Positions 1 through 64,000 of a stretch of DNA of 64,000 nucleotides are shown in pieces. The DNA lies in assembly GCA_008632985.1 (NCBI GenBank), contig QPGO01000072.1, positions 310,001-374,000 of the forward strand, in the 5' to 3' direction. The notes beneath the pieces were generated by a model. It was not told the origin of the DNA, did not search any database, and was given only the letters and a program-made list of their open reading frames with translations. Source of the stretch: Psammoneis japonica (taxonomy: Eukaryota). Within the stretch, counting starts at the first letter, position 1, and each line of letters begins with the position of its first letter. The position numbers and the translations under genes were made by a program.

Positions 1-1168
1 GGTGTCGACTGCAAACCTTGGCAAAACAGCAGCGGCCCCTCTCCACCACGCACCATCACTCTGTGTGCCGCAGTGCCACAAAACAGTGTGCATGGGTTGT
101 CAAATGACATTTGAATCTTCTCAAAAAGGTGGCAGCCACACAGGTGATTGGCAGCCTTGTGCCCATGGTGAACAAAACGGGGGTCTGACATGCCACACAG
201 ACACAACAATGCAGGCCACCAGGATGAGATGGGTGATGCAACAAACTGAGGGCCATTGCAAGGCATGCCAACCTGCAGTGCAGTGCAGTGCAGTGCAACA
301 AGTGCGCACAATTGAACGGTTGATTTTTGAATCAGAGCCAGTGAATTTTGTGTGCGTGCACACAGCCATCCATTTTTCAAATGTTCTGGTGTCCATTGGG
401 GTGGTGGTGGCTGGCCCCAATGTCATCAGCAGCTTGCACAATGTGCTTCCACATCCCACCAGATGTTGTGGAGATCATGCAACCTTTTTTGCCAGTGCTT
501 GAATTTCCACCAGCTCCAACAGCTTCAGCGGTCACTTTGTTTGCTCAAGCACTCCTGGGCTCTTTCAACCTGGGGGTGCTGAATGATGGTCGTGGGTGTG
601 GTCATCCACCAGCATGTGCAAGCATGGTCACATCAACGACAACGTGCACACCAATGTTCAGGAGTTTTTGGAGCATGCTGTTTGTGCAAGTGGCTGCACC
701 TGTGCTTCATGTGATGCAAGGTTTTCTGCACAAGGAGTTTCCCAGTGCTTTGAGCTTTGAAAAGCTCAATCTTCTTCTTTCTGCCTTTTTTCAGCAATTT
801 TTTGGATGAAAGTGCAACACAAGGGCCGTTGCAGTTGGCTCAATGGACCACAAGTTGCATGAGCTGCTCTTGATCATCCTTCACAAGTGGCTCCAATTGC
901 TGAAGCACCCGTTGTTGGACATGTCTTCTTCACTTGGTTTGTTGGCGTTCCATGCATGCTGCTGCCCCCACGCATGTTGTGATGGCTCTTTCTTCTCTGG
1001 AAAATTTTCTGGGCAGATTTGATTGCCCATCACCACATTGCACAGTGGATGCTTCTTGAGCAATGAGGGTGGAAGAAACAAACACATTGGACCAACTTTC
1101 TCAGAAGCTGTGTCATGGTGTGTTTTCCAGTGTTTTTTTTGGGGGGAAAAGCCCAATTTGTCTGCTGT
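1..1168. mobile_element. Distal part of the decayed ~9 kb repeat (putative DIRS-like element), copy 0; continues at 3063-~3350 after an insertion
   Basis: Aligns by eye to 48430-49590 (close) and 35417-36600 (more diverged). Almost no TpA or CpG dinucleotides. Confidence 0.65.
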
Positions 1169-3062
1169 TGTGAGACCCAGGCCTTAAGGTGGTACGGGTA
1201 CAAAAGTGGGCCAGATTCTACGCACGTAGAGCTTAGTATGTTTTCTACACAAATCGCCAAAGTCGGCTCGCCAACTTGAACCCTCTCCAGGACGATGGAA
1301 ACTTGGACATTTCACATAACAAAGTGTTTCGACTATTTAATTACACTCTCCTCGACTTGTTTAGGGAGAGAAGTTACAAGTTTTCATAGGTTTCTGAGGA
1401 TATATAACGAATCTAATCAGAAAGGTGCCGAAATCGCGACGTTCGAGTTTTAAAGAGCTATACAAAACGAGAAACCCATGGAAACTTGTAACTTCTCTTC
1501 ATAAACAAGTCGAGGGGAGTGTAATTAAGTAGTCCAAACACTTTGTTATGTGAAATGTCCCAGTTTCCATCGTCCTGGAGAGGGTTCAAGTTGGCGAGCC
1601 GACTTTGGCGATTTGTGTAGAAAACATACTAAGCTCTACGTGCGTAGAATCTGGCCCACTTTTGTACCCGTACCACCTTAAGTAACTTCAAACTGGCATG
1701 GCCGGCGCGCTCCGGATGAGCGTACAGACCATCCCCGTGGTGACAACACGGAGGAATTGTCAAAAACCCGCCGGAGCCGACGATGACATTGACGCGGTAG
1801 AAAAGGTGTCTAAACATTCGTCGTTTTTTGGACCATTACAACAGAAGCTCTATTAGACCCTCATCGATATACCATTGTAATCATCCATTCGGAGACGTAC
1901 AGTTTGGCGAGAAATATTGAAACATACCGTTTCGCTTTGTCGTGACGCCATGTTGCATGCAGACGACGCATCAACTCACCATTTGCCGGATTTTCGGAAC
2001 CCGATGTGTTGAAGTCCGAGTTTATAAAAAGGCAAGTAAATTTAAAATCAAAATTGTGTTACCAATATGTCCAAGGCTCACCACTTGTTGTCTCACTCAA
2101 CTTTCTTGCCGCCGCAGCCAATTCTTGTTGTCTTTCCTAGCATGAGCACATGAACGAATCCAACGTCGTCGTCACATCATCTATCCCATTTGATCAATGG
2201 TATTGAACAGACGAATATTTATAAGACTTTGATAAAGCAACTGTAATGCATTCAGCCAAGCATTCTTGAATGGGAGAGAGTCGGGCGGATTGGAGTGAAA
2301 ATGAAGAATGATGCTGGCGTACGGTTCAACAAAAAAGCAGTCAAACAACGTTGACAAATTATTCTGATGATGTTATTCTATAGGATTATAAATATTAGTG
2401 AATAGAGCTCCTCCCTGGCTTGTATCTACTCTAGATTGATCGCAAAGACACAAATGTCAAATGTGAAAACAGAAGTGTGTTGCTTGTATTGAGTTTTTAT
2501 GGATTACTTGGCCTATCTATAGCATGAAAAAGGTCAAATATAGTTGTCACGAGGCCAGCCATGGATTAGAGAATAGAATATAGCCATGAAATAGGTCTTG
2601 TGTTGATGTTATCATCTAATCTCGGTGTCGAGAAAGGGTCAATTTCCCTTCACGTAAGGTGAGTCACGTGTCTTGAATCCCGCATGACCCACTCGACTCG
2701 AACTTTTTGGAAGAATTAGCTAGACTTTGACCCCCGATAGAGCCATAAAATACACAAGATATGAGCATTATCGGTCTCATACTCTTTAAACCGATGTCTT
2801 GCGAGAATGTAATAGGTATGTATTGTTCATGGTATCTGGTATTTCAAAATAGAACTAACTTTTCGTGGAGCACCTTCATCACACAGGCAAGTGCGAGAGT
2901 CAACATTCAGTGATTGGTCAGTGACTGACGTTCACCCCCATTCTAGGCCCCCAAAAGTGTGCTGAACTACGTATCTGGGTGCTGTTAGTCGATCGAGGTG
3001 GGTGTTTGGTTAAAAACGGGGGGTTAATTTTTACACGTGGCATCATGAAGCTGGGACGGAAA
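1169..3062. other. ~1.9 kb TA-rich insertion absent from the paralogous copies; contains the MITE
   Basis: The paralogue at ~49580-49610 reads continuously across this point. GCTGT is repeated at 1164-1168 and 3063-3067 (possible target-site duplication). No recognisable ORF. Confidence 0.5.
1188..1677. mobile_element. Foldback MITE with ~200 bp terminal inverted repeats, flanked by TTAA
   Basis: GGTGGTACGGGTACAAAAGTGGGCCAGATTCTACG... at 1188 is the reverse complement of ...CGTAGAATCTGGCCCACTTTTGTACCCGTACCACC ending at 1677. TTAA lies at 1184-1187 and 1678-1681. Superfamily not resolved (Kolobok-like TTAA+RR termini or Harbinger-like TAA). Confidence 0.85.
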
Positions 3063-4315
3063 GCTGTGTGAGTCTTGAGACTTTGGCATTGGAGCCACTT
3101 CATTGGCTCTTGGCTGCTTGGTTCAGCATCTCAAATCAACTCCCGACCCATGGGAGGCAAACAAGATTGGCGCCATTGTCCCACGTGAACCTTGCTGTCA
3201 AGGTGTTGGTGATGCCAGTGGGCTCAGAGGTGGCGGTCACTGCTGCAAGTTTTGTTTTTGGTTCCTTGTGCTTTGGAGGAGCAACGAAGCATGTGGAGGT
3301 TTGAACTCTTCTCCAGATTCTTGGCGCTGTTTTGTGATGCACTCTCTCTTGAATGTTTGTGGTTTCCATCATTGTCCTCAGGGGCTTTGTTGCTTTTGTG
3401 AAGTCCACAGATGAAGAGTCAAGCCTTTGGATCCAGAGCTGGTCAGGGTGCTGCTCCCTCTTGCTCCTCCAGAGAACCCGGTTGTCTGGAGGTGGACAGA
3501 TGACATTGTCAACTCAGGCTGGCAAAACTGCCAAACTGCTCATTCTGTTTGGGGGCAACAACTGCTTTGTGTCTGGTCTGCACTCTGAATTTTTTGTGGC
3601 CAAGTGGGCCAAAATTCTTGGAGTGCCCATTGGGCAGGTGCCAACACGCTCTCGCCCATCTGATCCCAGGCAACCTGCCTCAGAAGCACCCTCCTTTTTT
3701 GAAGACTTCAACCTTTTCCCTTCTGAGTCAAGAGTTGCTGCAGCTGGTCTCCTCTCAAATTCTAATTTTTGTTGTGGTGCTTGTGTTTGTATGTGTTCAA
3801 TTCCTTTTGCTGTGTTCATTTACGGAGTTCAAATGCTGTTGTGTTGGCAGGAACAACGACACCGCTCTCACTCGAGTCAGCCACGAGGTCGATGGAGCTC
3901 TACCGGCATTACTTGTCGTTCGTTGGTCGCGGAATCATCTGGTTCCAGCCCATGATTTGGTACAATTTGCTCTCTAGCCTAAGCATTTCAGCATTACTGC
4001 ATATTGAGCAAGGCTGGAGGTTCTAATAGCAGCTGATGCATGGAGCTAGAGATTAGCCCACACAGTGCTCATTATTTATTTGTGATGGCGAGCCAGCCGA
4101 TTTTGTAAATAGTACACAATGCCACAGATCCTATTCATTGGCACGGCAAATTGTGATTTCTTGTCGATCGCGTTGAGATCTGAGAGAAGTTTCAGGTACG
4201 ATAAAGGAAAGTCTCGCCGGTAAGTAATAAAAACTCTGATTTTGGGCGGTTAACAGATGCACAGAGTGCACTCGAGCGAAAGAATGAGACTCCAGCCTTT
4301 GTCGTTATCGGTTCC

Positions 4316-5746
4316 TTAACTGACAAAGGCATGCTTCAATAACTCCCTCGCTGATGGCCTCTTATAAGGATCCTCCATGAGCATCTGCGATGCCATGTCA
4401 TGCGCCAACCACAAGCGCTCATTTTCTTTTGTCCTCGGCGGAACATCGTTGCATTTTGAATGTTCGCATAGCAGTCTACTGAGCATTTGGCCGGTGGCAA
4501 AAATATCAAAAGATGATACGGTAGCATGCATCAAGCGCCATCCTGTTTTAGAATCCTCGGGGGTATCCAATGTGCGGTGCGGACTTCTCGTTGTCGCGTT
4601 TGGTACGAAAAATCGAGATTGATCCCAGTCAAAGAGGTGAGCAATGCCAGTCCTATTATCATGTCGCACGTTGCCCCGACGAATGTCACCATTGATGACG
4701 TTTCGCGAATGTGCAAAATCGAGAGCTTGCAACAAGGATCGCATAAACGGTGCAATCTCCGTGAGACCTTCGGGGACCACCATGTAAGGAATGAACGAAA
4801 GAATCTGTACACTAATCGCCTTTTGTTTGAAGAGCCACTTGCGTTGCTCTTTGGATACACCACTTCTATTCAAACCAACGTCAAGGATCTCATCATCCCA
4901 CGTTCGAAAGGGATTGCCTGATATTCAGAAGAAAAATGTGTCAGATTGTAAATGCTAATGCCTGTGAATTGTGTGATCAAACACATTGCACTCACTCATC
5001 ACTTCGCAGCTCCACAACAGTTTAGGGATACTAGGTGTGCTAGGTTGCTCATTTAAAATTCGAAACGCCTTCATCTCGTTTGCCGTGTAATTGAGAAAGT
5101 CCTGGGAGCCAATCTTCATCACATAAGACTCGTCCCCTAGTTTCGGTATCTTGACTTCAAAGCCCAAATTTACATATCCATTCCCCTTTTGTTGTGGAGC
5201 AAAATCAAGAATCACAACGTTCAGTGTGAGAGTAAGAAATGTATTAAGAACCGATTCTTCAAAAATAAATGTCGGACCATTGCGAGCGCTAGTCATTGGC
5301 ATGCAAAAAAATGCCCACGATCAACAATCAACAACAGCAATAATACTTGTGCTTAACGGATTCCCTTAACAAAAACAATTCCTGCACTGTTATTATTGGA
5401 TAACTCGCGTAATCTACACTCGCCGCTCAACGGAATCGTCTCTCGCAACTCGTAGACTCACCAGAACAGACACTAGCTCAATGTCATAAACTAGGTCAAG
5501 TTTCAATTGATCGTTGGAGTTTCCGTCTGTTGTTGCAACATCATGCCTGTTTTCATCCATCTGGTCGCTCGGAGGACACTGGAATGCTGGAACTAGCGCA
5601 AAATGCCAGAGTGCAATCAGCCAGAACGCAATCAACACAAAGACAAGGTGCGACCATCTGCAAACTCGGTGCTGCTGTTTGCTGGACAATCGAGTTCGTC
5701 TCATAATCGCCGACGCATGGTTGAAATCAGCACGGCTTGTCCTCAT
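4316..5746 (-). CDS. Protein-kinase-like protein with N-terminal TM anchor, copy 1 (exons ~5746-5462, 5185-4996, 4917-4316)
   Basis: GNGYVNLG loop, VMKI, NVINGDIRRGNV catalytic-loop-like motif, LFDWD, FDIFATG and DPYKRPSARELLKHAF. Hydrophobic segment LVFVLIAFWLIALWHFALV. GT-AG introns at 5461-5186 and 4995-4918 join the ORFs in frame. Confidence 0.8.
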
Positions 5747-6059
5747 GGTCGCTGCGAGGCGCGAGATGAAACGACCAACAACAATGTTTTTTCAACAAAA
5801 ATGACAAATTTGTCTTTGCCAAGACTAAGACTGTACCGGTACTGGCTGTACGGTACATACGGTACAGAGCACCGTTCAGCGGAATGTTTTTATTATGTAT
5901 GTACATGCAACGGAAATTAGATTTTTCAACTGATAGATCAACCGTCATTTCTTTGCGGTAGTGTGTGTATCAGTTTTCATAAAGAGAAAATGTATTATCA
6001 CAGTTAAATTTCGTAGGCAATGCGCGCGAAATTTGAATTGATTCTGGCGCCGTGTTCAG

Positions 6060-7147
6060 CATGATGATGGGTTTTTGTTGTCTTCCAGGCGTGGTGTCAG
6101 CACTCTCTGTGGACTGTCGGTTGGTGTGTTGTCTGGACAGGTGGGGGTCGATTGTGTCGGGGTCATTCAGTGTCTGCAAAGGGACAGACCTGCGCCATCT
6201 TCCGACTGGGGTCGCCTGGAGCTGATCTGAGAGGCGGGAATGCAGGATCCCCTGAGGCAACGGTGGGTTGCCCTGACTGTGGTGACACTCATCCTTGTGT
6301 TGACACAGCTGCACACTTCAGAATGTGGCTTTTGCCACTCATCTGAAAGTTTCGACGCCATCTTGCGGAGCATCGTCTTGGCTTCTTTGCTGAAAAGCCA
6401 GTCGCATGATGCAGCGAATGGTGTGAAGTGACAGCATTGCTCAAGACATGGCTTGAGGTGCTTGCGCTTCTTTTCATGTTCGTGGCTTGCCAGGACTTCT
6501 TCTGGTGTTTTGGACAGGTGTGACTTCGCATCTGTGTCAGGGGTGCGAATGTCCGTCACCATGTCTGTCCTTCCACCCCAAAATTTCATGCCGAGAAGGT
6601 CTCCGCGATCGCCATCCTTGGACTTGTTGGAGTTGGTGTTTCCTGGAGAACTGTTGGGGGTGCTTGAGCTTCCCGCACCGTGACCAGTGGGGTTGATTGG
6701 AGGTTTGTCGTGTGCGTGGGAAGGTTTGCAAGCCTTGCCCATCAGGTCGCCCAGGTTGTCACGCACTTCATCATGTCGTGAGATGACCAGGCCACCCTTC
6801 TTGCACTGAAGAGCGTGATTCATGGTGAGCTTGCACCCACATCCATCACAGTGCTCCGGGAGGTTGGGTGGAGTGCTGCCATGCTGTAGAAAGAGTGCGT
6901 TGTGGAACTCTTGGCATGAGAGTTCCGTGCCGTTCAGCGTCAAAGGGCACACTGACAGCCACGCTCCAGTCTTGGTGCTGCACTTGACAGCTCTGGCCTG
7001 AAGGCTGGGCAGGGTCCTGAGGATTGCTTTCAGGGTCTCCCCGTGCACTTTGTCTTTTCTGTTGGCTGCTTCCTGTTTCACTTCGCATGTGGTGTCCTTG
7101 TGGACTGCGGAGGAGAACTGGGAACGGCCGCGGAGTGAGTCGATCAC
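6060..7147 (-). mobile_element. 5'-truncated CRE/SLACS-type non-LTR retrotransposon (zinc finger plus restriction-like endonuclease end)
   Basis: ORF 6167-7147 contains AWLSV.P, CDGCG...HALQCKKGG...RHDEVRD, DRGDLL, D-I-R..D.DAKS and EKKRKH(Y)L motifs. Expected Tyr positions read His/Cys. Left boundary approximate. Confidence 0.75.
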
Positions 7148-7149
7148 GT

Positions 7150-9100
7150 GGGAGCACGTGAGAGCACTTGCCCGTTGTCATCATTTCTGAATTTTTGTTT
7201 GTTTTTACACAACTCATGTTTTTGACAATGAGTCATGCAGCAACCCGTCCATTCCTTTTTGGTTTCCAACAACTGCGCCTTTTCAACATGCTCTTGTTGT
7301 GCTTTTGCTTTTGATGGCAACAACAGTGGATGGTCTTTGTGGCATTTTTCAACATGCTGCTTGTGCTTTGATGTCATCAAGCAACAACAACCCATTTTGT
7401 TGTGTTGTGCAGCTTGAGAAATCCATCCATGCACTCATCCAGCACCCACGCGTGTGTGCGTGCAGCCATCCTCCGATGTGCTCATTTCATGGTCTGCTCC
7501 AAATGACAGAACACATCCCAGTGGCCTGGCTTTGATGCTCTCTTTCCAGGCAAGTGTCCGTGCTTGCTTGTGTCTTCTTGTGCACTGCATCTGAGTCCCG
7601 CAGTGACACAGCATCTTCTCAGCCACTCTCTCCTCACTCTCTCCTGCTTGTGTTGCTGTTGTTGCACTCAAGCCCTCCTTTTCACTCTCTTGCTCTTCTG
7701 CCATTGCTGCTCTGCTCCCATCATGATGAAAACTGAAGGCATGAGAATGAAGAAGACAGGCGTGTCTTCACAAATGCCCCCACACTTTGCACTTTGCAGC
7801 AAAATGCATTTCATGTGGTCAGCCAATGTCAGTGTTTTGTTGTTGCTGCACACACATTGCTGTGTGCACAAATGCAATTGATGCCAGCACAGTGCAAAGA
7901 AAGCAAGAGGGAGCTGCTGCCAGATCTGGAGTCAGAGAGCAGCAAGAAGCAAGAGGCATCTTGCTGCCATTTAAGATTTGTGCACAAGCTGGCTGCAAGA
8001 GCTGTTCAAGCTCTTTGGCTTGCAACCAGTTTGCCCACTTGAGACCCTTGACATTCCACAAACAAATTTTGCAAACAGATTGCAAACAGAATCCAGCAGT
8101 TTGCAAGCTCTTGCTGGCAAGCTGCAAGGGCTGGTTTCCAAAAGTGCACAACAAACCTGGACATGTGTTTTTGGAAATTGAGAGAATGTTGCTGCCTTTG
8201 ACCTCACACAATTCATGCAAGAACAACAACAAGTCAATTCTCTCAACTGAAGCATTCAGTTCACAGCCTGCAGCATGAAAATTGTTTCCGCCTGTTGCAC
8301 TGTGATGGGCCATTTTTTAATTTTGTGCTTGAGTTGTTGAAAATGTTTGTGTGTGTGATTTTTGGCCACATGCACCAATTTTGAGACTGCAAGTCACCAA
8401 ACAAACAATGCTGTTGAGTCTGTCACATTTTTGTCAGTCATTTTCTCATCATTTTCTTGACCAGAAACTTTGCTGTGGGTGCCTTGTGAGACTCGTTCCT
8501 TCTGAACAACACGACAACACATTTTTCTGCACAACAAACACACAACAGTCTGCACACAGGTCAAATGTGATCTGCATTGTTGACCAATGAAGACATGTTC
8601 CAGCTGCACATGAACCAAAGCATGCACAAAAATGACACTTGCAAAATTTTTGTGCAGTTGCAGTTTTCGCAGGACAGGTGGACAATGTTGCAGCGAAGAA
8701 GAGCACACTGACAATTGTTGGCAAATGGCAAATTTGTGTTCATGGCTTGTGACAAGCTGTCTTTTGTTTGCTTTTTGGCCTCTGTGCCCAGCTGGTGTGG
8801 TGGCTGAGGCAGCAGCATTGGACATGCTCCAGAAGCAGGTGGCGGGATCCGTGTGACACTGGGCCCACGGGGCTCTGTGTGTGAGCTCTGCAGCAAAATT
8901 GCTGGGCAACAAATGTGCCAATGGGGCTGCTTGCCAACAGAAAAAGAGGCAATGTTTTGTGAGGGCACAAGCTTGCCCATGACATGCTCCAGTCATGTGT
9001 GAACCAAAGCATGCACAAGGTCTCTGATTTGCAAACAAGCTTTTGCCACCCAAAATGCAGACTCATCTAAATTTTGATGTTTTGCAACACTGACAAGACT
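7150..9100. repeat. TpA/CpG-depleted repeat DNA of unknown family
   Basis: Extreme TA depletion. ~8820-8960 is homologous to ~63080-63210 (GAGCTCTGCAGCAAA...GCCAACAGAAAAAGAGGCAAT). Confidence 0.5.
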
Positions 9101-9129
9101 TGTGTCAGCGCTGCAACATCATTGTTTTT

Positions 9130-10781
9130 GTGCAATCAATGTTTTTTCATGGTGACAATTTAGTTGCAACACAGGGCCAGCTGATGACTTTTGCCAATGT
9201 TGTTGAAGATTCATGAGCCAATGCTGTTTGGAGGTTGGCACAAAACATTTCTGCACACATTTTGCAGCAGTGGTCTGCTTGCACAAAAGTCTCTCTGCAA
9301 TGTGAGTGCTGACACAGAGTCAAAATTGTTTCCAAAGAAAAATCCTGTGAACATCATGTGTCCCATGATGAAGACTCAAACACTGATGAAAAAAATCTTT
9401 CAAATGTTCATGCTCCAACCAAACATGAAAGCCAGAGCACATGAGTGGTTTTAATGAACAGATGCCAGTGCACAAAGCTCACAAAAATTGTGTTCAAAAG
9501 GAAGTGTCATTTTGTGTGTCACCTGGGACTGGAACACATCTAAAACTTGTGCAATGTTTTGTTTTGGACAAGGCATTGAAAATTGTGTTGGGACACCAAA
9601 ACCACAGTGGCCTCACAACCTCCAGAAAACAAAAAGGGAAGCACAAGGAACAGGTGATGCAAGCAGAGTTGTTCACAGTGATGCAGTTCCTGCTTTCATC
9701 TGCTTGACAAGGGAGCAGGGCAAGCTTTTGAGACAAAATCAAAACTGACCTCAATTTTGATTTTGGTTTTGCATTTTTTCACTGGCAACTCTGCTGGTCA
9801 GCAATCAGTTTCAATTGGCAATCAAAACATTGAGCACATCTTGAACTTGAAAATGTTCACAGATGCACCCACACTCATGCTCGCGACTCAGTGGTGGCCA
9901 ACAATTTTTGACCACTGCTTTCTTTGATGAGCCATCAATTTGATTGCTTTGTTTTTGTCAGAAACACAGCAGATGACTGTCATCATTTGCCCGACATTTT
10001 CTGTTCAGTTTTCAAAAATGTCAATGAACACCTTCAGCAATCCAGGTGGTGCTGCTTGCGTTGACATGTGCTTTTCAACACCCACTCTCTCTGTGACACA
10101 CACTGAAAATCTGGCTCTGTGATGTGACTGGTTTGAGGTGGTGAAGGCTCATTGAGGCTGCACTTGCAGCAACTCCAAACACCCTTGTTGGCCATTGCTT
10201 GCCTCCAAAAGCAGTCCTGGGCTTCTTCTTTGTGGCAGGACCAAAGAGTTGACAAAGGGAGAGGCTCTTTTTTGAGGTGTCAAGTTTGTGCTGATGAAGC
10301 TGTGATGCAATGTGTGTGTGTTGTGAGAAATGGAAAATGACAGGGGGAAACAACCGGTCATGTGTTTTTTTTAAATCACAGCATTGTGAGAGAGAAGTGC
10401 AAGATTTAAACTGTGCAGAACTTGGCACCTTTTCTGCATGTGTGGCAAACATGTGCACTTTTGCACCAGAAAGAGATGCCATGTGCCCTCTCTGTGACAT
10501 GTGCTGAAATTCCACATGCACCCCCAGTGTGTGTCAATGTGAGCAGTCTGTGGGCCAAGCACAAGGAGAGGAGGATGTCCCAGGGGTGGCTGTGCTCTTG
10601 GAGGAGTCGCCAGGTGATGGTGACATGCAGCACAAGGTGGGCACACAGATGTGTGGAGACAACAAGAGGCCACCCCCCAGCTCTCCTCATTGTTCTTGGC
10701 AAACAATCAGCAGCAATGGTTGTTTTGTGCAGTTGCCCACACATTGGACATGGCGCCAATTGTCTCTGTGGTTTGGCTTTG
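9130..10781. mobile_element. Left part of decayed ~9 kb repeat, copy A (interrupted at 10781/28918)
   Basis: Aligns to ~40520-42260. The paralogue reads GGCTTTGACTGGCTGATC uninterrupted where this copy is split. Confidence 0.7.
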
Positions 10782-11245
10782 TGCCCTGTGCATGTGCTGG
10801 GCGCTGAAAAAGAAGATGTGTTACGACTTTGTCGTTGTGAAAATTATGAGCGAGTTTAGAGTAGAGAAAATGGGATCGTGTGAATCGGGAATCTTGCCAA
10901 ATCCCTGTTCATTCGCATTTGGATCGCATCAAATCGATCGCATTGTGGATCGTGTCGAATCAAGCCATCACACGCCATGCACGAGTGATGTCATCGTGTG
11001 GAATCACGCTGCCATCGTGGGCCAGACGACGGGCCAGTGTGCTTCACACGGATGCTCTCTCAGCATCCTTCTGGAATTGCCTAAGACCCAGAGCCACGCC
11101 CTCCTGTGGTCGTGCTTCCCAGGTGCGTGTTAACAACACTGCGTTGCCACGTGCAAGAGGCTTGTGCACGGTCTCGCCGTGTTGTCCAGCAGCGAGGCAT
11201 GCTGCACACTCCCCCATGATCAGGGCCGTCAAGTGACAGAATGTC

Positions 11246-13273
11246 TCACTGGTGACAGGGTGCAACCTGCCGTAGATTACGCGCATCTGTCAGCGCTCCG
11301 TTCTGGACACGCAACGTGCCGTTGTCATGCACACGGACAACTCTGGCGGGTCCTGCATGGCTGTCAGAACCGCATTTAGAGGATTGTTCCTGTTTGATGA
11401 GTGCCAATTGCCCTGCGGCACATTGATGCTCCTTGCGTTTCTGATTTTCACGCTTGTTGTCTAAGTGGACAAGCTTCTGCTTTCTGGTTTCTATGTGCTT
11501 CCACTTGGCACGATGGGCAATGGACAAAACCGCATCGCGTCCGAAGACCAATTGCATGGGACTTGCACGCGTGGTCGCATGTGCCGCAGCTCTGGCAGCG
11601 AAGGCTGCTGTGGAGAGGATGCCACTCCATGGGTCATCTTCGTCCAGTTCCATGTCCTGTGCTGAAAAGGAACATGCCATGTTGCCAAGTGTCTGGTGTG
11701 CACGTTCCACTGTGGCATTCGCCTGTGGGTTCCGTTTGCTTGTGGGTTTCTTCAAAATCCCACAGTCATTTTTAATCATCTGGCTAAATTCTGCCATGAA
11801 TTCTGTCCCACGGTCACAAACCACCTGGGTTGGCCACGGACATCTGCACAGCCAAGTTTGTTCTACGACGTTTGCTGCGACGTCTGCGCGTTTCGCAGAC
11901 ACTTCTTTAATCTCGAACCACCCGGTTGCTGGGTCAATCATTGTGACTGCCCACAATTGCAAGGTGTCCTTCCCGCGTCTTTGAATTTTACATGGCCCCA
12001 TCACATCTGTGCACAGAGTCTCCCATGGAATTATCTCTGCGACCTTTTCTGGTGGCTTCCCATGACGCTGCATTCGGCATTTTGTCTTCTGGCATCGATC
12101 GCACTTAACGCACGCAGAATGCACCGCAGACCTCATGCCAGGCCAGCAGAAGTGCTGGGCAACAGATGTTTCCGCACGTGTCTCACCTGGATGACACAGT
12201 GTCTCGTGGTGCCATTCAGTTAGCGGAACCTGCAATGACTGTGGCACTGCGATTTTGTCTTTATGACAGATTAACTGTCGTGATGACCCTCCCCCACGAC
12301 ACGCGCGAATGGAGCAGTCGGACGAGTCCTTGGCTCGTGAGAGCAGGCGCTTGTCCTTTTGTTGTGCTTTTTGAATGCGCTTGAAGCTAACAGGCAGAGA
12401 CAGCTCATTTTGAGCGTCTGCATTAAAGGCTTCATGCAAAGGACGACTCGATGGAGTGTCTTTTACATCCGGATTGGCTTCGGAAGGCAAGCTGGGTGCC
12501 AGCCGAAGGCGACTAAGAGCGTCAGCGACTGGGTTGTGGGTGCCCTTAACACAGCGTAATTCGGGACCGCATTCTTCGCATGTCAACCGCCAGCGCACAA
12601 CGCGCTCGGCATTGAACACTTTGCACATAAGATTTTTATGATCAGCACATGTTGTTGTGCGATGACCAAGGAGAATGGTTCGAAATTCTTTCAACGTCTC
12701 CACAATGGCGAGCAATTCTCTCTCCGTTGTTGCACAATTTAATTGCGCACTGTTGAGCTTTCTGCTGCAAAAGGCGATGGGTTTGTTGTCTTGGGATGTA
12801 ACTGCTCCCAATTGACATTTAGAGGCATCGGCATGCATCTCAAAGGGTTTGTTAAAATCAGGATGTGACAACAAAACATCATCCGATGTCACCCGTTTGA
12901 CGGTTTCGAACGCCTTGTCTTCAACGGACGTCCACTCCCACTTAACAGTCTCGCTTGCGAGTCATGTCAGTGGAGCCAAGACTTCAGAATGTCTAATCCA
13001 CGTGTCGCGGCAGCAGTTCACCACACCAACAAATGAACGCAGGTCGCGTTTGTTGGTTGGGGTCGCGATTCGCTTGATGGCATCGACTTTATCAGGTGTT
13101 GGTCGCATTCCGTCTCTGTTGGCCAGACAACCCAAGCACTCTAATTGGGTTTGACAGAAATGAGATTTAGTTGCGTTGGCTTTTAGTCCTGCTTTCTGGA
13201 CCCTCAACAAAACTTCTTCAAGTTTGTTGAGGTGATCTTCACAGGTGCCTTTCGTCATGACGAGAAGGTCATC
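11246..13273 (-). pseudogene. Gypsy pol 3' part: RT C-terminus, RNase H, integrase (hypermutated)
   Basis: DDLLV, H(Y)ADASKC(Y)QLG, AFC(Y)SRKL, DHKNL, VADALSRL, HHCC zinc finger, DVMGP, DRGTEF, PQANATVER. No Tyr in the 548-aa ORF 11246-12892. Confidence 0.9.
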
Positions 13274-13278
13274 TGAGT

Positions 13279-13555
13279 TGACAGGATTTGAACAGGATTT
13301 AGGTGCGCGCAAAAACATCGCGCGCTGTTTAGTTTACCGCGCACAGTTTTGTGTGCTTTAGTTCCGCGCGTTCGCGCACGATGCAGTTTGCTTTCGAGCC
13401 ACAAGGCTCACAAGAACAATGACAGCAGCCCGATTGTGCCGACTTGCACGTCTTTCGGCTCCTGCAACGGTCTCTGAGTGGAGACTCATCTGCCATTTAG
13501 ACAGCAGTGAGGAGTCATTGTTTGAATTCTTGCCATTTGCCTTCAATTTCTGTCA
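13279..13555 (+). repeat. 5' LTR of the Copia-like element
   Basis: Direct repeat of 16586-16861; TG...CA termini with a 6-bp inverted repeat. Confidence 0.9.
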
Positions 13556-14379
13556 GATTGACAGTCTTGCTCATTGTCAACCCATTGAGCAACCGCCATC
13601 GTCGTCGTTGATTTACCAACGACGCTGTTTCAATTCTGCGTGGACCTCCGCATGTGTTCTACACACATCGGCAAGTCTGCGCGCGTTCAATGCCAGGCTT
13701 CGGCAGGAATTTAATGTCACCGTCAAGTCTCCTTGCCGCTGGATGTCTGGATTGATCACACTGCCTTTGATCGCTGAAGACACACATTCAACGGTCACAT
13801 CCAAGTCCATCCTTGATCCTCATCCCTTGACATGCCCATTCATCGGTTGACGGTCAAGAACCCTGCATGTTCAAGGACCTTCGTCACTGAAGACACACAT
13901 GTGTGTGCACATCTTCACGGCCAAGAACTTGCACCCACTCTTCGGATTGCGGTTTTGCTGCCACTCTGCAAGCACACCGAGTCCATTGCACCTGATCCAC
14001 CCCGGACTGCTGGTGCTCTGCAGTTCCACTGGGTCCACGAGGACGACTGTGAGAGCAAGCAGCCGTGATTACAGCCTACGTTGGGGCGAGGGTGTTTTTC
14101 CCGCATTTGTTCGTTCGTCCACAGCGCCTGACGCCTACGTCAACTGGCCAGCCTGATCGGGAAATCCAACCGACATAAAATGAGAATGGTTCGGGGGTCT
14201 TGTCCACCTCTGGTCAGCTCACCTGCAGGGGTTTACAACCCGCTGCTCCGCTCGTAAGCAACCCAAAGCGCCGCTGGCTGCGGGTTCGGACGTGCCGGCA
14301 CAACTCTACGGACCGGATAGGAAGTTTAGCACTTGACAACGAACGGGGTGGCACAACCCGGCGACTTCTGATTTTAAGA

Positions 14380-14460
14380 TAGTCCAAGATTTCAAGTCAA
14401 GTCTAGCTCAAGTCAAGTCTTTTTCAAGCCAAGTTCCAAGTCAAAACTCCGAGTCAAGAT
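14380..14460 (+). repeat. TCAAG-rich short repeat cluster in the element's 5' leader
   Basis: TTTCAAGTCAAGTCTAGCTCAAGTCAAGTCTTTTTCAAGCCAAGTTCCAAGTCAAA just upstream of the ORF. Confidence 0.6.
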
Positions 14461-14511
14461 CGCGCTCTAGATTGGATCTTGTCTTTTGTTTCTACTGCAC
14501 CGTCCTCCGTC

Positions 14512-16485
14512 ATGGTTCTCACGCGACAGCAACAAACCGAAAGCTTCAAATACATTCTAGGCACTGTGCTCAATCAAGACAATGACAGCCCTCTTCGTTC
14601 TGCCCTGTCCATCAACGGGATTGAATCGTGCGAGGAATTGTTCACGTTCTCACCCACCCAAATTGACGCCCTCACTTACAGAGACGGCGCCAATGTAGTG
14701 CCTTTGCCACGGACCCACAGAAACCTCCCAGCAGCTTTGATCAGCTTCTACTTTGTCAAAGTTTGCAATGGTGATGAAGTGACCAATGAACCCCAGTTGC
14801 TCACACCCGAGGAATTTCGCAACTGCCGCCTTGGTCCGGACTACTTGACCTCTCTAGCCACTGGCGCAGCACCCTCCGCACCTGTGCCGAGTCCCTTGCC
14901 ATCCAAACCAGGTGAACCCAGTGCCATTTTGACACCAGCCTTGCACTGTGCCACCACTCAGGTGTCCCCTAGAAGTGGTGTCAGTCGCGCCCCGCATGTC
15001 TTGACCAACCCGCCTGCAAGCAACCTCGGCCCAGTGCAGGATTGCAGCCCTTGCACAGACCCGCACTTTGAGACCAGTTGGGACACTCCACCCATGGCTT
15101 CCAAAGCCACAGCCTTTGCACCCCGCAAACCACTTGCTGCCAACCTCCACGTGTCGACCGCTGTCACCCTTCACAGCCTTCATTTGGGAGGTGATGGAGA
15201 TGACAACTTGCTTCTTGCATCTCCTGATGGGGAGCCTCCTTTTCCCGTCATTGAATCTGTTCACAACAGTTCAACCGGTTCATCAGATGGGGAGTTCAGG
15301 ACATCCATGCAGCTTCATTGTCTTCGGATCCTCCAAGCATCGCACCATGAGACCAGGCCTCCTGATTGGATGCCTCAAGTCTCGCACCTCGAGACTGGGC
15401 CTCCTGATTGGATGCCTCAAGTCTCGTGCCTTGAGACCAGGCCTCCTGACTGGATGCTCCAAGTCTCGTGCCTCGAGACCAGGCCTCCTGATTGGATGCC
15501 TCAAGTCTCGTACCTCGAGACCAGGCCTCCTGATTGGATGCCTCAAGTCTCGTGCCTCGAGACTGGGCCTCCTGGTTTTTTCCCCCAAGTCTCGTACCTC
15601 GAGACTGGGCCTCCTGATTGGATGCCCCAAGTCTCGTACCTCGAGACCAGGTCTCCTGATTGGATGTCCCAAGTCTCGCACCTCGAGACTGGGCCTCCTG
15701 ATTGGATGCCTCAGGTCTCGTGCCTCGAGACTGGGCCTCCTGATTGGATGCCCCAAGTGTCGTACATCGAGACTGGGCCTCCTGATCGGATGCCCCAAGT
15801 CTCGTGCCTTGAGACCAGGCCTCCCAACTGGACTCTCCACGTCTCGTGCCTCAAGACCGGGCCTCCCAATTGGATCCTCCACGTCTCACACCTCAAGACT
15901 CGGCCTCCGGATTGGATCCCTCAAGTCTTGCGCCACGAGACTCGGCCTCCTGATTGGATTCCCCAAGTCTCGCACCTCAAGACTTGGCCTCCTGATTGGA
16001 TCCCTGAAGACTCGTGTCACAAGACTGGCAAGTCCTTTTGGATCCCAGAAGTCTTGCAGCACGGGACTGGTTGCCCCAACCAGACATCTGCAGCCTTGCA
16101 CCACAAGATGTCTTGCTCCAATCCGATCCCCGAAGGCTTGCACCTTGAGACTCGTTTCTCCAATTGGATCAGTCTCTCAGGAGATGCAGCTGAGCTTGCA
16201 ATCGGATTGGTGGAACACAAGACCACCGCTTGTGCCTTTGAACTCATGCTTGCTCTGTTCCCCGAGTCGTGCAAACGCCATGCCGCCTGCAATGTTGCCC
16301 CGCCGTTCAACATTGTCATCCAGACCAAGCTTTGCTCCTTCCATTGCAAGCGCGGATGTGGAATCCCACAAGATCCCAAGTGTGCCTTGAGCTTTGAAAA
16401 AGCACAACGGCATCTGCAATTGGGGAGACGCAGCTCATCTCAAGATGACCCACTTGGAGAATGCAACGTTGCTCTTGGATCTTGA
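14512..16485 (+). CDS. Gag-like ORF of the Copia-like element with an internal 14-aa repeat array
   Basis: Single long ORF between the LTRs starting MVLTRQQQ. Gag assignment is inferred from position and general resemblance only. Confidence 0.5.
   Translation: MVLTRQQQTESFKYILGTVLNQDNDSPLRSALSINGIESCEELFTFSPTQIDALTYRDGANVVPLPRTHRNLPAALISFYFVKVCNGDEVTNEPQLLTPEEFRNCRLGPDYLTSLATGAAPSAPVPSPLPSKPGEPSAILTPALHCATTQVSPRSGVSRAPHVLTNPPASNLGPVQDCSPCTDPHFETSWDTPPMASKATAFAPRKPLAANLHVSTAVTLHSLHLGGDGDDNLLLASPDGEPPFPVIESVHNSSTGSSDGEFRTSMQLHCLRILQASHHETRPPDWMPQVSHLETGPPDWMPQVSCLETRPPDWMLQVSCLETRPPDWMPQVSYLETRPPDWMPQVSCLETGPPGFFPQVSYLETGPPDWMPQVSYLETRSPDWMSQVSHLETGPPDWMPQVSCLETGPPDWMPQVSYIETGPPDRMPQVSCLETRPPNWTLHVSCLKTGPPNWILHVSHLKTRPPDWIPQVLRHETRPPDWIPQVSHLKTWPPDWIPEDSCHKTGKSFWIPEVLQHGTGCPNQTSAALHHKMSCSNPIPEGLHLETRFSNWISLSGDAAELAIGLVEHKTTACAFELMLALFPESCKRHAACNVAPPFNIVIQTKLCSFHCKRGCGIPQDPKCALSFEKAQRHLQLGRRSSSQDDPLGECNVALGS
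15349..16020 (+). repeat. 42-bp coding tandem repeat, ~16 units (ETxPPDWMPQVS[Y/C/H]L) plus ~4 degenerate units to ~16170
   Basis: GAGACCAGGCCTCCTGATTGGATGCCTCAAGTCTCG[TAC/TGC/CAC]CTC repeated head to tail with no spacers. Confidence 0.95.
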
Positions 16486-16585
16486 TCCTTTCTTGTCTCC
16501 TCATGTTTTGGTGCTTTGACTCCAAAGTTCTTTGGTTGATCCGAAGTTGAATCTGTTTCTGTGACTCCTCAAGCAAACTGGGGAG

Positions 16586-16861
16586 TGACAGGATTTGAGC
16601 AGGATTTGGGTGCGCGCGAAACATCGCGCGCTGTTTGGTTTGCCGTGCACAGTTTTGTGTGCTTTAGTTCCGCGCGTTCACGTGCGATGCAGTTTGCTTT
16701 CGAGCCACAAGGCTCACAAGAATGATGACAGTGGCCCGATCACACCGACTTGCACGTCTTTCGGCTCCTGTGACGGTCTCTGAGCGGAGACTCATCTGCC
16801 ATTTAGACAGCAGCAAGGAGTTGTTGTTTGAATTCTTGCCACTTGCCTTCAATTTCTGTCA
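16586..16861 (+). repeat. 3' LTR of the Copia-like element
   Basis: Direct repeat of 13279-13555, preceded by the PPT. Confidence 0.9.
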
Positions 16862-16866
16862 TGAGT

Positions 16867-18131
16867 GCGTTCGAACGAACGACAGATCTTCAAACAAGCC
16901 TGACATGCGTTCTTGGAAAATGTCTGGCGAACCGCACAATCCCATGGGCAACACCTGCATCTCATGCTTGCCCCACGGGAAGATGAGCGTGCAGAGCTTC
17001 TTGCCATCAGCATCCAATCGGATGTGACAACAGCCCATGTTTAAATCCAGCGATGTAGCCCACATAAAGCCTTCGAGCTTGAGCAGCATGTCTTGGATGT
17101 GAGGAATCGGACAAGGCAATCGCTTGATCCGTTTATTCAGCTCTCTCAAATCATTAATAAAGCGTACCGTTAAATCTTTCTTCGGTATGATAAATGATGG
17201 AGCTGCCCATTGGGATCGGTTAACGCGTTTGAGAACACCAATGCGCACTAGGCGTTCTACTTCTTTACGTAGCGTAGCTTCGTACGCACGAGGTACTTTA
17301 TACGGACGAGCGTGGTATGGTTCTACACCCTCCTTGAGTTGGATATGGTAGGGTTCTCCCTTCCATTCTCCTAATGTCCCATCAAACAAGGACTCATGGC
17401 GTTTCAATAGTGCCAAAAGGTCGTTTTGTTTAACTATAGAAAGTTCTATTGCCCCTCGCGTTATGTCCTCGAGGCAGGCCGGCGCGTACTTAGCGTCTAA
17501 AATACGCGAAATCCGGTCGGTTTCCGAAGATAAGGATTCTGGATCTTGAAGATAGAAGGAGGTTTCTACCGTAGCATCTACGTGCCTCATTGGTACTTCT
17601 CCATTGACTAATGGCCACTCTATCATCTGTTTAGAGAAGACAATATCAATGCCTTGTGTCTCCAGAATGTCACGTCCAATAATCATATCGTACTTGCCCA
17701 ACTTTCCGTTGTGTACGTGGACGGTATGTTTAAGTTCTGCAGTTTCGCATAATTCTGGTAACCGAAATTTAACGGTACAGTCGTTAGACGTACTGAACGA
17801 GCCTGCTACCGTAGTCCAGTTTGTCTCAGCCGTTGAATGGCTTCGCAGACGTTTACAGTATCGACTGTCGAGTAGAGTACTGCTGGCGCCACTATCTAGT
17901 AGTGCCTTAACAGTTTGAGTCTTGCCCTTGCCATGTTTAGTATTCATAGCTATAAACAAGATTGGAGTAAGATGAGTCTTTTTAACTCGTTTGCGGGATT
18001 GGCCTACAACACGTGTACGATGGTAATTCAGTTCTTCATTTATACATTCATCTAATGTATTAAAACTACCTGTATCGTGTCGGCAAGTGTCCGAATCTTC
18101 GGAATCACTTAAGTTGAGGTCGCGGAAGTGA
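16867..18131 (-). pseudogene. Gypsy gag end, aspartic protease and RT N-terminal half
   Basis: ALLDSGAS, YDMIIGRDIL, PYHARPYKVP, WAAPSFIIPKK, DLRELNKRI, SLDLNMG, LPMGL...PDIFQ. Confidence 0.9.
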
Positions 18132-18391
18132 TTAATGCCAATCAGGAACAAGCACCATATATGGTGTTTCAAAAAATTGACACACCATGTGTGGTGTTTC
18201 AATTTTTGATTCGGCGATTGTGTCCGATAAAATCAGGTTTAAGCCCTGAGTGACTGCACAAACGAATTCTCCGCACTCGTAAACATGCATTTCCACTCTT
18301 CGATCGTCTCCGTGTGACCTTTAGTTGTTGAGCAGTGCCTGTCGAAAGTGCGGCATTTTCGCGCAATTTTTCCGGCAAAACTGCTTCCACC

Positions 18392-21295
18392 ATGACGGAT
18401 GAAACTGTGTCACCCGACGAGGTGGAATGTTCCCTCCCACCACCTCTCTCTCCTGTTGGGATGCATGGACAACAGACAAACGTTGCTGACATGTTGACAG
18501 GTGGCATTGATGTTCCCAATTCGCCCCGTGCTTTCAAAGGAACAATTTCAACAAATTGCAGCCGGTGTCACGGAACAAGAGCAACAAGACACACAAGCCG
18601 TTGCACATCCGTTGCCGGCCAAAAAGTCAAGGAATCGTTTTTCTTGTGCAAGGAAGAAGTTCCTTGGTTCCACCAAGTTGTTTGTGAAGCCTCAGCACCA
18701 ACAGTTGCACTCCAACCAGTTCTTTGAAGCAGTGCAGATTGAGGGCACCACAGTCGGTTGCCCACGAAAAAAGAATGACTGGAAGTTCACAATCAAGTGG
18801 GACAACCTGTCATCTTTGCCATCAACAATGGACAAGGATCATGCATGCCACCAGCTGCCAAATGACGTGCACACTCAAAACATGTTAAGAGAAGCAATGG
18901 CATCGTATGACGCCATGGTTTCACCCAGGACGCGCAAGGATGCGCCCGAGTCGATGCGCCAAAACACCACTCCAGTCGCCGCCCAGCCGGTTGCCGCAAT
19001 GCCCGCAATGAACACTCCCCCAACAGTGGAGCGTGCTCAACGTGCAGCTGCCTTGAGAACCACTGATTCCATTGGCTCCACCGCACACAGTCTCAGCTCA
19101 GTGAGCACTGGTGCCAGACAACCCACTGCCGTAGAAGCAGCAGCAGCGCCACCAACCGCCACGCCAATTTTGCGAAGTGACACTTCTCAATGGGAATCCG
19201 ATTCGGATGATGGCTCTGACTGTGATCCATTTGACAGTGCATGGACTTGGGATCCCAGTGAAGAAGCGACAGACAAGTGCCACCATGATGACGGCGAGGA
19301 ATGTGACAATGATGATGCTGATGATGCTGTTGACACTGCTGACGCTGCTGCCGCCGCCGCCAATGATGATGAGGATTGTTCTGACTTTGCCAAGCTGGTT
19401 GATAAATTGGTTTGGAAGTTTGCCATTTGTGAGGAAGATGTAGATTTGTTTTCCGATGATGAAGCTTCGCGACCAAATGAACTGCACTCTGGACCGCATG
19501 GATTGAAACCAGGTGTTGCTGCATCCTTCAACACACCCACAGAGGCGGCAGCAGCATGTGGTGGGCTTGACCATTTCTTTGTGTCCGATTGGCTTGCAAC
19601 TCTAATGCATGCTTCAACCATTTCACAAAACCCACCCTTGGCAAGAATGGACGGTGCCACAGTTTGAAATGGAAACCTGTCACTGCTGACGAAATGTGTC
19701 ATTTCCTTGGAATTGTGCTTGTGACATCTTTGTCTCCCAGAGATGCTGGTGGACACTGTGCCTGTTTTGCGGAAGAAGACATTGTGTTGGAATCCAGTGC
19801 AAGCAGGAATGGAAAGAAGAGACACATTCCCGATTCAGCTGGCTTCGCACACAAGCACATGGACTTGCACCGATTCAAGCAGATACGAGGAGCCTGCCAT
19901 CCCAAAGAGAAGGCGGCATCCATGGGTGGTGACAAGTGCCATCAGCTGCGCCAATCCCTCAATCAATTGAATGCAGCTTCGAGGCGCACGTTCACACCTG
20001 GAACGCATTTAGCCTTTGACGAAGGTGGTGCAAGCTGTCGCTCTCGGTTTTGTCCTGTGCAACAGTGCAACAAAGACAAGCCTGATGAACATCGTGTAGA
20101 GTTCTTCATGCTGGCGGATGCAACCGACAAATTTCTCATTCATGTTGACGTTCATCAAGGCAAGAATGAAACCAACGCCTTCGTCAACGAAAAGTGCCAC
20201 AATCTTCCCACGACACAGAAGGCGGCAGTGAACGCAATCATGCAGTCGGGGCTTCATGCAGCGTCCGAGCATGGCTGGAGACATGTGGCACTCGACAACC
20301 GGTGCCAATGTCCACAGTTGGCGGCCATTTTGCGGGACAACTGCCACATGCACAGCACAGGAACTGTTCGTGCCAATCGCAAGGGTTGGAACTCCACTCT
20401 CATGAACGTTGCGGCCAAGGACAAGCGTGGTTCATTTAAGATGGCTCATGACAAAGTGAATGAAATGCAGATTCTACAGTGGCGCGACAGCAAGGTGGTG
20501 AATTGCTGCACCTCCCTTGTCTCCACAGAGGTCAGCGAGGTTCAACGTCGAGTCGGAAGTCTCAAATTGACTGTCCCCGTGCCGCGTCCGTTGAAAACCT
20601 GCCAAGAAACAATGAACGCAGTTGACCAATCTGACCAGTCCCGTTTGCATGGTGGTGGCTTCGCAAACAAAGCCCATTTCAAGAAGTGGTGCAAAAGGTG
20701 CGACTTGGGAATAAAAGATTTGATGCTTCAGCAAGGGATGGTCGGATGGAAGTTGTCTTGCAAGGAGGTGAAAGACCGGAATGACATGTTGCGATGGGAG
20801 TTTCTGGTTTGGGTTGCGCAGGACTTCATGGAGTTCAGAAGCACTGACAGGCTTGTTCCACATCCACCGAGCTTGTTGGCACATGCTCGTGCAAGCCGTG
20901 CCCAAATTTCAGCGGACGATCAACACAAACCCATCATGACAACATCGTGTCACGACGTCTGCTCTGTTTGCATGTTGGAGTCAAACTGGAACAAAAACAT
21001 TGGCTTGGCGGGAGTGAAGAAGTCAGTGGCAGCCTGCACAAAATGCAGTGTCGTAGCTCACAACTTCGTCCCTCTGGACAACAAGCGACAAATGCACAAA
21101 CTGCCGGAGTTCGCTGGCATGACATGCTTTGAGACACGACACTCTGAGACAGGCAAGGAAATTTGGGAGATGCATGGCGATGAACGGATGGATGAAGAAG
21201 GCAGCAAGAAGAGAAGAGCATGCTCCATCGTGAGGACGCATCGTGTGGTGCGTCATCTCAAAGAGATGCACAAACAAAATCAAACTGACGAGTGA
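18392..21295 (+). pseudogene. piggyBac-family DDD transposase, arm 1 (frameshifts near 18540 and 19585)
   Basis: AFDEG, QC(Y)NKDKP, DVH(Y)QGK, LDNR, TGTVRANRKG, WRDSK, AVDQSDQ and a C-terminal Cys-rich domain. No Tyr in the 568-aa ORF. Confidence 0.85.
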
Positions 21296-21332
21296 CGACA
21301 CAATGTAAATTCGTTTTCATGCTGCAGCATTT

Positions 21333-21680
21333 TCACAATTGTCTTTTCCCAATGTTGTTAATTCCTGTGGTTCTTTCCCAATGAATGAAAGCCAATTTTC
21401 TGAGAATGGGCGAAGCTCGTTCTTGTTTGAAGCCAACGCACTCGGCATCGGGAAACCTGAGATGGATTTCGTCATACATGCATTGAGGAAGGCGCTTGCG
21501 ATTGCCTTTTCCAAGGTGTCCATCAACAAGTCGGCTGGCCTCTGTGTGCAACTTCCACCTGATTTCTCTGTTGGTCTTGTGGAACGTAGCCTCACACTCG
21601 CCAAGGGCAATGAGGTGATCGTTGTGCTCGACGACAACACATGGATCGGAGCCACAATGGACGCATGTCTCCGCATCCGC
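21333..21680 (-). pseudogene. Accessory gene of the transposon, KolX / P2X7-C-terminus-like, arm 1
   Basis: NREIRWKL...GHLGKGNRKRLPQCMYDEIHLRFPDAECVGFK matches the remembered G-x-LG-x-G-x-R...P-x-C...I...FP...Y-x-GF pattern. Convergent with the transposase. Confidence 0.55.
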
Positions 21681-21740
21681 GTCAGTCTCGTTGTCATCTT
21701 ACACAAAAAAAGGAACAGCAGCAACGTGTCAGAAAGATGC

Positions 21741-22432
21741 NNNNNNNNNNNNNNNNNNNNNNNNNNNNNNNNNNNNNNNNNNNNNNNNNNNNNNNNNNNN
21801 NNNNNNNNNNNNNNNNNNNNNNNNNNNNNNNNNNNNNNNNNNNNNNNNNNNNNNNNNNNNNNNNNNNNNNNNNNNNNNNNNNNNNNNNNNNNNNNNNNNN
21901 NNNNNNNNNNNNNNNNNNNNNNNNNNNNNNNNNNNNNNNNNNNNNNNNNNNNNNNNNNNNNNNNNNNNNNNNNNNNNNNNNNNNNNNNNNNNNNNNNNNN
22001 NNNNNNNNNNNNNNNNNNNNNNNNNNNNNNNNNNNNNNNNNNNNNNNNNNNNNNNNNNNNNNNNNNNNNNNNNNNNNNNNNNNNNNNNNNNNNNNNNNNN
22101 NNNNNNNNNNNNNNNNNNNNNNNNNNNNNNNNNNNNNNNNNNNNNNNNNNNNNNNNNNNNNNNNNNNNNNNNNNNNNNNNNNNNNNNNNNNNNNNNNNNN
22201 NNNNNNNNNNNNNNNNNNNNNNNNNNNNNNNNNNNNNNNNNNNNNNNNNNNNNNNNNNNNNNNNNNNNNNNNNNNNNNNNNNNNNNNNNNNNNNNNNNNN
22301 NNNNNNNNNNNNNNNNNNNNNNNNNNNNNNNNNNNNNNNNNNNNNNNNNNNNNNNNNNNNNNNNNNNNNNNNNNNNNNNNNNNNNNNNNNNNNNNNNNNN
22401 NNNNNNNNNNNNNNNNNNNNNNNNNNNNNNNN
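21741..22432. other. Assembly gap (N run)
   Basis: Run of n. Confidence 1.
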
Positions 22433-23477
22433 AAGTCTTTTCAACTTTCACCTTTTTCAGGGGACGCTCGTCTTCCAGAACATCAATGTGACAACTCTTC
22501 GGTTCGTCTGATGTCAAAAAAGCAAAGGCAGCGGAGCATGAGAACAAAACAATCATGCAACACGCTGTTGTAACGGAACGCTTGTTGCTGCTCGAAACGG
22601 GGCACACAGCAAAAAAGAAACACTTGCCAGCTCCACAAGTCCTCGGGACATTTTCCTTGTTGTTGCAAGTCATTGCATTGCAGGGAAATGCAGTTGCCAG
22701 CGATTGCAAAGCATGAAAAAAAATGACAACAACACTTGCAACTCGCTGCCGCCTCTTGGAGGGAGTGATGTTGCGCACAGGTTACCCGCGAAATCTTGAG
22801 CTCACTTCGATTCACGAGCGGCTTAAAAGCCAGTCACGAAACCAAATGTGGTGGTTCAATTTTTGGCCCAACTCCAAATGTGGTGTTTAAAATGTCTTAA
22901 AACGGGTTGTTTCCTTCGCTCGTGAATCGAAATAAGCTCAAGATTTCGCGGGCAACCTGTGCGTAACATCACTCCCTCCAAGAGGCGGCAGCGAGTTGCA
23001 AGTGTTGTTGTCATTTTTTTTCATGCTTTGCAATCGCCAGCAACTGTGTTTCCCTGCAATGCAATGTCTTACAACAACAAGGAAAACATCCCGAGGACTT
23101 ATGGAGCTGGCAAGTGTTTCTTTTTTGCTGCATGCCCCGTTTCGAGCAGCAACAAGCATTCCGTTACAACAGCGTGTTGCATGATTGTTTTGTTCTCATG
23201 CTCCGCTGCCTTTGCTTTTTTGACATCAGACGAACCGAAGAGTTGTCACAATGATGTTCTGGAAGACGAGCGTCCCCTGAAAAAGGTGAAAGTTGAAAAG
23301 ACTCACGATGATGGCAAGTCTTTTCACAGGTGTCTTTTTCTGTTGTTGTGCACTGCACTTGCACTCGCATCATTCATCAACCACGTTCCCCTTGCTTTTT
23401 TCGTAAAGACGCACCTTGTGCTTCTGAGACAAAAGAAGACGAGCCCCCACTGGCTTTGGCAAAAGTGGAAAAAACTT

Positions 23478-23718
23478 NNNNNNNNNNNNNNNNNNNNNNN
23501 NNNNNNNNNNNNNNNNNNNNNNNNNNNNNNNNNNNNNNNNNNNNNNNNNNNNNNNNNNNNNNNNNNNNNNNNNNNNNNNNNNNNNNNNNNNNNNNNNNNN
23601 NNNNNNNNNNNNNNNNNNNNNNNNNNNNNNNNNNNNNNNNNNNNNNNNNNNNNNNNNNNNNNNNNNNNNNNNNNNNNNNNNNNNNNNNNNNNNNNNNNNN
23701 NNNNNNNNNNNNNNNNNN
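23478..23718. other. Assembly gap (N run)
   Basis: Run of n. Confidence 1.
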
Positions 23719-24059
23719 CCGTGCTGTTGCTCTCGCTGCGCTATGCTGTGATGCTCATCCGCACTGTTTGTGCTGCCAGACGCCTCCGAGAGTTCTGACA
23801 CCAAACAAGATTCCCACCCTGCGTTTGAGGTGCAAGTGGAAGAAGCTGCTGAAGATGGTGAGCTTTTTGGAGGTGTTGTCGGCACGCCCAACATGTGTTA
23901 ACTCGCACCATTTAACACCGGCATCCATCCGCACTGTTGCTCTCGCTGCGCCATGCTGGTCCTTGCTGACACAGCAGCTGCACCATGCTTGCACTGGCAT
24001 CTTTCTGACACGTTGCTGCTGTTCCTTTTTTTGTGTAAGATGATAACGAGACTGACGCG

Positions 24060-24380
24060 GATGCGGAGACATGCATCCATTGTGGCTCCGATCCATGTGT
24101 TGTCATTGAGCACAACGATCACCTCATTGCCCTTGGCAAGCATGAGGCTACGTTCCACAAGACCAACAGAGAAATCAGGTGGAAGTTGTGCACAGAGGCC
24201 AGCCGACTTGTCAATGGATGCCTTGGAAAAGGCAATCGCAAGCGCCTTCCTCAATGCATGTACGACGAAATCCATCTCAGGTTTCCCGATGCCGAGTGCG
24301 TTGGCTTCAAACAAGAATCGAGCTTCACCCATTCTCAGAAAATTGGCTTTTGTTCATTGGGAAAGAACCACAGGAATTAA
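24060..24380 (+). pseudogene. KolX / P2X7-C-terminus-like accessory gene, arm 2
   Basis: CIHCGSDPC...TNREIRWKLCTEASRLVNGCLGKGNRKRLPQCMYDEIHLRFPDAECVGFKQE. Confidence 0.55.
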
Positions 24381-24439
24381 CAACATCAGGAAAAGACAAT
24401 TGTGAAAATGCTGCAGCATGAAAACGAATTTACATTGTG

Positions 24440-27331
24440 TCATTGCTCGTCAGTTTGATTTTGTTTGTGCATCTCTTTGAGATGACGCACCACACGATGC
24501 GTCCTCACGATGGAGCATGCTCTTCTCTTCTTGCTGCCTTCTTCATCCATCCGTTCATCGCCATGCATCTTCCAAATTTCCTTGCCTGTCTCAGAGTGTC
24601 GTATCTCAAAGCATGTCATGCCAGCGAACTCCGGCAGTTTGTGCATTTGTCGCTTGTCGTCCAGAGGGACGAAGTTGTGAGCTACGACACTGCATTTTTT
24701 GCAGGCTGCCACTGACTTCTTCACTCCCGCCAAGCCAATGTTTTTGTTCCAGTTCGACTCCAACATGCAAACAGAGCAGACGTCGTGACACGATGTTGTC
24801 ATGACGGGTTTGTGTTGATCGTCCGCTGAAATTTGGGCACGGCTTGCACGAGCACATGCCAACAAGCTCGGTGGATGTGGAAAAAGCCTGTCAGCGCTTC
24901 TGAACTCCATGAAGTCCTGCGCAACCCAAACCAGAAACTCCCATCGCAACATGTCATTCCGGTCTTTCACCTCCTTGCAAGACAACTTCCATCCGACCAT
25001 CCCTTGCTGAAGCATCAAATCTTTTATTCCCAAGTCGCACCTTTTGCACCACTTCTTGAAATGGGCTTTGTTTGCGAAGCCACCACCATGCAAACGGGAC
25101 TGGTCAGATTGGTCAACTGCGTTCATTGTTTCTTGGCAGGTTTTCAACGGACGCGGCACGGGGACAGTCAATTTGAGACTTCCGACTTGACGTTGAACCT
25201 CGCTGACCTCTGTGGAGACAAGGGAGGTGCAGCAATTCACCACCTTGCTGTCGTGCCACTGTAGAATCTGCATTTTATTCACTTTGTCATGAGCCATCTT
25301 AAATGAACCACGCTTGTCCTTGGCCGCAACGTTCATGCCCTTGCGATTGGCACGAACAGTTCCTGTGCTGTGCATGTGGCAGTTGTCCCGCAAAATGGCC
25401 GCCAACTGTGGACATTGGCGCCGGTTGTCGAGTGCCACATGTCTCCAGCCATGCTCGGATGCTGCATGAAGCCCCAACTGCATGATTGCATTCACTGCCG
25501 CCTTCTGTGTCGTGGGAAGATTGTGGCACTTTTCGTTGACGAAGGCGTTGGTTTCATTCTTGCCTTGACAAATGTCAACATGAATGAGAAATTTGTCGGT
25601 TGCATCCGCCAGCATAAAGAACTCTACACGATGTTTGTCAGGCTTGTCTTTGTTGCACTGTCGCACAGGACAAAACCGAGAGCGACAGCTTGCACCACCT
25701 TCGTCAAAGGCTAAATGCGTTCCAGGAATGAACGTATGCCTCGAAGCTGCACTCAATTGATTGAGGGATCGGCGCAGCTGACAGCACTTGTCACCACCCA
25801 TGGATGCCGCCTTCTCTTCGGGATGGCAGGCTCCTCGTATCTGCTTGAATCGGTGCAAGTCCATGTGCTTGTGTGCGAAGCCAGCTGAATCGGGAATGCG
25901 TCTCTTCTTTCCATTCCTGCTTGCACTGGATTCCAACACAACATCTTCTTCCGCAAAACAGGCACAGTGTCCACCAGCATCTCTGGGAGACAAAGACATC
26001 ATAAGCACAATTCCAAGGAAATGACACATTTCGTCGGCAGTGACAGGTTTCCATTTCAAACTGTGGCACCGTCCATTCTTGCCAAGGGTGGGTTTTGTGA
26101 AATGGTTGAAGTGTGCATTAGAGTTGCAAGCCAATCAGGATACAAAGAAATGGCCAAGCCCACCACATGCTGCCACCACCTCTGTGGGTGTGTTGAAGGA
26201 TGCAGCAACACCTGGTTTCAATCCATGTGGTCCAGAGTGCAGTTCATTTGGTCGCGAAGCTTCGTCATCGGAAAACAAATCTACATCTTCCTCACAAATG
26301 GCAAACTTCCAAACCAATTTATCAACCAGCTTGGCAAAGTCAGAACAATCCTCAACATCATTGGCAGCGGCGTCAGCAGCATCAGCAGCATCAACAGCAT
26401 CATCAGCATCATCATTGTCACATTCCTCACCGTCATCATGGCAGTGCTTGTCTGTCGCTTCTTCACTGGGATCCCAAGTCCATGCACTGTCAAATGGATC
26501 ATAGTCAGAGCCATCATCCAAATCGGATTCCCATTGAGAAGTGTCACTTCGCAAAATTGGCGTGGCGGTTGGTGGCGCTGCTGCTGCTTCTACGGCAGTG
26601 GGTTGTCTGGCACCAGTGCTCACTGAGCTGAGACTGTGTGCGGTGGAGCCAATGGAATCAGTGGTTCTCAAGGCAGCTGCACGTTGAGCACGCTCCACTG
26701 TTGGGGGAGTGTTCATTGCGGGCGTTGCGGCAACCGGCTGGGCGGCGACTGGAGTGGTGTTTTGGCGCATCGACTCGGGCGCATCCTTGCGCGTCCTGGG
26801 TGAAACCATGGCGTCATACGATGCCATTGCTTCTCTTAACATGTTTTGAGTGTGCACGTCATTTGGCAGCTGGTGGCATGCATGATCCTTGTCCATTGTT
26901 GATGGCAAAGATGACAGGTTGTCCCACTTGATTGTGAACTTCCAGTCATTCTTTTTTCGTGGGCAACCGACTGTGGTGCCCTCAATCTGCACTGCTTCAA
27001 AGAACTGGTTGGAGTGCAACTGTTGGTGCTGAGGCTTCACAAACAACTTGGTGGAACCAAGGAACTTCTTCCTTGCACAAGAAAAATGATTCCTTGACTT
27101 TTTGGCCGGCGGCGGATGTGCAATGGCTTGTGCGTCTTGTTGCTCTTGTTCCATGACACCGGCTGCAATTTGTTGAAATTGTTCCTCGAAAGCACGGGGC
27201 GAATTGGGAACATCAATGCCACCTGTCAACATGTCAGCAACGTTTGTCTGTTGTCCATGCATCCCAACAGGAGAGAGAGGTGGTGGGAGGGAACATTCCA
27301 CCTCGTCGGGTGACACAGTTTCATCCGTCAT
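24440..27331 (-). pseudogene. piggyBac-family DDD transposase, arm 2 (internal TGA at 26135-26137)
   Basis: ORFs 26135-27388 and 24440-26134 are in frame and separated by one stop. Near-identical to arm 1. Confidence 0.85.
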
Positions 27332-27591
27332 GGTGGAAGCAGTTTTGCCGGAAAAATTGCGCGAAAATGCCGCACTTTCGACAGGCACTGCTCAACAACT
27401 AAAGGTCACACGGAGACGATCGAAGAGTGGAAATGCATGTTTGCGAGTGCGGAGAATTCGTTTGTGCAGTCACTTGGGGCTTAAACCTGATTTTGTCGGA
27501 CACAATCGCCGAATCAAAAATTGAAACACCACATGTGGTGTGTCAATTTTTTGAAACACCACATGTGGTGCTTGTTCCTGATTGGCGTCAA

Positions 27592-28080
27592 GCTCCTCCT
27601 CGCGTGCCTTGCGCTTTTTCTGAGCGTTGGCAAAGAACTCCTCGACCTTCGATCCGATGAGAGCATTGATGTCTTCCTCATTCCGAGGTTTTGTGTTGGG
27701 CTTGCTGCCTCCGTTGTTGGAATGTCCAGTCTTGACACGTTTCACGTGGTGCTTGAGCTGACGGCAATCCTCCGTGTGATGTCCACAGTTGGTCCCGTGT
27801 GGCATGCACGACTTCTGGGTGTTCCGTTGGGTCGTGATTGACGACTCAGGATTGTCCGTTCTACGTCCCCGCTTGCGTGGAACCTTGGCATGTTGGTCCT
27901 GGTTACCTTCGGCAAGCTCGACCTGCTCGATGCGCTCGCAGAACTGCACAAATTCGGCGACAGCATGCGCCAACGGGTCAAAATTCTGCAGCGTCATGAA
28001 CTTCTGCCATGCGCTCGGCACACTGCACTCGAACATGTCACACAGTTCGTCATTGGGTGATGGTGCCAGTGCTTCTCCTT
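27592..28080 (-). pseudogene. Gypsy gag C-terminal half
   Basis: PSAWQKFMTLQNFDP...FVQFCERIE and a CMPHG...HHTEDC knuckle-like motif. In frame with the segment left of the piggyBac insertion. Confidence 0.75.
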
Positions 28081-28917
28081 CATGCAGACAAAAGGTTGTT
28101 TTTGTCGCGCCCTTTGTGACATTTGAGGCGGGTCATCCCCGCGTTTGTCCTGGAAATTGTCGTGGCATTTGAGTGAGGATGTTTGCAGTGTTTGTTTTTG
28201 AATGCAAAAATTGTTTGCATTCGCCCCCGATCGTGCACGAAAACGAGAACATCAGGCACCGTGATCGAAGCACGACGATGACGACAATGTTGACACAAGT
28301 CCAAAACGTGGTGGTCCGTGCGCAAACATTTGATGCATGTGTGACCTTGGATGCACAACAAGCACAAAATGAATGAAAGTTGACGCACGGCCCACCTCCG
28401 TCACAGACTTGTGGCTTGATGTTTTCACCGCGGTGAAGCACAGTGAAATTCAAGAAAAATCATGCAAATCACGAGCTGTTCGGCCAAATTCGAGCTAAAA
28501 AAAGTGGGGGATGACACGCCTTAAAGGCTGCAACACGTCGCCGTGACACATTGGCTCTTGTTGGCAGCTGTGTGTTGCACTCCTCCCCATGCATCACGCG
28601 TCCACATGGCTCTTTACCAACGTGTGCTGACACTGCACGGTTTTGGCGGAACAGTGTGGGTGCGCACGAAGGAACGTGCAGCTGCACAGAGTTTTTGCGC
28701 GTTCGACAGTGATCAACGTTGCTGCAGACAACTCCCACTCAGGGTTTCGAACCCCTGGCCTCCTGCCTGATGGTCGTGCGATGAACCACTCCGCTGTGAA
28801 TTCACAGTGCAGCATGCATGCAGACAAAAGGTCATTTTTGTCACGCCCTTTGTGACATTTAAAGGCTGCAACACGTCGCCGTGACACGTTGACTCTTGTC
28901 AGCAGCTGTGTGTTGCA
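28081..28917 (-). mobile_element. Remnant of a second, TRIM-like LTR element (two rearranged LTR copies)
   Basis: TGCAACACACAGCTG...CACGGCGACGTGTTGCAGCCTTTAA starts at both 28917 and 28579 on the minus strand, the latter preceded by a PPT ATGGGGAGGAG. 28081-28125 repeats at ~28815-28860. Confidence 0.6.
28732..28803 (-). ncRNA. Degenerate tRNA-like / Pol III A-box and B-box module inside the LTR remnant
   Basis: A-box-like (C/T)AGCGGAGTGG at 28796-28786 and B-box GGTTCGAAACC at 28753-28743, 32 nt apart. D-stem and T-stem can pair; anticodon arm is poor. Confidence 0.45.
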
Positions 28918-28921
28918 TTTG

Positions 28922-31900
28922 ATTGGCTGATCTGGCCACCACAATTTTGTCTCTCAAATGCATGCTGTGGTGGGTCCAGAGAATCTTCACAAGCCAGCTG
29001 ATTGTGCATGATGCCTGCATTGTCTCGTTGACTCTGACACACATCCCCACTGGAACACCAGCATTGAAGCCAGGTTGTTCTGTTGGATTTTGGAATGGGG
29101 TCATTGTCCTGCCACCTCAGAAGCATCTTTGACCACATGGAACCTGGATGTTTTGCACAAGTCCACCAATTCTGGAGTTTGCAGCTTTGGTCTTGTTTTG
29201 TTGTTTCTGATCTCTTGCATCAGAACATGAGCCCACCATCTGTGTGGCCTGCCAGCGTTCCTCCTCTTGCTTGGTGCCTGTTGTGTCTGTCATCAAAATC
29301 GGCCCCAGTGCTGTGTCTTCATTTTGCCCACAATTGCAGTTGCCACATGTTGCACTCACATGTTGAGCACATGTTTGTGATTGCATCTCCTCTTTTGACC
29401 ATTGCAATGGTCTTGCATCTGCTGTTTTTGCCACATCTGATGATTTGCAAAAAAGTTCTTTCACCTCATTGTGTTTTTGACAAAATGTTTTTTTTAAATC
29501 TTTCCACTCATCATCTGGGAGGAGCTTCCACAAGCATTCAATCTCAGATGGAGTTGGTGGTTCATCTGCATGGCCTGCACTTGCCTGTGAAAAATGATTG
29601 TGATCACAGCTCTGCGAGTTTTCAAACTCTTGGGACGGGACCACTTTTCCCTTTTTTCCTTTCTGTTCAACAAAATTTTGGCATGCTCCACCTGGCATTC
29701 AGTCTTGCAGACCTGCTCTCAGTGCACGATGGCACTCTGGTCATGCACAAGTTCACAGTGAAGCTCTCATCCCAAAAACTTGTTCTCACTCACAACGCCC
29801 CAGTTTTTTTCCTTTTTGCACTCAGCTTTCTTGTCTGCCTTCCAGCTCCATCCTGCCACAGCCACTGATGTTCTTGCCACAATTGAGCATGACAAAACTT
29901 CTCCTGCTGAGTGCTTCTTGCAGCTGGGCTCCAAGGATGAGCTTTCACTCAACCAAACAAAGCTTGTTCTCCATCAAAACACCAGTTCTGCCATTGCTGA
30001 TTTCATGTGTGGTCAATTTGTCCAGCTCCTCATGTTTCACAAAGGTTGCATCATTGCAACTGTGAAACCCAGCCCCCCTTTGTGCATGGCAGCAATGAAG
30101 TCAAGCACTTGTGCAGCTTTTCTGACACTGCTGGCACAGTTGTTTCCATGTCAGGAACTTGCCAACATTTCAAGAAACACTTTGTGTCCTTGGTGCCCCA
30201 AGCTGATGCAGTGATGTCTGGCTTGCCTCATGCCGAGACTCCTCCAGGTGATGTTGAGGGACCTCCACTTGCTGACAGTGCCAATGATCCAGCATCTCTT
30301 CAACACCTCAATTTGGGAATCCTGCCAGGGCTGAAAAATGACAACAAGTCATTGTTGCTCTCTCTCCATGGCCTTCCCTCTCCCTCCAGGTTGCTCCTGC
30401 CTCTTGGAAATCACTCCTGACAGTTGTTTCCAGTGCCAGAGATGTGGTGCTGGAAGGCTGTTGGTTGCATCCAACAGCATGTGCAGGTTTTGTTCTCTCA
30501 ATCAAGGAGGACCTTGTTTTGACCAAGCCACTGACAGCCTCCAAGTTGTCAATGATTTGATTGGCCTCAATGTTTGCACTTTTTGATGATGATTTTCAGG
30601 TGGTGGCGCCCTTTTTGGGCTGTTGCGCAAGTGTCCAATCCACCATTGGGACAGCCTCTGCTTTGACCTGGCAGTCTTTGGGAGCCATGGTTCAAGGCCC
30701 GACCACCAACATTGCAAATGGAGCTCAGGCAGGAGGAATTGTTGCCCCTCAAGGACCCATTACACTGTCAATGTCAGAGGAGCCTCTGAGATGAAGAAGG
30801 GCGAGGATCACAAGAAGAGGGCTGTTGACATCCAGTCTTGGCACTCTTTGTCCTTTTGCCACAAAAGGTGATGGGTTCAGATGCTGTCATTTTGGGTGCA
30901 CTCAAGCCAGTTTTTGTCAATGCTCTCCAACAATCAAGCAAGACTGAGACTGAGCTTGCTGCATCTGTGAGATTGCTGTCATGGCACTCAGCAGCAGGAG
31001 GAGATCAATGAATGTCTTTGTCCAAGTTTTTGCCTTTCATGCTGATGCTTGTGCAAATGAGGCTTTTGCTTGTGGCACCTGTTCCTTTTGTCTCCTGCCT
31101 TGCTTGGGTCATGACACACACGTGGCCAACATTGATGTTGTGAACTTCCTTGGTCCTTGTGTGGACAACACTGAGAATTGTTCCCAGAAGGTCAAAGAGG
31201 GCCAACAAATTCCTGAGCACTCTTGTCATGATGGACTCCAACAACACAACTGCTGAGTTGATCAAGAAGTCTGCTTTTTACAACATGGGTCAAGCTCATG
31301 ATTTCTCAGACATCATTTTGGCTCTTGGCAACTTCAGGCTCATCTTCAATGCCCTTGTTGAAAACTTTGACAATGAGGCTCTCTGGCAACAGCTTCTCCA
31401 TTGCTGCCATGTTGCTTTTGGCAAGAGTGGCAAGCAGCGGATTGCAAGCAATGGCAACACTTTGTAAAATTGCCGCTTTTTTGCTCAACAACATTCAAAA
31501 ATGTCATTGCACCTTTTCCCAACTCAGCAGCGACCCAGACTGGCATCTCCAAGCACTTGACAAACCAGTCAATTCAGGATTTGGAAACCAACATCAGTCG
31601 CCCCCCCCCCCCCATGCCCTGGAACCTTTGGAAGCAAGTGATTGCTCTTTCAGCTTGCTGCAGAGTCAAGCTCTGCCCTGAGTGCTGGCAAGCATTCAGT
31701 CAATTCTCCTCTGGCTGCAGTGTCTCCATCCAAAAAACCAACGCATCCCTTGTCAGCATCTGACATTGAATTGAGCAAGAAGATGGGGCTCCTGGTCATT
31801 TCTGGAAACCCTTGTCAGCCTCCTGTTGTCCCATTTTTGGCCAAGAAATGTGTTAATTTAAGCACTGAAGAGCATGTGTGCCCTCATTTTGTGATGTGTG

Positions 31901-34900
31901 AGTTCTGTTGCAGCTGCCCCAAGTGCAGCAAGCCCCACATTGCAAATTTGTGCAACCTTCCTCAGGCCAAACACATGTTGCTGATCAAATTTCTCAATGA
32001 TTCTGACAACCTTTCCTTTGCCAAGGGAAAAGGCCCCAGCAGTGCATCTTGAATCTGCTTGGTTTCATCTTGTGACAAACCAGTGAATCTGTTTTTCTGA
32101 ACATCATCTCTCACCTCCATTTTTTTGTTTCAGTGTTTGTCAACCTCATGCTTTGCCAGCTTGCATTGTTGACTTGGTTGCTGCAATTTTGGACAACAAA
32201 ATGGATGCAATCTGAGCTGCAGAAGCTGAGGCATGTGCTGAAGATGATGTTGTCTCCACTTTGACCAATGCAACCAGCCAAGGGTGTCAGAGTCCATTGG
32301 GTTGGTGCAACAAGATGTTCCTGATGCCACTCCAGTTTCCTCCAAAGAGATCAAGAAATTCTGTCCAGCATCATCTCTCTTGTGAGCTTGTTGGGTGCTG
32401 GTGCTCTTGCTCCCACCTCAATGATTGACAACTCTTTTAAGAAAGCTGAGTGAGAAAAGTTCATCAGAGCAAACTTTTCCAATCAAAGAGGGTCTCAGTT
32501 GGACCAACCTTTTGGCAATGACAATGTCAGTCAAAAGCTCACCTCTGAGGCTGCTTTTCCTCATGCTTTGCTGCCCCTTTGGAAGTCTGGCTTTTTGCAT
32601 GATGACACTGGCAAACAGAGTTTTCTCTTGTTTCCACTGGTTTTGTCAGCAGTTGGGATGACCTGTGTGTTGTGTCACACACCAGTTGCCTGGTGCCTCC
32701 ATGTTCATGGCAAGATTGACTTCAATGCCCTTCAAAGATGCCCTGGAGATCAGGAGAGTGAAGAAAACCTCAACAAGGATTGCACCCAAAAAATGGCATC
32801 TGCTCTTCTCCATTTTGATGGGGACATGGCATTGTCAGTGCAGTGGGTCAGAGGCCAATGCATGTTGCTGTGAACAGAAAGAAGGTTGACAAGATCATCT
32901 CATCATTTTTGGATGGCAAAGTGGACCCTGCTGTCATTTCAACTGTCCACCAAGATTGATCCAGGAAAACTCACAAGGTGATTGCAAAGGACTCCAAGCA
33001 TGGCTTTGTTCCAACCCCTTTGCATGATTGGCAAATCACTCCATTTGCATTGAATTGTCACTTGTTGCCTCAGAGTCTGGTTGATGTCAACAAATTGTTC
33101 AAGAGCCCTTCCTTGCCCAGTCTTGGATTTTGGCCACTTCAATCATCTGTGGCCATCAATGACTTTTTTGTCACTGGACGAGGTTGAGTCTCCTCAACTG
33201 ACATCACTGCTTGGATGGACTTTGCATTTTGGGTTTGCAGTGCACACATTTCACACCCAACACAGGACATCCCCACCCAACTGACAATGATGTGATGGGA
33301 GCACACCACATGATGAAATGCAGTCTGAGCTTGGCTGGCATGCACGCATCAGTCCAGTGTGGATTTGGAGTCACACAGACTGGGTGCAATTTTGGAGACA
33401 TGCCCAACCCATGCAACAGAAACCAAGGCATTAAAAAAGCAGGTGGCAGCATGCGGAGTGCACAAAAAATAAAAAAAAAAAGATGTGTGGCAAACATCAG
33501 AAAATCCACAACATCAAGGAGTTGCAAGAAAGTCAGCTGACAATGTTGTCAGAGATGATGAGACCAAAACAACTCCTGCATTGCCGCCAGTGCAAAGAAG
33601 AAGCAGTCATTGATGTTGAGCATTTGCATCACAGGCTTGTGCATGAAATTGGCCTGGAATCCAAAGGTGAGTCACATGTCACATTGTGCTTGTTCCACAT
33701 CGGTGCTCAAGTTGACCTTGATGCCATGCTTGCCATGTCTAGACAACTTTGAGACACATGTGAAGCATGTTCATTGCAAGACATTTGTGCGGCCACTGAC
33801 AACAATTGGGTCACTTTGCATGTTTTGAATTTCCCTTCATTCCAAGAAAATGTTGGTGCACAAAGCGCTGCTGGGATGACTGGAGAGAGCCATCAACGTT
33901 CCTCTTGCCAAGGCCAATCTCACAAAATGAAGTCCTGCCATGTGGTGATGACTTTCTGAGGAGTCATTTCTGTGCTGAACCAGAAAGTTTGTGACAAAAG
34001 AACCACATGAATTGCAAATTGTTGATTTTCCATCTGATCTGAGGTGGAATGGCGCGCACCACAGGCACGATGAACCTGTTCTTGTGGCAACAGAACAAGG
34101 CTGCAGAACACCAAACACAAAGAATTGCTGGAAGATTTCCAGCAAGTCTCAGACCCACCACTTGTGTCCTCAAAAATGCACTTGTCAACAAGGCAAAATC
34201 TGTTGAATCAACCCTCTGGCAGCAACCAAGTCATGCTCTCAAGTTCAGGCAGATGAATGCTCTCTCCAACAAGGTCACTGAATGTGATTTAGTTTGCCAT
34301 GTCCAGACAAGGTGCTGCAGAGCTCAACATTGTCAGACAGTTCCATGTCCTGCTTTGACATGAGTGGGACAAAATTGCTGCCACTGGTCTCTGACCACTC
34401 TGGGAGACAGCCCTGTTCTCAAGCTCTTGGAGCAGTGCAGGTCAGGAATTTGCACCCCAGGCAGTTCTTCTGCAGAGTCGCACAGGGAAGCTCCACCAAC
34501 AAGGCCAAGACAAATGCAAAGACAAAGCTTGCTGCCATCCTGGAAGCCACGCAGCTCACTGCAATGGACAGCCCTGAAAACCCATTGCAGCTTTTTGCGT
34601 GCAGCTCAACTGCTGCATGCATGATGATGCTGTTGGACTCCAAAAGTGCCACCATGCTCAGACATGTGGGTCACTCTTCCCAGTGACTGGATTGTTGACT
34701 GTGGGTGCCCGTGACCATGCCAAAAGTGATGACTCTGGCCAATGTCAAAAGTGCAAGTCCCGCAATGATTGGTGCCACAATTTTGTTTTTGTGCCAACAG
34801 ACAATGACATGGCAATCCAAGGCACATGACCACACAATGCCAGACAAACAGGAATGGGCACTGCTGTCACCTGCACATTGCTCAACTGCTGCACACCAAA

Positions 34901-36850
34901 ATGTTGGTGATCCCCCTCCACATCAAACATCACACCTTGCAACCGCTGCTCCATCAAAGGTGTTGGTGCTCCAGCTTCAAACACATGACAAATGGAACAT
35001 GACCACCATGGAGAGATTGATTGGTGACACCAGCGCACCAAAAGAGGTGCAATGAAAAAGAGCTGGACATCAATCCCCAGTCACCCGAATGGCAAAAACA
35101 GGTTTCGGCATTGCCCAAATCTGACAGAACACAGTTGTGAGTTGGCCCAACCGCAATCTATGCATGGCTTTTCAAAAGACCAAGCCACCTGCACCAAAAG
35201 GGCCCACCTCCCAGATGAGGGGCTGCAACAATCCAGAATTCAAGTGTGCAGCTCAGACAGGGGAAGCATTCTCAAGACTTGATGCAACCACAGTTCCAGC
35301 AGTGTTGTGATGCACACTTGTGCAAAAACCACATTTGCTTCCAATTCACAGTCAGAACCAAATTTGGGATCTTGCCAAGCACATGCACAAAAAGGAATCC
35401 TGAAACAAAGAGAAAGGTGCAGACTGCAAACCTTGGCAAAAACAGCAATGGCCCATCAAACATGGCATCTCTTCACCATGCAGCACCGTCACTCTGTGTG
35501 CCGCAGTGCCACAAATTGGGAGTGTGCGTGGGTCATCAAATGACATTTTTGATTCTTCTTGAGAAGGTGGCACACAGGTGATTGTTGGCAGCCTTGTGCC
35601 CATGGCAAATGAAGCAGGGGTCTGACATGCCACACAGCAACAATGCAGGCCACCACCAGGATGAGACGGATGATGCAACAAACTGAGGGCCATTGTGAGG
35701 TGTGCCCACCTGCAGCACAGTGCAGTGCAACAAGTGTGCACAATCAAACGGTTGATTTTTGAATTGGCATCTTGTGAATTTTTGTGTGCGTGCATGCTGT
35801 CACCCGTTTTTCAAATGTTCTGGTGTCCATTGGGGTGGTGGCTGGCCCCAACATCATCAGCAGCTTGCACAACATGCTTTCCACATCCCACCAGACATTG
35901 TGGGTGTCATGCAACCTTTTTTTGCCAGTGCTTGAATTTCCACCAGCTTCAGTGGTCACTTTGTTTGCTCAAGCACTCCTTTGCTCTCTCAACCTGGGGG
36001 TGCTGAATGATGGCGCCATGTGGTCATCCATGCAAAAGCATCATGTTGATGACAACGTGTGCACACCAATGTTCAGGAGTTCCTGGAGCATGCTGTTTGT
36101 GCATGTGGCTGCACCCGTGCTTCACATGATGCAAGGTTTTCTGCACAAGGAGGTTCCCAGTGCTTTGAGCCTTGAAATGCTCAATCTTTTTCTTTCTGCC
36201 TCTCTTTTCAGCAATTGTTTGGATGAAAGTGCAACACAAGGGCCCTTGTGGTTGGTGTGATGGACCACAAGTTGCATGAGCTGCTCCTGATTGTCCTTCA
36301 CAAGTGGCTCCAATGAATGAAGCACCCATTGTTGGTCATGTCTTCTTCACTTGGCTTGTTGGAGTTCCATGCACGCCGCTGCCCCCACACATGTTGCATT
36401 GGCTCTTTCTTCTCCAGAAAATTTTTGGGCTGTTTGATTGCCCATCACCACATTGCAAAGTGGATGCTTCTTGAGAGCAATTGTGTTGGAAGGAACAAAA
36501 GCCCAATTTGTCTGCTGTGTGAGTCTTGCGACTTTGGCGTTTGAGCCACTTCATTGGGCTCTTTTGGAAAAACCTGACTTGTCTGCTGTGTGAGTCTTGA
36601 GACTTTGGCATTAGAGCCACTTCATTGGGGGCTCTTGCAGCTGCTTGGTTCAGCATCTCAAATCAACTCCCAAGAACCCATGGGAGGCAAACAAGATTGG
36701 TGCCGTTGTCCCATGCAATCCTTGCTGTCAAGGTTTTGGCAATGCGCCAGTGGGCTCAGAGGTGGCGGTCACTGCCGCAAGTTTTGTTTTTGTTTCCTTG
36801 TGCTTTGGAGGAGTGATGAAGATTCTTGACACTGTGTCATGATGCACTCT
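28922..36850 (+). mobile_element. Decayed putative DIRS-like (tyrosine-recombinase) retrotransposon, copy A, right part
   Basis: Colinear with ~42260-49875. Fragments resemble a gag CCCH finger (CPHFVMCEFCCSCPKCSKPH) and RT (DNDVMGAH...AGMHAS...GCNFGD), with a possible recombinase remnant on the minus strand at ~35300-36300. Many frameshifts. Confidence 0.5.
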
Positions 36851-39025
36851 CTCTTGGATTTGTGGTTTCAATCATTGTCCTCAGGGGCATTGTTGCTTTT
36901 TTGTGAAGTCCACAGATGAAGAGCCTTTGGATCTGGAGCTGGTCAGGGTGCTGCTCCCTCTTGCTGCTCTGGAGAACCTGGTTGTCTGAGGTGGACAGAC
37001 AACATTGTCAGCTCAGGTTGGCAAAATTGCCAAACTGCTCATTCTGTTCAGGGGCAACAACTGCTTTGTGTCCCATCTGCACTCTGAATTTTTTTGTGGC
37101 CAATTGGGCTGAAATTCTTGGAGTGCCCATTGGGCAGGTGTCAACATGCTCTTGCCCATCTGATCCCAGGCAACCTGCCTCAGAAGCACCCTCCTTTTCT
37201 GAAGACTTCAACTTTTTCCCTTCTGAGTCAAGAGTTGCTGCAGCTGGACTCCTCTCAGCTGTTCTCCAACAAGCCCCCCGCCCCTGTGTGGACCCCCTGC
37301 TCAGGACAGCTCACGTGTGATGCATGCGCTGTTTTCAAATTCACTAAGATGTGAGATGGGGTGCAGGTGCTTGTGGAAAATCTTCTGGAGAATCATTGCA
37401 TGTTGCAAAGGGCTGCAGTGTTTTTTGCAAGCAGGTGCCCAGGTGGACTCTGTCTGCTGCTGTGTGCTGTGTGGGGGATGTGACCAATTTTTTGCACTGT
37501 TTGGTCATTTGTTGCAATTGTTGCTGTGACCATCAGTCAGACACTGAAGTGTGCAACATCTTTGTGGATGTCAAGACAAAGCTCCAACAACAACATGATG
37601 CTCCAAACTGTTGTGAGAGTTCTGGTGGTGAGACGGCTGCGTGATGAGTTCAGGGCGCTCATGGCCAAAAATGCTGTTCATGCAGCCAACAATGATGGCT
37701 TTGCCTGCATCATTGCCAGCTGGTGTCAAGCATGTTTGTTTTGTGTGTTGCCAATCTCCAAGAGTGGGTGCAGACAGCCGGTTGGTCCAATCCAGATCAA
37801 CCAGCACTGAAATTCAAGGGAGTCAAAGCCGCTGATTTTTGACATCTTTGCAGTGCTGACATTTTGACTGTCCCTGTTGAGTCCATTGAAAAGATGTGTG
37901 GGTGGTGTGTGGGCACACCCAGAAGAATGGCCAACATGGTGAAGAGAAACTCTTTGCTCTCAATCTTTGTGATGGTGGGCTTGACCACTTGATTTGCCAG
38001 GGGTGTTTGCACTCATCATGGATCACAGGACATGATGACTCCATTGTCTTCATGTGAACCTGCTGGTGGTGTTGTCAAGCTCATCACCTTGAAAAATGTT
38101 GAATCTGACACATGAGAAGTGGCCGCTGAGGTTTGCAAACTCCACCCCCAGCCAAGGACAAAAATCCATTGATCGGTGGTTGCCCCACCTGCCACTCTCT
38201 TCATGTTGGAACTTGTGCAATGCTCCACACCAAATGAACTTCAGCACAGAGTTCATTCAGCAGCTCTTGCACTGGTGGGTGACTGCCTTCATGGAACTCT
38301 CAGGAATTCTGCTCTCTTGGCAGATCACCAGTGCAGAGCTCTTGACCGCTCTGCGGCCATGCCGCACCTTCTTTGAATTTTGGAATTTTTCCAAATTCTA
38401 ACTCTTGTTGCCGTGCTTCTGTTTGTGCAGCATGTGTTCAATTCCTTTTGCCACTGCATGTTCGAACATTACAGCACAGTTGTGATCGGCTTTTCAGTTG
38501 GCCCTGCGGAGTTCAAATGCTGTTGTTTTGGCGGGAACAACGACATTGCTCTCACTCGAGTCAGCGACGAGGTCGATGGAGCTCTGCCGGCATTGCTTGT
38601 CGTTCGTTGGTCGCCGAATCATCTTCAATCTGGTTCCAGCCCATGGTTTGGTTCCAGCATGATTTGCTCTCTAGCCCAAGCATGTCAGCATTGCTGCAAA
38701 AAAAAAAAATTGAGCAAGGCTGGAGGCTCTAATTACAGCTGATGCGTGGAGCCAGAGATTGGCCCACATCGTGCTCATCATTTGTGATGGCGAGCCAGCC
38801 GATTGTGTAAATGGCACACAATGCCACAGATCCTACGGTGTTCATTGGCACGGCAAATTGTGATTTCTTGTTGATCGCGTTGAGATCTGAGAAGAGTTTC
38901 AGGTACGAAAAAAGAAAAGTCTTGCCGGCAAGCAATGAGAGCTCTGATTTTGGGTGGTTGACAGATGCACAGCGTGCACTCGAGCGAAACAATGAGACTC
39001 CAGCCTTTGCCGTTGTCGGTTCCTT

Positions 39026-40259
39026 TTAACTGACAAAGGCATGCTTCAACAGCTCCCTCGCTGATGGCCTCTTGTGAGGATCCTCCATGAGCATTTGCGA
39101 TGCCATGTCATGCGCCAACCACAAGCGCTCATTTTCTTTTGTCCTCGGTGGAACATCCTTGCATTCTCCTCATTCGCATGGCAGTCCACTGAGCATTTGG
39201 CCGGTGGCAAAAACATCAAAAGATGATGCGGTGGCATGCATCAAGTGCCACCCTGTTTTAGAATCCTCGGGGGCATCCAATGTGAGGTGTGGACTTCTCG
39301 TTGTCGCGTTTGGTGCGAAAAATCGAGATTGATCCCAGTCAAACAGGTGAGCAATGCCAGCCCCATTGTCACATCGCACGTTGGTCCAACGAATGTCACC
39401 ATCAATGACGTTTCGCGAATGTGCAAAATCGAGAGCTTGCAGCACGGATCGCATGAACGGTGCAATCTCCGAGAGACCTTCGGGGACCACCATGTGAGGA
39501 ACAAATGAAAGAATCTGTGCACCAATCGCCTTTTGTTTGAAGAGCCACTTGCGTTGCTCTTTAGATGCACCACTTCCATTCAAACCAACGTCAAGGATCT
39601 CATCATCCCACGTCCGAAAGGGGCTGCCCATCACCCAGAAGAAAAATGTGTCAGATTGCAAACACTGGTGCCTCTTGATTGTGTGATCAAACACATTACA
39701 CTCACTCACAACTTCGCAGCTCCACAACAGTTTGGGGACACCAGATGCACCAGGTTGCTCATTTAAAATTCGAAACGCCTTCATCTCGTTTGCTGTGTAA
39801 CGTGGAAAGTCCTGGGAGCCAATCTTCATCACACACGACTCGTCCCCTAGTTTCAGTGTCTTGACCTCAAAGCCCAAGTTTGCATGTTGTCCATTCCCCT
39901 TTGTTGCACAATCGCAGGGACTCCAGGTGAGTGAAAGCAAACGCAGAAGATTGAAAGGCAAGATGAAAACGCACAAGAACAGATGCCAGCTCAATGTCAT
40001 AAACCAGGTCAAGATGCAATTGATCGTTGGAGTTTCCGTCTGTTGTTGCAACATCATGCCTGTTTTCATCCATCTGGTCGCTCGGAGGACACTGGAATGC
40101 TGGAGCTAGAGCAAAATGCCAGAGTGCAATCAGCCAGAACGCAGTTGGCACAAAGACAAGGTGCGACCATTTGAAAACTCGGTGCTGCTGTTTGTTGGAC
40201 AATCGAGTTCGTCTCTTCATCGCCAACGTGTGGTTGAAATTGACACGGCTTGTCCTCAT
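39026..40259 (-). pseudogene. Kinase-like gene copy 2, hypermutated
   Basis: Colinear with copies 1 and 3 but with systematic TA->TG/CA changes, a destroyed intron-2 acceptor (TAG->TGG near 39629) and a premature TGA at 39170-39172. Confidence 0.85.
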
Positions 40260-40519
40260 GGTCGCTGCGAGACCAACAACAATGATTTTTGTACAGTGCA
40301 GTGTGATGCTGCACAGCACATGCCGCACAGAGCACCGTTCAGCAGACTTGGTTTTACACACTGAATGTTTTTATGTACATGCAACGGAAATTCGATTTTT
40401 CAACTCACAGATCAACCTTGTTTCTACATGTGTGTCAGTTTTCATGATTTCCGTTATCATCATTTTGGTTTTTCTTTACAGTGCCTCATGTTTTTTCCGA
40501 CATGCTCTTTTGCGCTCTC

Positions 40520-43500
40520 ACTTTTGATGTCAACAACAGTGGATGCATTTTTTAATTGGAGTTGCAACACAGCTGATGATTTTTGCCAATGTTGTTGAAA
40601 ATTTTGTGCCAACAACGCTGTTTGGAGGTTGGCACAAAACATTTCTGCACACATTCTGCAGCAGTGGTCTGCTTGCATGAAAGTCTCTCTGCAATTTGAT
40701 GTGAGTGCTGTGACATGGAGCCAGAATTGTTTCCAAAGAAAAATCCTGTGAACATCATGTGTCCCATGAAGACTTGAACACTGATGAAAAAATCTTTTGA
40801 ATGTTCGTGCTCCAACCGAACATGAAAGCTGGAGTGCACGAGTGTTTTCAATGAACAAACACCAGCGCACAAAGCTCACAAAAATTGTGCTCAAAAGGAA
40901 GTGTCATTTTGTGTGTCGCCTGGGGCTGGAACACACCTGAAACTTGTGCAATGTTTTGTTTTGGACAAGGCATTGAAAATTGTGTTGGAACACCGCTGCG
41001 GCAGCCTCACAACCTCCAGAAGACAAAAAGGGAAGCACAAGGAGGAACAGGTGGCACAGCATTGCACTCTGATTGGACAAGATGTGGTTGCATCAGCACA
41101 AGCAGAACTGTGCACAGAAATGCCATTCCTGCTTTTGTCTGCGTGGCAAGGGAGTGGTGGGGCAAGCTTTTGAGACAAAATCAAAGCTGACCTCAATTTT
41201 GATTTGACTCTGCATTTTTTTGCTGGCAACACTGCTGGCTCGCAATTAATTTTAATTGTCAATCAAAACATTGGGCACATCTTGAACTTGAAAATGTTTG
41301 TAGACAACACCCACACTCATGCTCATGACTCAGTGGTGTCCAACAATTTTTGACTGCTGCTTTCTTTTGATGAGCCATCAACTGGACTGCTTTAATTTTG
41401 TCAGAACCCAGCAGATGACCATCGTCATTTGCTTGACATTTTCTGTTCAGTTTGCAAGAATGTCAATTCACACCTTCAGCAATCCAGGCGGTGCTGCTTG
41501 CATTGACATGTGCTTTTCAACACACCCTCTCTGTGACACACATTGAAAATCTGGCTCTGTGATGTGACCAGTTTGAGGTGATGAAGGCTCATTGAGGCTG
41601 CACTTGCAACAACTCCAAACACCCTTGTTGGCCATTGTTTGCCTCCAAAAAGCAGTCCTGGGCTTCTTTGTGGCAGGACCAAAGAATTGACAAAGGGAGG
41701 GGTTCTTTTTTGAGTTGTTGAGTTTGTGCTCATGAAGCTGTGACACAATGTGCGTGCATTGTGAGAAATTGAAAATGATGGGAAAAAACAACATTGTCAG
41801 GGAGAAGTGCAAGATTCAAACTGTGCAAAACTTGGCACCTTTTCTGCATGTGTGACAAACATGTGCATTTTTGCACCAGGAAGAGATGCCATGTGCCCTC
41901 TCTGTGACATGTGCTGAAATTCCACATGCGCCCCCAGTGTGTGTCAATGTGAGCAGTCTGTGTGCCAAGCACAAGGAGAGGAGGATGCCTTGGGGTTGGC
42001 CATGCTCTTGGAGGAGTCACTGGGCAATGGTGACATGCAGCAGCAGGTGGATGGACAGATGTGTGGAGACAACAATGAGAGGCCACACCCCAGCTCTCCT
42101 CATTGTTCTTGGCAGACAAGCAGCAGCAATGGGGCTGGCTGTGGTGACCCAACATGGGACAACAACACTCAAAAATTCCTTTCTGTTGACTGGCAGCCAT
42201 GTTTTGTGCAGTTGCCCACACATTGGATGTGGCACCAATTGCATCTGTGGTTTGGCTTTGACTGGCTGATCTGGCCACCACAATTTTGTCTCTCAACCAC
42301 ACACTGTGCTGTGGATCCAGAGAGTCTCCACAAGCCAGCTGATTGTGCATTGTGCATGATGCCTGCATTGTCTCATTGACTCTGACACACATCCTCATTG
42401 GAGCACGGGCATTGCAGCCAGGTTGTTCTGTTGGTTTTTGGACTGGGGTGATTGTCCTGCCACCTCAGAAGCATCTTTGATCACATGGAACCTGGATTCA
42501 TTGCACAAGTCCACCAATTCTGGAGGCTGCAGCTTTGGTCTTGTCTCATTGTTTCTGATCTCTTGCATCAGAACACAAACCCAGCCTCCATCTGTGCAGC
42601 CTGCTTGCACTCCTCCTCTTGCTCTGTGCCTGTTGTGTCTGTCATCAAAATTGGCCCCAGCACTGTGTCTTCATTTTGCCCATGATTGCAGTTGCCACAT
42701 TTTGCACTCACATTGAGTGCATGTTTGTGATTGCATCTCCTCTTTTGATCATTGCAATGGTCTTGCTTCTGTTGTTTTTGCCACATCCAATGATTTGCAA
42801 AAAAAGGTCTTTCAGTGTTCAGAAGACACAACTCCTTTTTGCATTTTGAACAAAATGTTGTGCACATTTTTTGACATTGGTGTTTTGTGAGCATTTTTCC
42901 AATCTTTCCACTTGTCATCTGGGAGCTTCCACAAGTGTTCAACCTCAGATGGAATTGGGGGTGTGTCTGCATGGCTGCATTTGCCTGTGAAAAAATCGTG
43001 ATCACAGCTCTGTGAGTTTTCAAACTCTTGGGACGGGATCACTTTTCCCTTTTTTTCTTTCTGTTCATCAAAATTTTGGCCTGCTCCACCTGACACTCAG
43101 TCTTGCAGACCTGCTCTCAGTGCACGATGGCACTCTGGTCATGCACAAGTTCACAGCAAAGCTCTCATCCAAAAAACTTGTTCTCTCTCACAACACCCCA
43201 GTTTTGCCTTTTTGCACTCATCTTTCTTGTCTGCCTTCCAGTTCCATCCTGCCACAGCTGCTGATGTCCTTGCCACAATTGAGCATGACAAAACTTCTCC
43301 CACTGAGTGCTTCTTGCAGTTGGGCCCCAAGGCTGAGCGTTCACTCAACCAAACAAAGCTTGTTCTCCATCACAACACCAGTTCTGACATTGCCAATTTC
43401 ATGTGTGGTCAATTTGACCAGCTCCTCTTGTTTCACGAAAGTCACATCATTGCAGTTGTGAAACACAGCTCCCCTTTGTGCATGGCAGCAATGAAGTCAA

Positions 43501-46500
43501 GCACTTGTGCAGCTTCTCTGACATTGCCGGTGAAGTTGCTCCCATGTTGGGAACTTGCCAATGTTTTGAGGGACACTTTGTGTCCTTGGTGCCCCAAGCT
43601 GATGCAGTGATGTCTGGCTTGCCTCATGCTGAGACTCCTCCAGATGATGTTGAGGGACCTCCACTTGCTGACAGCGCCAATGATCCAGCATCTCTTCAAC
43701 ACCTCAATTTGGGAATCCTTCCAGGGCTGAAGAACAAGCAGTCATTGTTGCTCTCCCATGGCCTTTCCTCTCCCTCCAGGTTGCTCCTGTCCCTTGGAAT
43801 TCACTCCTGACAGTTGTCTCCAGTGCCAGACATGTTGTGGAAGGCAGTTGGTTGCATCCAACAGCATGTGCCAGTTTTGTTCTCTCAATCAAGGAGAACC
43901 TTGTTTTGACCAAGCCACCAACAGCCTGCAAGTTGTCAATGATTTCATCAGTCTCAACATTTGCAACTTTTTGATGATGATTTTCAGGTGGTGGCACCCT
44001 TTTTGGACAATCATGCAAGTGTCCAAACCATGGTCAGGACATCCTCTGCTTTGACCTGGCAGTTTTTGGGGGGGCATGGTTCAAGGCCCAACTGCCAATG
44101 ACATTGCAAATGGAGCTCAGACAGAAGGAGTTGTTGCCCCTCAAGGACCCACTGCACTGCCAACGTCAGAGCCCCTGAGATGAAAAAGGGTGAGGATCAC
44201 AAGAAGAGGGCCACTGACATCCATGTTCTTGGCACTCTTTGTCCTTTTGCCACACAAGGTGGCAGGTTCTGATGCTGTTGCTTTGGGTGCACTCAAGCCA
44301 GTTTTTGTCAATGCTCTCAAACAATCAAGCAAGACTGGGTGGGCTTGGCTGCCGCACTTGTGAGATTGCTGTCATGGCACTCAGCAGCAGCAGGAGGTCA
44401 ATGAATGTCTTTGATCAAGTTTTTGCCTTTCATGCTGCTTGTGCAAATGAGGCTTTTGTAGATGGCATCATCTGTTTCTTTTGTCCCTTGCCTTGCTGAC
44501 CAGCCTCCCAATGCTTGGGTCATGACACACATGTGGCCAACATGAACATTGTGAACTTCCTTGGTCCTTGTGTGGACAGCCACACTCAGAATTGTTCCCA
44601 GAAGGTCAAAGAGGGCCAACAGATTTCTGAGCACTCTGTCGTGATGGACTCCAACAATGCATTTGCTAAATCAATCAAGAGCTCTGCTCTTTACAACACG
44701 GGTCAAGCTCATGATTTCTCAGACATTGTTTTGGCTCTTGGCAAGTTCAGGCTCATCTTCAATGCTCTTGTTGATGACTTTGATGATGAGGCTCTCTGGC
44801 AACAGCTTCTCCATTGCTGCCATGTTGCTTTTGGCAAGAGTGGCAAGCAGCAGATTGCATGCAATGGCAACACTTGCAAAATTGCTGCCAATGTGCTCAA
44901 CAGCATTCAAAATGTCATTTGCACCTTCTCCCAACTTGGCAGCATCCCAGATTGCCATGAGACTGTCTGCAACTCACAGCACATCAGCACCCAGGCTCTG
45001 GACATCTCCAAGCACTTGACAAACCAGTCAATTCAGGATTTTGAAACCAACGTCAGTTGTGCCCCCCCCCCTTGGAACCTTTGGAAGCAAGTGCTTGCTC
45101 TTTCAGCTTGCTGTGGAGTCAAACTCTGCTTTGAGTGGCTGCTGGCAAGCATTCAGTCAATTCTCTTCTGGCTGCAGTGTCTCCATCCAAGAAAGCAAAG
45201 TCTCCCTTGTTGGCATCTAACCTTGAATTGAGCAAGAAGATGGGGCTCCTCCTGGTCATTTCTGGAAACCCTTGCTGGCCTTCTGTTGCCCCAGTTGTGG
45301 CCAAGAAATGTGTCAATTTGAGCACTGAAGAGCATGTGCACCCTCATTCAGTGATGTGTGAGTTCTGTTGCAGCCGTCCCAAGTGCAGCAAGCCCCACAT
45401 TGCAAATTTGTGCAACCTTCCTCAGGCCAAACACAGCTGGCTGCTGATCAAATTTGTCAATGGCTGATTTTGACAACCTGTCATTTGCCAAGGGAAAAGC
45501 CCCAGCAGTGCAGCTGCATGGTTTCATCTTGTGACAAACCAGCAAATCTGTTTTTCTGAATGTCATCTCTCACCTCCATTTTTGTTTCAGTTTTTGTCAA
45601 CCTTGTGCTTTGCAAGCTTGCATTGTTGACTTGGTTGCTGCAATTTTGGATGACAAAATGGATGTGATCTGAGCTGCAGAAGCTGAAGCATGTGCTGAAA
45701 ATGACGTTGTCCCCACTTTGACCAATGGAAACCAGCAGAGGGTGTCAAAGTCCATTGGGTTGGTGCAACAAGATGTTCCTGATGCCGCTCCAGTCTCCTC
45801 CAAAGAGATCAAGAAATTCTTTTCAGAGCCATCTCTCCTGTGAACTTGTTGGGGGCTGGTGCTCCTGCACCCACCTCAATGATTGACAACTTTTTTTAAG
45901 AAATCTGAATTAGAAAAGTTCATCAGAGCAAACCTTTCCAATCAAGGAGGGCCCCACTTGCACCAACCTTTTGGCAATGACAATGTCAGTCAAAAGCTCA
46001 CCTCTGTGGCTGCTTTTTCTCATGTTTTGCTGCCCCTTTGGAAGTCTGGCTTTTTGCATGATGACACTGGCAAACAGAGTTTTCTCTTGTTTCCACTGAT
46101 TTTGTCAGCAATTGGGATGACCTGTGTTGTGTTGCATTGCACTGGCTGCCTGGTGCCTCTGTGCTCTTCTTTAGGAGCATGGCAACATTGACTTCAACAC
46201 CCTTCAAGGATGCCCTGATGATTGGGAGAGCGAAGAAGACCTCAACAAGGATTGCACCCAAAAAACTGCATCTGCTCTTCTCCATTTTGATGAGGACATT
46301 GTCAGTGCAGCAGGTCAGAGGCCCGCATGTTGCTGTGCACAGAAAGAAAGTTGACAAGATCATCTCATCATTTTTGGATGGCAAAGTGGACCCTGCTGTC
46401 ATTTCAACTGTTTGTCAAGATTGATCCAGGAAAAACTCACAAGGTGCTTGCAAGGGACTCCAAGCATGGCTTCGTCCCAACCTTTGATTGGCAAATCACT

Positions 46501-49500
46501 CCTTTTGCATTGAATTGTCACTTTTTGCCTCAGAATCAGGTTGACATCAACAAATTGTTCAAGAGCCCTTGTCCAGGAGTCTTGGATTTTGGCCACTTTA
46601 ATCATCTGTGGCCATCAAAGGTTTTTTGTCACTGGAGGTTGAGTCTCCTCAACTGACACCACTGCTTGGATGGACTTTGTGTGTTGGGTTTACAATGCCC
46701 ACATTTCACACCCAACACAGGACATCCACCCAATTGACAATGATGTGATGGAAGCACACAGCATGATGAAATGCAATCTGAACTTGGCTGGCATGCATGC
46801 ATCAGTCCAGTGTGGATTTGGTGTCACACAGACTGGGCGCAATTTTGGAGACATGCCCAACCCATGCAACAGAGACCAGGACATTAAAAAAAATGGGTGA
46901 AAGTGCACCAAGTGCATGAAAAATAAAAAAACAGTGCACAGCAAACATCAGAAGATGCGCAACATCAAGGAGCTGTGAGAAAGTCAGCTGACAACATTGT
47001 CAGAGACAATGAGATCAAAACAACTCCTGCATTGCCAGTGCAACAAAGAAGCAGTCATTGATGTCAAACATTTGTGTCACACAGGCTTGTGCATGAAATT
47101 GGCCTGGAACCCAAAGGTGAGCCACATGCCACATCATGCTTTTTCCACATTGGTGCTCAAGTTGACCTTGATGCCACACTTGATGTGTCCAGACAACTTC
47201 AAGACACATGAAGCATGTTCATTGCAAGACATTTGTGCTGCCACTGATGACAATTGGGGTGCTTTTGCATGTTTTGAATTTCCCTTCATTCCAAGAAAAT
47301 GTGGGCGCACAAAGTGCACTGCTGGGATGACTGAAGAGAGCCATCAACATTTCTCCCACCAAGGCCAATCTCAGGAAATGAAGTCCTGGTGCCACATGTG
47401 GGGTGATGACTTTCTGAGGAGTTGTTTCTGTGCTGAGCTAGAATTTTTGATGAAAGAACCACATGAATTGTGGGTTGTTGATTTTCTGTCTGATCTGAGG
47501 TAGAATGGCATGCACCACAGGCACAACAAACCTGTCCTCTTGGTGACAGAACAAGCTGGCAGAACACCAAACACAAAGAATTGCCTTAAGATTTCCAGCA
47601 AGTCTCAGACCCACCACTCATGTCCTCAAAAATTCACTTGCCAACAAGGCAAAATTTGTTGAGTCAACCCTCTGGCAGCAACCAAGTCATGCTCTCTCAA
47701 GCTCAAGCAGCTGAGTGCTCTCTCTGGCAAGGTCAATGAATGTGAGTTAGTTTGCCGTGTGCAGACAAGGTGCCACAGAGCTCAACATTCTTGTCAGACA
47801 GTTCAATGCCCTGCTTTGACATGAGCAGAACACAGAATTGCTGCCACTGGTCTCTGACCACTCTGGGAGACAGTCCTGTTCTCAAGCTCTTGGAGCAGTG
47901 CAGGCTGGGAATTTGAGTGCCAGGCAGTTCTTCTGCAGAGTTGCACAGGGAAACTCCACCAATGAGGCCAAGACAAATGCAAAAACAAAGCTTGCTGTCA
48001 TCCCGACCATGCAGTTCATTGCAATGGACAGCCCAAAAAACCCATCGCACTAAAAGAGGTGCAATCAAAAAGAGCTGGACATCAACTTCCAGACACCCAC
48101 ATGGCACAAACAGGTTTCTGCATTGGCCATGTCTGATTGAGCACAGTTGTGAGTTGGCCTGACCACCACAATCCATGCATGGCTTTTTAAAAGACCAAGC
48201 CACCTGCACCAAAAGGGCTCACCTCCCAGATGAGGGGGGCTGCAATGATCCAGAATCCAAGTGTGCAGCACAGACGGGAAGCATTCACAAGACTGGATGC
48301 AACCACAGTCCTGGCAGTGTTGATGCACACTTGTGCAAAAACCAGGTTCACCTCCAATTCACAGTCAGAACCAAAGTTGGGATCTTGCCAAGCACACACA
48401 CACAAAGGAATCCTGAAATGAAGAGAAAGGTGTCGACTGCAAACCTTGGCAGAAACAGGCAGCAGCGGCCCACCAAACGTGGCATCTCTCCACCACGCAC
48501 TGTCACTCTGTGTGCCGCAGTGCCACAAAACAGTGTGCATGGGGGTCATCAAATGACATTTGAATCTTCTCAAGAAGGTGGCAACCACACAGGTGATTGG
48601 CAGCCTTGTGCCCATGGTGAACAAAATGGGGGTCTGACATGCCACACAGCCACAACAATGCAGGCTGCCAGGATGAGATGGGTGATGCAACAAACTGAGG
48701 GCCATTGCAAGGTGTGCCGACCTGCAGTGCAGTGCAGTGCAACAAGCGCACACAATTGAATGGTTGATTTCTAAATCAGAGCCAGCGAATTTTGTGTGCG
48801 TGCATGCAGCCATCCATCAAATGTTCTGGTGTCCATTGGGGTGGTGGTGGCTGGCCCCAATGTCATCAGCAGCTTGCACAATGTGCTTTCCACATCCAAC
48901 CAGACATTGTGGAGATCATGCAACCTTTTTTGCCAGTGCTTGAATTTCCACCAGCTTCAACAGCTTCAGTGGTTACTTTGTTTGCTCAAGCACTCCTGGA
49001 CTCTTTCAACCTGGGGGTGCTGAATGATGGTGTGTGGTCACCCACCATGCACAAGCACCACATCAATGACAACGTGCACACCAATGTTCAGGAGTTTTTG
49101 GAGCATGCTGTTTGTGCAAGTGGCTGCACATGTGCTTCATGTGATGCAAGGTTTTCTGCACAAGGAGTTTCCCAGTGCTTTGAGCCTTGTAAAGCTCAAT
49201 CTTCTTCTTTCTGCCTTTTTTCAGCAATTGTTTGGATGAAAGTGCAACACAAGGTTCATTGCGGTTGGCGCAATGGACCACAAGTTGCGTGAGCTGCTCT
49301 TGATCATCCTTCACAAGTGGCTCCAATTGCTGAAGCACCCATTGTTGGACATGTCTTCTTCACTTGGTTTGTTGGAGTTCCATGCATGCCGTTGCCCCCG
49401 TGCATGTTGTGTTGGCTCTTTCTTCTCTAGAAAATTTTCTGGGCAGATTTGATTGCCCATCACCACATTGCACAGTGGATGCTTCTTGAGCAACGAGGTT

Positions 49501-49875
49501 GGAAGAAACAAACATTGGACCAACTTTCTCAGAAGCTGTGTCATGGTGTGTTTTCCATCATTTTTTTGGGGGAAAAGCCCAATTTGTCTGCTGTGTGAGT
49601 CTTGAGACTTTGGTGTTGGAGCCACTTCATTGGGCTCTTGGCTGCTTGGTTCAGCATCTCAAATCAACTCCCAACCCATGGGAGGCAAACAAGATTGGCA
49701 CCATTGTCCCATGCGATCCTTGCTGTCAAGGTGTTGGTGATGCCAGTGGGCTCAGAGGTGACAGTCACTGCTGCAAGTTTTGTTTTTGGTTCCTTGTGCT
49801 TTGGAGGAGTGACGAAGCATGTGGAGGTTTGAACTCTTCTCTAGATTCTTGACACTGTGTCATGATGCACTCTCT
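40520..49875 (+). mobile_element. Decayed putative DIRS-like element, copy B (uninterrupted)
   Basis: Paralogous to 9130-10781 plus 28922-36850 and to 1-1168. RT-like remnants at ~46250-47250. TpA and CpG nearly absent. Boundaries approximate. Confidence 0.55.
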
Positions 49876-50287
49876 CTTGACAAGACGATTTATGCACCTC
49901 TGGGAATCATCTGGTTCCAGCCCATGATTTGGTACAATTTGCTCTCTAGCCAAAGCATTTCAGTATTACTGCATGTTGAGCAAGGCTGGAGGTTCTAATT
50001 ACAGCTGATGCATGGAGCTAGAGATTAGCCCACACAGTGCTCATTATTTATTTGTGATGGCGAGCCAGCCGATTTTGTAAATAGTACACAATGCCACAGA
50101 TCCTATTCATTGGCACGGCAAATTGTGATTTCTTGTCGATCGCGTTGAGATCTGAGAGAAGTTTCAGGTACGATAAAGGAAAGTCTCGCCGGTAAGTAAT
50201 GAAAACTCTGATTTTGGGCGGTTAACAGATGCACAGAGTGCACTCGAGCGAAAGAATGAGACTCCAGCCTTTGTCGTTATCGGTTCC

Positions 50288-51448
50288 TTAACTGACAAAG
50301 GCATGCTTCAACAACTCCCTCGCTGATGGCCTCTTATAAGGATCCTCCATGAGCATCTGAGATGCCATGTCATGCGCCAACCACAAGCGCTCATTTTCTT
50401 TTGTCCTCGGCGGAACATCCTTGCATTCTCCTCGTTCGCATAGCAGTCTACTGAGCATTTGGCCGGTGGCAAAAATATCAAAAGATGATACGGTAGCATG
50501 CATCAAGCGCCATCCTGTTTTAGAATCCTCGGGGGTATCCAATGTGAGGTGTGGACTTCTCGTTGTCGCGTTTGGTACGAAGATTCGAGATTGATCCCAG
50601 TCAAAGAGGTGAGCAATGCCAGTCCTATTATCATAGCGTACGTTGGTCCGACGAATGTCACCATTAATGACGTTTCGCGAATGTGCGAAATCGAGAGCTT
50701 GCAACACGGATCGCATAAACGGTGAAATCTCCGAGAGACCTTCGGGGACCACCATGTAAGGAATAAACGAGAGAATCTGTACACTGATCGCCTTTTGGTT
50801 GTAGAGCCACTTGCGTTGCTCTTTGGATACACCACTTCTATTCAAACCAACGTCGAGGATCTCATCATCCCACGTCCGAAAGGGATTGCCTATTACCCAG
50901 AAGAAAAATGTGTCAGATTGTAAATACTAATGCCTCTTAATTGTGTGATCAAACACATTGCACTCACTCATCACTTCGCAGCTCCACAAGAGTTTAGGGA
51001 TACTAGGTGTACTAGGTTGCTCATTTAAAATTCGAAACGCCTTCATCTCGTTTGCCGTGTAATAGAGAAAGTCCTGGGAGCCAATCTTCATCACATAAGA
51101 CTCGTCCCCTAGTTTCGGTATCTTGACTTCAAAGCCCAAATTTACATATCCATTCCCCAGAACAGATACTAGCTCAATGTCATAAACTAGGTCAAGATGC
51201 AATTGATCGTTGGAGTTTCCGTTTGTTGTTGTTGCTGCGACATCATGCCTGTTTTCATACATCTGCTCACTCGGAGGACACTGGAATGCTGGAACTAGAG
51301 CAAAATGCCAGAGTGCAATCAGCCAGAACGCAATCAGCACAAAGACAAGGTGCGACCATTTGAAAACTCGGTGCTGCTGTTTCTTGGACAATCGAGTTCG
51401 TCTCTTCATCGCCAACGTGTGGTTGAAATCAACACGGCTTGTCCTCAT
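50288..51448 (-). CDS. Kinase-like gene copy 3, intact, one intron (~50890-50967)
   Basis: Same motifs as copy 1. ELVSVLGNGYVNLG is encoded contiguously, so intron 1 is absent. Confidence 0.8.
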
Positions 51449-51788
51449 GGTCGCGGTGCTGCAAAATACAAAATACACAGTACATACGCCGACGAATGTG
51501 CTGTACCGGTACATACATGCATAGTCTACTGTATCATAGGTACTTCACTACGGTAGTAGCCGGATGTAGCATGCGACCGCATCGCGCGACCGCGCGATCG
51601 CATGGAATCGGTGGAGACCCGGAAGTTGAACTTCAAGGAACGCGTGAATACTGTACCGTACATCATCACCACACTCAGCGATGAGCTGAGAGCTGAGAAG
51701 CCGATCTTTTTTCTGGGGTTTGGCGGAGAGGGAATGCGAAGCAGGGCAATCGGATACTACGAACGATTACCCGTAGTGATAAAGAAAA

Positions 51789-54284
51789 ATGAGTAGGCGA
51801 CATGTTGTATTGCTTCCACTGCTGCTCTTTGTAGCGTGCTTAGTTCAAAAGGGCGTTGTTGCTCAGCGTCAGATTGTATCCTTGGGAAGCAAACTCGTAA
51901 AGCGGCGACAGGGTCGCTCGGCCCAACAAGAGTTTGTCGTACAAGGTGAGGAGGAAAAAGACTTTTGGGCTTCTTGGGTAAACGGTGTCGAGAAACAGCA
52001 TGTTGTCCTTTCCATCTTCACCATCCTTCTCGTAACCTTGATTGCAAACAAGACCGCAAGAACGGAGGAGGAGGGTGGTGGTGATGGTGAGTGCACATCA
52101 AGTATGCGTGCGGGACGGATTTGTTGATACCGGGCAATAAATGCAAGAAGAAGCGATTCTGTTGATACTCTCTAGATGTAACTGACTGTCTTTCATTCTT
52201 GTTTAAAAATTGCTACAGATGAATTTGTGGTTGAGCAAGATTTGGATGCCGCAAAGGGAATGGATCATGTCGATCTTGGATTTGAACAAATTAAAATGAC
52301 CTTGAAACAAAAGGGCAAGAACAAGCCTCCTCGTGTGATTTTGGATGGATCCATTCGCGGCAGAGCAAAGCCTGGACGTATGGTACGTTAGAGATTATTT
52401 TTTGTATGGAATCTTTCACCGTTAGGAAAAGGCAACCAATCAACTTGTTTGGATTTCCATTTTACACAATCTATATGTAGTTGGCAATCATGGGCCCATC
52501 CGGTAGTGGCAAGAGCACGCTGTTGCATGCATTGGCGGGTAAGATCAAAGAAAACAAGAAGCTGTCACTGTATGGACGTAGATACATTAATGGCAAACCG
52601 GTAAGCGGTAACAGCATGATCCCTGCCGCCATGATTGAGCAGTCGGTTAATTTCTTCCCGCACATGACGGTACGCGAGACTCTTGACTTTCGTGTGGAAT
52701 TGAAACTTGGGAAAAAGACTCCCAAGAGCGAGCGGGATGCAGTAGTGGATGAACTCTTGGATACTCTCAGTCTGACCAAGAGTGCCAACACTATTGTGGG
52801 AAACTCCAAAATCCGCGGTTTGTCGGGAGGAGAGAGGAAACGATTGTCGATTGCGGTAGAAATGATCAACTCTCCGTCGGTAGTTTTTCTGGATGAGCCG
52901 ACAAGTGGCTTGGATAGTTATCAAGCCGCCCAGGTAGTCCAAACCCTCCGAACCCTGGCTGATACCGGAAAGACCGTTGTTGCTGTGATTCACCAACCTA
53001 GTCAGCACGTCTTTCAAATGTTTGATGATTTGTTGCTTCTGTCGGAAGGAAAGCAAATGTACTATGGAGAACGCAGTGGTGTTCGCACGTACCTGGAAAG
53101 TATGGGATACACCGCGGAGCGTGAAATGGGTACAGCGGAACACGTGCTAGAGTGTGTGTCACCCGTCAATGGCGGCAGCAAGGCGGAAGCAGAATCGCAT
53201 GCCCGCATCAACGCCCTGGCCGAGAGGAATCTGAAAGCATCTCAAGAGGTTGAAATCGTCCCGGAATCCGACAAGGACGAGAAGTTACAATGTTATGTGG
53301 ACCGCAAACAAGGTCCCCAAGCAGGAGTCCTTCGACAATTCAAGCTTTTGCTTGGACGAGCTGTTCACGAAGTGTTCAGAGGAAAGGGCGCCATCATTAT
53401 CAAGATCGTTCAGCAGGTGACACTTGGCCTGATCTATGGTGGCATTTACAGTCTCGGAAACAATCAGGTATGAATACCCCGTGGCCATCGTTTTGGTTCC
53501 TACCTTGTGTTACTATCTGTTCCTTCTGCTTTTTTTTTTCATTCGCCAGGCTTCTATTCAAGATCGTTTCGGCTTGTTGTCCTTGATTGCAATCGGATCG
53601 GCCAACATGGCCATGGCCGTCACGATTCGTACCTTTCCCAAAGAAAAAGCCATTGTCTCGAACGAAATCGCCTCGCACATGTACGGTACCTTTCCGTACT
53701 TTGTCGCCAAAGCCATTTCCGAAATTCCGCTCCTCGGTGTCTTTTCTGGAATCTTTTCTTCCATTGTGTACAGGCTGACAAAATTGCAAAAGGGAAAATT
53801 CGGCACCTTTATGGGAATCGTGACACTCCATTCAATTGCGTCCGAAGCTGTCGGGCTTGTGATTGGTGCTGTGAGTGCTTCGTCGGACATTGCCTTGGCC
53901 CTGTTTCCTCCTGTGCTTGTGTTGAATATCATTTTTGATGGAAAGAATATATCCGAAGAAAGCACCCCGCGCGTGTTGCGCTGGATTCCCAAGGTGGGTT
54001 TGATTCGATGGGGATTTGAGGGACTAGCGTTGAACGAATTTGATGGATTGACTTTCGACGCTGGACCGCCACGGAGAGGACCAGTTGCGCGCACTGGAGA
54101 AGAAGCCCTGGACCGATTCGGGTTGACTGGCAAGACACTCAAAGATGTTTTTACGGCACAAACTGGGATCATCTCTGCATGCTGGCTGTTGAGCTATTTC
54201 GGACTTAGTTTGACGAGACAACGGTTCCTAGAAATGAAAGTACCAGCTGAAGATAGTGAAGCCAGAAAGGAAGAGGAAGAGTGA
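51789..54284 (+). CDS. ABCG (White-family) half transporter with N-terminal signal/TM; exons ~51789-52086, 52219-52383, 52481-53467, 53550-54284
   Basis: Walker A GPSGSGKST, signature LSGGERKR, Walker B VFLDEPTSGLD, IHQP and a C-terminal ABC2 membrane domain. GT-AG introns join in frame. Confidence 0.92.
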
Positions 54285-54433
54285 TCCCTCCGAGCACAGC
54301 AATTGCCTGAGACCTCCTGATCTCAGCGTCGTACGTTAAATAGAGAACGCATGAATAGGTTTTAGTTCACAGGCCTACTTGATAGACAGCAAACGATGAA
54401 AGCGACATCATCAGGATGTGGTCAGCATCGATA

Positions 54434-56789
54434 AGCCATGTGCACTGGTACAAAAATCACGTAGATATTCTACGTAGAAAAAATTATAAAAATTAGGGTT
54501 TGGGCCGATTTTTTTCTCCTGCTTCTACCGTGCTTCTCTGCTCCACCGACGCCTCAGGGCCCGGGATAACGAAGCGCGCATTTGCGCCCGCGGGCAAAAA
54601 GCGCCCTGCCGGGCGGAAGGCACCCGGAAAACCGCGCCCTGCTGGGCACTTCTCTTGTCTCTTGTTCGCAGGGCGCCCGGCAAGTGATGAGTGCCCACAA
54701 CACGTACAATCCTACGTGCTTTGGTAGCACTTTGACAGCGACTCCCTCCAACCGTTTCTCACATCAAAAAACACACAAGCAACCATGAGCGGCGCTCTAT
54801 GAATGCTGCTCCCGCCCCTTCCAGCGGCAAGACAACGCCTGCTCTCAGCACGGAAGAGCTGCTTGCTTCGTCCAGTGATGAAGACAATGGCGCCATCGGT
54901 CTGACGTCTTCTCGAAAAGCGCCTGTTGCCGGCACAAGCGACACGAGTGGTGTCTGGTGTCGACGGCGCTGCTGTTGTCACCAAGGTCGTCGCACCCTGT
55001 TCGAGCTTTCAGAGGCTCGGACCCTAGAATGGCAAGTTTTCAAGTGACATTGCGTGGAAAAAAGTCAGAGGATATTTTAAAGTCGTGTGTGAAGGAATAT
55101 GAGTGTGCATTCAAGAACTGGAAACTATCTGGGAAGCATGGAGAGTTTGGAGATCAAGACGATGAAGCAGGCAGGGAGTCGGCGAAGCCTTTCTCGGACT
55201 TTATTAGCAACAGCAGCTGCTTGTTGTATTTTCACGAGTTTGTTTTTTGGTTTCCTGGTGTCTTTGAGAAACCAACCGGTGAGTATTATTGTTCTGTCTG
55301 AATTGCTCTTTCATGTTTCTTCAATTAAAATCCAACTCGTCATGCGTCCTCAAATTGTATATTCGGTTCATTTTCTTGAAAGGTGAACTTCCGGAAGGAT
55401 CATACAGCGAATCTGTTGCTCGCCAATTGCCTAAATCGAGTGCCAACAATGGTAGCAATACCAAGAAGCCTCGAAAGGCATCAAACAAGGCATCCAAGGA
55501 TAGAGCGTGGCGTGACTTCAACGAATCCGATGCCGACTCTGGTGGTTTGTATGACGCACCTGACTCGCAAGAATCTACATTTCTAGAAATCTACGAGACC
55601 CAAATAGAAATCGAAAACAAAAAAGAGCAGCGTGCGTATTTCAATCGCCAGCTCAAAGAGTTTCACGACAAAATAGCGTAGCATAGAAGTAGATACAATA
55701 CGAATCATAGCATATAGGAGACTAGGCCCTAGTAGATTCAGTTCTACTAGTCCATCAGAATGTAAACTACATAGATATAATATTACATGTACAACTATAC
55801 TCAAAATCAAAACCAAAAATATGAAATTATTATCGGGTTGATTGGATTGACTTTGAGTTCATATTGTCTGAGAGTAATCTACATACTAGCAATTGCAGTA
55901 ATGCCACAGCTTTCGTGATTTTGCAAGTTTACCGTTGCATCCTCACATAGAGTATCAACTAAAATGTAAAATGTCTCTTCCTCCATGTGGTACCGGTTCT
56001 CGAATTCATGGTATGACGGAGCATTTCGACGTGGTCGTCTCATTTCACCCGCTTGAACTGATATATTGTGCTCTATCTCTTTAAAATCATCATCATCAAG
56101 ACCTTCCCTGATGAGGGCTTTGATTACTCCCTTGCTTAACTTCGTGTTGGTCCTGCGTTTGATACAACAGAACAACAGAGCTTATTGTTCACAAAAGCGG
56201 TTTCGTGGCTTTTTTTTATGAGCGTTTGTTACAGTAGTCTTCAGTGCCACGTCATCTCTACGGGCGGTGGCGGGCGCGGCGGGCGGCGGGCGCCAAATGC
56301 ATGTTGAGGCTTGATATCTTCGCGATGTCTGGCGCCCTGCCCGGCGATCGGCTGCAGGGCGCTTTCCTGCCCCGGGGCGCGAATGCGCGCTTGTTATCCC
56401 GGCGTCTCAAGGAATCGTTTTCCCCTGAAACCATTGACACTTTACATGATGACTTTTGTCTAAGTAACACGATTCTGTACGTGAACACTTCAAAATTCCA
56501 TTTTCAGAAATTCGATCAACACTTCACTGCTGTCCCACCACGGTAAACATTTTCCAATGATGGAATTTTGCCGAACGGTGGACATCGTCGTGTTTGTCAT
56601 CAAAAAGTAAGTACGCAAAGTGTCAACCGTTATGACTGAAATCGATTCCTTGAGGTCGTGGCCTATTTTTCGCAAAGCACGGGAAAAGCACGACGAACAA
56701 GATATTCTACGCGAATTTTCTACGTGAGTTTTGTACCAGAAATCGGCCCAAACCCTGTTTTTCGGGACTCATAACCCCTGCACATGGCT
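54434..56789. mobile_element. TIR element (MITE-like) with TA flanks, hosting a nested Harbinger
   Basis: AGCCATGTGCA...TGCACATGGCT termini with TA at 54432-54433 and 56790-56791. Subterminal inverted blocks CTGGTACAAAA/TTTTGTACCAG and AGGGTTTGGGCCGATTT/AAATCGGCCCAAACCCT. Confidence 0.7.
54557..56406. mobile_element. Internally deleted PIF/Harbinger-like DNA transposon
   Basis: GC-rich TIRs (GGGCCCGGGATAAC...GTTATCCCGGCGTC), 3-bp TSD TCA at 54554-54556 and 56407-56409. Convergent ORF remnants: plus-strand NWKLSGKH...LLYFHE and minus-strand FENRYHMEEETFYILVDTL, resembling a Harbinger transposase N-terminus. Confidence 0.7.
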
Positions 56790-57013
56790 TATCAGCTATT
56801 ATTTTCAGAGCTTCCGCCAGAAAGTAAAAAGTAAATAATTTTCTTCATACTCGGACATACCAATACCATAAGTCCGTCCGCGACCTTGCCGCGACACTCA
56901 AACTTCCGGCATCTTTATCTTACGGTTTTCAGTTAGAAGGGTTCTTTCGACCATCGACCATGAGATGATATCATCCGCCGTCTCCATCTAAATCTGATAG
57001 GCAACCACACATC

Positions 57014-60000
57014 ATGATGAGCTTACCATCTCCGATGAAATCAGACACAAATGGCTACTTCCACGATCAACACATGGCTCGTAGGACGCTAAGCAACAAC
57101 GATGATTCTTCGTCTGAACTTCACATCAGCACCCGTAATTTGGAACCTCTTCCTTCCAGTCGCCATTTGCACCAACAAGAACAGATCGATTCTCAGTTCA
57201 CGGTAAACAAGCTAAGGCTTTCTCAAGTTGGCTTGTGTGGGCGGGAAGAAGAACAGGATACTTTGATGAAATGCCTAAGCAGCGCTGCGGCAGCTCAAGA
57301 TGACGAAGCTAAATTCCGAGAGCTCGTACTTATCAAAGGATATTCTGGAGTTGGCAAATCCAGGTTGGCCTCAACTCTTAAAGGACACGTGAAGGAGGGA
57401 ATTTATTGTGTTGGGAAGTTTGACTTGCACCTTCGCGATGAACCATACGTTGGGGTGGCTTCAGCGTGTCGCTCAATCTGTAGACAGCTCTTGGAGCGGT
57501 CGGAGCCCGTTGGTGATTTCGCGGAATTAATCATTAATGGGATTGGACGTGATTTAGCATTGCTTCTTTCCAAAATTATCCCCGAGATTAAAATACTTGC
57601 CAACTTGAATAATGAGGAGTGTGGCGACGACTCTAACCTTGGACCAGAGTTTGGGAGCCCCGAATCGAAAGCTCAATTCAACTACGGATTTCGCATCTTC
57701 ATTAGGCTCGTGGCATCAACCTTTTCTCCCTTGGTTATGATCCTCGATGAGTGAGTACTGCAAGGGCTATCAGTGTTGACTGCCTTCTGTGCAGTACTTA
57801 TGCTACGTGACATCCACTAAAAAAGTGCCTTGATTGCTTCCTTTTATCCTCAAGCTTACAATGGGCCGACCCAGCCTCTCTCGAGCTCATGCAGGTACTA
57901 CTCTCAGATGTCGAAAACAAAAATTTTATGATAGTTGGTCTATACCGATCCAATGACGTCTACCAAGACCACCCACTCACATCAACTGTGAGTAACCTTA
58001 AAGTCAACGCCGACGAATCCAATCTCCGCGTACACGAATTATCAATCGGTGACCTCAGCGTTACCGATGTTGAGAGAATTCTTGAGGATGCTCTTTCAAT
58101 GGATCCTGGAACGACAACCGACCTAGCCCAGATTTGCTACCAGAAAACAGGCGGTAACCCCTTCTTTCTCAGAATGTTTCTCTTCAATCTACAAGCGCAA
58201 GGTCTCCTTACCTTTGAGCTTCACAGCTTTTGTTGGAAATGGGATGTATCAGACATTTCCTCTCGTTCCATGGCCACCGATAATGTGGTGGACCTCATAA
58301 CCAGAGAAATGAGAAGCTACCCAGAAGACGTTCAACTCTTCATGATAATAGCTGCATGTCTAGGCTCGTCATTTGAAAAATCACATGTCGACGTTTTGCA
58401 TCTACATTTCTCGACGGAGAACAGAGATAGCGTGTTCCCGAGAATTGATGTCATCAAAGCGCTCAATATCGCGGTGGACACGCGGTTTCTCACAAGAAAT
58501 GGGCACACGTACCGATTTGTTCATGACCAGATTCAGGCATCAGCATTCAGTCTCCTGGAGCGAGATGATCTCTGTGTTTTGAAGAGTGAAATTGGATATT
58601 GTCTCATCAAACATTTGAAACCGGATCAGTTGAGCCAATCTCTCTTTGTGGTGGTCAACTTGCTAAATGAAGGCGCTCCGCCTTCCTCACGAGGCACAAA
58701 CTTTGGTATACTGTCGGCTTCTCGATTGTGCGAGCTCAACCGCGAAGCCGCACGAAAAGCCATGTCCGTATCTGCATTTGAGAGCGCGTCCAAATATGCA
58801 GAACTGGGATTAAAGCTGGTGCCAGCACACACCAAGTTGAAGTCAGAGGAGGAAATGTTGCGTGTGGAGCTTCTCTTGATAACCGCGAAATGTCACATGT
58901 GCTTGGGTAACGCTGCTGCTGCCGAGAGTGCTTGTCGGTCTGTTCTAGATGACGAGAAAGCGTTGTTTGTTGACAAGCTACTTGCGCACGAGGTTATGGC
59001 AGACACCATGGGTAACGCTGGGGATACTCCGAGCACTGTCAAACTGTTGCTCTCCGGGCTGAAAGAAGCAGGCTGTAAATTTCCCCGTCGTCGCGCTTTG
59101 AAAGCTGGATTCGCTCTTACCGGCCTTTTCCATGCCAAACGCAAGATGGAGAAGATGTCGTATGAAGATATTTCAAAGTTGCCTTTGATGAAAGACAAGG
59201 TCCGTTTACGCGAGATGCGACTTCTTGATCGACTTGGCCATTTTAGTTACATGGCCGGAGACGGCGAAATGGCATCTCTTTCCCTCTTAAAGAGGCTAGA
59301 TCTGACTTGGAAGGAGGGTCTGTGCGAGTCTACTACTGGATGCTTTTCGTTCTTCGCTCTTCTGCTGGTAGGAGCTCTGGGGGAGATAAAGTCTGCATCC
59401 CGAATTGCACGCATTGTGCTCGAACTCGTTGCAAAAGTCCCAAAGCTTAAACGGGGTTCTGCTCGAGCAATTACTGTTGCCTTGATGGTTTTGCCGTGGA
59501 CGGAGCCTCAGCGGAAACTCGAACGATCATGTTATGATGGATACAGACAAGGATTGATAGAAGGCGATACTGAAAGCGCCGGATGGGTGAGTCCATTCAT
59601 AGTCTCTGTGCTTTTGTATCCTCTTGTCACATCTCGACTAAAGTGCCACTCCTACTGTTTATTATCATTTCGATCCATGCGTAACAGAGTATCAACTGGT
59701 TCATCGAATTTGGATTTCGCGGCGGGCGATCATTGAGATCGCTCAAGATTGATTGCGAAACATATACTCGACAACTTGCTGAGCTAAATCTTCCATTACA
59801 AGCTCTCGTCATGAGCAGTGCTCACCAAGCCGTTCTAAACTTGATGGGCGAATCCAACACTACTTTTGAAATGCAGGGTAGCGCCCTGACAAAGCCTGAA
59901 TTGATTCTCAATGATACAGAGAACCCCGCGGTTTTTGCCGCCTTTCAAATTTATCAATTTCGACTTTACCTCTTATTTCGCAATATCATTTGCGGCGCCG

Positions 60001-60470
60001 AAGCTGCAATCTCCTACGAAAAGAAGATCATGAAAGATGCTGTCGGCTATTCAGGATACGCCGACCAGGTTTTCACTATAGGTATCCTGCTGTTTTCCGC
60101 CGCACAAATGACGAAATCCCGTCGCTACGCAAAACGAGCCAGAAAGATGTGTCGCTTGATGGTTCAATGGACAAAGAAAGGATACCCAAGCGTGCATCAC
60201 ACGGCCTTGTTACAGGCAGAACGGCAGCTATGGCGGAAACAATGACGCAGCCAAAAGCATTACCTTGAATCCATTGTTCTCTCCACTCGTTCAGGGTATT
60301 TGCATGACGTCGTTTGGCTAACGAACTGTTCGCGATTCCTTCAATCCACCGAGGCAACGGGGCGAGGACGAAGCGTCTTTTCGAATCAATGAGGCCATTC
60401 GTTGCTACGATGAATGGGGAGCAGCAAAAAAGGTTGAGCTACTTCGGGAAGAGTTGCATCCATGCTATAA
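57014..60470 (+). CDS. AAA_16/STAND-type P-loop ATPase with helical-repeat C-terminus (introns ~57751-57854 and ~59587-59688; frameshifts after ~60200)
   Basis: GYSGVGKS Walker A, MILDDLQWAD Walker B across an intron, TGGNPFF, YRFVHDQIQ, and a terminal AIRCYDEWGAAKKV motif. End coordinate approximate. Confidence 0.75.
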
Positions 60471-60889
60471 TATTAGCTGTTTAATCGAGAAGTTGACGAA
60501 GCGACACGAAAACCGTACCGCACGACGAGAGTGGGAGCTGCAGCGAAGGTGAGCTTCTCCTTGAGAGCTGTATTCATGCTTTAAATTGTTGTCACGGTGT
60601 CCTCTCTAGCGAGAAGTATGATACTAACCTCGAGCCCTGGAGGGACAAGGAGGACGAAGCCTTGGGCTATTCGGGAGCCGCACAGCTGCATTTGTCCTTA
60701 CTCTGCTGTGTCATGGGAAGGCTTTGTATCCACCACTTAGTGGGCTACAATTAGCAAGTTATGAAGTTTGAAACATAAAAAGGAGACTAGTCTTTACACA
60801 ATAACAAATCATCGATTTGCGCTAAAAACACGTAGTTACCCCCACTTTGTGTGCTCTTTCCCCATAAAACACACGCACTTGCGCCTTGT

Positions 60890-61880
60890 TTAGGCATGGT
60901 AATGATAGGTCTGATCGTATCCATGAGGATTGTACGCTGCCGCCATGGCGGTGGCTTGATCGTATGCCACGTGCGGATCGGCCGCGGCATAGATATCGGG
61001 CGGTGGCGCCACGGCAGCCGCCGCCTGCGCCTTGGTGGCCATGTAGCGCTGCATTTCGTTATTGAAACGAATCTTGTCCTCGGCCGCCATGTCTTCGTAG
61101 CGCTTCTTCTCTTCGGGACCGAGGGCCCTCCAGCGTTCGCCCATGATGGTTCCCATCTCAACAAACTTGATTCCGGGAATTCCTTGAGGATTTGGGGCGC
61201 ATGTCAAAGGTAAAGAAGACAAACGAGCCCCGAGCGCGCTTGGGAGCGTTCGGGTCTTTCTGCTTCTTGGTCTTGCGGTTGATGCGGTGGTCTTCAATGA
61301 GAATCCCCTGAGCATCATGGCCTGGAGGAGGAACGTAATTCTTCATCTCCTCTTCGTACCTCTGCTTGTCCTGCTGAGCACGGGCCTCCCACGAAGCACG
61401 CTCTTCTGCCGTAAGGCACTTGTACATGGCAGAGGTGTACTTGGCAAGCTGCCCAAAGGTCATACCGGGATTTTCCCGACGAAACTGATCACGCATAGCG
61501 TTCTGGTAAAGCAGATACGCTGACATGCACCGCTTGGGAGCGTTCGGATCACGCTCCGGCTTTCCACTTCGGCGTCCGCCTCCTCCGGAGCGAGCAAAGG
61601 TCACCACAGCGTCGCCCTTCGCATCGAAGCCCGGCGGCGGAACGTAAGTTGACAACTCGGACAAGTACCGGGCCTTATCGGCTTCAGCACGCTGGACCCA
61701 AGCCTCCTTTTCTTCGGGCGGCAACTCCGAGTACATGGCGGACGTGTACTTGGCAAGCTGACCAAAGGTCATTCCGGGATTGGTAGCCTTGAAGGTCTCG
61801 CGCATGGCGTTCTGATACAAGAGGTAGGCACTCATGTTGCGCTTGGGGGCGCCGGGATCGCGGGGGGCTTTCTTGGGCAT
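60890..61880 (-). CDS. HMG-box protein with three HMG boxes (apparent frameshift near 61170-61190)
   Basis: DPGAPKRNMSAYLLY, DPNAPKRCMSAYLLY and DPNAPKRARGSFVFF...GIKFVEMGTIMGERWRAL boxes. Confidence 0.9.
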
Positions 61881-62659
61881 GATGGAAACGAGTAGTAGTA
61901 TCTATGGAAGCAAGGGAATTGTAGGGAAAGGTGTGAGAGAGTTGAGAAGGAGGGTCATTGTACTTGCCACAACAACACCGAAAGCATCAAACAGGTATTC
62001 GTGCAAAACAACGAAGTGATATCGCTTGTTGCAATCCCCCATGTTGGCATTTCGATTCAAAATGTGAGGAGCAACACACCATCGATGATCAAACATACGA
62101 CGCATAACGCGTTTGTAGAGAACATATCATTGACTCACGTTCGTAGCAACTCACTTTGCCTCTTGGTATCGTTGTGAATCGGTATGCAACGTCGTAAAGT
62201 AGAGATTGGTATGTTTTGTGCGCTCGTTCGATCGTGTCAAAACACACGCGTTCGTCGCTTTCGCCAGCTGTCCGAACGCGCTGGCCGGCATTGTTCTGAT
62301 TGAAACACATGAAAATCAATGACGAGTTTGATAGAAACTTCGATACTAACATCAATTTTTGTATAAAACCTTGTATACATAGCATAATCGAAAATTTGAA
62401 TTGTACCGGATGCTTCTGTAGAATCTACGTGGAATCCAACGGCCGTAACGATCAGAATACAAGAGGTTCGAGTTCTAAAAAAATTATGATTCGAGCTCCT
62501 CAAGTAAAGACACTGAAACAAAACCTCGTGCCAAAGAGGAAAAGAGAGAGAGAGAGAGATGACACCGTGCTGTACATACGTGCAGCACTGCATGCGGCTA
62601 GCTAGAGTGCTAGAGAGAGCACAGTGTAGACTCTAAAGTCTAAAGTGGCTTGTGCTCTC

Positions 62660-64000
62660 TCCAGCTCTCTGGCGGCAGGCACTGGCAGTCATCATCGTCT
62701 GCGCAAATGTCGTGATGCCACGCACCACATTTCTTTGTGCACTGGAGCTCGTGCTGATTCTGTGCAATGCAATGTAAAATGCATGTCATGCTGTGCATGA
62801 AAAAAGCATGCCAGTGATTGATTCATGGCTCCCAATTGTGACGAACTCATTTCTCATGCACTCAGAAGGAGCCTTGTTGGAACGCCGCTTCCAATCAATT
62901 TTCACTTGTGGTGTGTCACATGCGCCCCTGTGCCCAGTGGTGTTCAATGCCATGCTGTGTCAACAAAAATGTTTGGGGAGCATTGGAAAAACAGTGGTGG
63001 CATTTGGGATCAAAATGCCACATTCACGCCACATTCAGTGCAAATGTGGCATTTGCACGGACAACCGACCAACTGCAAGGGACGGGTTCCAGCCCTGCTG
63101 GGTGGGACTCCATGTGACATTGGGCCATAGAATTCCACGTGCGAGCTCTGCAGCAAATTTGTTGAGCAATGGAAATGTGTGATCGCCAACAGAAAAAGAG
63201 GCAATTTTACGAATGCATCTCCTCTTTACACTTGGAGTGCATCATTGACAGTTTTCCCGGGCACATTCTGCAGACATTAAAGAACACACCCAGCGCATTT
63301 TCACTCTCATAAATGTTGAAAATGGCAAAGCCTTTGGCTTCACAAAACAGGGAGCATGAAACAATTTTGGAGAATGCAGCACGTAGAAATGTGCATGTGC
63401 GACATCCGACGCGATCCAAAAAACTGTTGATGTCACAGTGCAGCAGTGCGAGGTCCCACCTGGAGAGCTGGAACGCGTCAAGGACCAAAAAACCGTGTCT
63501 GCCCCCTCTGCTTTTTGGTGTCTTTGTAAAAGTTGATTTTGTTTCCAAAATCAATGGGTCATTCACCATGCGGTGCTTCTTGCATCTTCTGCCATTGTCA
63601 ATTGACATGTTTTCATGCCTGTGTTCACCAGAGTCATGGCTCTGAATGCCACAACTGGTGTCGCAAGAGGGGGCTTTTTTGCTCCAAGAGGACAGACCGG
63701 TCATCAGTGGAATTCTATGTGGAAATGCACCGAGAAATTTCCAAAGTTGTTTTTGCTCATTTGTGTCCATTGTCTCTTGCAATGGCAGCATGGCAAATCC
63801 ACAGCACACACTCATGTCAAATTGTGTGGGCCCACAAGCTGTGATTGATTGCTGTTTTGCTTTGTCTGGCTCTCCCCTTTTTGTGTTGTCTCTTGACTTG
63901 AAAAAGCGGCACAGATTCAAAATTGTGCCCATGAGTTTTAAAAATGTTTTGGTCATTTGTGGCTGGATGTGTGAATGATGTCACAAATGGAAGCATCTGG
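62660..64000. repeat. Start of another TpA-depleted repeat region (family unknown)
   Basis: Abrupt drop in TA after ~62645. Local homology of ~63080-63210 to ~8820-8960. Confidence 0.55.

Follow-up and report, generated by a model that had tools for sequence, protein, structure and literature searches.

The 64-kb window analysed here, from the nucleus of the diatom Psammoneis japonica, most probably carries the footprint, possibly still active, of a locus-targeted process that turns TpA into TpG or CpA, of the same kind as one reported in Bigelowiella natans. All composition contrasts given below refer to this one window. Dinucleotide counts over the whole 64 kb gave observed/expected (o/e) ratios of 0.26 for TA, 0.60 for CG, 1.56 for TG and 1.58 for CA, and TG and CA were alike within each block. 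The depleted blocks total 40,402 bp and hold 185 TA (o/e 0.07), against about 1,863 expected if they were as rich in TA as the normal blocks; the latter, consisting of genes and unique DNA, total 17,717 bp with 817 TA (o/e 0.645). The longest stretch without TA measures 3,066 bp (41393-44459), and TA steps in the gene block are spaced at a median of 16 bp and a maximum of 227 bp. TA loss in the window is sharply bounded and far above chance. This confirmed the observation of an earlier note that the repeats are almost without TA, and the interpretation offered there was partly supported.

The loss is restricted to repeat-rich blocks, whose boundaries are sharp on a scale of tens of bases. Edges match an insertion junction (1184/1185) and the end of a piggyBac repeat (18110/18121), and a further edge lies at 49880-49903, with TA positions restarting at 49891. 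The gene region 49891-62641 showed TA o/e 0.61 and CG o/e 1.01, and its control genes (52236-61901; Pfam), an ABCG transporter (+), an AAA_16-type ATPase (+) and an HMG-box protein (-), keep 10, 13 and 12 Tyr codons, respectively, as expected from their description as unaffected. Unique DNA of this window did not show equal loss, with TA o/e of 0.65-0.72 in intergenic DNA and 0.73-0.82 in two introns. Another depleted block (62642-64000; TA o/e 0.105, CG o/e 0.46) runs off the window end, and a Pfam search found no domain in it. Depletion had been proposed to extend across 1..49880, which held for most blocks but not for three islands with normal TA at 1185-3032, 3763-6014 (kinase copy I) and 17042-18110 (the protease/RT half of a Gypsy element); it is also patchy across 11246-16861. 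CpG is depleted as well in the most extreme TA-poor blocks, a feature absent from the earlier note. DNA poor in CpG falls within the DNA poor in TA: the TA and CG o/e ratios were correlated (rho 0.80) among 124 windows of 500 bp, 52 of the 53 CpG-poor windows were also TA-poor, and 33 windows were TA-poor yet near normal in CpG.

The direction and context of the change could be read from a triplicated kinase gene, all copies of which lie on the minus strand. Copy I (3763-6014; Pkinase E 1.4e-9) is essentially normal (TA o/e 0.575, CG 1.01), copy III (49903-51544; Pkinase E 3.4e-10) has normal TA and contains a junction, 50888/50967, joined by a spliced read contig, and copy II (38507-40417) is hypermutated (TA o/e 0.13, CG 0.71). 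The statement that a duplicated host gene is TA-poor applies to copy II, but copies I and III keep their TA. In the three-way alignment, copy II reads TG at 21, CA at 16, TA at 10 and AA at one of the 48 ancestral TA sites at which copies I and III agree; copy I carries eight low-level TA-to-TG/CA changes relative to copy III. At positions where I and III are identical, the transition rate at TpA in copy II was 0.457 for the A and 0.326 for the T, compared with 0.00-0.07 for A or T outside TpA. Transitions fell on 36 of 92 TpA-context sites versus 19 of 511 others (odds ratio 16.6, p 1.6e-19), which establishes enrichment at TpA against intact copies. CpG transition rates were 0.135 and 0.039, and TA was lost at 37 of 48 sites, compared with 9 transitions in about 52 CpG; measured per site within this DNA, TpA change outpaced CpG decay by a factor of roughly 6 to 10. 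As an unrooted alignment, the kinase comparison takes its polarity from three-state sites, composition and transposon outgroups: at seven sites the copies read TA, TG and CA, and because TA alone can reach either of the other two states in a single change, the direction of TA loss is supported. Along copy II, sites reading TG are mixed with sites reading CA (17 runs versus about 19 expected, counted by hand). Taken together, the change is directional, TpA-specific and interleaved on both strands, as had been proposed from the sequence.

The context-resolved rates already contradict the idea that no special process operated and that CpG methylation decay, GC-biased gene conversion or selection against TA shaped this DNA, to which we assign a negligible probability. 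CpG decay is present in the window and also gives TG and CA; however, C-to-T change is unable to remove TA or Tyr codons. A-to-G change affected 2-7% of sites outside TpA versus 46% at TpA, so a context-free AT-to-GC bias fails. Moreover, TA o/e stays at 0.6-0.7 in related Gypsy loci from elsewhere whose CpG o/e is 0.01-0.2, and the sequences affected are dead repeats. Among 80 related metagenomic Gypsy loci, none was TA-poor (minimum o/e 0.52) in a search biased against mutated copies, because one of its two patterns contained Tyr.

We also considered a RIP-like homology trigger, in which any sequence present in at least two copies is recognised by pairing and TpA is mutated instead of CpA. 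All depleted alignable DNA in the window is repeated, one member of the kinase triplication is mutated, and read-contig depth is greater over repeats, all of which such a trigger would produce. However, kinase copies I and III, which lie within about 46 kb and share 96.4% identity over 1,256 bp, are flanked by depleted blocks and yet were spared, both with TA o/e of about 0.6, and the sparing of these near-identical duplicates indicates that the process is not RIP-like. A 213-nt inverted repeat (see below) likewise carries no mutation, and one half of the Gypsy element is mutated and the other intact. In B. natans, the main target is single-copy (bioRxiv 10.64898/2026.01.13.699255). A homology trigger is accordingly improbable, and guidance to repeats in the RIP sense, as first suggested, did not hold.

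The same signature was found in transposon proteins. The downstream half of the Gypsy element (11246-13278, minus strand; RT C-terminus, RNase H and integrase; Pfam RT_RNaseH_2, Integrase_H2C2, rve and the RVT_1 C-terminus) is partly depleted (TA o/e 0.28). Its RNaseH/integrase ORF (11246-12961, minus strand) has no Tyr in 571 aa, compared with a mean of 4.1% and a minimum of 2.4% in 120 homologues, and all 14 Tyr columns conserved among the best 40 of these 120 read Cys (10) or His (4). Thr-to-Ala and Ile-to-Val/Thr/Met replacements are consistent with TA steps spanning codon borders. In the upstream half (16862-18120, minus strand; protease and RT N-terminus; Pfam RVT_1 and gag-asp_proteas), the first 180 bp (16862-17041) contain no TA, whereas 17042-18110 has TA o/e 1.03 and CG o/e 1.19. 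A consensus of 19 homologues agreed with the replacements AFYSRKL to AFCSRKL and GYYH to GCCH, the latter at the depleted end of this half, but YTDAS to HADAS was not borne out, the nearest homologues already reading IHTDAS at the site.

The Gypsy element is split by a nested LTR element (13279-16861, plus strand; LTRs 13279-13555 and 16586-16861; TA o/e 0.19, CG 0.70), whose LTRs differ by 25 transitions and no transversions. These differences include 8 CA/TG doubles, 3 TA/TG and 3 CG/TG or CG/CA, and TA/TG/CA/CG steps account for 22 of the 25 changed bases; mutation therefore took place in chromosomal DNA after insertion, the substrate originally proposed. The element also carries a 42-bp tandem array (15349-16015; TRF), one site of which reads TA in 4, TG in 7, CA in 5 and CG in 1 of 17 units (counted by hand). 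An inverted pair of piggyBac-bearing repeats gave similar results. Arm 1 (18121-21740, plus strand) holds a transposase ORF at 19571-21295 (DDE_Tnp_1_7 E 4.5e-35), and arm 2 (23997-27602, minus strand; ORF 24440-26134) is 96.6% identical to it. Neither ORF has a TAY codon, so that both the integrase and the transposase are Tyr-free, as noted before. Cys or His occupies 11 of 13 conserved Tyr columns, and three Tyr-consensus columns, one of them YQGK (HQGK/CQGK), read His in one arm and Cys in the other. The arms show 106 differences, 98 of them transitions, including 20 CA/TG doubles, 13 TA versus TG/CA and 38 CG versus TG/CA. In public catalogues, the piggyBac relative P0264 has Cys/His at 12 of the 13 Tyr columns, and several other relatives are likewise Cys/His at Tyr columns.

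These LTR and piggyBac results already contradict RNA editing, that is, ADAR-like A-to-I change on transposon transcripts followed by reverse transcription and reintegration, which we regard as extremely improbable. The targets do include retroelements, and according to the B. natans preprint ADAR typically makes A-to-G changes and prefers a 5′ U (bioRxiv 10.64898/2026.01.13.699255). However, the two LTRs were identical when they integrated, the targets extend to a DNA transposon, non-coding repeats and a copy of a host gene together with its flanks, both strands are altered within one Gypsy ORF (Tyr to Cys 10, Tyr to His 4), and depletion edges run through an element. The TA change arises in situ, once the DNA has been inserted or duplicated in the chromosome.

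Much of the depleted DNA consists of unclassified repeats. TE_B copy I (1-1184; no TA, CG o/e 0.22) is 91% identical to 48429-49599 and 83% to 35416-36499; the mutated repeat copy continues at 3033-3762 (no TA in 730 bp), matching 36585-37257 and 49590-49880. The TA- and CpG-depleted repeats at 6015-11245 (16 TA, o/e 0.046; CG 0.35), in which a Pfam search found no domain, include a 'tail' repeat (9162-10719) that matches 40560-42132. TE_A and TE_B copy II (28902-36856; per kb, TA o/e 0.01-0.06 and CG 0.00-0.19) match 42241-49879 at 83-86%, and the 'tail' repeat followed by TE_A and TE_B copy III (40560-49879; TA o/e 0.05, CG 0.13) contains the longest TA-free run. Aligned with copy III, TE_A and TE_B copy II show 87 and 33 CA/TG doubles, and five TE_B three-state sites involve CG and one TA; the ancestors of such doubles in old repeats are mixed, and CpG decay accounts for part of the TG/CA excess. 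Among the element classes originally named, Gypsy and piggyBac were recovered by Pfam, but 235 ORFs of the unclassified repeats yielded no Copia, LINE or DIRS domain. A young 1.9-kb non-coding insertion (1175-3062) with normal TA (o/e 0.75, CG 1.02 over 1185-3032) interrupts the mutated repeat copy I, and its first TA, at 1185, lies immediately past the junction. Alignment to repeat copy III revealed a target duplication of about 10 bp, with a GCTGTGTGAG-like flank doubled. The insertion forms a hairpin whose 213-nt arms (1183-1395/1470-1682) are 96% complementary and unmutated. Given this unmutated insertion and the spared Gypsy half, the process could have stopped.

To assess whether the letters are real, we compared them with contigs assembled from reads of public run X1. 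These carry the same letters as the assembly, including the repeat at 40560-49879, and cover 30 of 30 bins of 43500-53499, 96 of 165 contigs being at least 99% alike; these reads represent a single sample, probably the assembly's own source. Their 34 variant events include 6 CA/TG doubles, 9 CG versus TG/CA and 5 TA versus TG/CA. The window has N gaps, and the only runs with these letters derive from one sample with platform and library unrecorded, which would suit an artefact whereby modified bases in heterochromatin are misread by sequencer or polisher and the genome is truly TA there. However, read-only contigs at a word depth of 56 to about 300 show identical letters, and modified A or T is not read as another base in amplified short-read libraries. 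Moreover, paralogues resolve the same ancestral TA differently, and these differences track duplication history, which indicates heritable history rather than site-specific miscalls. An artefact is very unlikely.

The proposed target is the palindromic TpA, at which A:T to G:C change at either base pair would yield TpG or CpA. We propose that the depleted blocks represent silenced, cytosine-methylated chromatin to which a DNA-modifying enzyme may be recruited, and that adenine is most likely deaminated to hypoxanthine, read as G, by an enzyme requiring a 5′ T. The natural context of tRNA adenosine deaminases is U33-A34, i.e. T/U 5′ of the target A. As a consequence, repeats would be permanently disabled, with Cys or His in place of Tyr and with changes also in Ile, Thr and Val codons that adjoin a T. 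In a footprint, A to G on one strand equals T to C on the other, an adenine deaminase being one of several candidates. With the same targeting, the T of TpA might instead be oxidised (5-hydroxymethyl-/5-formyluracil, by a TET/JBP-type dioxygenase) or otherwise modified, TpA being a symmetric mark maintained beside CpG methylation; we consider this possible but the less likely chemistry. Oxidised thymines can mispair with G, giving T to C. A palindromic dinucleotide mutated on both strands without strand runs resembles a symmetric CpG mark, and TA loss and CpG loss occupy the same territory. A review passage describes dinoflagellate 5-hydroxymethyluracil as randomly distributed, which lends no support to a TpA preference of that base and speaks against thymine chemistry, and the titles and abstract openings of the literature matches listed include no modified-thymine work in diatoms. 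The B. natans authors prefer adenine deamination but put neither route to the test (bioRxiv 10.64898/2026.01.13.699255).

One earlier report of a targeted TA-erasing footprint was found, in the unrelated alga B. natans, and our literature search found no report of TpA hypermutation in diatoms. The earlier note knew of no described pathway; however, the same TpA-only signature arises de novo in mutation-accumulation lines of B. natans, where 230 of 231 mutations in silent integrated viral DNA were A-to-G/T-to-C at TpA, and TpA-depleted coding sequences are enriched in reverse-transcriptase and DDE-endonuclease domains (Mettrop et al., bioRxiv 10.64898/2026.01.13.699255). Both cases share TpA-only change yielding TpG/CpA and long-term TpA depletion with CpA/TpG gain. 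They differ in host (a stramenopile diatom versus a rhizarian chlorarachniophyte), in targets (transposons, unclassified repeats and a host-gene paralogue versus giant-virus/virophage inserts) and in extent, depletion being near saturation here (o/e 0.00-0.07 over tens of kb) versus a Rho of 0.45 in the B. natans NCLDV region. CpG co-depletion occurs here and is not discussed in the abstract, Results or Discussion of that work, and here the process is known from its footprint alone. Fungal RIP resembles the present case as irreversible transition hypermutation of repeats, in place on DNA and with a dinucleotide preference, that can mutate duplicated host genes and leaves sharply bounded blocks of skewed composition. 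However, RIP is C to T (mostly CpA to TpA), gives an AT-rich product, creates TpA and stop codons and mutates every copy of a duplication, whereas here TA and TAA/TAG stops disappear and two 96%-identical kinase copies were spared. Deamination of CpG 5-methylcytosine also converts a palindromic YpR step to TpG/CpA in silenced repeats and is itself visible in the window (CG o/e down to 0.0-0.2), but TpA is out of its reach. Animal ADAR (on dsRNA, with 5′ U preferred) and APOBEC (on cDNA) likewise deaminate nucleic acids against selfish elements; they act on RNA or single-stranded replication intermediates, on retro-copies before integration and in strand-coherent clusters, whereas the changes described here affect both strands of double-stranded DNA already resident in the chromosome, whatever its class.

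TA content in the window took two distinct states, of which the overall observed/expected ratio (o/e) of 0.26 is only the mean. The depleted blocks (40,402 bp) contained 185 TA (o/e 0.07), with CG at 0.40, TG at 1.72 and CA at 1.75, while the normal blocks (17,717 bp) contained 817 TA (o/e 0.645), with CG at 1.02; at the density of the normal blocks, the depleted ones should hold about 1,863 TA. The longest stretch without TA was 3,066 bp, against a median TA spacing of 16 bp and a maximum of 227 bp in the gene block, and GC content was 48.8% in depleted versus 46.5% in normal blocks. By sequence class, TA o/e was 0.57-0.82 in genes, intergenic DNA and introns and 0.00-0.28 in repeats. The earlier note had proposed a repeat-targeted hypermutation of TpA to TpG and CpA, and unique neutral DNA did not share the TA loss, because unique intergenic DNA (0.65-0.72) and two introns (0.73 and 0.82) kept ordinary values. 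The span 1..49880 assigned to this process was largely depleted but not uniform, as three islands retained normal TA: a 1.9-kb insertion (1175-3062), copy I of a kinase gene present in three paralogous copies (3763-6014) and the upstream half of a Gypsy element (17042-18110, TA o/e 1.03). We also observed that TAA and TAG have disappeared from depleted blocks such as 28902-49880, which leaves TGA as the sole stop codon and lets long spurious ORFs open in each of the six frames. The window holds 73 stop-to-stop ORFs of at least 150 aa, and gene finders are expected to over-call in these blocks.

Pfam searches assigned a kinase, an ABCG half-transporter, an AAA_16-type ATPase and a two-HMG-box protein to the gene-bearing right part (49.9-62.6 kb). 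The best named relatives of the ABCG fragment were from diatoms (Thalassiosira, Fragilaria and Attheya, 64-66% identity), and the best other match reached 72%; the host is accordingly a diatom. The Gypsy element, on the minus strand, was recognized by its protease and RT N-terminus (16859-18232), RT C-terminus (12965-13333) and RNase H plus integrase (11246-12961), and two piggyBac transposase ORFs formed an inverted pair. Among the 235 ORFs of at least 70 aa examined from the depleted regions (out of 411 in the window), one carried a transposon domain, namely the Gypsy RT C-terminus at 12965-13333, and three further ORFs gave weak matches under the curated cut-offs; the remaining depleted DNA consists of sequences that recur within the window and showed no recognizable domain in this set. 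Gypsy and piggyBac were thereby supported by Pfam, and the Copia, LINE and DIRS labels of the earlier note were left unconfirmed. The centre of the piggyBac pair contains two assembly gaps (N runs at 21741-22432 and 23478-23718) and an 870-bp self-complementary AT-rich stretch (22434-23303, GC 27-37%), in which TA was still low (o/e 0.17-0.32) and CpG o/e was above 1.

Self-comparison revealed a segment of about 13 kb that occurs three times within 1-51454, in the order TE_A, TE_B (both unclassified repeats), kinase gene and an unclassified 'tail' repeat. Copy I lies at 1-5943 and 9162-10719, copy II at 28902-42132 and copy III at 42241-51454. The closest pair is the sister copies I and III, at about 95-96% identity; copy II, at 83-88%, is older, and the kinase gene is hypermutated in this copy only. 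The insertion at 1175-3062 is young and non-coding, carries a hairpin with 213-nt arms (1183-1395/1470-1682) and is bordered by a duplicated target of about 10 bp; both TA and CpG in it are ordinary despite its position inside fully depleted DNA. The same junction letters were found at a loose end of a read-built contig at 49594, and therefore other copies of the repeat may also carry such an insertion. Contigs from the public run X2 skipped 78 bases (50888-50967) and 98 bases (52381-52480), with ends CT..AC in the kinase and GT..AG in the ABCG gene. These stretches are probably intronic, in the kinase (-) and ABCG (+) genes respectively, and X2, although labelled 'DNA?', is probably an RNA run because its contigs have GT..AG joints. 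X2 gave no contigs over 43500-49845, from which we draw no conclusion on silence.

A consensus artefact, which the earlier note had singled out for checking in raw reads, was rejected. A public run with the same organism label contained 70% of the words sampled from 43500-53499, with a word depth of 56 in the ABCG gene, which is single-copy, and a greater depth over repeats. Contigs built from these reads alone covered 30 of 30 bins of this interval, which excludes a polishing artefact, and 96 of 165 contigs were at least 99% alike; this agreement comes from one read set, probably the assembly's own sample. The 40 best-supported differing letters comprised 6 CA/TG doubles, 9 CG versus TG/CA, 5 TA versus TG/CA, 8 transversions and 6 other transitions, the same classes of difference as between copies within the window.

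The direction of the change was read from a three-way kinase alignment. At the 48 TA common to copies I and III, copy II had TG at 21, CA at 16, TA at 10 and AA at 1. Transition rates per site in copy II were 0.457 for the A and 0.326 for the T of TpA, 0.00-0.07 for A or T in other contexts, and 0.135 and 0.039 at CpG (TpA versus other A/T contexts: Fisher odds ratio 16.6, p 1.6e-19), and the changes at TpA positions in its lineage were 36 transitions against 1 transversion. gBGC was rejected, as A and T outside TpA change at 0.00-0.07 against 0.33-0.46 at TpA; selection as the cause of TA loss was likewise rejected on the evidence. This three-way comparison is unrooted, but seven sites had TA, TG and CA across the three kinase copies, and of these states TA alone lies a single step away from each of the other two. 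The neighbouring 3' base had a weak effect: T-A-A was converted least (22% versus 37-52%), leftover TA ranked TAA > TAG, TAC, TAT in that order, and neither a stronger extended motif for TA conversion nor a preference for TAC was found. Between kinase copies I (3931-5186) and III (49903-51158), 12 of the 24 transitions were differences at TA sites, with copy I reading TG at 6 and CA at 2 relative to III. These differences suggest that the process is also at work in these copies, at a low level or in an early stage.

For the transposons, polarity is outgroup-based, and the direction from Tyr to Cys or His is settled by the Tyr columns of homologues. The Gypsy ORF had Cys (10) or His (4) at 14 of 14 columns that are Tyr in at least 70% of the 40 best homologues, and no Tyr in 571 residues compared with a mean of 4.1% in 120 homologues. 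Similarly, piggyBac had Cys or His at 11 of its 13 Tyr columns. In the Gypsy ORF, the replacements Thr>Ala and Ile>Val/Thr/Met were over-represented as well, as would follow from TA steps that straddle two codons. The direction from TpA to TpG and CpA proposed in the earlier note is thus borne out by the kinase odds ratio and by both sets of Tyr columns, even as one of its four motif examples, YTDAS>HADAS, fell away, close homologues having IHTDAS rather than YTDAS.

The two LTRs of one element are identical at insertion. A nested LTR element (13279-16861) interrupts the Gypsy element, and its two 277-bp LTRs differed at 25 positions, all of them transitions, including 8 CA/TG doubles, 3 TA/TG and 3 CG/TG or CG/CA. 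The piggyBac arms (96.6% identical) showed 106 differences, 98 of them transitions, with 20 CA/TG doubles, 13 TA versus TG or CA, and 38 CG versus TG or CA; at three Tyr columns, one arm had His and the other Cys. Inside the nested element, a 42-bp tandem array (15349-16015, 15.9 copies) encodes a 14-residue repeat, in which one site, by manual count, was TA in 4 units, TG in 7, CA in 5 and CG in 1. This codon, variable among Tyr, Cys and His between units, is a small internal record of the conversion of TA to TG and CA, and a second array site with CTGG, CCAG and CCGG variants resembles CpG decay. In these sequences, sister copies have resolved the same ancestral TA independently. Together, the LTR pair, the piggyBac arms and the array exclude RNA editing before integration. 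Editing of the ADAR/APOBEC type fixed by retrotransposition, which acts before integration, on one strand and in retro-copies only, was rejected because the LTRs diverged after integration, piggyBac and a gene copy are also affected, and a single ORF shows Tyr>Cys as well as Tyr>His. Along kinase copy II, TG and CA outcomes were interleaved without strand-coordinated tracts (17 runs by manual count versus about 19 expected), and TG excess was similar to CA excess in each block; thus nothing points to a mechanism that is confined to one strand, linked to transcription or processive.

CpG was also lost in this territory. CG o/e fell to 0.0-0.2 in 29-38 kb and 41-50 kb and was correlated with TA o/e (rho 0.80, 124 windows of 500 bp); 52 of the 53 CpG-poor windows were TA-poor, and CpG was kept in 33 TA-poor windows. 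In kinase copy II, TA was lost at 37 of 48 positions versus 9 CpG transitions. The shared windows and these losses indicate two processes in one territory, of which the TpA process is much faster. CpG decay is a second, slower process here and does not explain the TA loss, so we rejected it as the sole cause. Diatom transposons are cytosine-methylated, and we infer that the territory poor in both TA and CpG represents methylated, silent chromatin.

The borders of the depletion were sharp. The TA-free repeat stops at 1184, and the first TA, at 1185, marks the junction of the young insertion, whose flank is duplicated over about 10 bp. The spared Gypsy island reaches to 18110, which leaves ten bases to the start of the piggyBac repeat, and on its opposite side 180 bp of Gypsy adjoining the nested LTR are TA-free. 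In segment copy III, the state changes between 49880 and 49903. Edges of this kind are compatible either with insertions that postdate the mutational episode or with sharply bordered chromatin domains. They do not agree with a homology rule: kinase copies I and III (96.4% identical over 1,256 bp, TA normal in both) and the hairpin arms (213 nt, 96% complementary) were spared.

Altogether, the process is a TpA-specific, both-strand, post-insertion and regionally bounded A:T>G:C change. The territory held in common with CpG methylation decay points to chromatin-based targeting, and the responsible activity would be recruited to silent chromatin. The chemistry might, more tentatively, be adenine deamination by an enzyme that needs a 5' T. 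In their natural substrates, tRNA adenosine deaminases meet U33-A34 followed by a variable base, in keeping with the loose 3' preference of the change described here. Oxidation of thymine instead of deamination of adenine would leave an identical footprint, and we regard it as rather improbable. A natural enzyme system that produces A:T>G:C in resident double-stranded chromosomal DNA and is directed at selfish elements would be a counterpart of fungal RIP with the opposite chemistry. We know of no enzyme for TpA-targeted A:T>G:C hypermutation.

We then looked at relatives of these elements elsewhere. Of 577 confirmed related Gypsy loci in metagenomes, 80 were kept; none had TA o/e below 0.3 (minimum 0.52), and several were strongly CpG-poor. 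This is a weak negative, as the search was biased to intact copies (Tyr in one of its two patterns, best-scoring copies intact). Among 60 piggyBac homologues from public catalogues, the protein P0264 had 0.65% Tyr, and 12 of its 13 Tyr columns were occupied by His or Cys. In a larger library, 6 of the best 150 piggyBac representatives had less than 1% Tyr and three had none, with Cys or His at most of the aligned Tyr columns. The Tyr-poor relatives (P0264, P0365, P0370, P0403, P0383, P0313, P0314 and P0382) are all at most 55% identical to the window's copy, and may carry the same footprint in other organisms.

It is conceivable, if somewhat doubtful, that diatoms and chlorarachniophytes, perhaps the wider SAR, share a chromatin-guided base-modifying defence in which TpA is a second palindromic target beside CpG, served by a deaminase derived from tRNA-editing enzymes or a thymine oxidase recruited to silenced DNA. 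Such a defence would erase every TA, hence all Tyr codons and TAA/TAG stops, would be saturated over tens of kilobases in the present diatom, and would have left the Tyr-less piggyBac relatives as its footprints in other organisms. Tyr-free transposon ORFs and TA-free kilobases offer a simple search handle. In practice, transposon proteins in such regions evade domain detection, and mutation-spectrum and GC-content models of these algae need a TpA term.

Compared with known systems, fungal RIP differs in kind: it changes C>T/G>A at CpA or other CpN and raises TpA and AT, whereas TA o/e is 0.07 in the depleted blocks and the C of CpA changed at just 0.022 in kinase copy II. RIP acts on duplications from a few hundred bp upwards whose identity is about 80% or higher and mutates all duplicate copies, unlike the spared kinase copies I and III and hairpin arms. 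CpG methylation decay is matched in its own right by CpG>TpG/CpA changes in repeats with low CpG o/e. In full-text literature searches, no diatom report of TpA-directed hypermutation was found among the titles and abstract beginnings listed, and the one directly relevant work was a 2026 preprint on a chlorarachniophyte (bioRxiv 10.64898/2026.01.13.699255); the earlier note was essentially right about the kind of process, but its statement that no such pathway had been described is overtaken by this preprint. In mutation-accumulation lines of Bigelowiella natans, two integrated viral regions gained 231 mutations, of which 230 were A>G or T>C and lay at TpA in every case; their rate was about 1,000-fold the genomic one, and they arose in some lines only. 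TpA-poor CDS were enriched in reverse-transcriptase and DDE domains, and the authors propose, as an untested suggestion, an ADAT2-type adenine deaminase (bioRxiv 10.64898/2026.01.13.699255). The diatom shares the change class, almost only A>G/T>C transitions in the LTR pair, piggyBac arms and kinase copy II, and the restriction to TpA with TpG/CpA as products (0.46/0.33 versus 0.00-0.07). It also shares the coupling of TpA loss to CpA and TpG gain (across the 124 windows of 500 bp, TA o/e against TG+CA o/e gave a Spearman rho of -0.85) and the confinement to selfish DNA, with the spared Gypsy half and young insertion and the one hypermutated host-gene paralogue, a kinase, as exceptions. New here are the second lineage, the transposon and host-gene targets, the saturation and the link to CpG; this far more saturated case would add transposons and silenced gene copies to viral inserts as targets and would make the process more than a one-species curiosity.

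Follow-up and report, generated by a model that had tools for sequence, protein, structure and literature searches.

In the 64,000-nucleotide window of diatom DNA analysed here (Psammoneis japonica, contig QPGO01000072.1), one of three kinase-like paralogues, c2, has very probably been overrun by a domain-limited hypermutation that acts at the DNA level and turns TpA into TpG or CpA, while the two other copies, c1 and c3, were left intact. The three genes, all located on the minus strand (Table 1), encode an N-terminal membrane anchor followed by a divergent protein-kinase domain and belong to a diatom family: an exhaustive protein search returned 38 homologues, each at no more than 40% identity, the nearest Atlas cluster for the kinase comes from Bacillariophyta, and a word-indexed protein search with c2 as query gave no match. 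Scored against the Pfam Pkinase profile (PF00069, gathering cut-off of 31.7 bits), c3 (40.2 bits) and c1 (38.2 bits, exon-3 ORF) are above the cut-off and c2 (22.6 bits) is below it. In the alignment with the homologues, four residues (K25, E38, D168, N173) do not vary at all and D187 hardly does; in our own reading of the motifs, these would be the catalytic Lys, Glu, Asp and Asn and the metal-binding Asp of the kinase. In terms of kinship, c1 and c3 are sister copies with 96% identity, c2 being 88-90% identical to each of them, and 3' flanking blocks are common to the three copies, their order being the same in c2. The stretch singled out in the preliminary description of this DNA, positions 39026-40259, coincides to the letter with c2, whose TAA stop and ATG, on the minus strand, form its two ends.

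The substitution pattern of c2 was analysed over columns 215-2070 of a three-way alignment, only columns with a base in all three copies being counted. There, 1371 columns are identical, c2 alone differs at 104, c1 alone at 42, c3 alone at 25, and all three copies differ at 2. The 104 singletons of c2 comprise 72 sites with T/A in c1/c3 versus C/G in c2, 21 sites in the reverse direction and 11 transversions. Most of the former (53 of the 72) are TpA steps in c1/c3 that read CpA or TpG in c2, the other 19 lying outside TpA, and nine of the 21 reverse transitions (G/C to A/T) occur at CpG. Among the 51 TpA steps common to c1 and c3, c2 retains 11 and displays CA at 21, TG at 18 and TT at one, which amounts to a loss of 78% of TpA versus 14% of CpG (57 of 66 kept). 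In all, 15 TpA subsist in the c2 block, 11 of which are ancestral. Transitions affect 38 of the 100 A/T positions within TpA versus 21 of the 625 other A/T positions (odds ratio 17.6, Fisher p = 1e-21). The count by context that the preliminary description had called for shows the c2-specific substitutions to be enriched at TpA instead of being spread evenly over all contexts, and the seven plus-strand changes that it quoted for copy 2 are all present relative to copies 1 and 3.

The converted TpA steps are balanced between TG and CA (18 versus 21) and are not clustered: they form 18 runs versus 20.4 ± 3.0 expected, no strand-coordinated cluster was found in c2, and neither a wider motif nor a preference at -1 or +1 was detected around the 39 mutated versus the 11 kept TpA. 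Introns and 3' flank are as affected as exons, with 14 of 19 TpA lost outside exons and 26 of 32 within them, and the c2-specific changes are distributed 23:18:23 over the codon positions, so that no selection on c2 is perceptible. In c2 the TpA/ApT ratio amounts to 0.14, and its flanks have values of 0.00-0.08. The two other paralogues had been described as spared, which holds in so far as they retain a normal TpA level and intact frames, but this sparing is relative, since c1 lost about nine TpA and c3 about four, to CA or TG.

Regarding the direction of change, the preliminary description had relied on the agreement between copies 1 and 3 to polarise the changes in copy 2. The direction itself, from TpA to TpG or CpA on the c2 lineage, stands, but the argument does not, because c1 and c3 are sister copies whose agreement alone cannot polarise. 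There are 36 amino-acid sites at which c1 and c3 agree and c2 departs from them; judged by 25 homologues taken as outgroups, the c1/c3 residue is favoured at 22 of these sites and the c2 residue at 4, the remaining sites being uninformative (9) or covered by too few outgroups (1). The possibility of TG/CA being the ancestral state, raised beforehand, was checked on protein residues and went in favour of the c1/c3 state. One of the four sites favouring c2 is the H of VPHM, where c1 and c3 have Y. The derived residues of c2 (Y to C/H, I to V, N to D/S, V to A) are those expected from TA loss. Besides, TpA is as frequent in c1/c3 (o/e 0.55-0.6) as in the adjacent gene region of 13 kb (o/e 0.61). 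Taken as comparisons of sequences, these data show both the signature and its polarity, TpA to TpG or CpA on the c2 lineage.

Copy 2 had been presented as killed, and this is borne out in the sense of disabled: it has lost its intron-2 acceptor, it carries one premature TGA, and 22 of its residues are derived according to the outgroups. The reported change of the acceptor from TAG to TGG was found again (c3 having TAG and c1 CAG) and, as read from the sequence, the next downstream AG, a CAG located 4 nt further on, would shift the frame. On these features, c2 is a pseudogene. Its premature stop arose from a CpG and not from a TpA, and inactivation may have come either before or after the hypermutation. 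An in-frame TAG of c1 and c3 was also considered as a killing stop and was ruled out, this TAG being situated inside intron 2. That intron is real, as the corresponding stretch is absent from the homologues and a spliced contig omits exactly 78 nt, bordered by CT..AC on the plus strand. As for c1 and c3, they are functional and under purifying selection, as judged from their intact ORFs, a dN/dS of 0.38 between them, the skew of their differences by codon position (14:11:27) and a spliced transcript-like contig.

The sequence of c2 is real. In the contigs of a DNA run (X1), c2 shows 2-3 differences only and a depth of about 59 compared to 56-58 over the unique 51.6-54 kb, with the restriction that this run may be the data behind the assembly of the window and would then not be independent. 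Another run (X2), recorded as "DNA?", is cDNA-like, with three GT..AG joints and coverage over genes only, and its spliced contig crosses intron 2 of c3. Over c3, its contigs show about as many differences from c3 as c1 does (16 versus 19, 6 versus 6, and 2 versus 3) and do not distinguish the transcribed copy; over c2, at 97% likeness, it leaves only a trace (mean 0.68 in bin 40207-40807) that is uninformative on c2 expression.

Table 1. Positions of the three kinase-like copies and of the TpA-depleted blocks in the window
Feature	Position	Strand	Remark
TA-free block, just 3' of c1	3201-3650		0 TpA; homologous to 36585-37257 and 49590-49880
c1	4316-5746	-	Intact 358-codon gene; normal TpA level
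c1 intron 2	4995-4918	-	78 nt; acceptor CAG
c1 intron 1	5461-5186	-	276 nt
TA-depleted block, just 5' of c1	6151-10700		10 TpA in 4550 bp
TpA-depleted repeat domain enclosing c2	18401-49750		Nearly continuous; long stretches with TpA o/e 0.03-0.08
Whole duplicated c2 gene block	38507-40417		TpA o/e 0.06-0.34 per 250 bp; CpG largely retained, o/e 0.46-1.05
c2	39026-40259	-	TpA-hypermutated pseudogene; ATG at 40259, TAA at 39026
c2 exon 3	39627-39026	-	
Premature TGA, c2 exon 3	39170-39172	-	CGA in c3; CpG-to-TpG change; last 48 codons removed
Lost c2 intron-2 acceptor	39628-39629	-	GG where c1/c3 have AG; TpA-to-TpG change
c2 intron 2	39705-39628	-	Acceptor TGG
c2 exon 2	39898-39706	-	
c2 intron 1	39974-39899	-	76 nt
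c2 exon 1	40259-39975	-	
Border at c3	49751-49900		TpA from about 0 to normal where transposon-like block (ends 49880) meets gene block (starts 49903)
c3	50288-51448	-	Intact 360-codon gene; normal TpA level
c3 intron 2	50967-50890	-	78 nt; acceptor TAG
c3 intron 1 absent	junction 51158/51159	-	

Long stretches of the repeat domain in which c2 is embedded show a CpG o/e of 0.08-0.7 and a CA/TG o/e of 1.7-1.9. Between 28 and 38 kb and between 42 and 50 kb, the TpA o/e falls to 0.00-0.05, compared to 0.61 over 49.8-62.75 kb, the G+C content stays at about 0.48, and TA, CG, CA and TG are the only abnormal dinucleotides of the erased stretches. The borders are sharp, being resolved within 250 bp, and coincide with junctions between sequence blocks: c1 lies in 2.4 kb of normal TA density enclosed by TA-free blocks and, at c3, the TA density leaps from about zero to normal at ~49.8 kb. 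The Pfam-recognisable ORFs of a piggyBac transposase and a gypsy RNase H-integrase (564-574 aa) do not contain a single Tyr, which can only come from TA loss, and consist of 5-6% Cys and 5-6% His. Among the adjacent double mismatches between repeat copies, CA-vs-TG outnumbers every other type by a wide margin, with 87 cases between 28902-34589 and 42241-48049, where no other type exceeds 7, and 23, 20 and 8 cases between flank copies. The arms of the inverted repeat at 18-28 kb are separated by 106 mismatches, 98 of which are transitions, with 20 CA/TG doubles, 13 TA versus TG/CA and 38 CG versus TG/CA. These mismatches show that the repeat copies mutated independently and in place, after duplication. 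In c2 as in the inverted repeat, the decay of TpA is 5-10 times faster than that of CpG and, in view of the unequal losses of the two steps in c2, the TpA process is separate from CpG decay and faster. Gypsy and piggyBac sequences are present in the flanking domain, and c2 itself belongs to a cellular diatom kinase family; its hypermutation may be seen as a spill-over onto a gene that is not foreign.

The model that we propose is that repeat-rich, presumably silent DNA of this diatom window is subject to a TpA-specific hypermutation yielding TpG or CpA, either base of this palindromic step undergoing an A:T to G:C transition, and that this process works in place on genomic DNA, inside sharp-bordered domains where a second, slower process makes CpG decay to TpG or CpA. 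Such CpG decay fits the CG methylation of diatom transposons, which are described as the main targets of DNMT5a-dependent CG methylation (PMC9998398). The kinase-like gene was duplicated along with transposon-derived 3' flanks, c2 landing inside a 31-kb TA-erased domain and being overrun there, whereas c1 and c3 adjoin similar TA-free DNA and yet keep a normal TpA level in exons, introns and flanks. The earlier claims that copy 2 did not pass through spliced mRNA and that the process acts on DNA are upheld: both introns are kept and the 3' flanks shared, TG and CA are balanced, introns and 3' flank are affected to the same extent as exons, and DNA transposons as well as inverted-repeat arms diverged in place. 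In terms of chemistry, the change would most likely be an enzymatic deamination of adenine preceded by T, as in TadA/ADAT2-type deaminases. These enzymes edit A34 after U33 in tRNA, and the TadA/ADAT2-ADAT3 family, including TadA-derived base editors, shares with the present signature an edited adenine after T/U and a product read as G; nevertheless, tRNA loops are what this family acts on in nature, and its activity does not explain why chromatin domains would be targeted. The mechanism is probably adenine deamination in silent chromatin, the chromatin or transcription state presumably setting the borders of the domains.

Erasure of a single dinucleotide over tens of kilobases is very rare, and the only description found is a 2026 preprint on the rhizarian chlorarachniophyte Bigelowiella natans. 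In its mutation-accumulation experiment, two viral inserts gained 231 new mutations, 230 of them A-to-G or T-to-C, the GC-biased ones being all at TpA (Mettrop et al., bioRxiv 10.64898/2026.01.13.699255). In that work, hypermutation was switched on in only some lines, and TadA/ADAT2-type deamination is proposed with reference to ADAT2 DNA editing in amphioxus and trypanosomes (10.64898/2026.01.13.699255). A process of this type would further be marked by a real-time mutation rate about 1000-fold above background and by an ADAT2-like candidate deaminase in the genome. The two cases have in common an A:T to G:C change at TpA that gives TpG and CpA on DNA in place, and its restriction to particular regions next to normal DNA (here a TpA o/e of 0.03-0.08 in 18.4-49.75 kb versus 0.61 in 49.8-62.75 kb). 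They differ in the host, a diatom and thus a stramenopile in our case; in extent, the erasure being near-total here (o/e 0.00-0.05 over tens of kb) compared to a Rho of 0.45 for the NCLDV insert of B. natans; and in the targets, which are retrotransposons, DNA transposons and one cellular-gene paralogue here and viral inserts there. In addition, CpG decay accompanies the process here and is not mentioned in the main text sections of the preprint, and the B. natans mutations were caught in real time whereas our signature is known from sequence comparison. In B. natans, host genes might also figure among the TpA-depleted CDS (Tables S6-S11 of the preprint).

Could the dinucleotides be read in the opposite direction, with a RIP-like C-to-T mutation in the ancestor of c1 and c3 and c2 keeping the ancestral TG/CA? 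As textbooks describe it, RIP turns CpA into TpA, the tree ((1,3),2) leaves the 104 differences without a polarity, four outgroup-polarised residues favour c2, and c2 has the longest open frame, a frame that is long because it contains no TAA or TAG. However, the outgroups back c1/c3 by 22 to 4, c1 and c3 are intact and spliced, undergo purifying selection and have the same TpA o/e as the single-copy genes nearby, and the surrounding transposons are TA-free instead of TA-rich, with proteins devoid of Tyr, all of which renders this reading extremely improbable. Classical RIP on the c1/c3 lineage is rejected by the dinucleotide scan together with the outgroup test, and can be considered as refuted for practical purposes. 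The likeness to RIP, as observed in Neurospora and other ascomycetes, lies in dinucleotide-specific transitions on repeated genomic DNA that inactivate transposons and occasionally duplicated host genes; RIP nonetheless makes TpA where TpA is destroyed here, lowers a G+C content that is maintained here, and mutates both duplicates whereas the most similar pair, c1/c3, is spared here. There is likewise very little chance that c2 goes back to a double-stranded RNA that underwent ADAR-like A-to-I hyperediting, was reverse-transcribed and was then reinserted. The adenines edited by ADAR preferentially follow a U, animals are known to carry hyperedited retroelements, and the depleted sequences of the window include LTR retrotransposons. 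This context and such retroelements are also discussed in the B. natans preprint (10.64898/2026.01.13.699255). Against an RNA route, the introns and the ordered shared 3' flanks of c2 indicate that it arose as a segmental copy instead of a retrocopy, the borders fall on the junctions between sequence blocks, a piggyBac-like DNA transposon and the inverted-repeat arms diverged in place with the same changes, and the mutated steps are TpA only, with no wider context and no single-strand edits (18 TG versus 21 CA). More generally, animal ADAR/APOBEC editing resembles our putative deaminase in being a deaminase-driven hypermutation against selfish nucleic acids, but it acts on RNA or reverse-transcription intermediates, in strand-asymmetric clusters and broader contexts, whereas resident double-stranded DNA is changed here symmetrically and at TpA only.

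The TG/CA states could also be an artefact of sequencing or assembly, for instance miscalled modified bases in silent chromatin: some long-read basecallers systematically miscall modified motifs, TA and CG are palindromic steps of the kind that DNA methyltransferases mark, and the window contains two N runs and a suspicious large palindrome. Scarcely any credence can be given to this explanation, as contigs of the DNA run, whose platform is unrecorded, reproduce c2 at single-copy depth together with its TA-free flanks, the copies differ by CA-vs-TG doubles, transversions and indels that miscalls would not create, and Cys or His stand at Tyr-codon places in the transposon proteins, consistently in both inverted-repeat arms. 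Finally, the signature might be real without any dedicated adenine deaminase or defence function, through mispairing of modified bases at TpA (oxidised thymine, methylated adenine) or through biased repair or gene conversion in heterochromatin. In line with this, no enzyme can be pinpointed from the window, the signature coincides with domains of CpG decay, which is a methylation footprint, and its strand symmetry and site independence resemble a replication or repair bias. We nevertheless regard it as unlikely, TpA decay being too fast relative to CpG to be a by-product of 5mC and the B. natans process, on in only some lines according to the main text of the preprint, suggesting a regulated activity; to our knowledge, no eukaryotic modification is specific for TpA. 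Decay of 5-methylcytosine itself resembles what is seen in the transposon domains, with a drop in CpG o/e to 0.08-0.3 and a gain of TpG/CpA, but it covers the CpG part only, leaving aside the far larger TpA loss of c2.

Going back to adenine deamination, it is conceivable, though as a whole somewhat less likely than not, that DNA editing directed at chromatin serves diatoms as a dedicated defence, in which adenine is deaminated specifically at TpA and the borders depend on whether neighbouring genes are active or silent, and that, together with the B. natans case, it represents an old, SAR-wide counterpart of RIP. If true, TpA editing would drive silenced transposons to a TA-free state, without TAA/TAG stops, Tyr codons, TATA-like motifs or TA/TTAA target sites. 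The diatom signature, much further advanced, extends this type of signature to a second major lineage of marine algae, and the two cases argue for an editing system that is widespread and either serves genome defence or is linked to chromatin. No diatom case of TpA hypermutation was found in the literature covered, many subscription papers and the bioRxiv supplements lying outside its scope. Three paralogues with like sequences and transposon neighbours, one overrun and two protected, offer a built-in control for how borders are set, be it by transcription, methylation or histone marks. On the practical side, TA-free DNA without TAA or TAG gives rise to long false ORFs, so that dead genes appear open, and CA-vs-TG doubles distort the identity-based dating of repeats.

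As to relatives elsewhere, none were found for the piggyBac ORF in metagenomes or for the gypsy ORF in viral contigs. A scan of public collections with the kinase alignment gave 27 weak loci, mostly of high G+C and without bearing on this matter, the lowest TpA o/e over 2 kb being 0.10, at a locus of 74% G+C. An HMG-box ORF of the window has relatives at 80-86% identity, the named ones being from diatoms.

The comparison of three kinase-like gene copies, all on the minus strand, demonstrates a TpA-specific, strand-symmetric and site-independent A:T-to-G:C process, which acts in place on DNA, is long-lasting, and is limited to repeat domains. The preliminary description had read copy 2 as hypermutated; all seven base changes it quoted were found on checking, the finding is real and this first reading of it is right. 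Over the columns of the three-copy alignment where every copy has a base, copy 2 alone differs at 104 sites, copy 1 alone at 42 and copy 3 alone at 25. Among the 104 are 72 sites with T/A in copies 1 and 3 and C/G in copy 2, 21 with the reverse, and 11 transversions. When sorted by context, the copy-2-specific changes concentrate at TpA, since 53 of the 72 are TpA in copies 1 and 3 and CpA or TpG in copy 2. More precisely, copy 2 retains 11 of the 51 TpA common to the other two, the outcomes CA (21) and TG (18) being balanced, and it keeps CpG at 57 of 66 sites. Of the A/T positions, 38 of 100 inside TpA and 21 of 625 elsewhere show a transition (odds ratio 17.6, p = 1e-21). Along copy 2, TG and CA products do not cluster (18 runs versus 20.4 ± 3.0 expected), and no neighbour-base preference was found at its mutated TpA, whose flanking bases are uniform.

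Coordinates of the kinase copies and of the blocks shared on their 3' side
Feature	Position	Strand	Remark
Copy 1	4316-5746	minus	further copy in window
Copy 2	39026-40259	minus	interval runs exactly from stop codon to start codon
Copy 3	50288-51448	minus	further copy in window
3' shared block A	1-1174 (copy 1) / 35416-36499 (copy 2) / 48429-49599 (copy 3)
3' shared block B	3063-3757 (copy 1) / 36585-37257 (copy 2) / 49590-49880 (copy 3)

The agreement of copies 1 and 3, initially taken to polarise the changes, cannot do so because these two are sister copies; their identity is 96.4% over 1256 bp, and that of copy 2 with either is 88-90%. Textbook repeat-induced point mutation (RIP) of fungi converts CpA to TpA, in which case the changes would fall on the common stem of copies 1 and 3. 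Such a RIP-like origin is contradicted by three independent lines, namely outgroups, composition and transposon proteins, which all bear out the direction TpA to TpG/CpA on the copy 2 lineage. The homologues point to TG/CA as derived, not ancestral: at the 36 residues where copy 2 departs from identical copies 1 and 3, 25 homologues favour the latter at 22 and copy 2 at 4, the remaining sites being uninformative (9) or having too few outgroups (1). In copy 2, for example, tyrosine has given way to C (YV.K strand and NVRYD) and to H (DPY.RP), asparagine to S (NPF) and to D (preceding the catalytic D), isoleucine to V (IPKL) and valine to A (TVS), all derived states. In terms of composition, the observed/expected ratio (o/e) of TpA is 0.55-0.6 in copies 1 and 3, matching the adjacent 13-kb gene region (0.61), and 0.00-0.05 in the DNA around copy 2, with CpG at 0.08-0.3, CA/TG at 1.8-1.9 and all other dinucleotides near normal. 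Finally, tyrosine, which makes up 2-5% of the host ORFs, is absent from the ORFs that Pfam recognises as piggyBac-like transposases (574 and 564 aa) and as a gypsy RNase H-integrase (571 aa), in which Cys and His each reach 4-6%; nothing but TA loss could have this effect.

That the process acts on DNA, and that copy 2 bypassed spliced mRNA, had also been proposed, and both claims are upheld. A retrocopy of edited RNA is excluded, since both introns persist in copy 2 (intron 1 with 76 nt) and its 3' flanks recur at the other copies; the duplicated unit exceeds the gene, with transposon-like blocks on its 3' side whose order is conserved at all three loci. Besides, CA versus TG is the dominant adjacent double mismatch between repeat copies, the footprint left when a palindromic step, TA or CG, is resolved separately in the two copies. 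The 5.6-kb pair 28902-34589/42241-48049 has 87 such doubles (every other type at most 7) and the pair 9162-10719/40560-42132 has 25, with 23, 20 and 8 among the three kinase-flank copies. A 3.6-kb inverted repeat has 106 mismatches between its arms, of which 98 are transitions, with 20 CA/TG doubles, 13 TA versus TG/CA and 38 CG versus TG/CA. Hypermutation continued after the duplications, on resident DNA. Base modifications miscalled in sequencing are an unlikely source of the signature, given the transversions, indels and CA/TG doubles between copies. Contigs of a DNA sequencing run cover copy 2 at a depth of ~59, on a par with the 56-58 of the unique sequence at 51.6-54 kb, and their 2-3 differences lie close to contig ends; they likewise cover its TA-free flanks. 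This is a consistency check and not independent proof, the run being possibly the assembly's own data. Elsewhere TG/CA double changes at neighbouring bases set these contigs apart from the window (36817/36818, 43259/43260, 44099/44100 and 45929/45930), the same footprint as between repeat copies, which could represent other copies or a second haplotype. The inverted-repeat arms (18121-21740 and 23997-27602, 96.6% identical) each hold a piggyBac-like transposase ORF, and the AT-rich centre includes two N runs (21741-22432 and 23478-23718); the structure is a possible foldback element or assembly palindrome, and no trivial artefact because its arms have diverged.

The contrast in TpA is sharp at 250-bp resolution. 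Around copy 1, TpA is normal over an island of 2.4 kb (3701-6100) between 3201-3650, with no TpA, and 6151-10700, with 10 in 4.5 kb, and at copy 3 the TpA density jumps at ~49.8 kb, at the junction of the transposon block (up to 49880) with the gene block (from 49903). Both copies retain TpA within intron 2 and in the 3' flank, so that their sparing reflects an absence of mutation and not site-by-site selection. The claim that these two paralogues were spared holds for their normal TpA level but not in full, copy 1 having lost ~9 TpA and copy 3 ~4, often to the product opposite that in copy 2. Copy 2 itself is enclosed in a nearly continuous depleted domain (18.4-49.75 kb), of which it is the least depleted part: 78% of its TpA and 14% of its CpG are lost, versus ~95% and ~85% in its flanks. 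TpA loss can thus be separated from CpG decay and proceeds faster, and copy 2 was probably engulfed later than its neighbours. A gypsy-type element (11249-18232, minus strand) is a mosaic, with a normal TpA o/e of 0.87 and 10 Tyr in its protease-RT part (16951-18350), and ~0.29 and no Tyr in its RNase H-integrase part. A ~1-kb array of 42-nt period (15200-16171) lies within a 692-codon ORF (14407-16482, plus strand) that has no Pfam match. At the copy 2 locus only, a TA-free, CpG-poor 1.25-kb insertion (37258-38506) separates the shared flank block from the gene block, ~520 bp downstream of the stop codon. A 2.1-kb stretch with normal TpA and CpG (1051-3150), missing at the other two loci, breaks the TA-free flank of copy 1 and bears inverted repeats of 213 nt (1183-1395 and 1470-1682); hypermutation has yet to come, or never will, to what is probably a younger insertion.

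In the searched literature, as far as its accessible parts go, one phenomenon matches, the TpA hypermutation of Bigelowiella natans, and no diatom counterpart was found. According to a 2026 preprint on it, two integrated viral regions received 231 of the 302 new mutations of mutation-accumulation lines, and of these 231, 230 were A-to-G or T-to-C, all on TpA; the genome has 124 clusters depleted in TpA and enriched in CpA+TpG, and an ADAT2 homologue is the proposed editor (bioRxiv 10.64898/2026.01.13.699255). In P. japonica, an adenine preceded by T would similarly be deaminated to hypoxanthine and read as G, possibly by a TadA/ADAT2-like enzyme recruited to silent chromatin, and the activity of neighbouring genes would fix the domain borders. 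Rather unlikely substitutes for such deamination are a modified base that mispairs at TpA and biased repair in heterochromatin. The CpG component would be accounted for by DNMT5a-dependent CG methylation, of which transposons are the main targets in diatoms (PMC9998398). As a natural control the three copies are exceptionally clean, and the mutational system concerned has so far been described in only one other lineage and known only since 2026. In the same window, relatives of an HMG-box ORF (61161-61901) share 80-86% identity with it, and those with a name are all diatoms (Thalassiothrix antarctica, Seminavis, Nitzschia, Cylindrotheca and Epithemia).

The view that copy 2 was killed is supported, in the sense that the gene is disabled, by a lost acceptor, absent constraint and a premature TGA; this TGA stems from a CpG change and not from TpA, and hypermutation may either have destroyed the gene or have followed its silencing. 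The intron-2 acceptor (39629-39628), TAG in copy 3 and CAG in copy 1, is indeed TGG in copy 2, where the next AG lies 4 nt on and would cause a frameshift. At codon 311, copy 2 has TGA (39172-39170) in place of the CGA of copy 3. Stop codons cannot arise through TpA editing, which instead removes TAA and TAG, and copy 2 for that reason has the longest open frame of the three. Its specific changes spread evenly over codon positions (23:18:23) and its TpA loss is equally heavy in exons (26/32) and outside (14/19), so that copy 2 evolves without constraint; differences between copies 1 and 3 distribute as 14:11:27 (dN/dS = 0.38). TA-free DNA, devoid of TAA and TAG, contains long open frames on both strands with no family match (6170-7177, 29068-29865, 41733-42464 and 39170-40105, for example), which gene finders would overcall.

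With regard to the gene itself, copies 3 and 1 pass the Pfam protein-kinase cut-off of 31.7 bits (40.2 and 38.2) and copy 2 falls below it (22.6). An exhaustive HMMER search gave 38 homologues, the best at 37-40% identity, and in the closest Atlas cluster, a family of kinase-domain proteins, most known members come from diatoms. Alignment with nine homologues shows K25, E38, D168 and N173 as invariant and D187 as nearly so, which are read as the putative catalytic set. The stretch VSECNVFDHTIKRHQCLQSDTFFFWVMG is absent from the homologues and is therefore an intron, and intron 2 is confirmed by a contig of a run recorded as "DNA?", which omits exactly 78 nt (50889/50890-50966/50967, CT..AC on the plus strand). 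Under these gene models copies 1 (358 codons) and 3 (360 codons) are intact, the TAG breaking their long frames falling within intron 2. Intron 1 measures 276 nt in copy 1 (5186-5461) and occupies 39899-39974 in copy 2; copy 3 lacks it exactly at the exon borders, GTTCTG|GGGAATGG (51150-51163), a precise loss while intron 2 and the genomic 3' flank persist. Homology between copies 3 and 1 stops ~6 bp upstream of the ATG (51448-51454 versus 5746-5752), making the upstream region of copy 3 distinct, and copies 1 and 2 have ~160-200 bp in common there. On 49823-54000, the run recorded as "DNA?" behaves like cDNA, covering genes only, with three GT..AG joints: kinase intron 2 and two ABC transporter introns (52381/52480 and 53464/53547).
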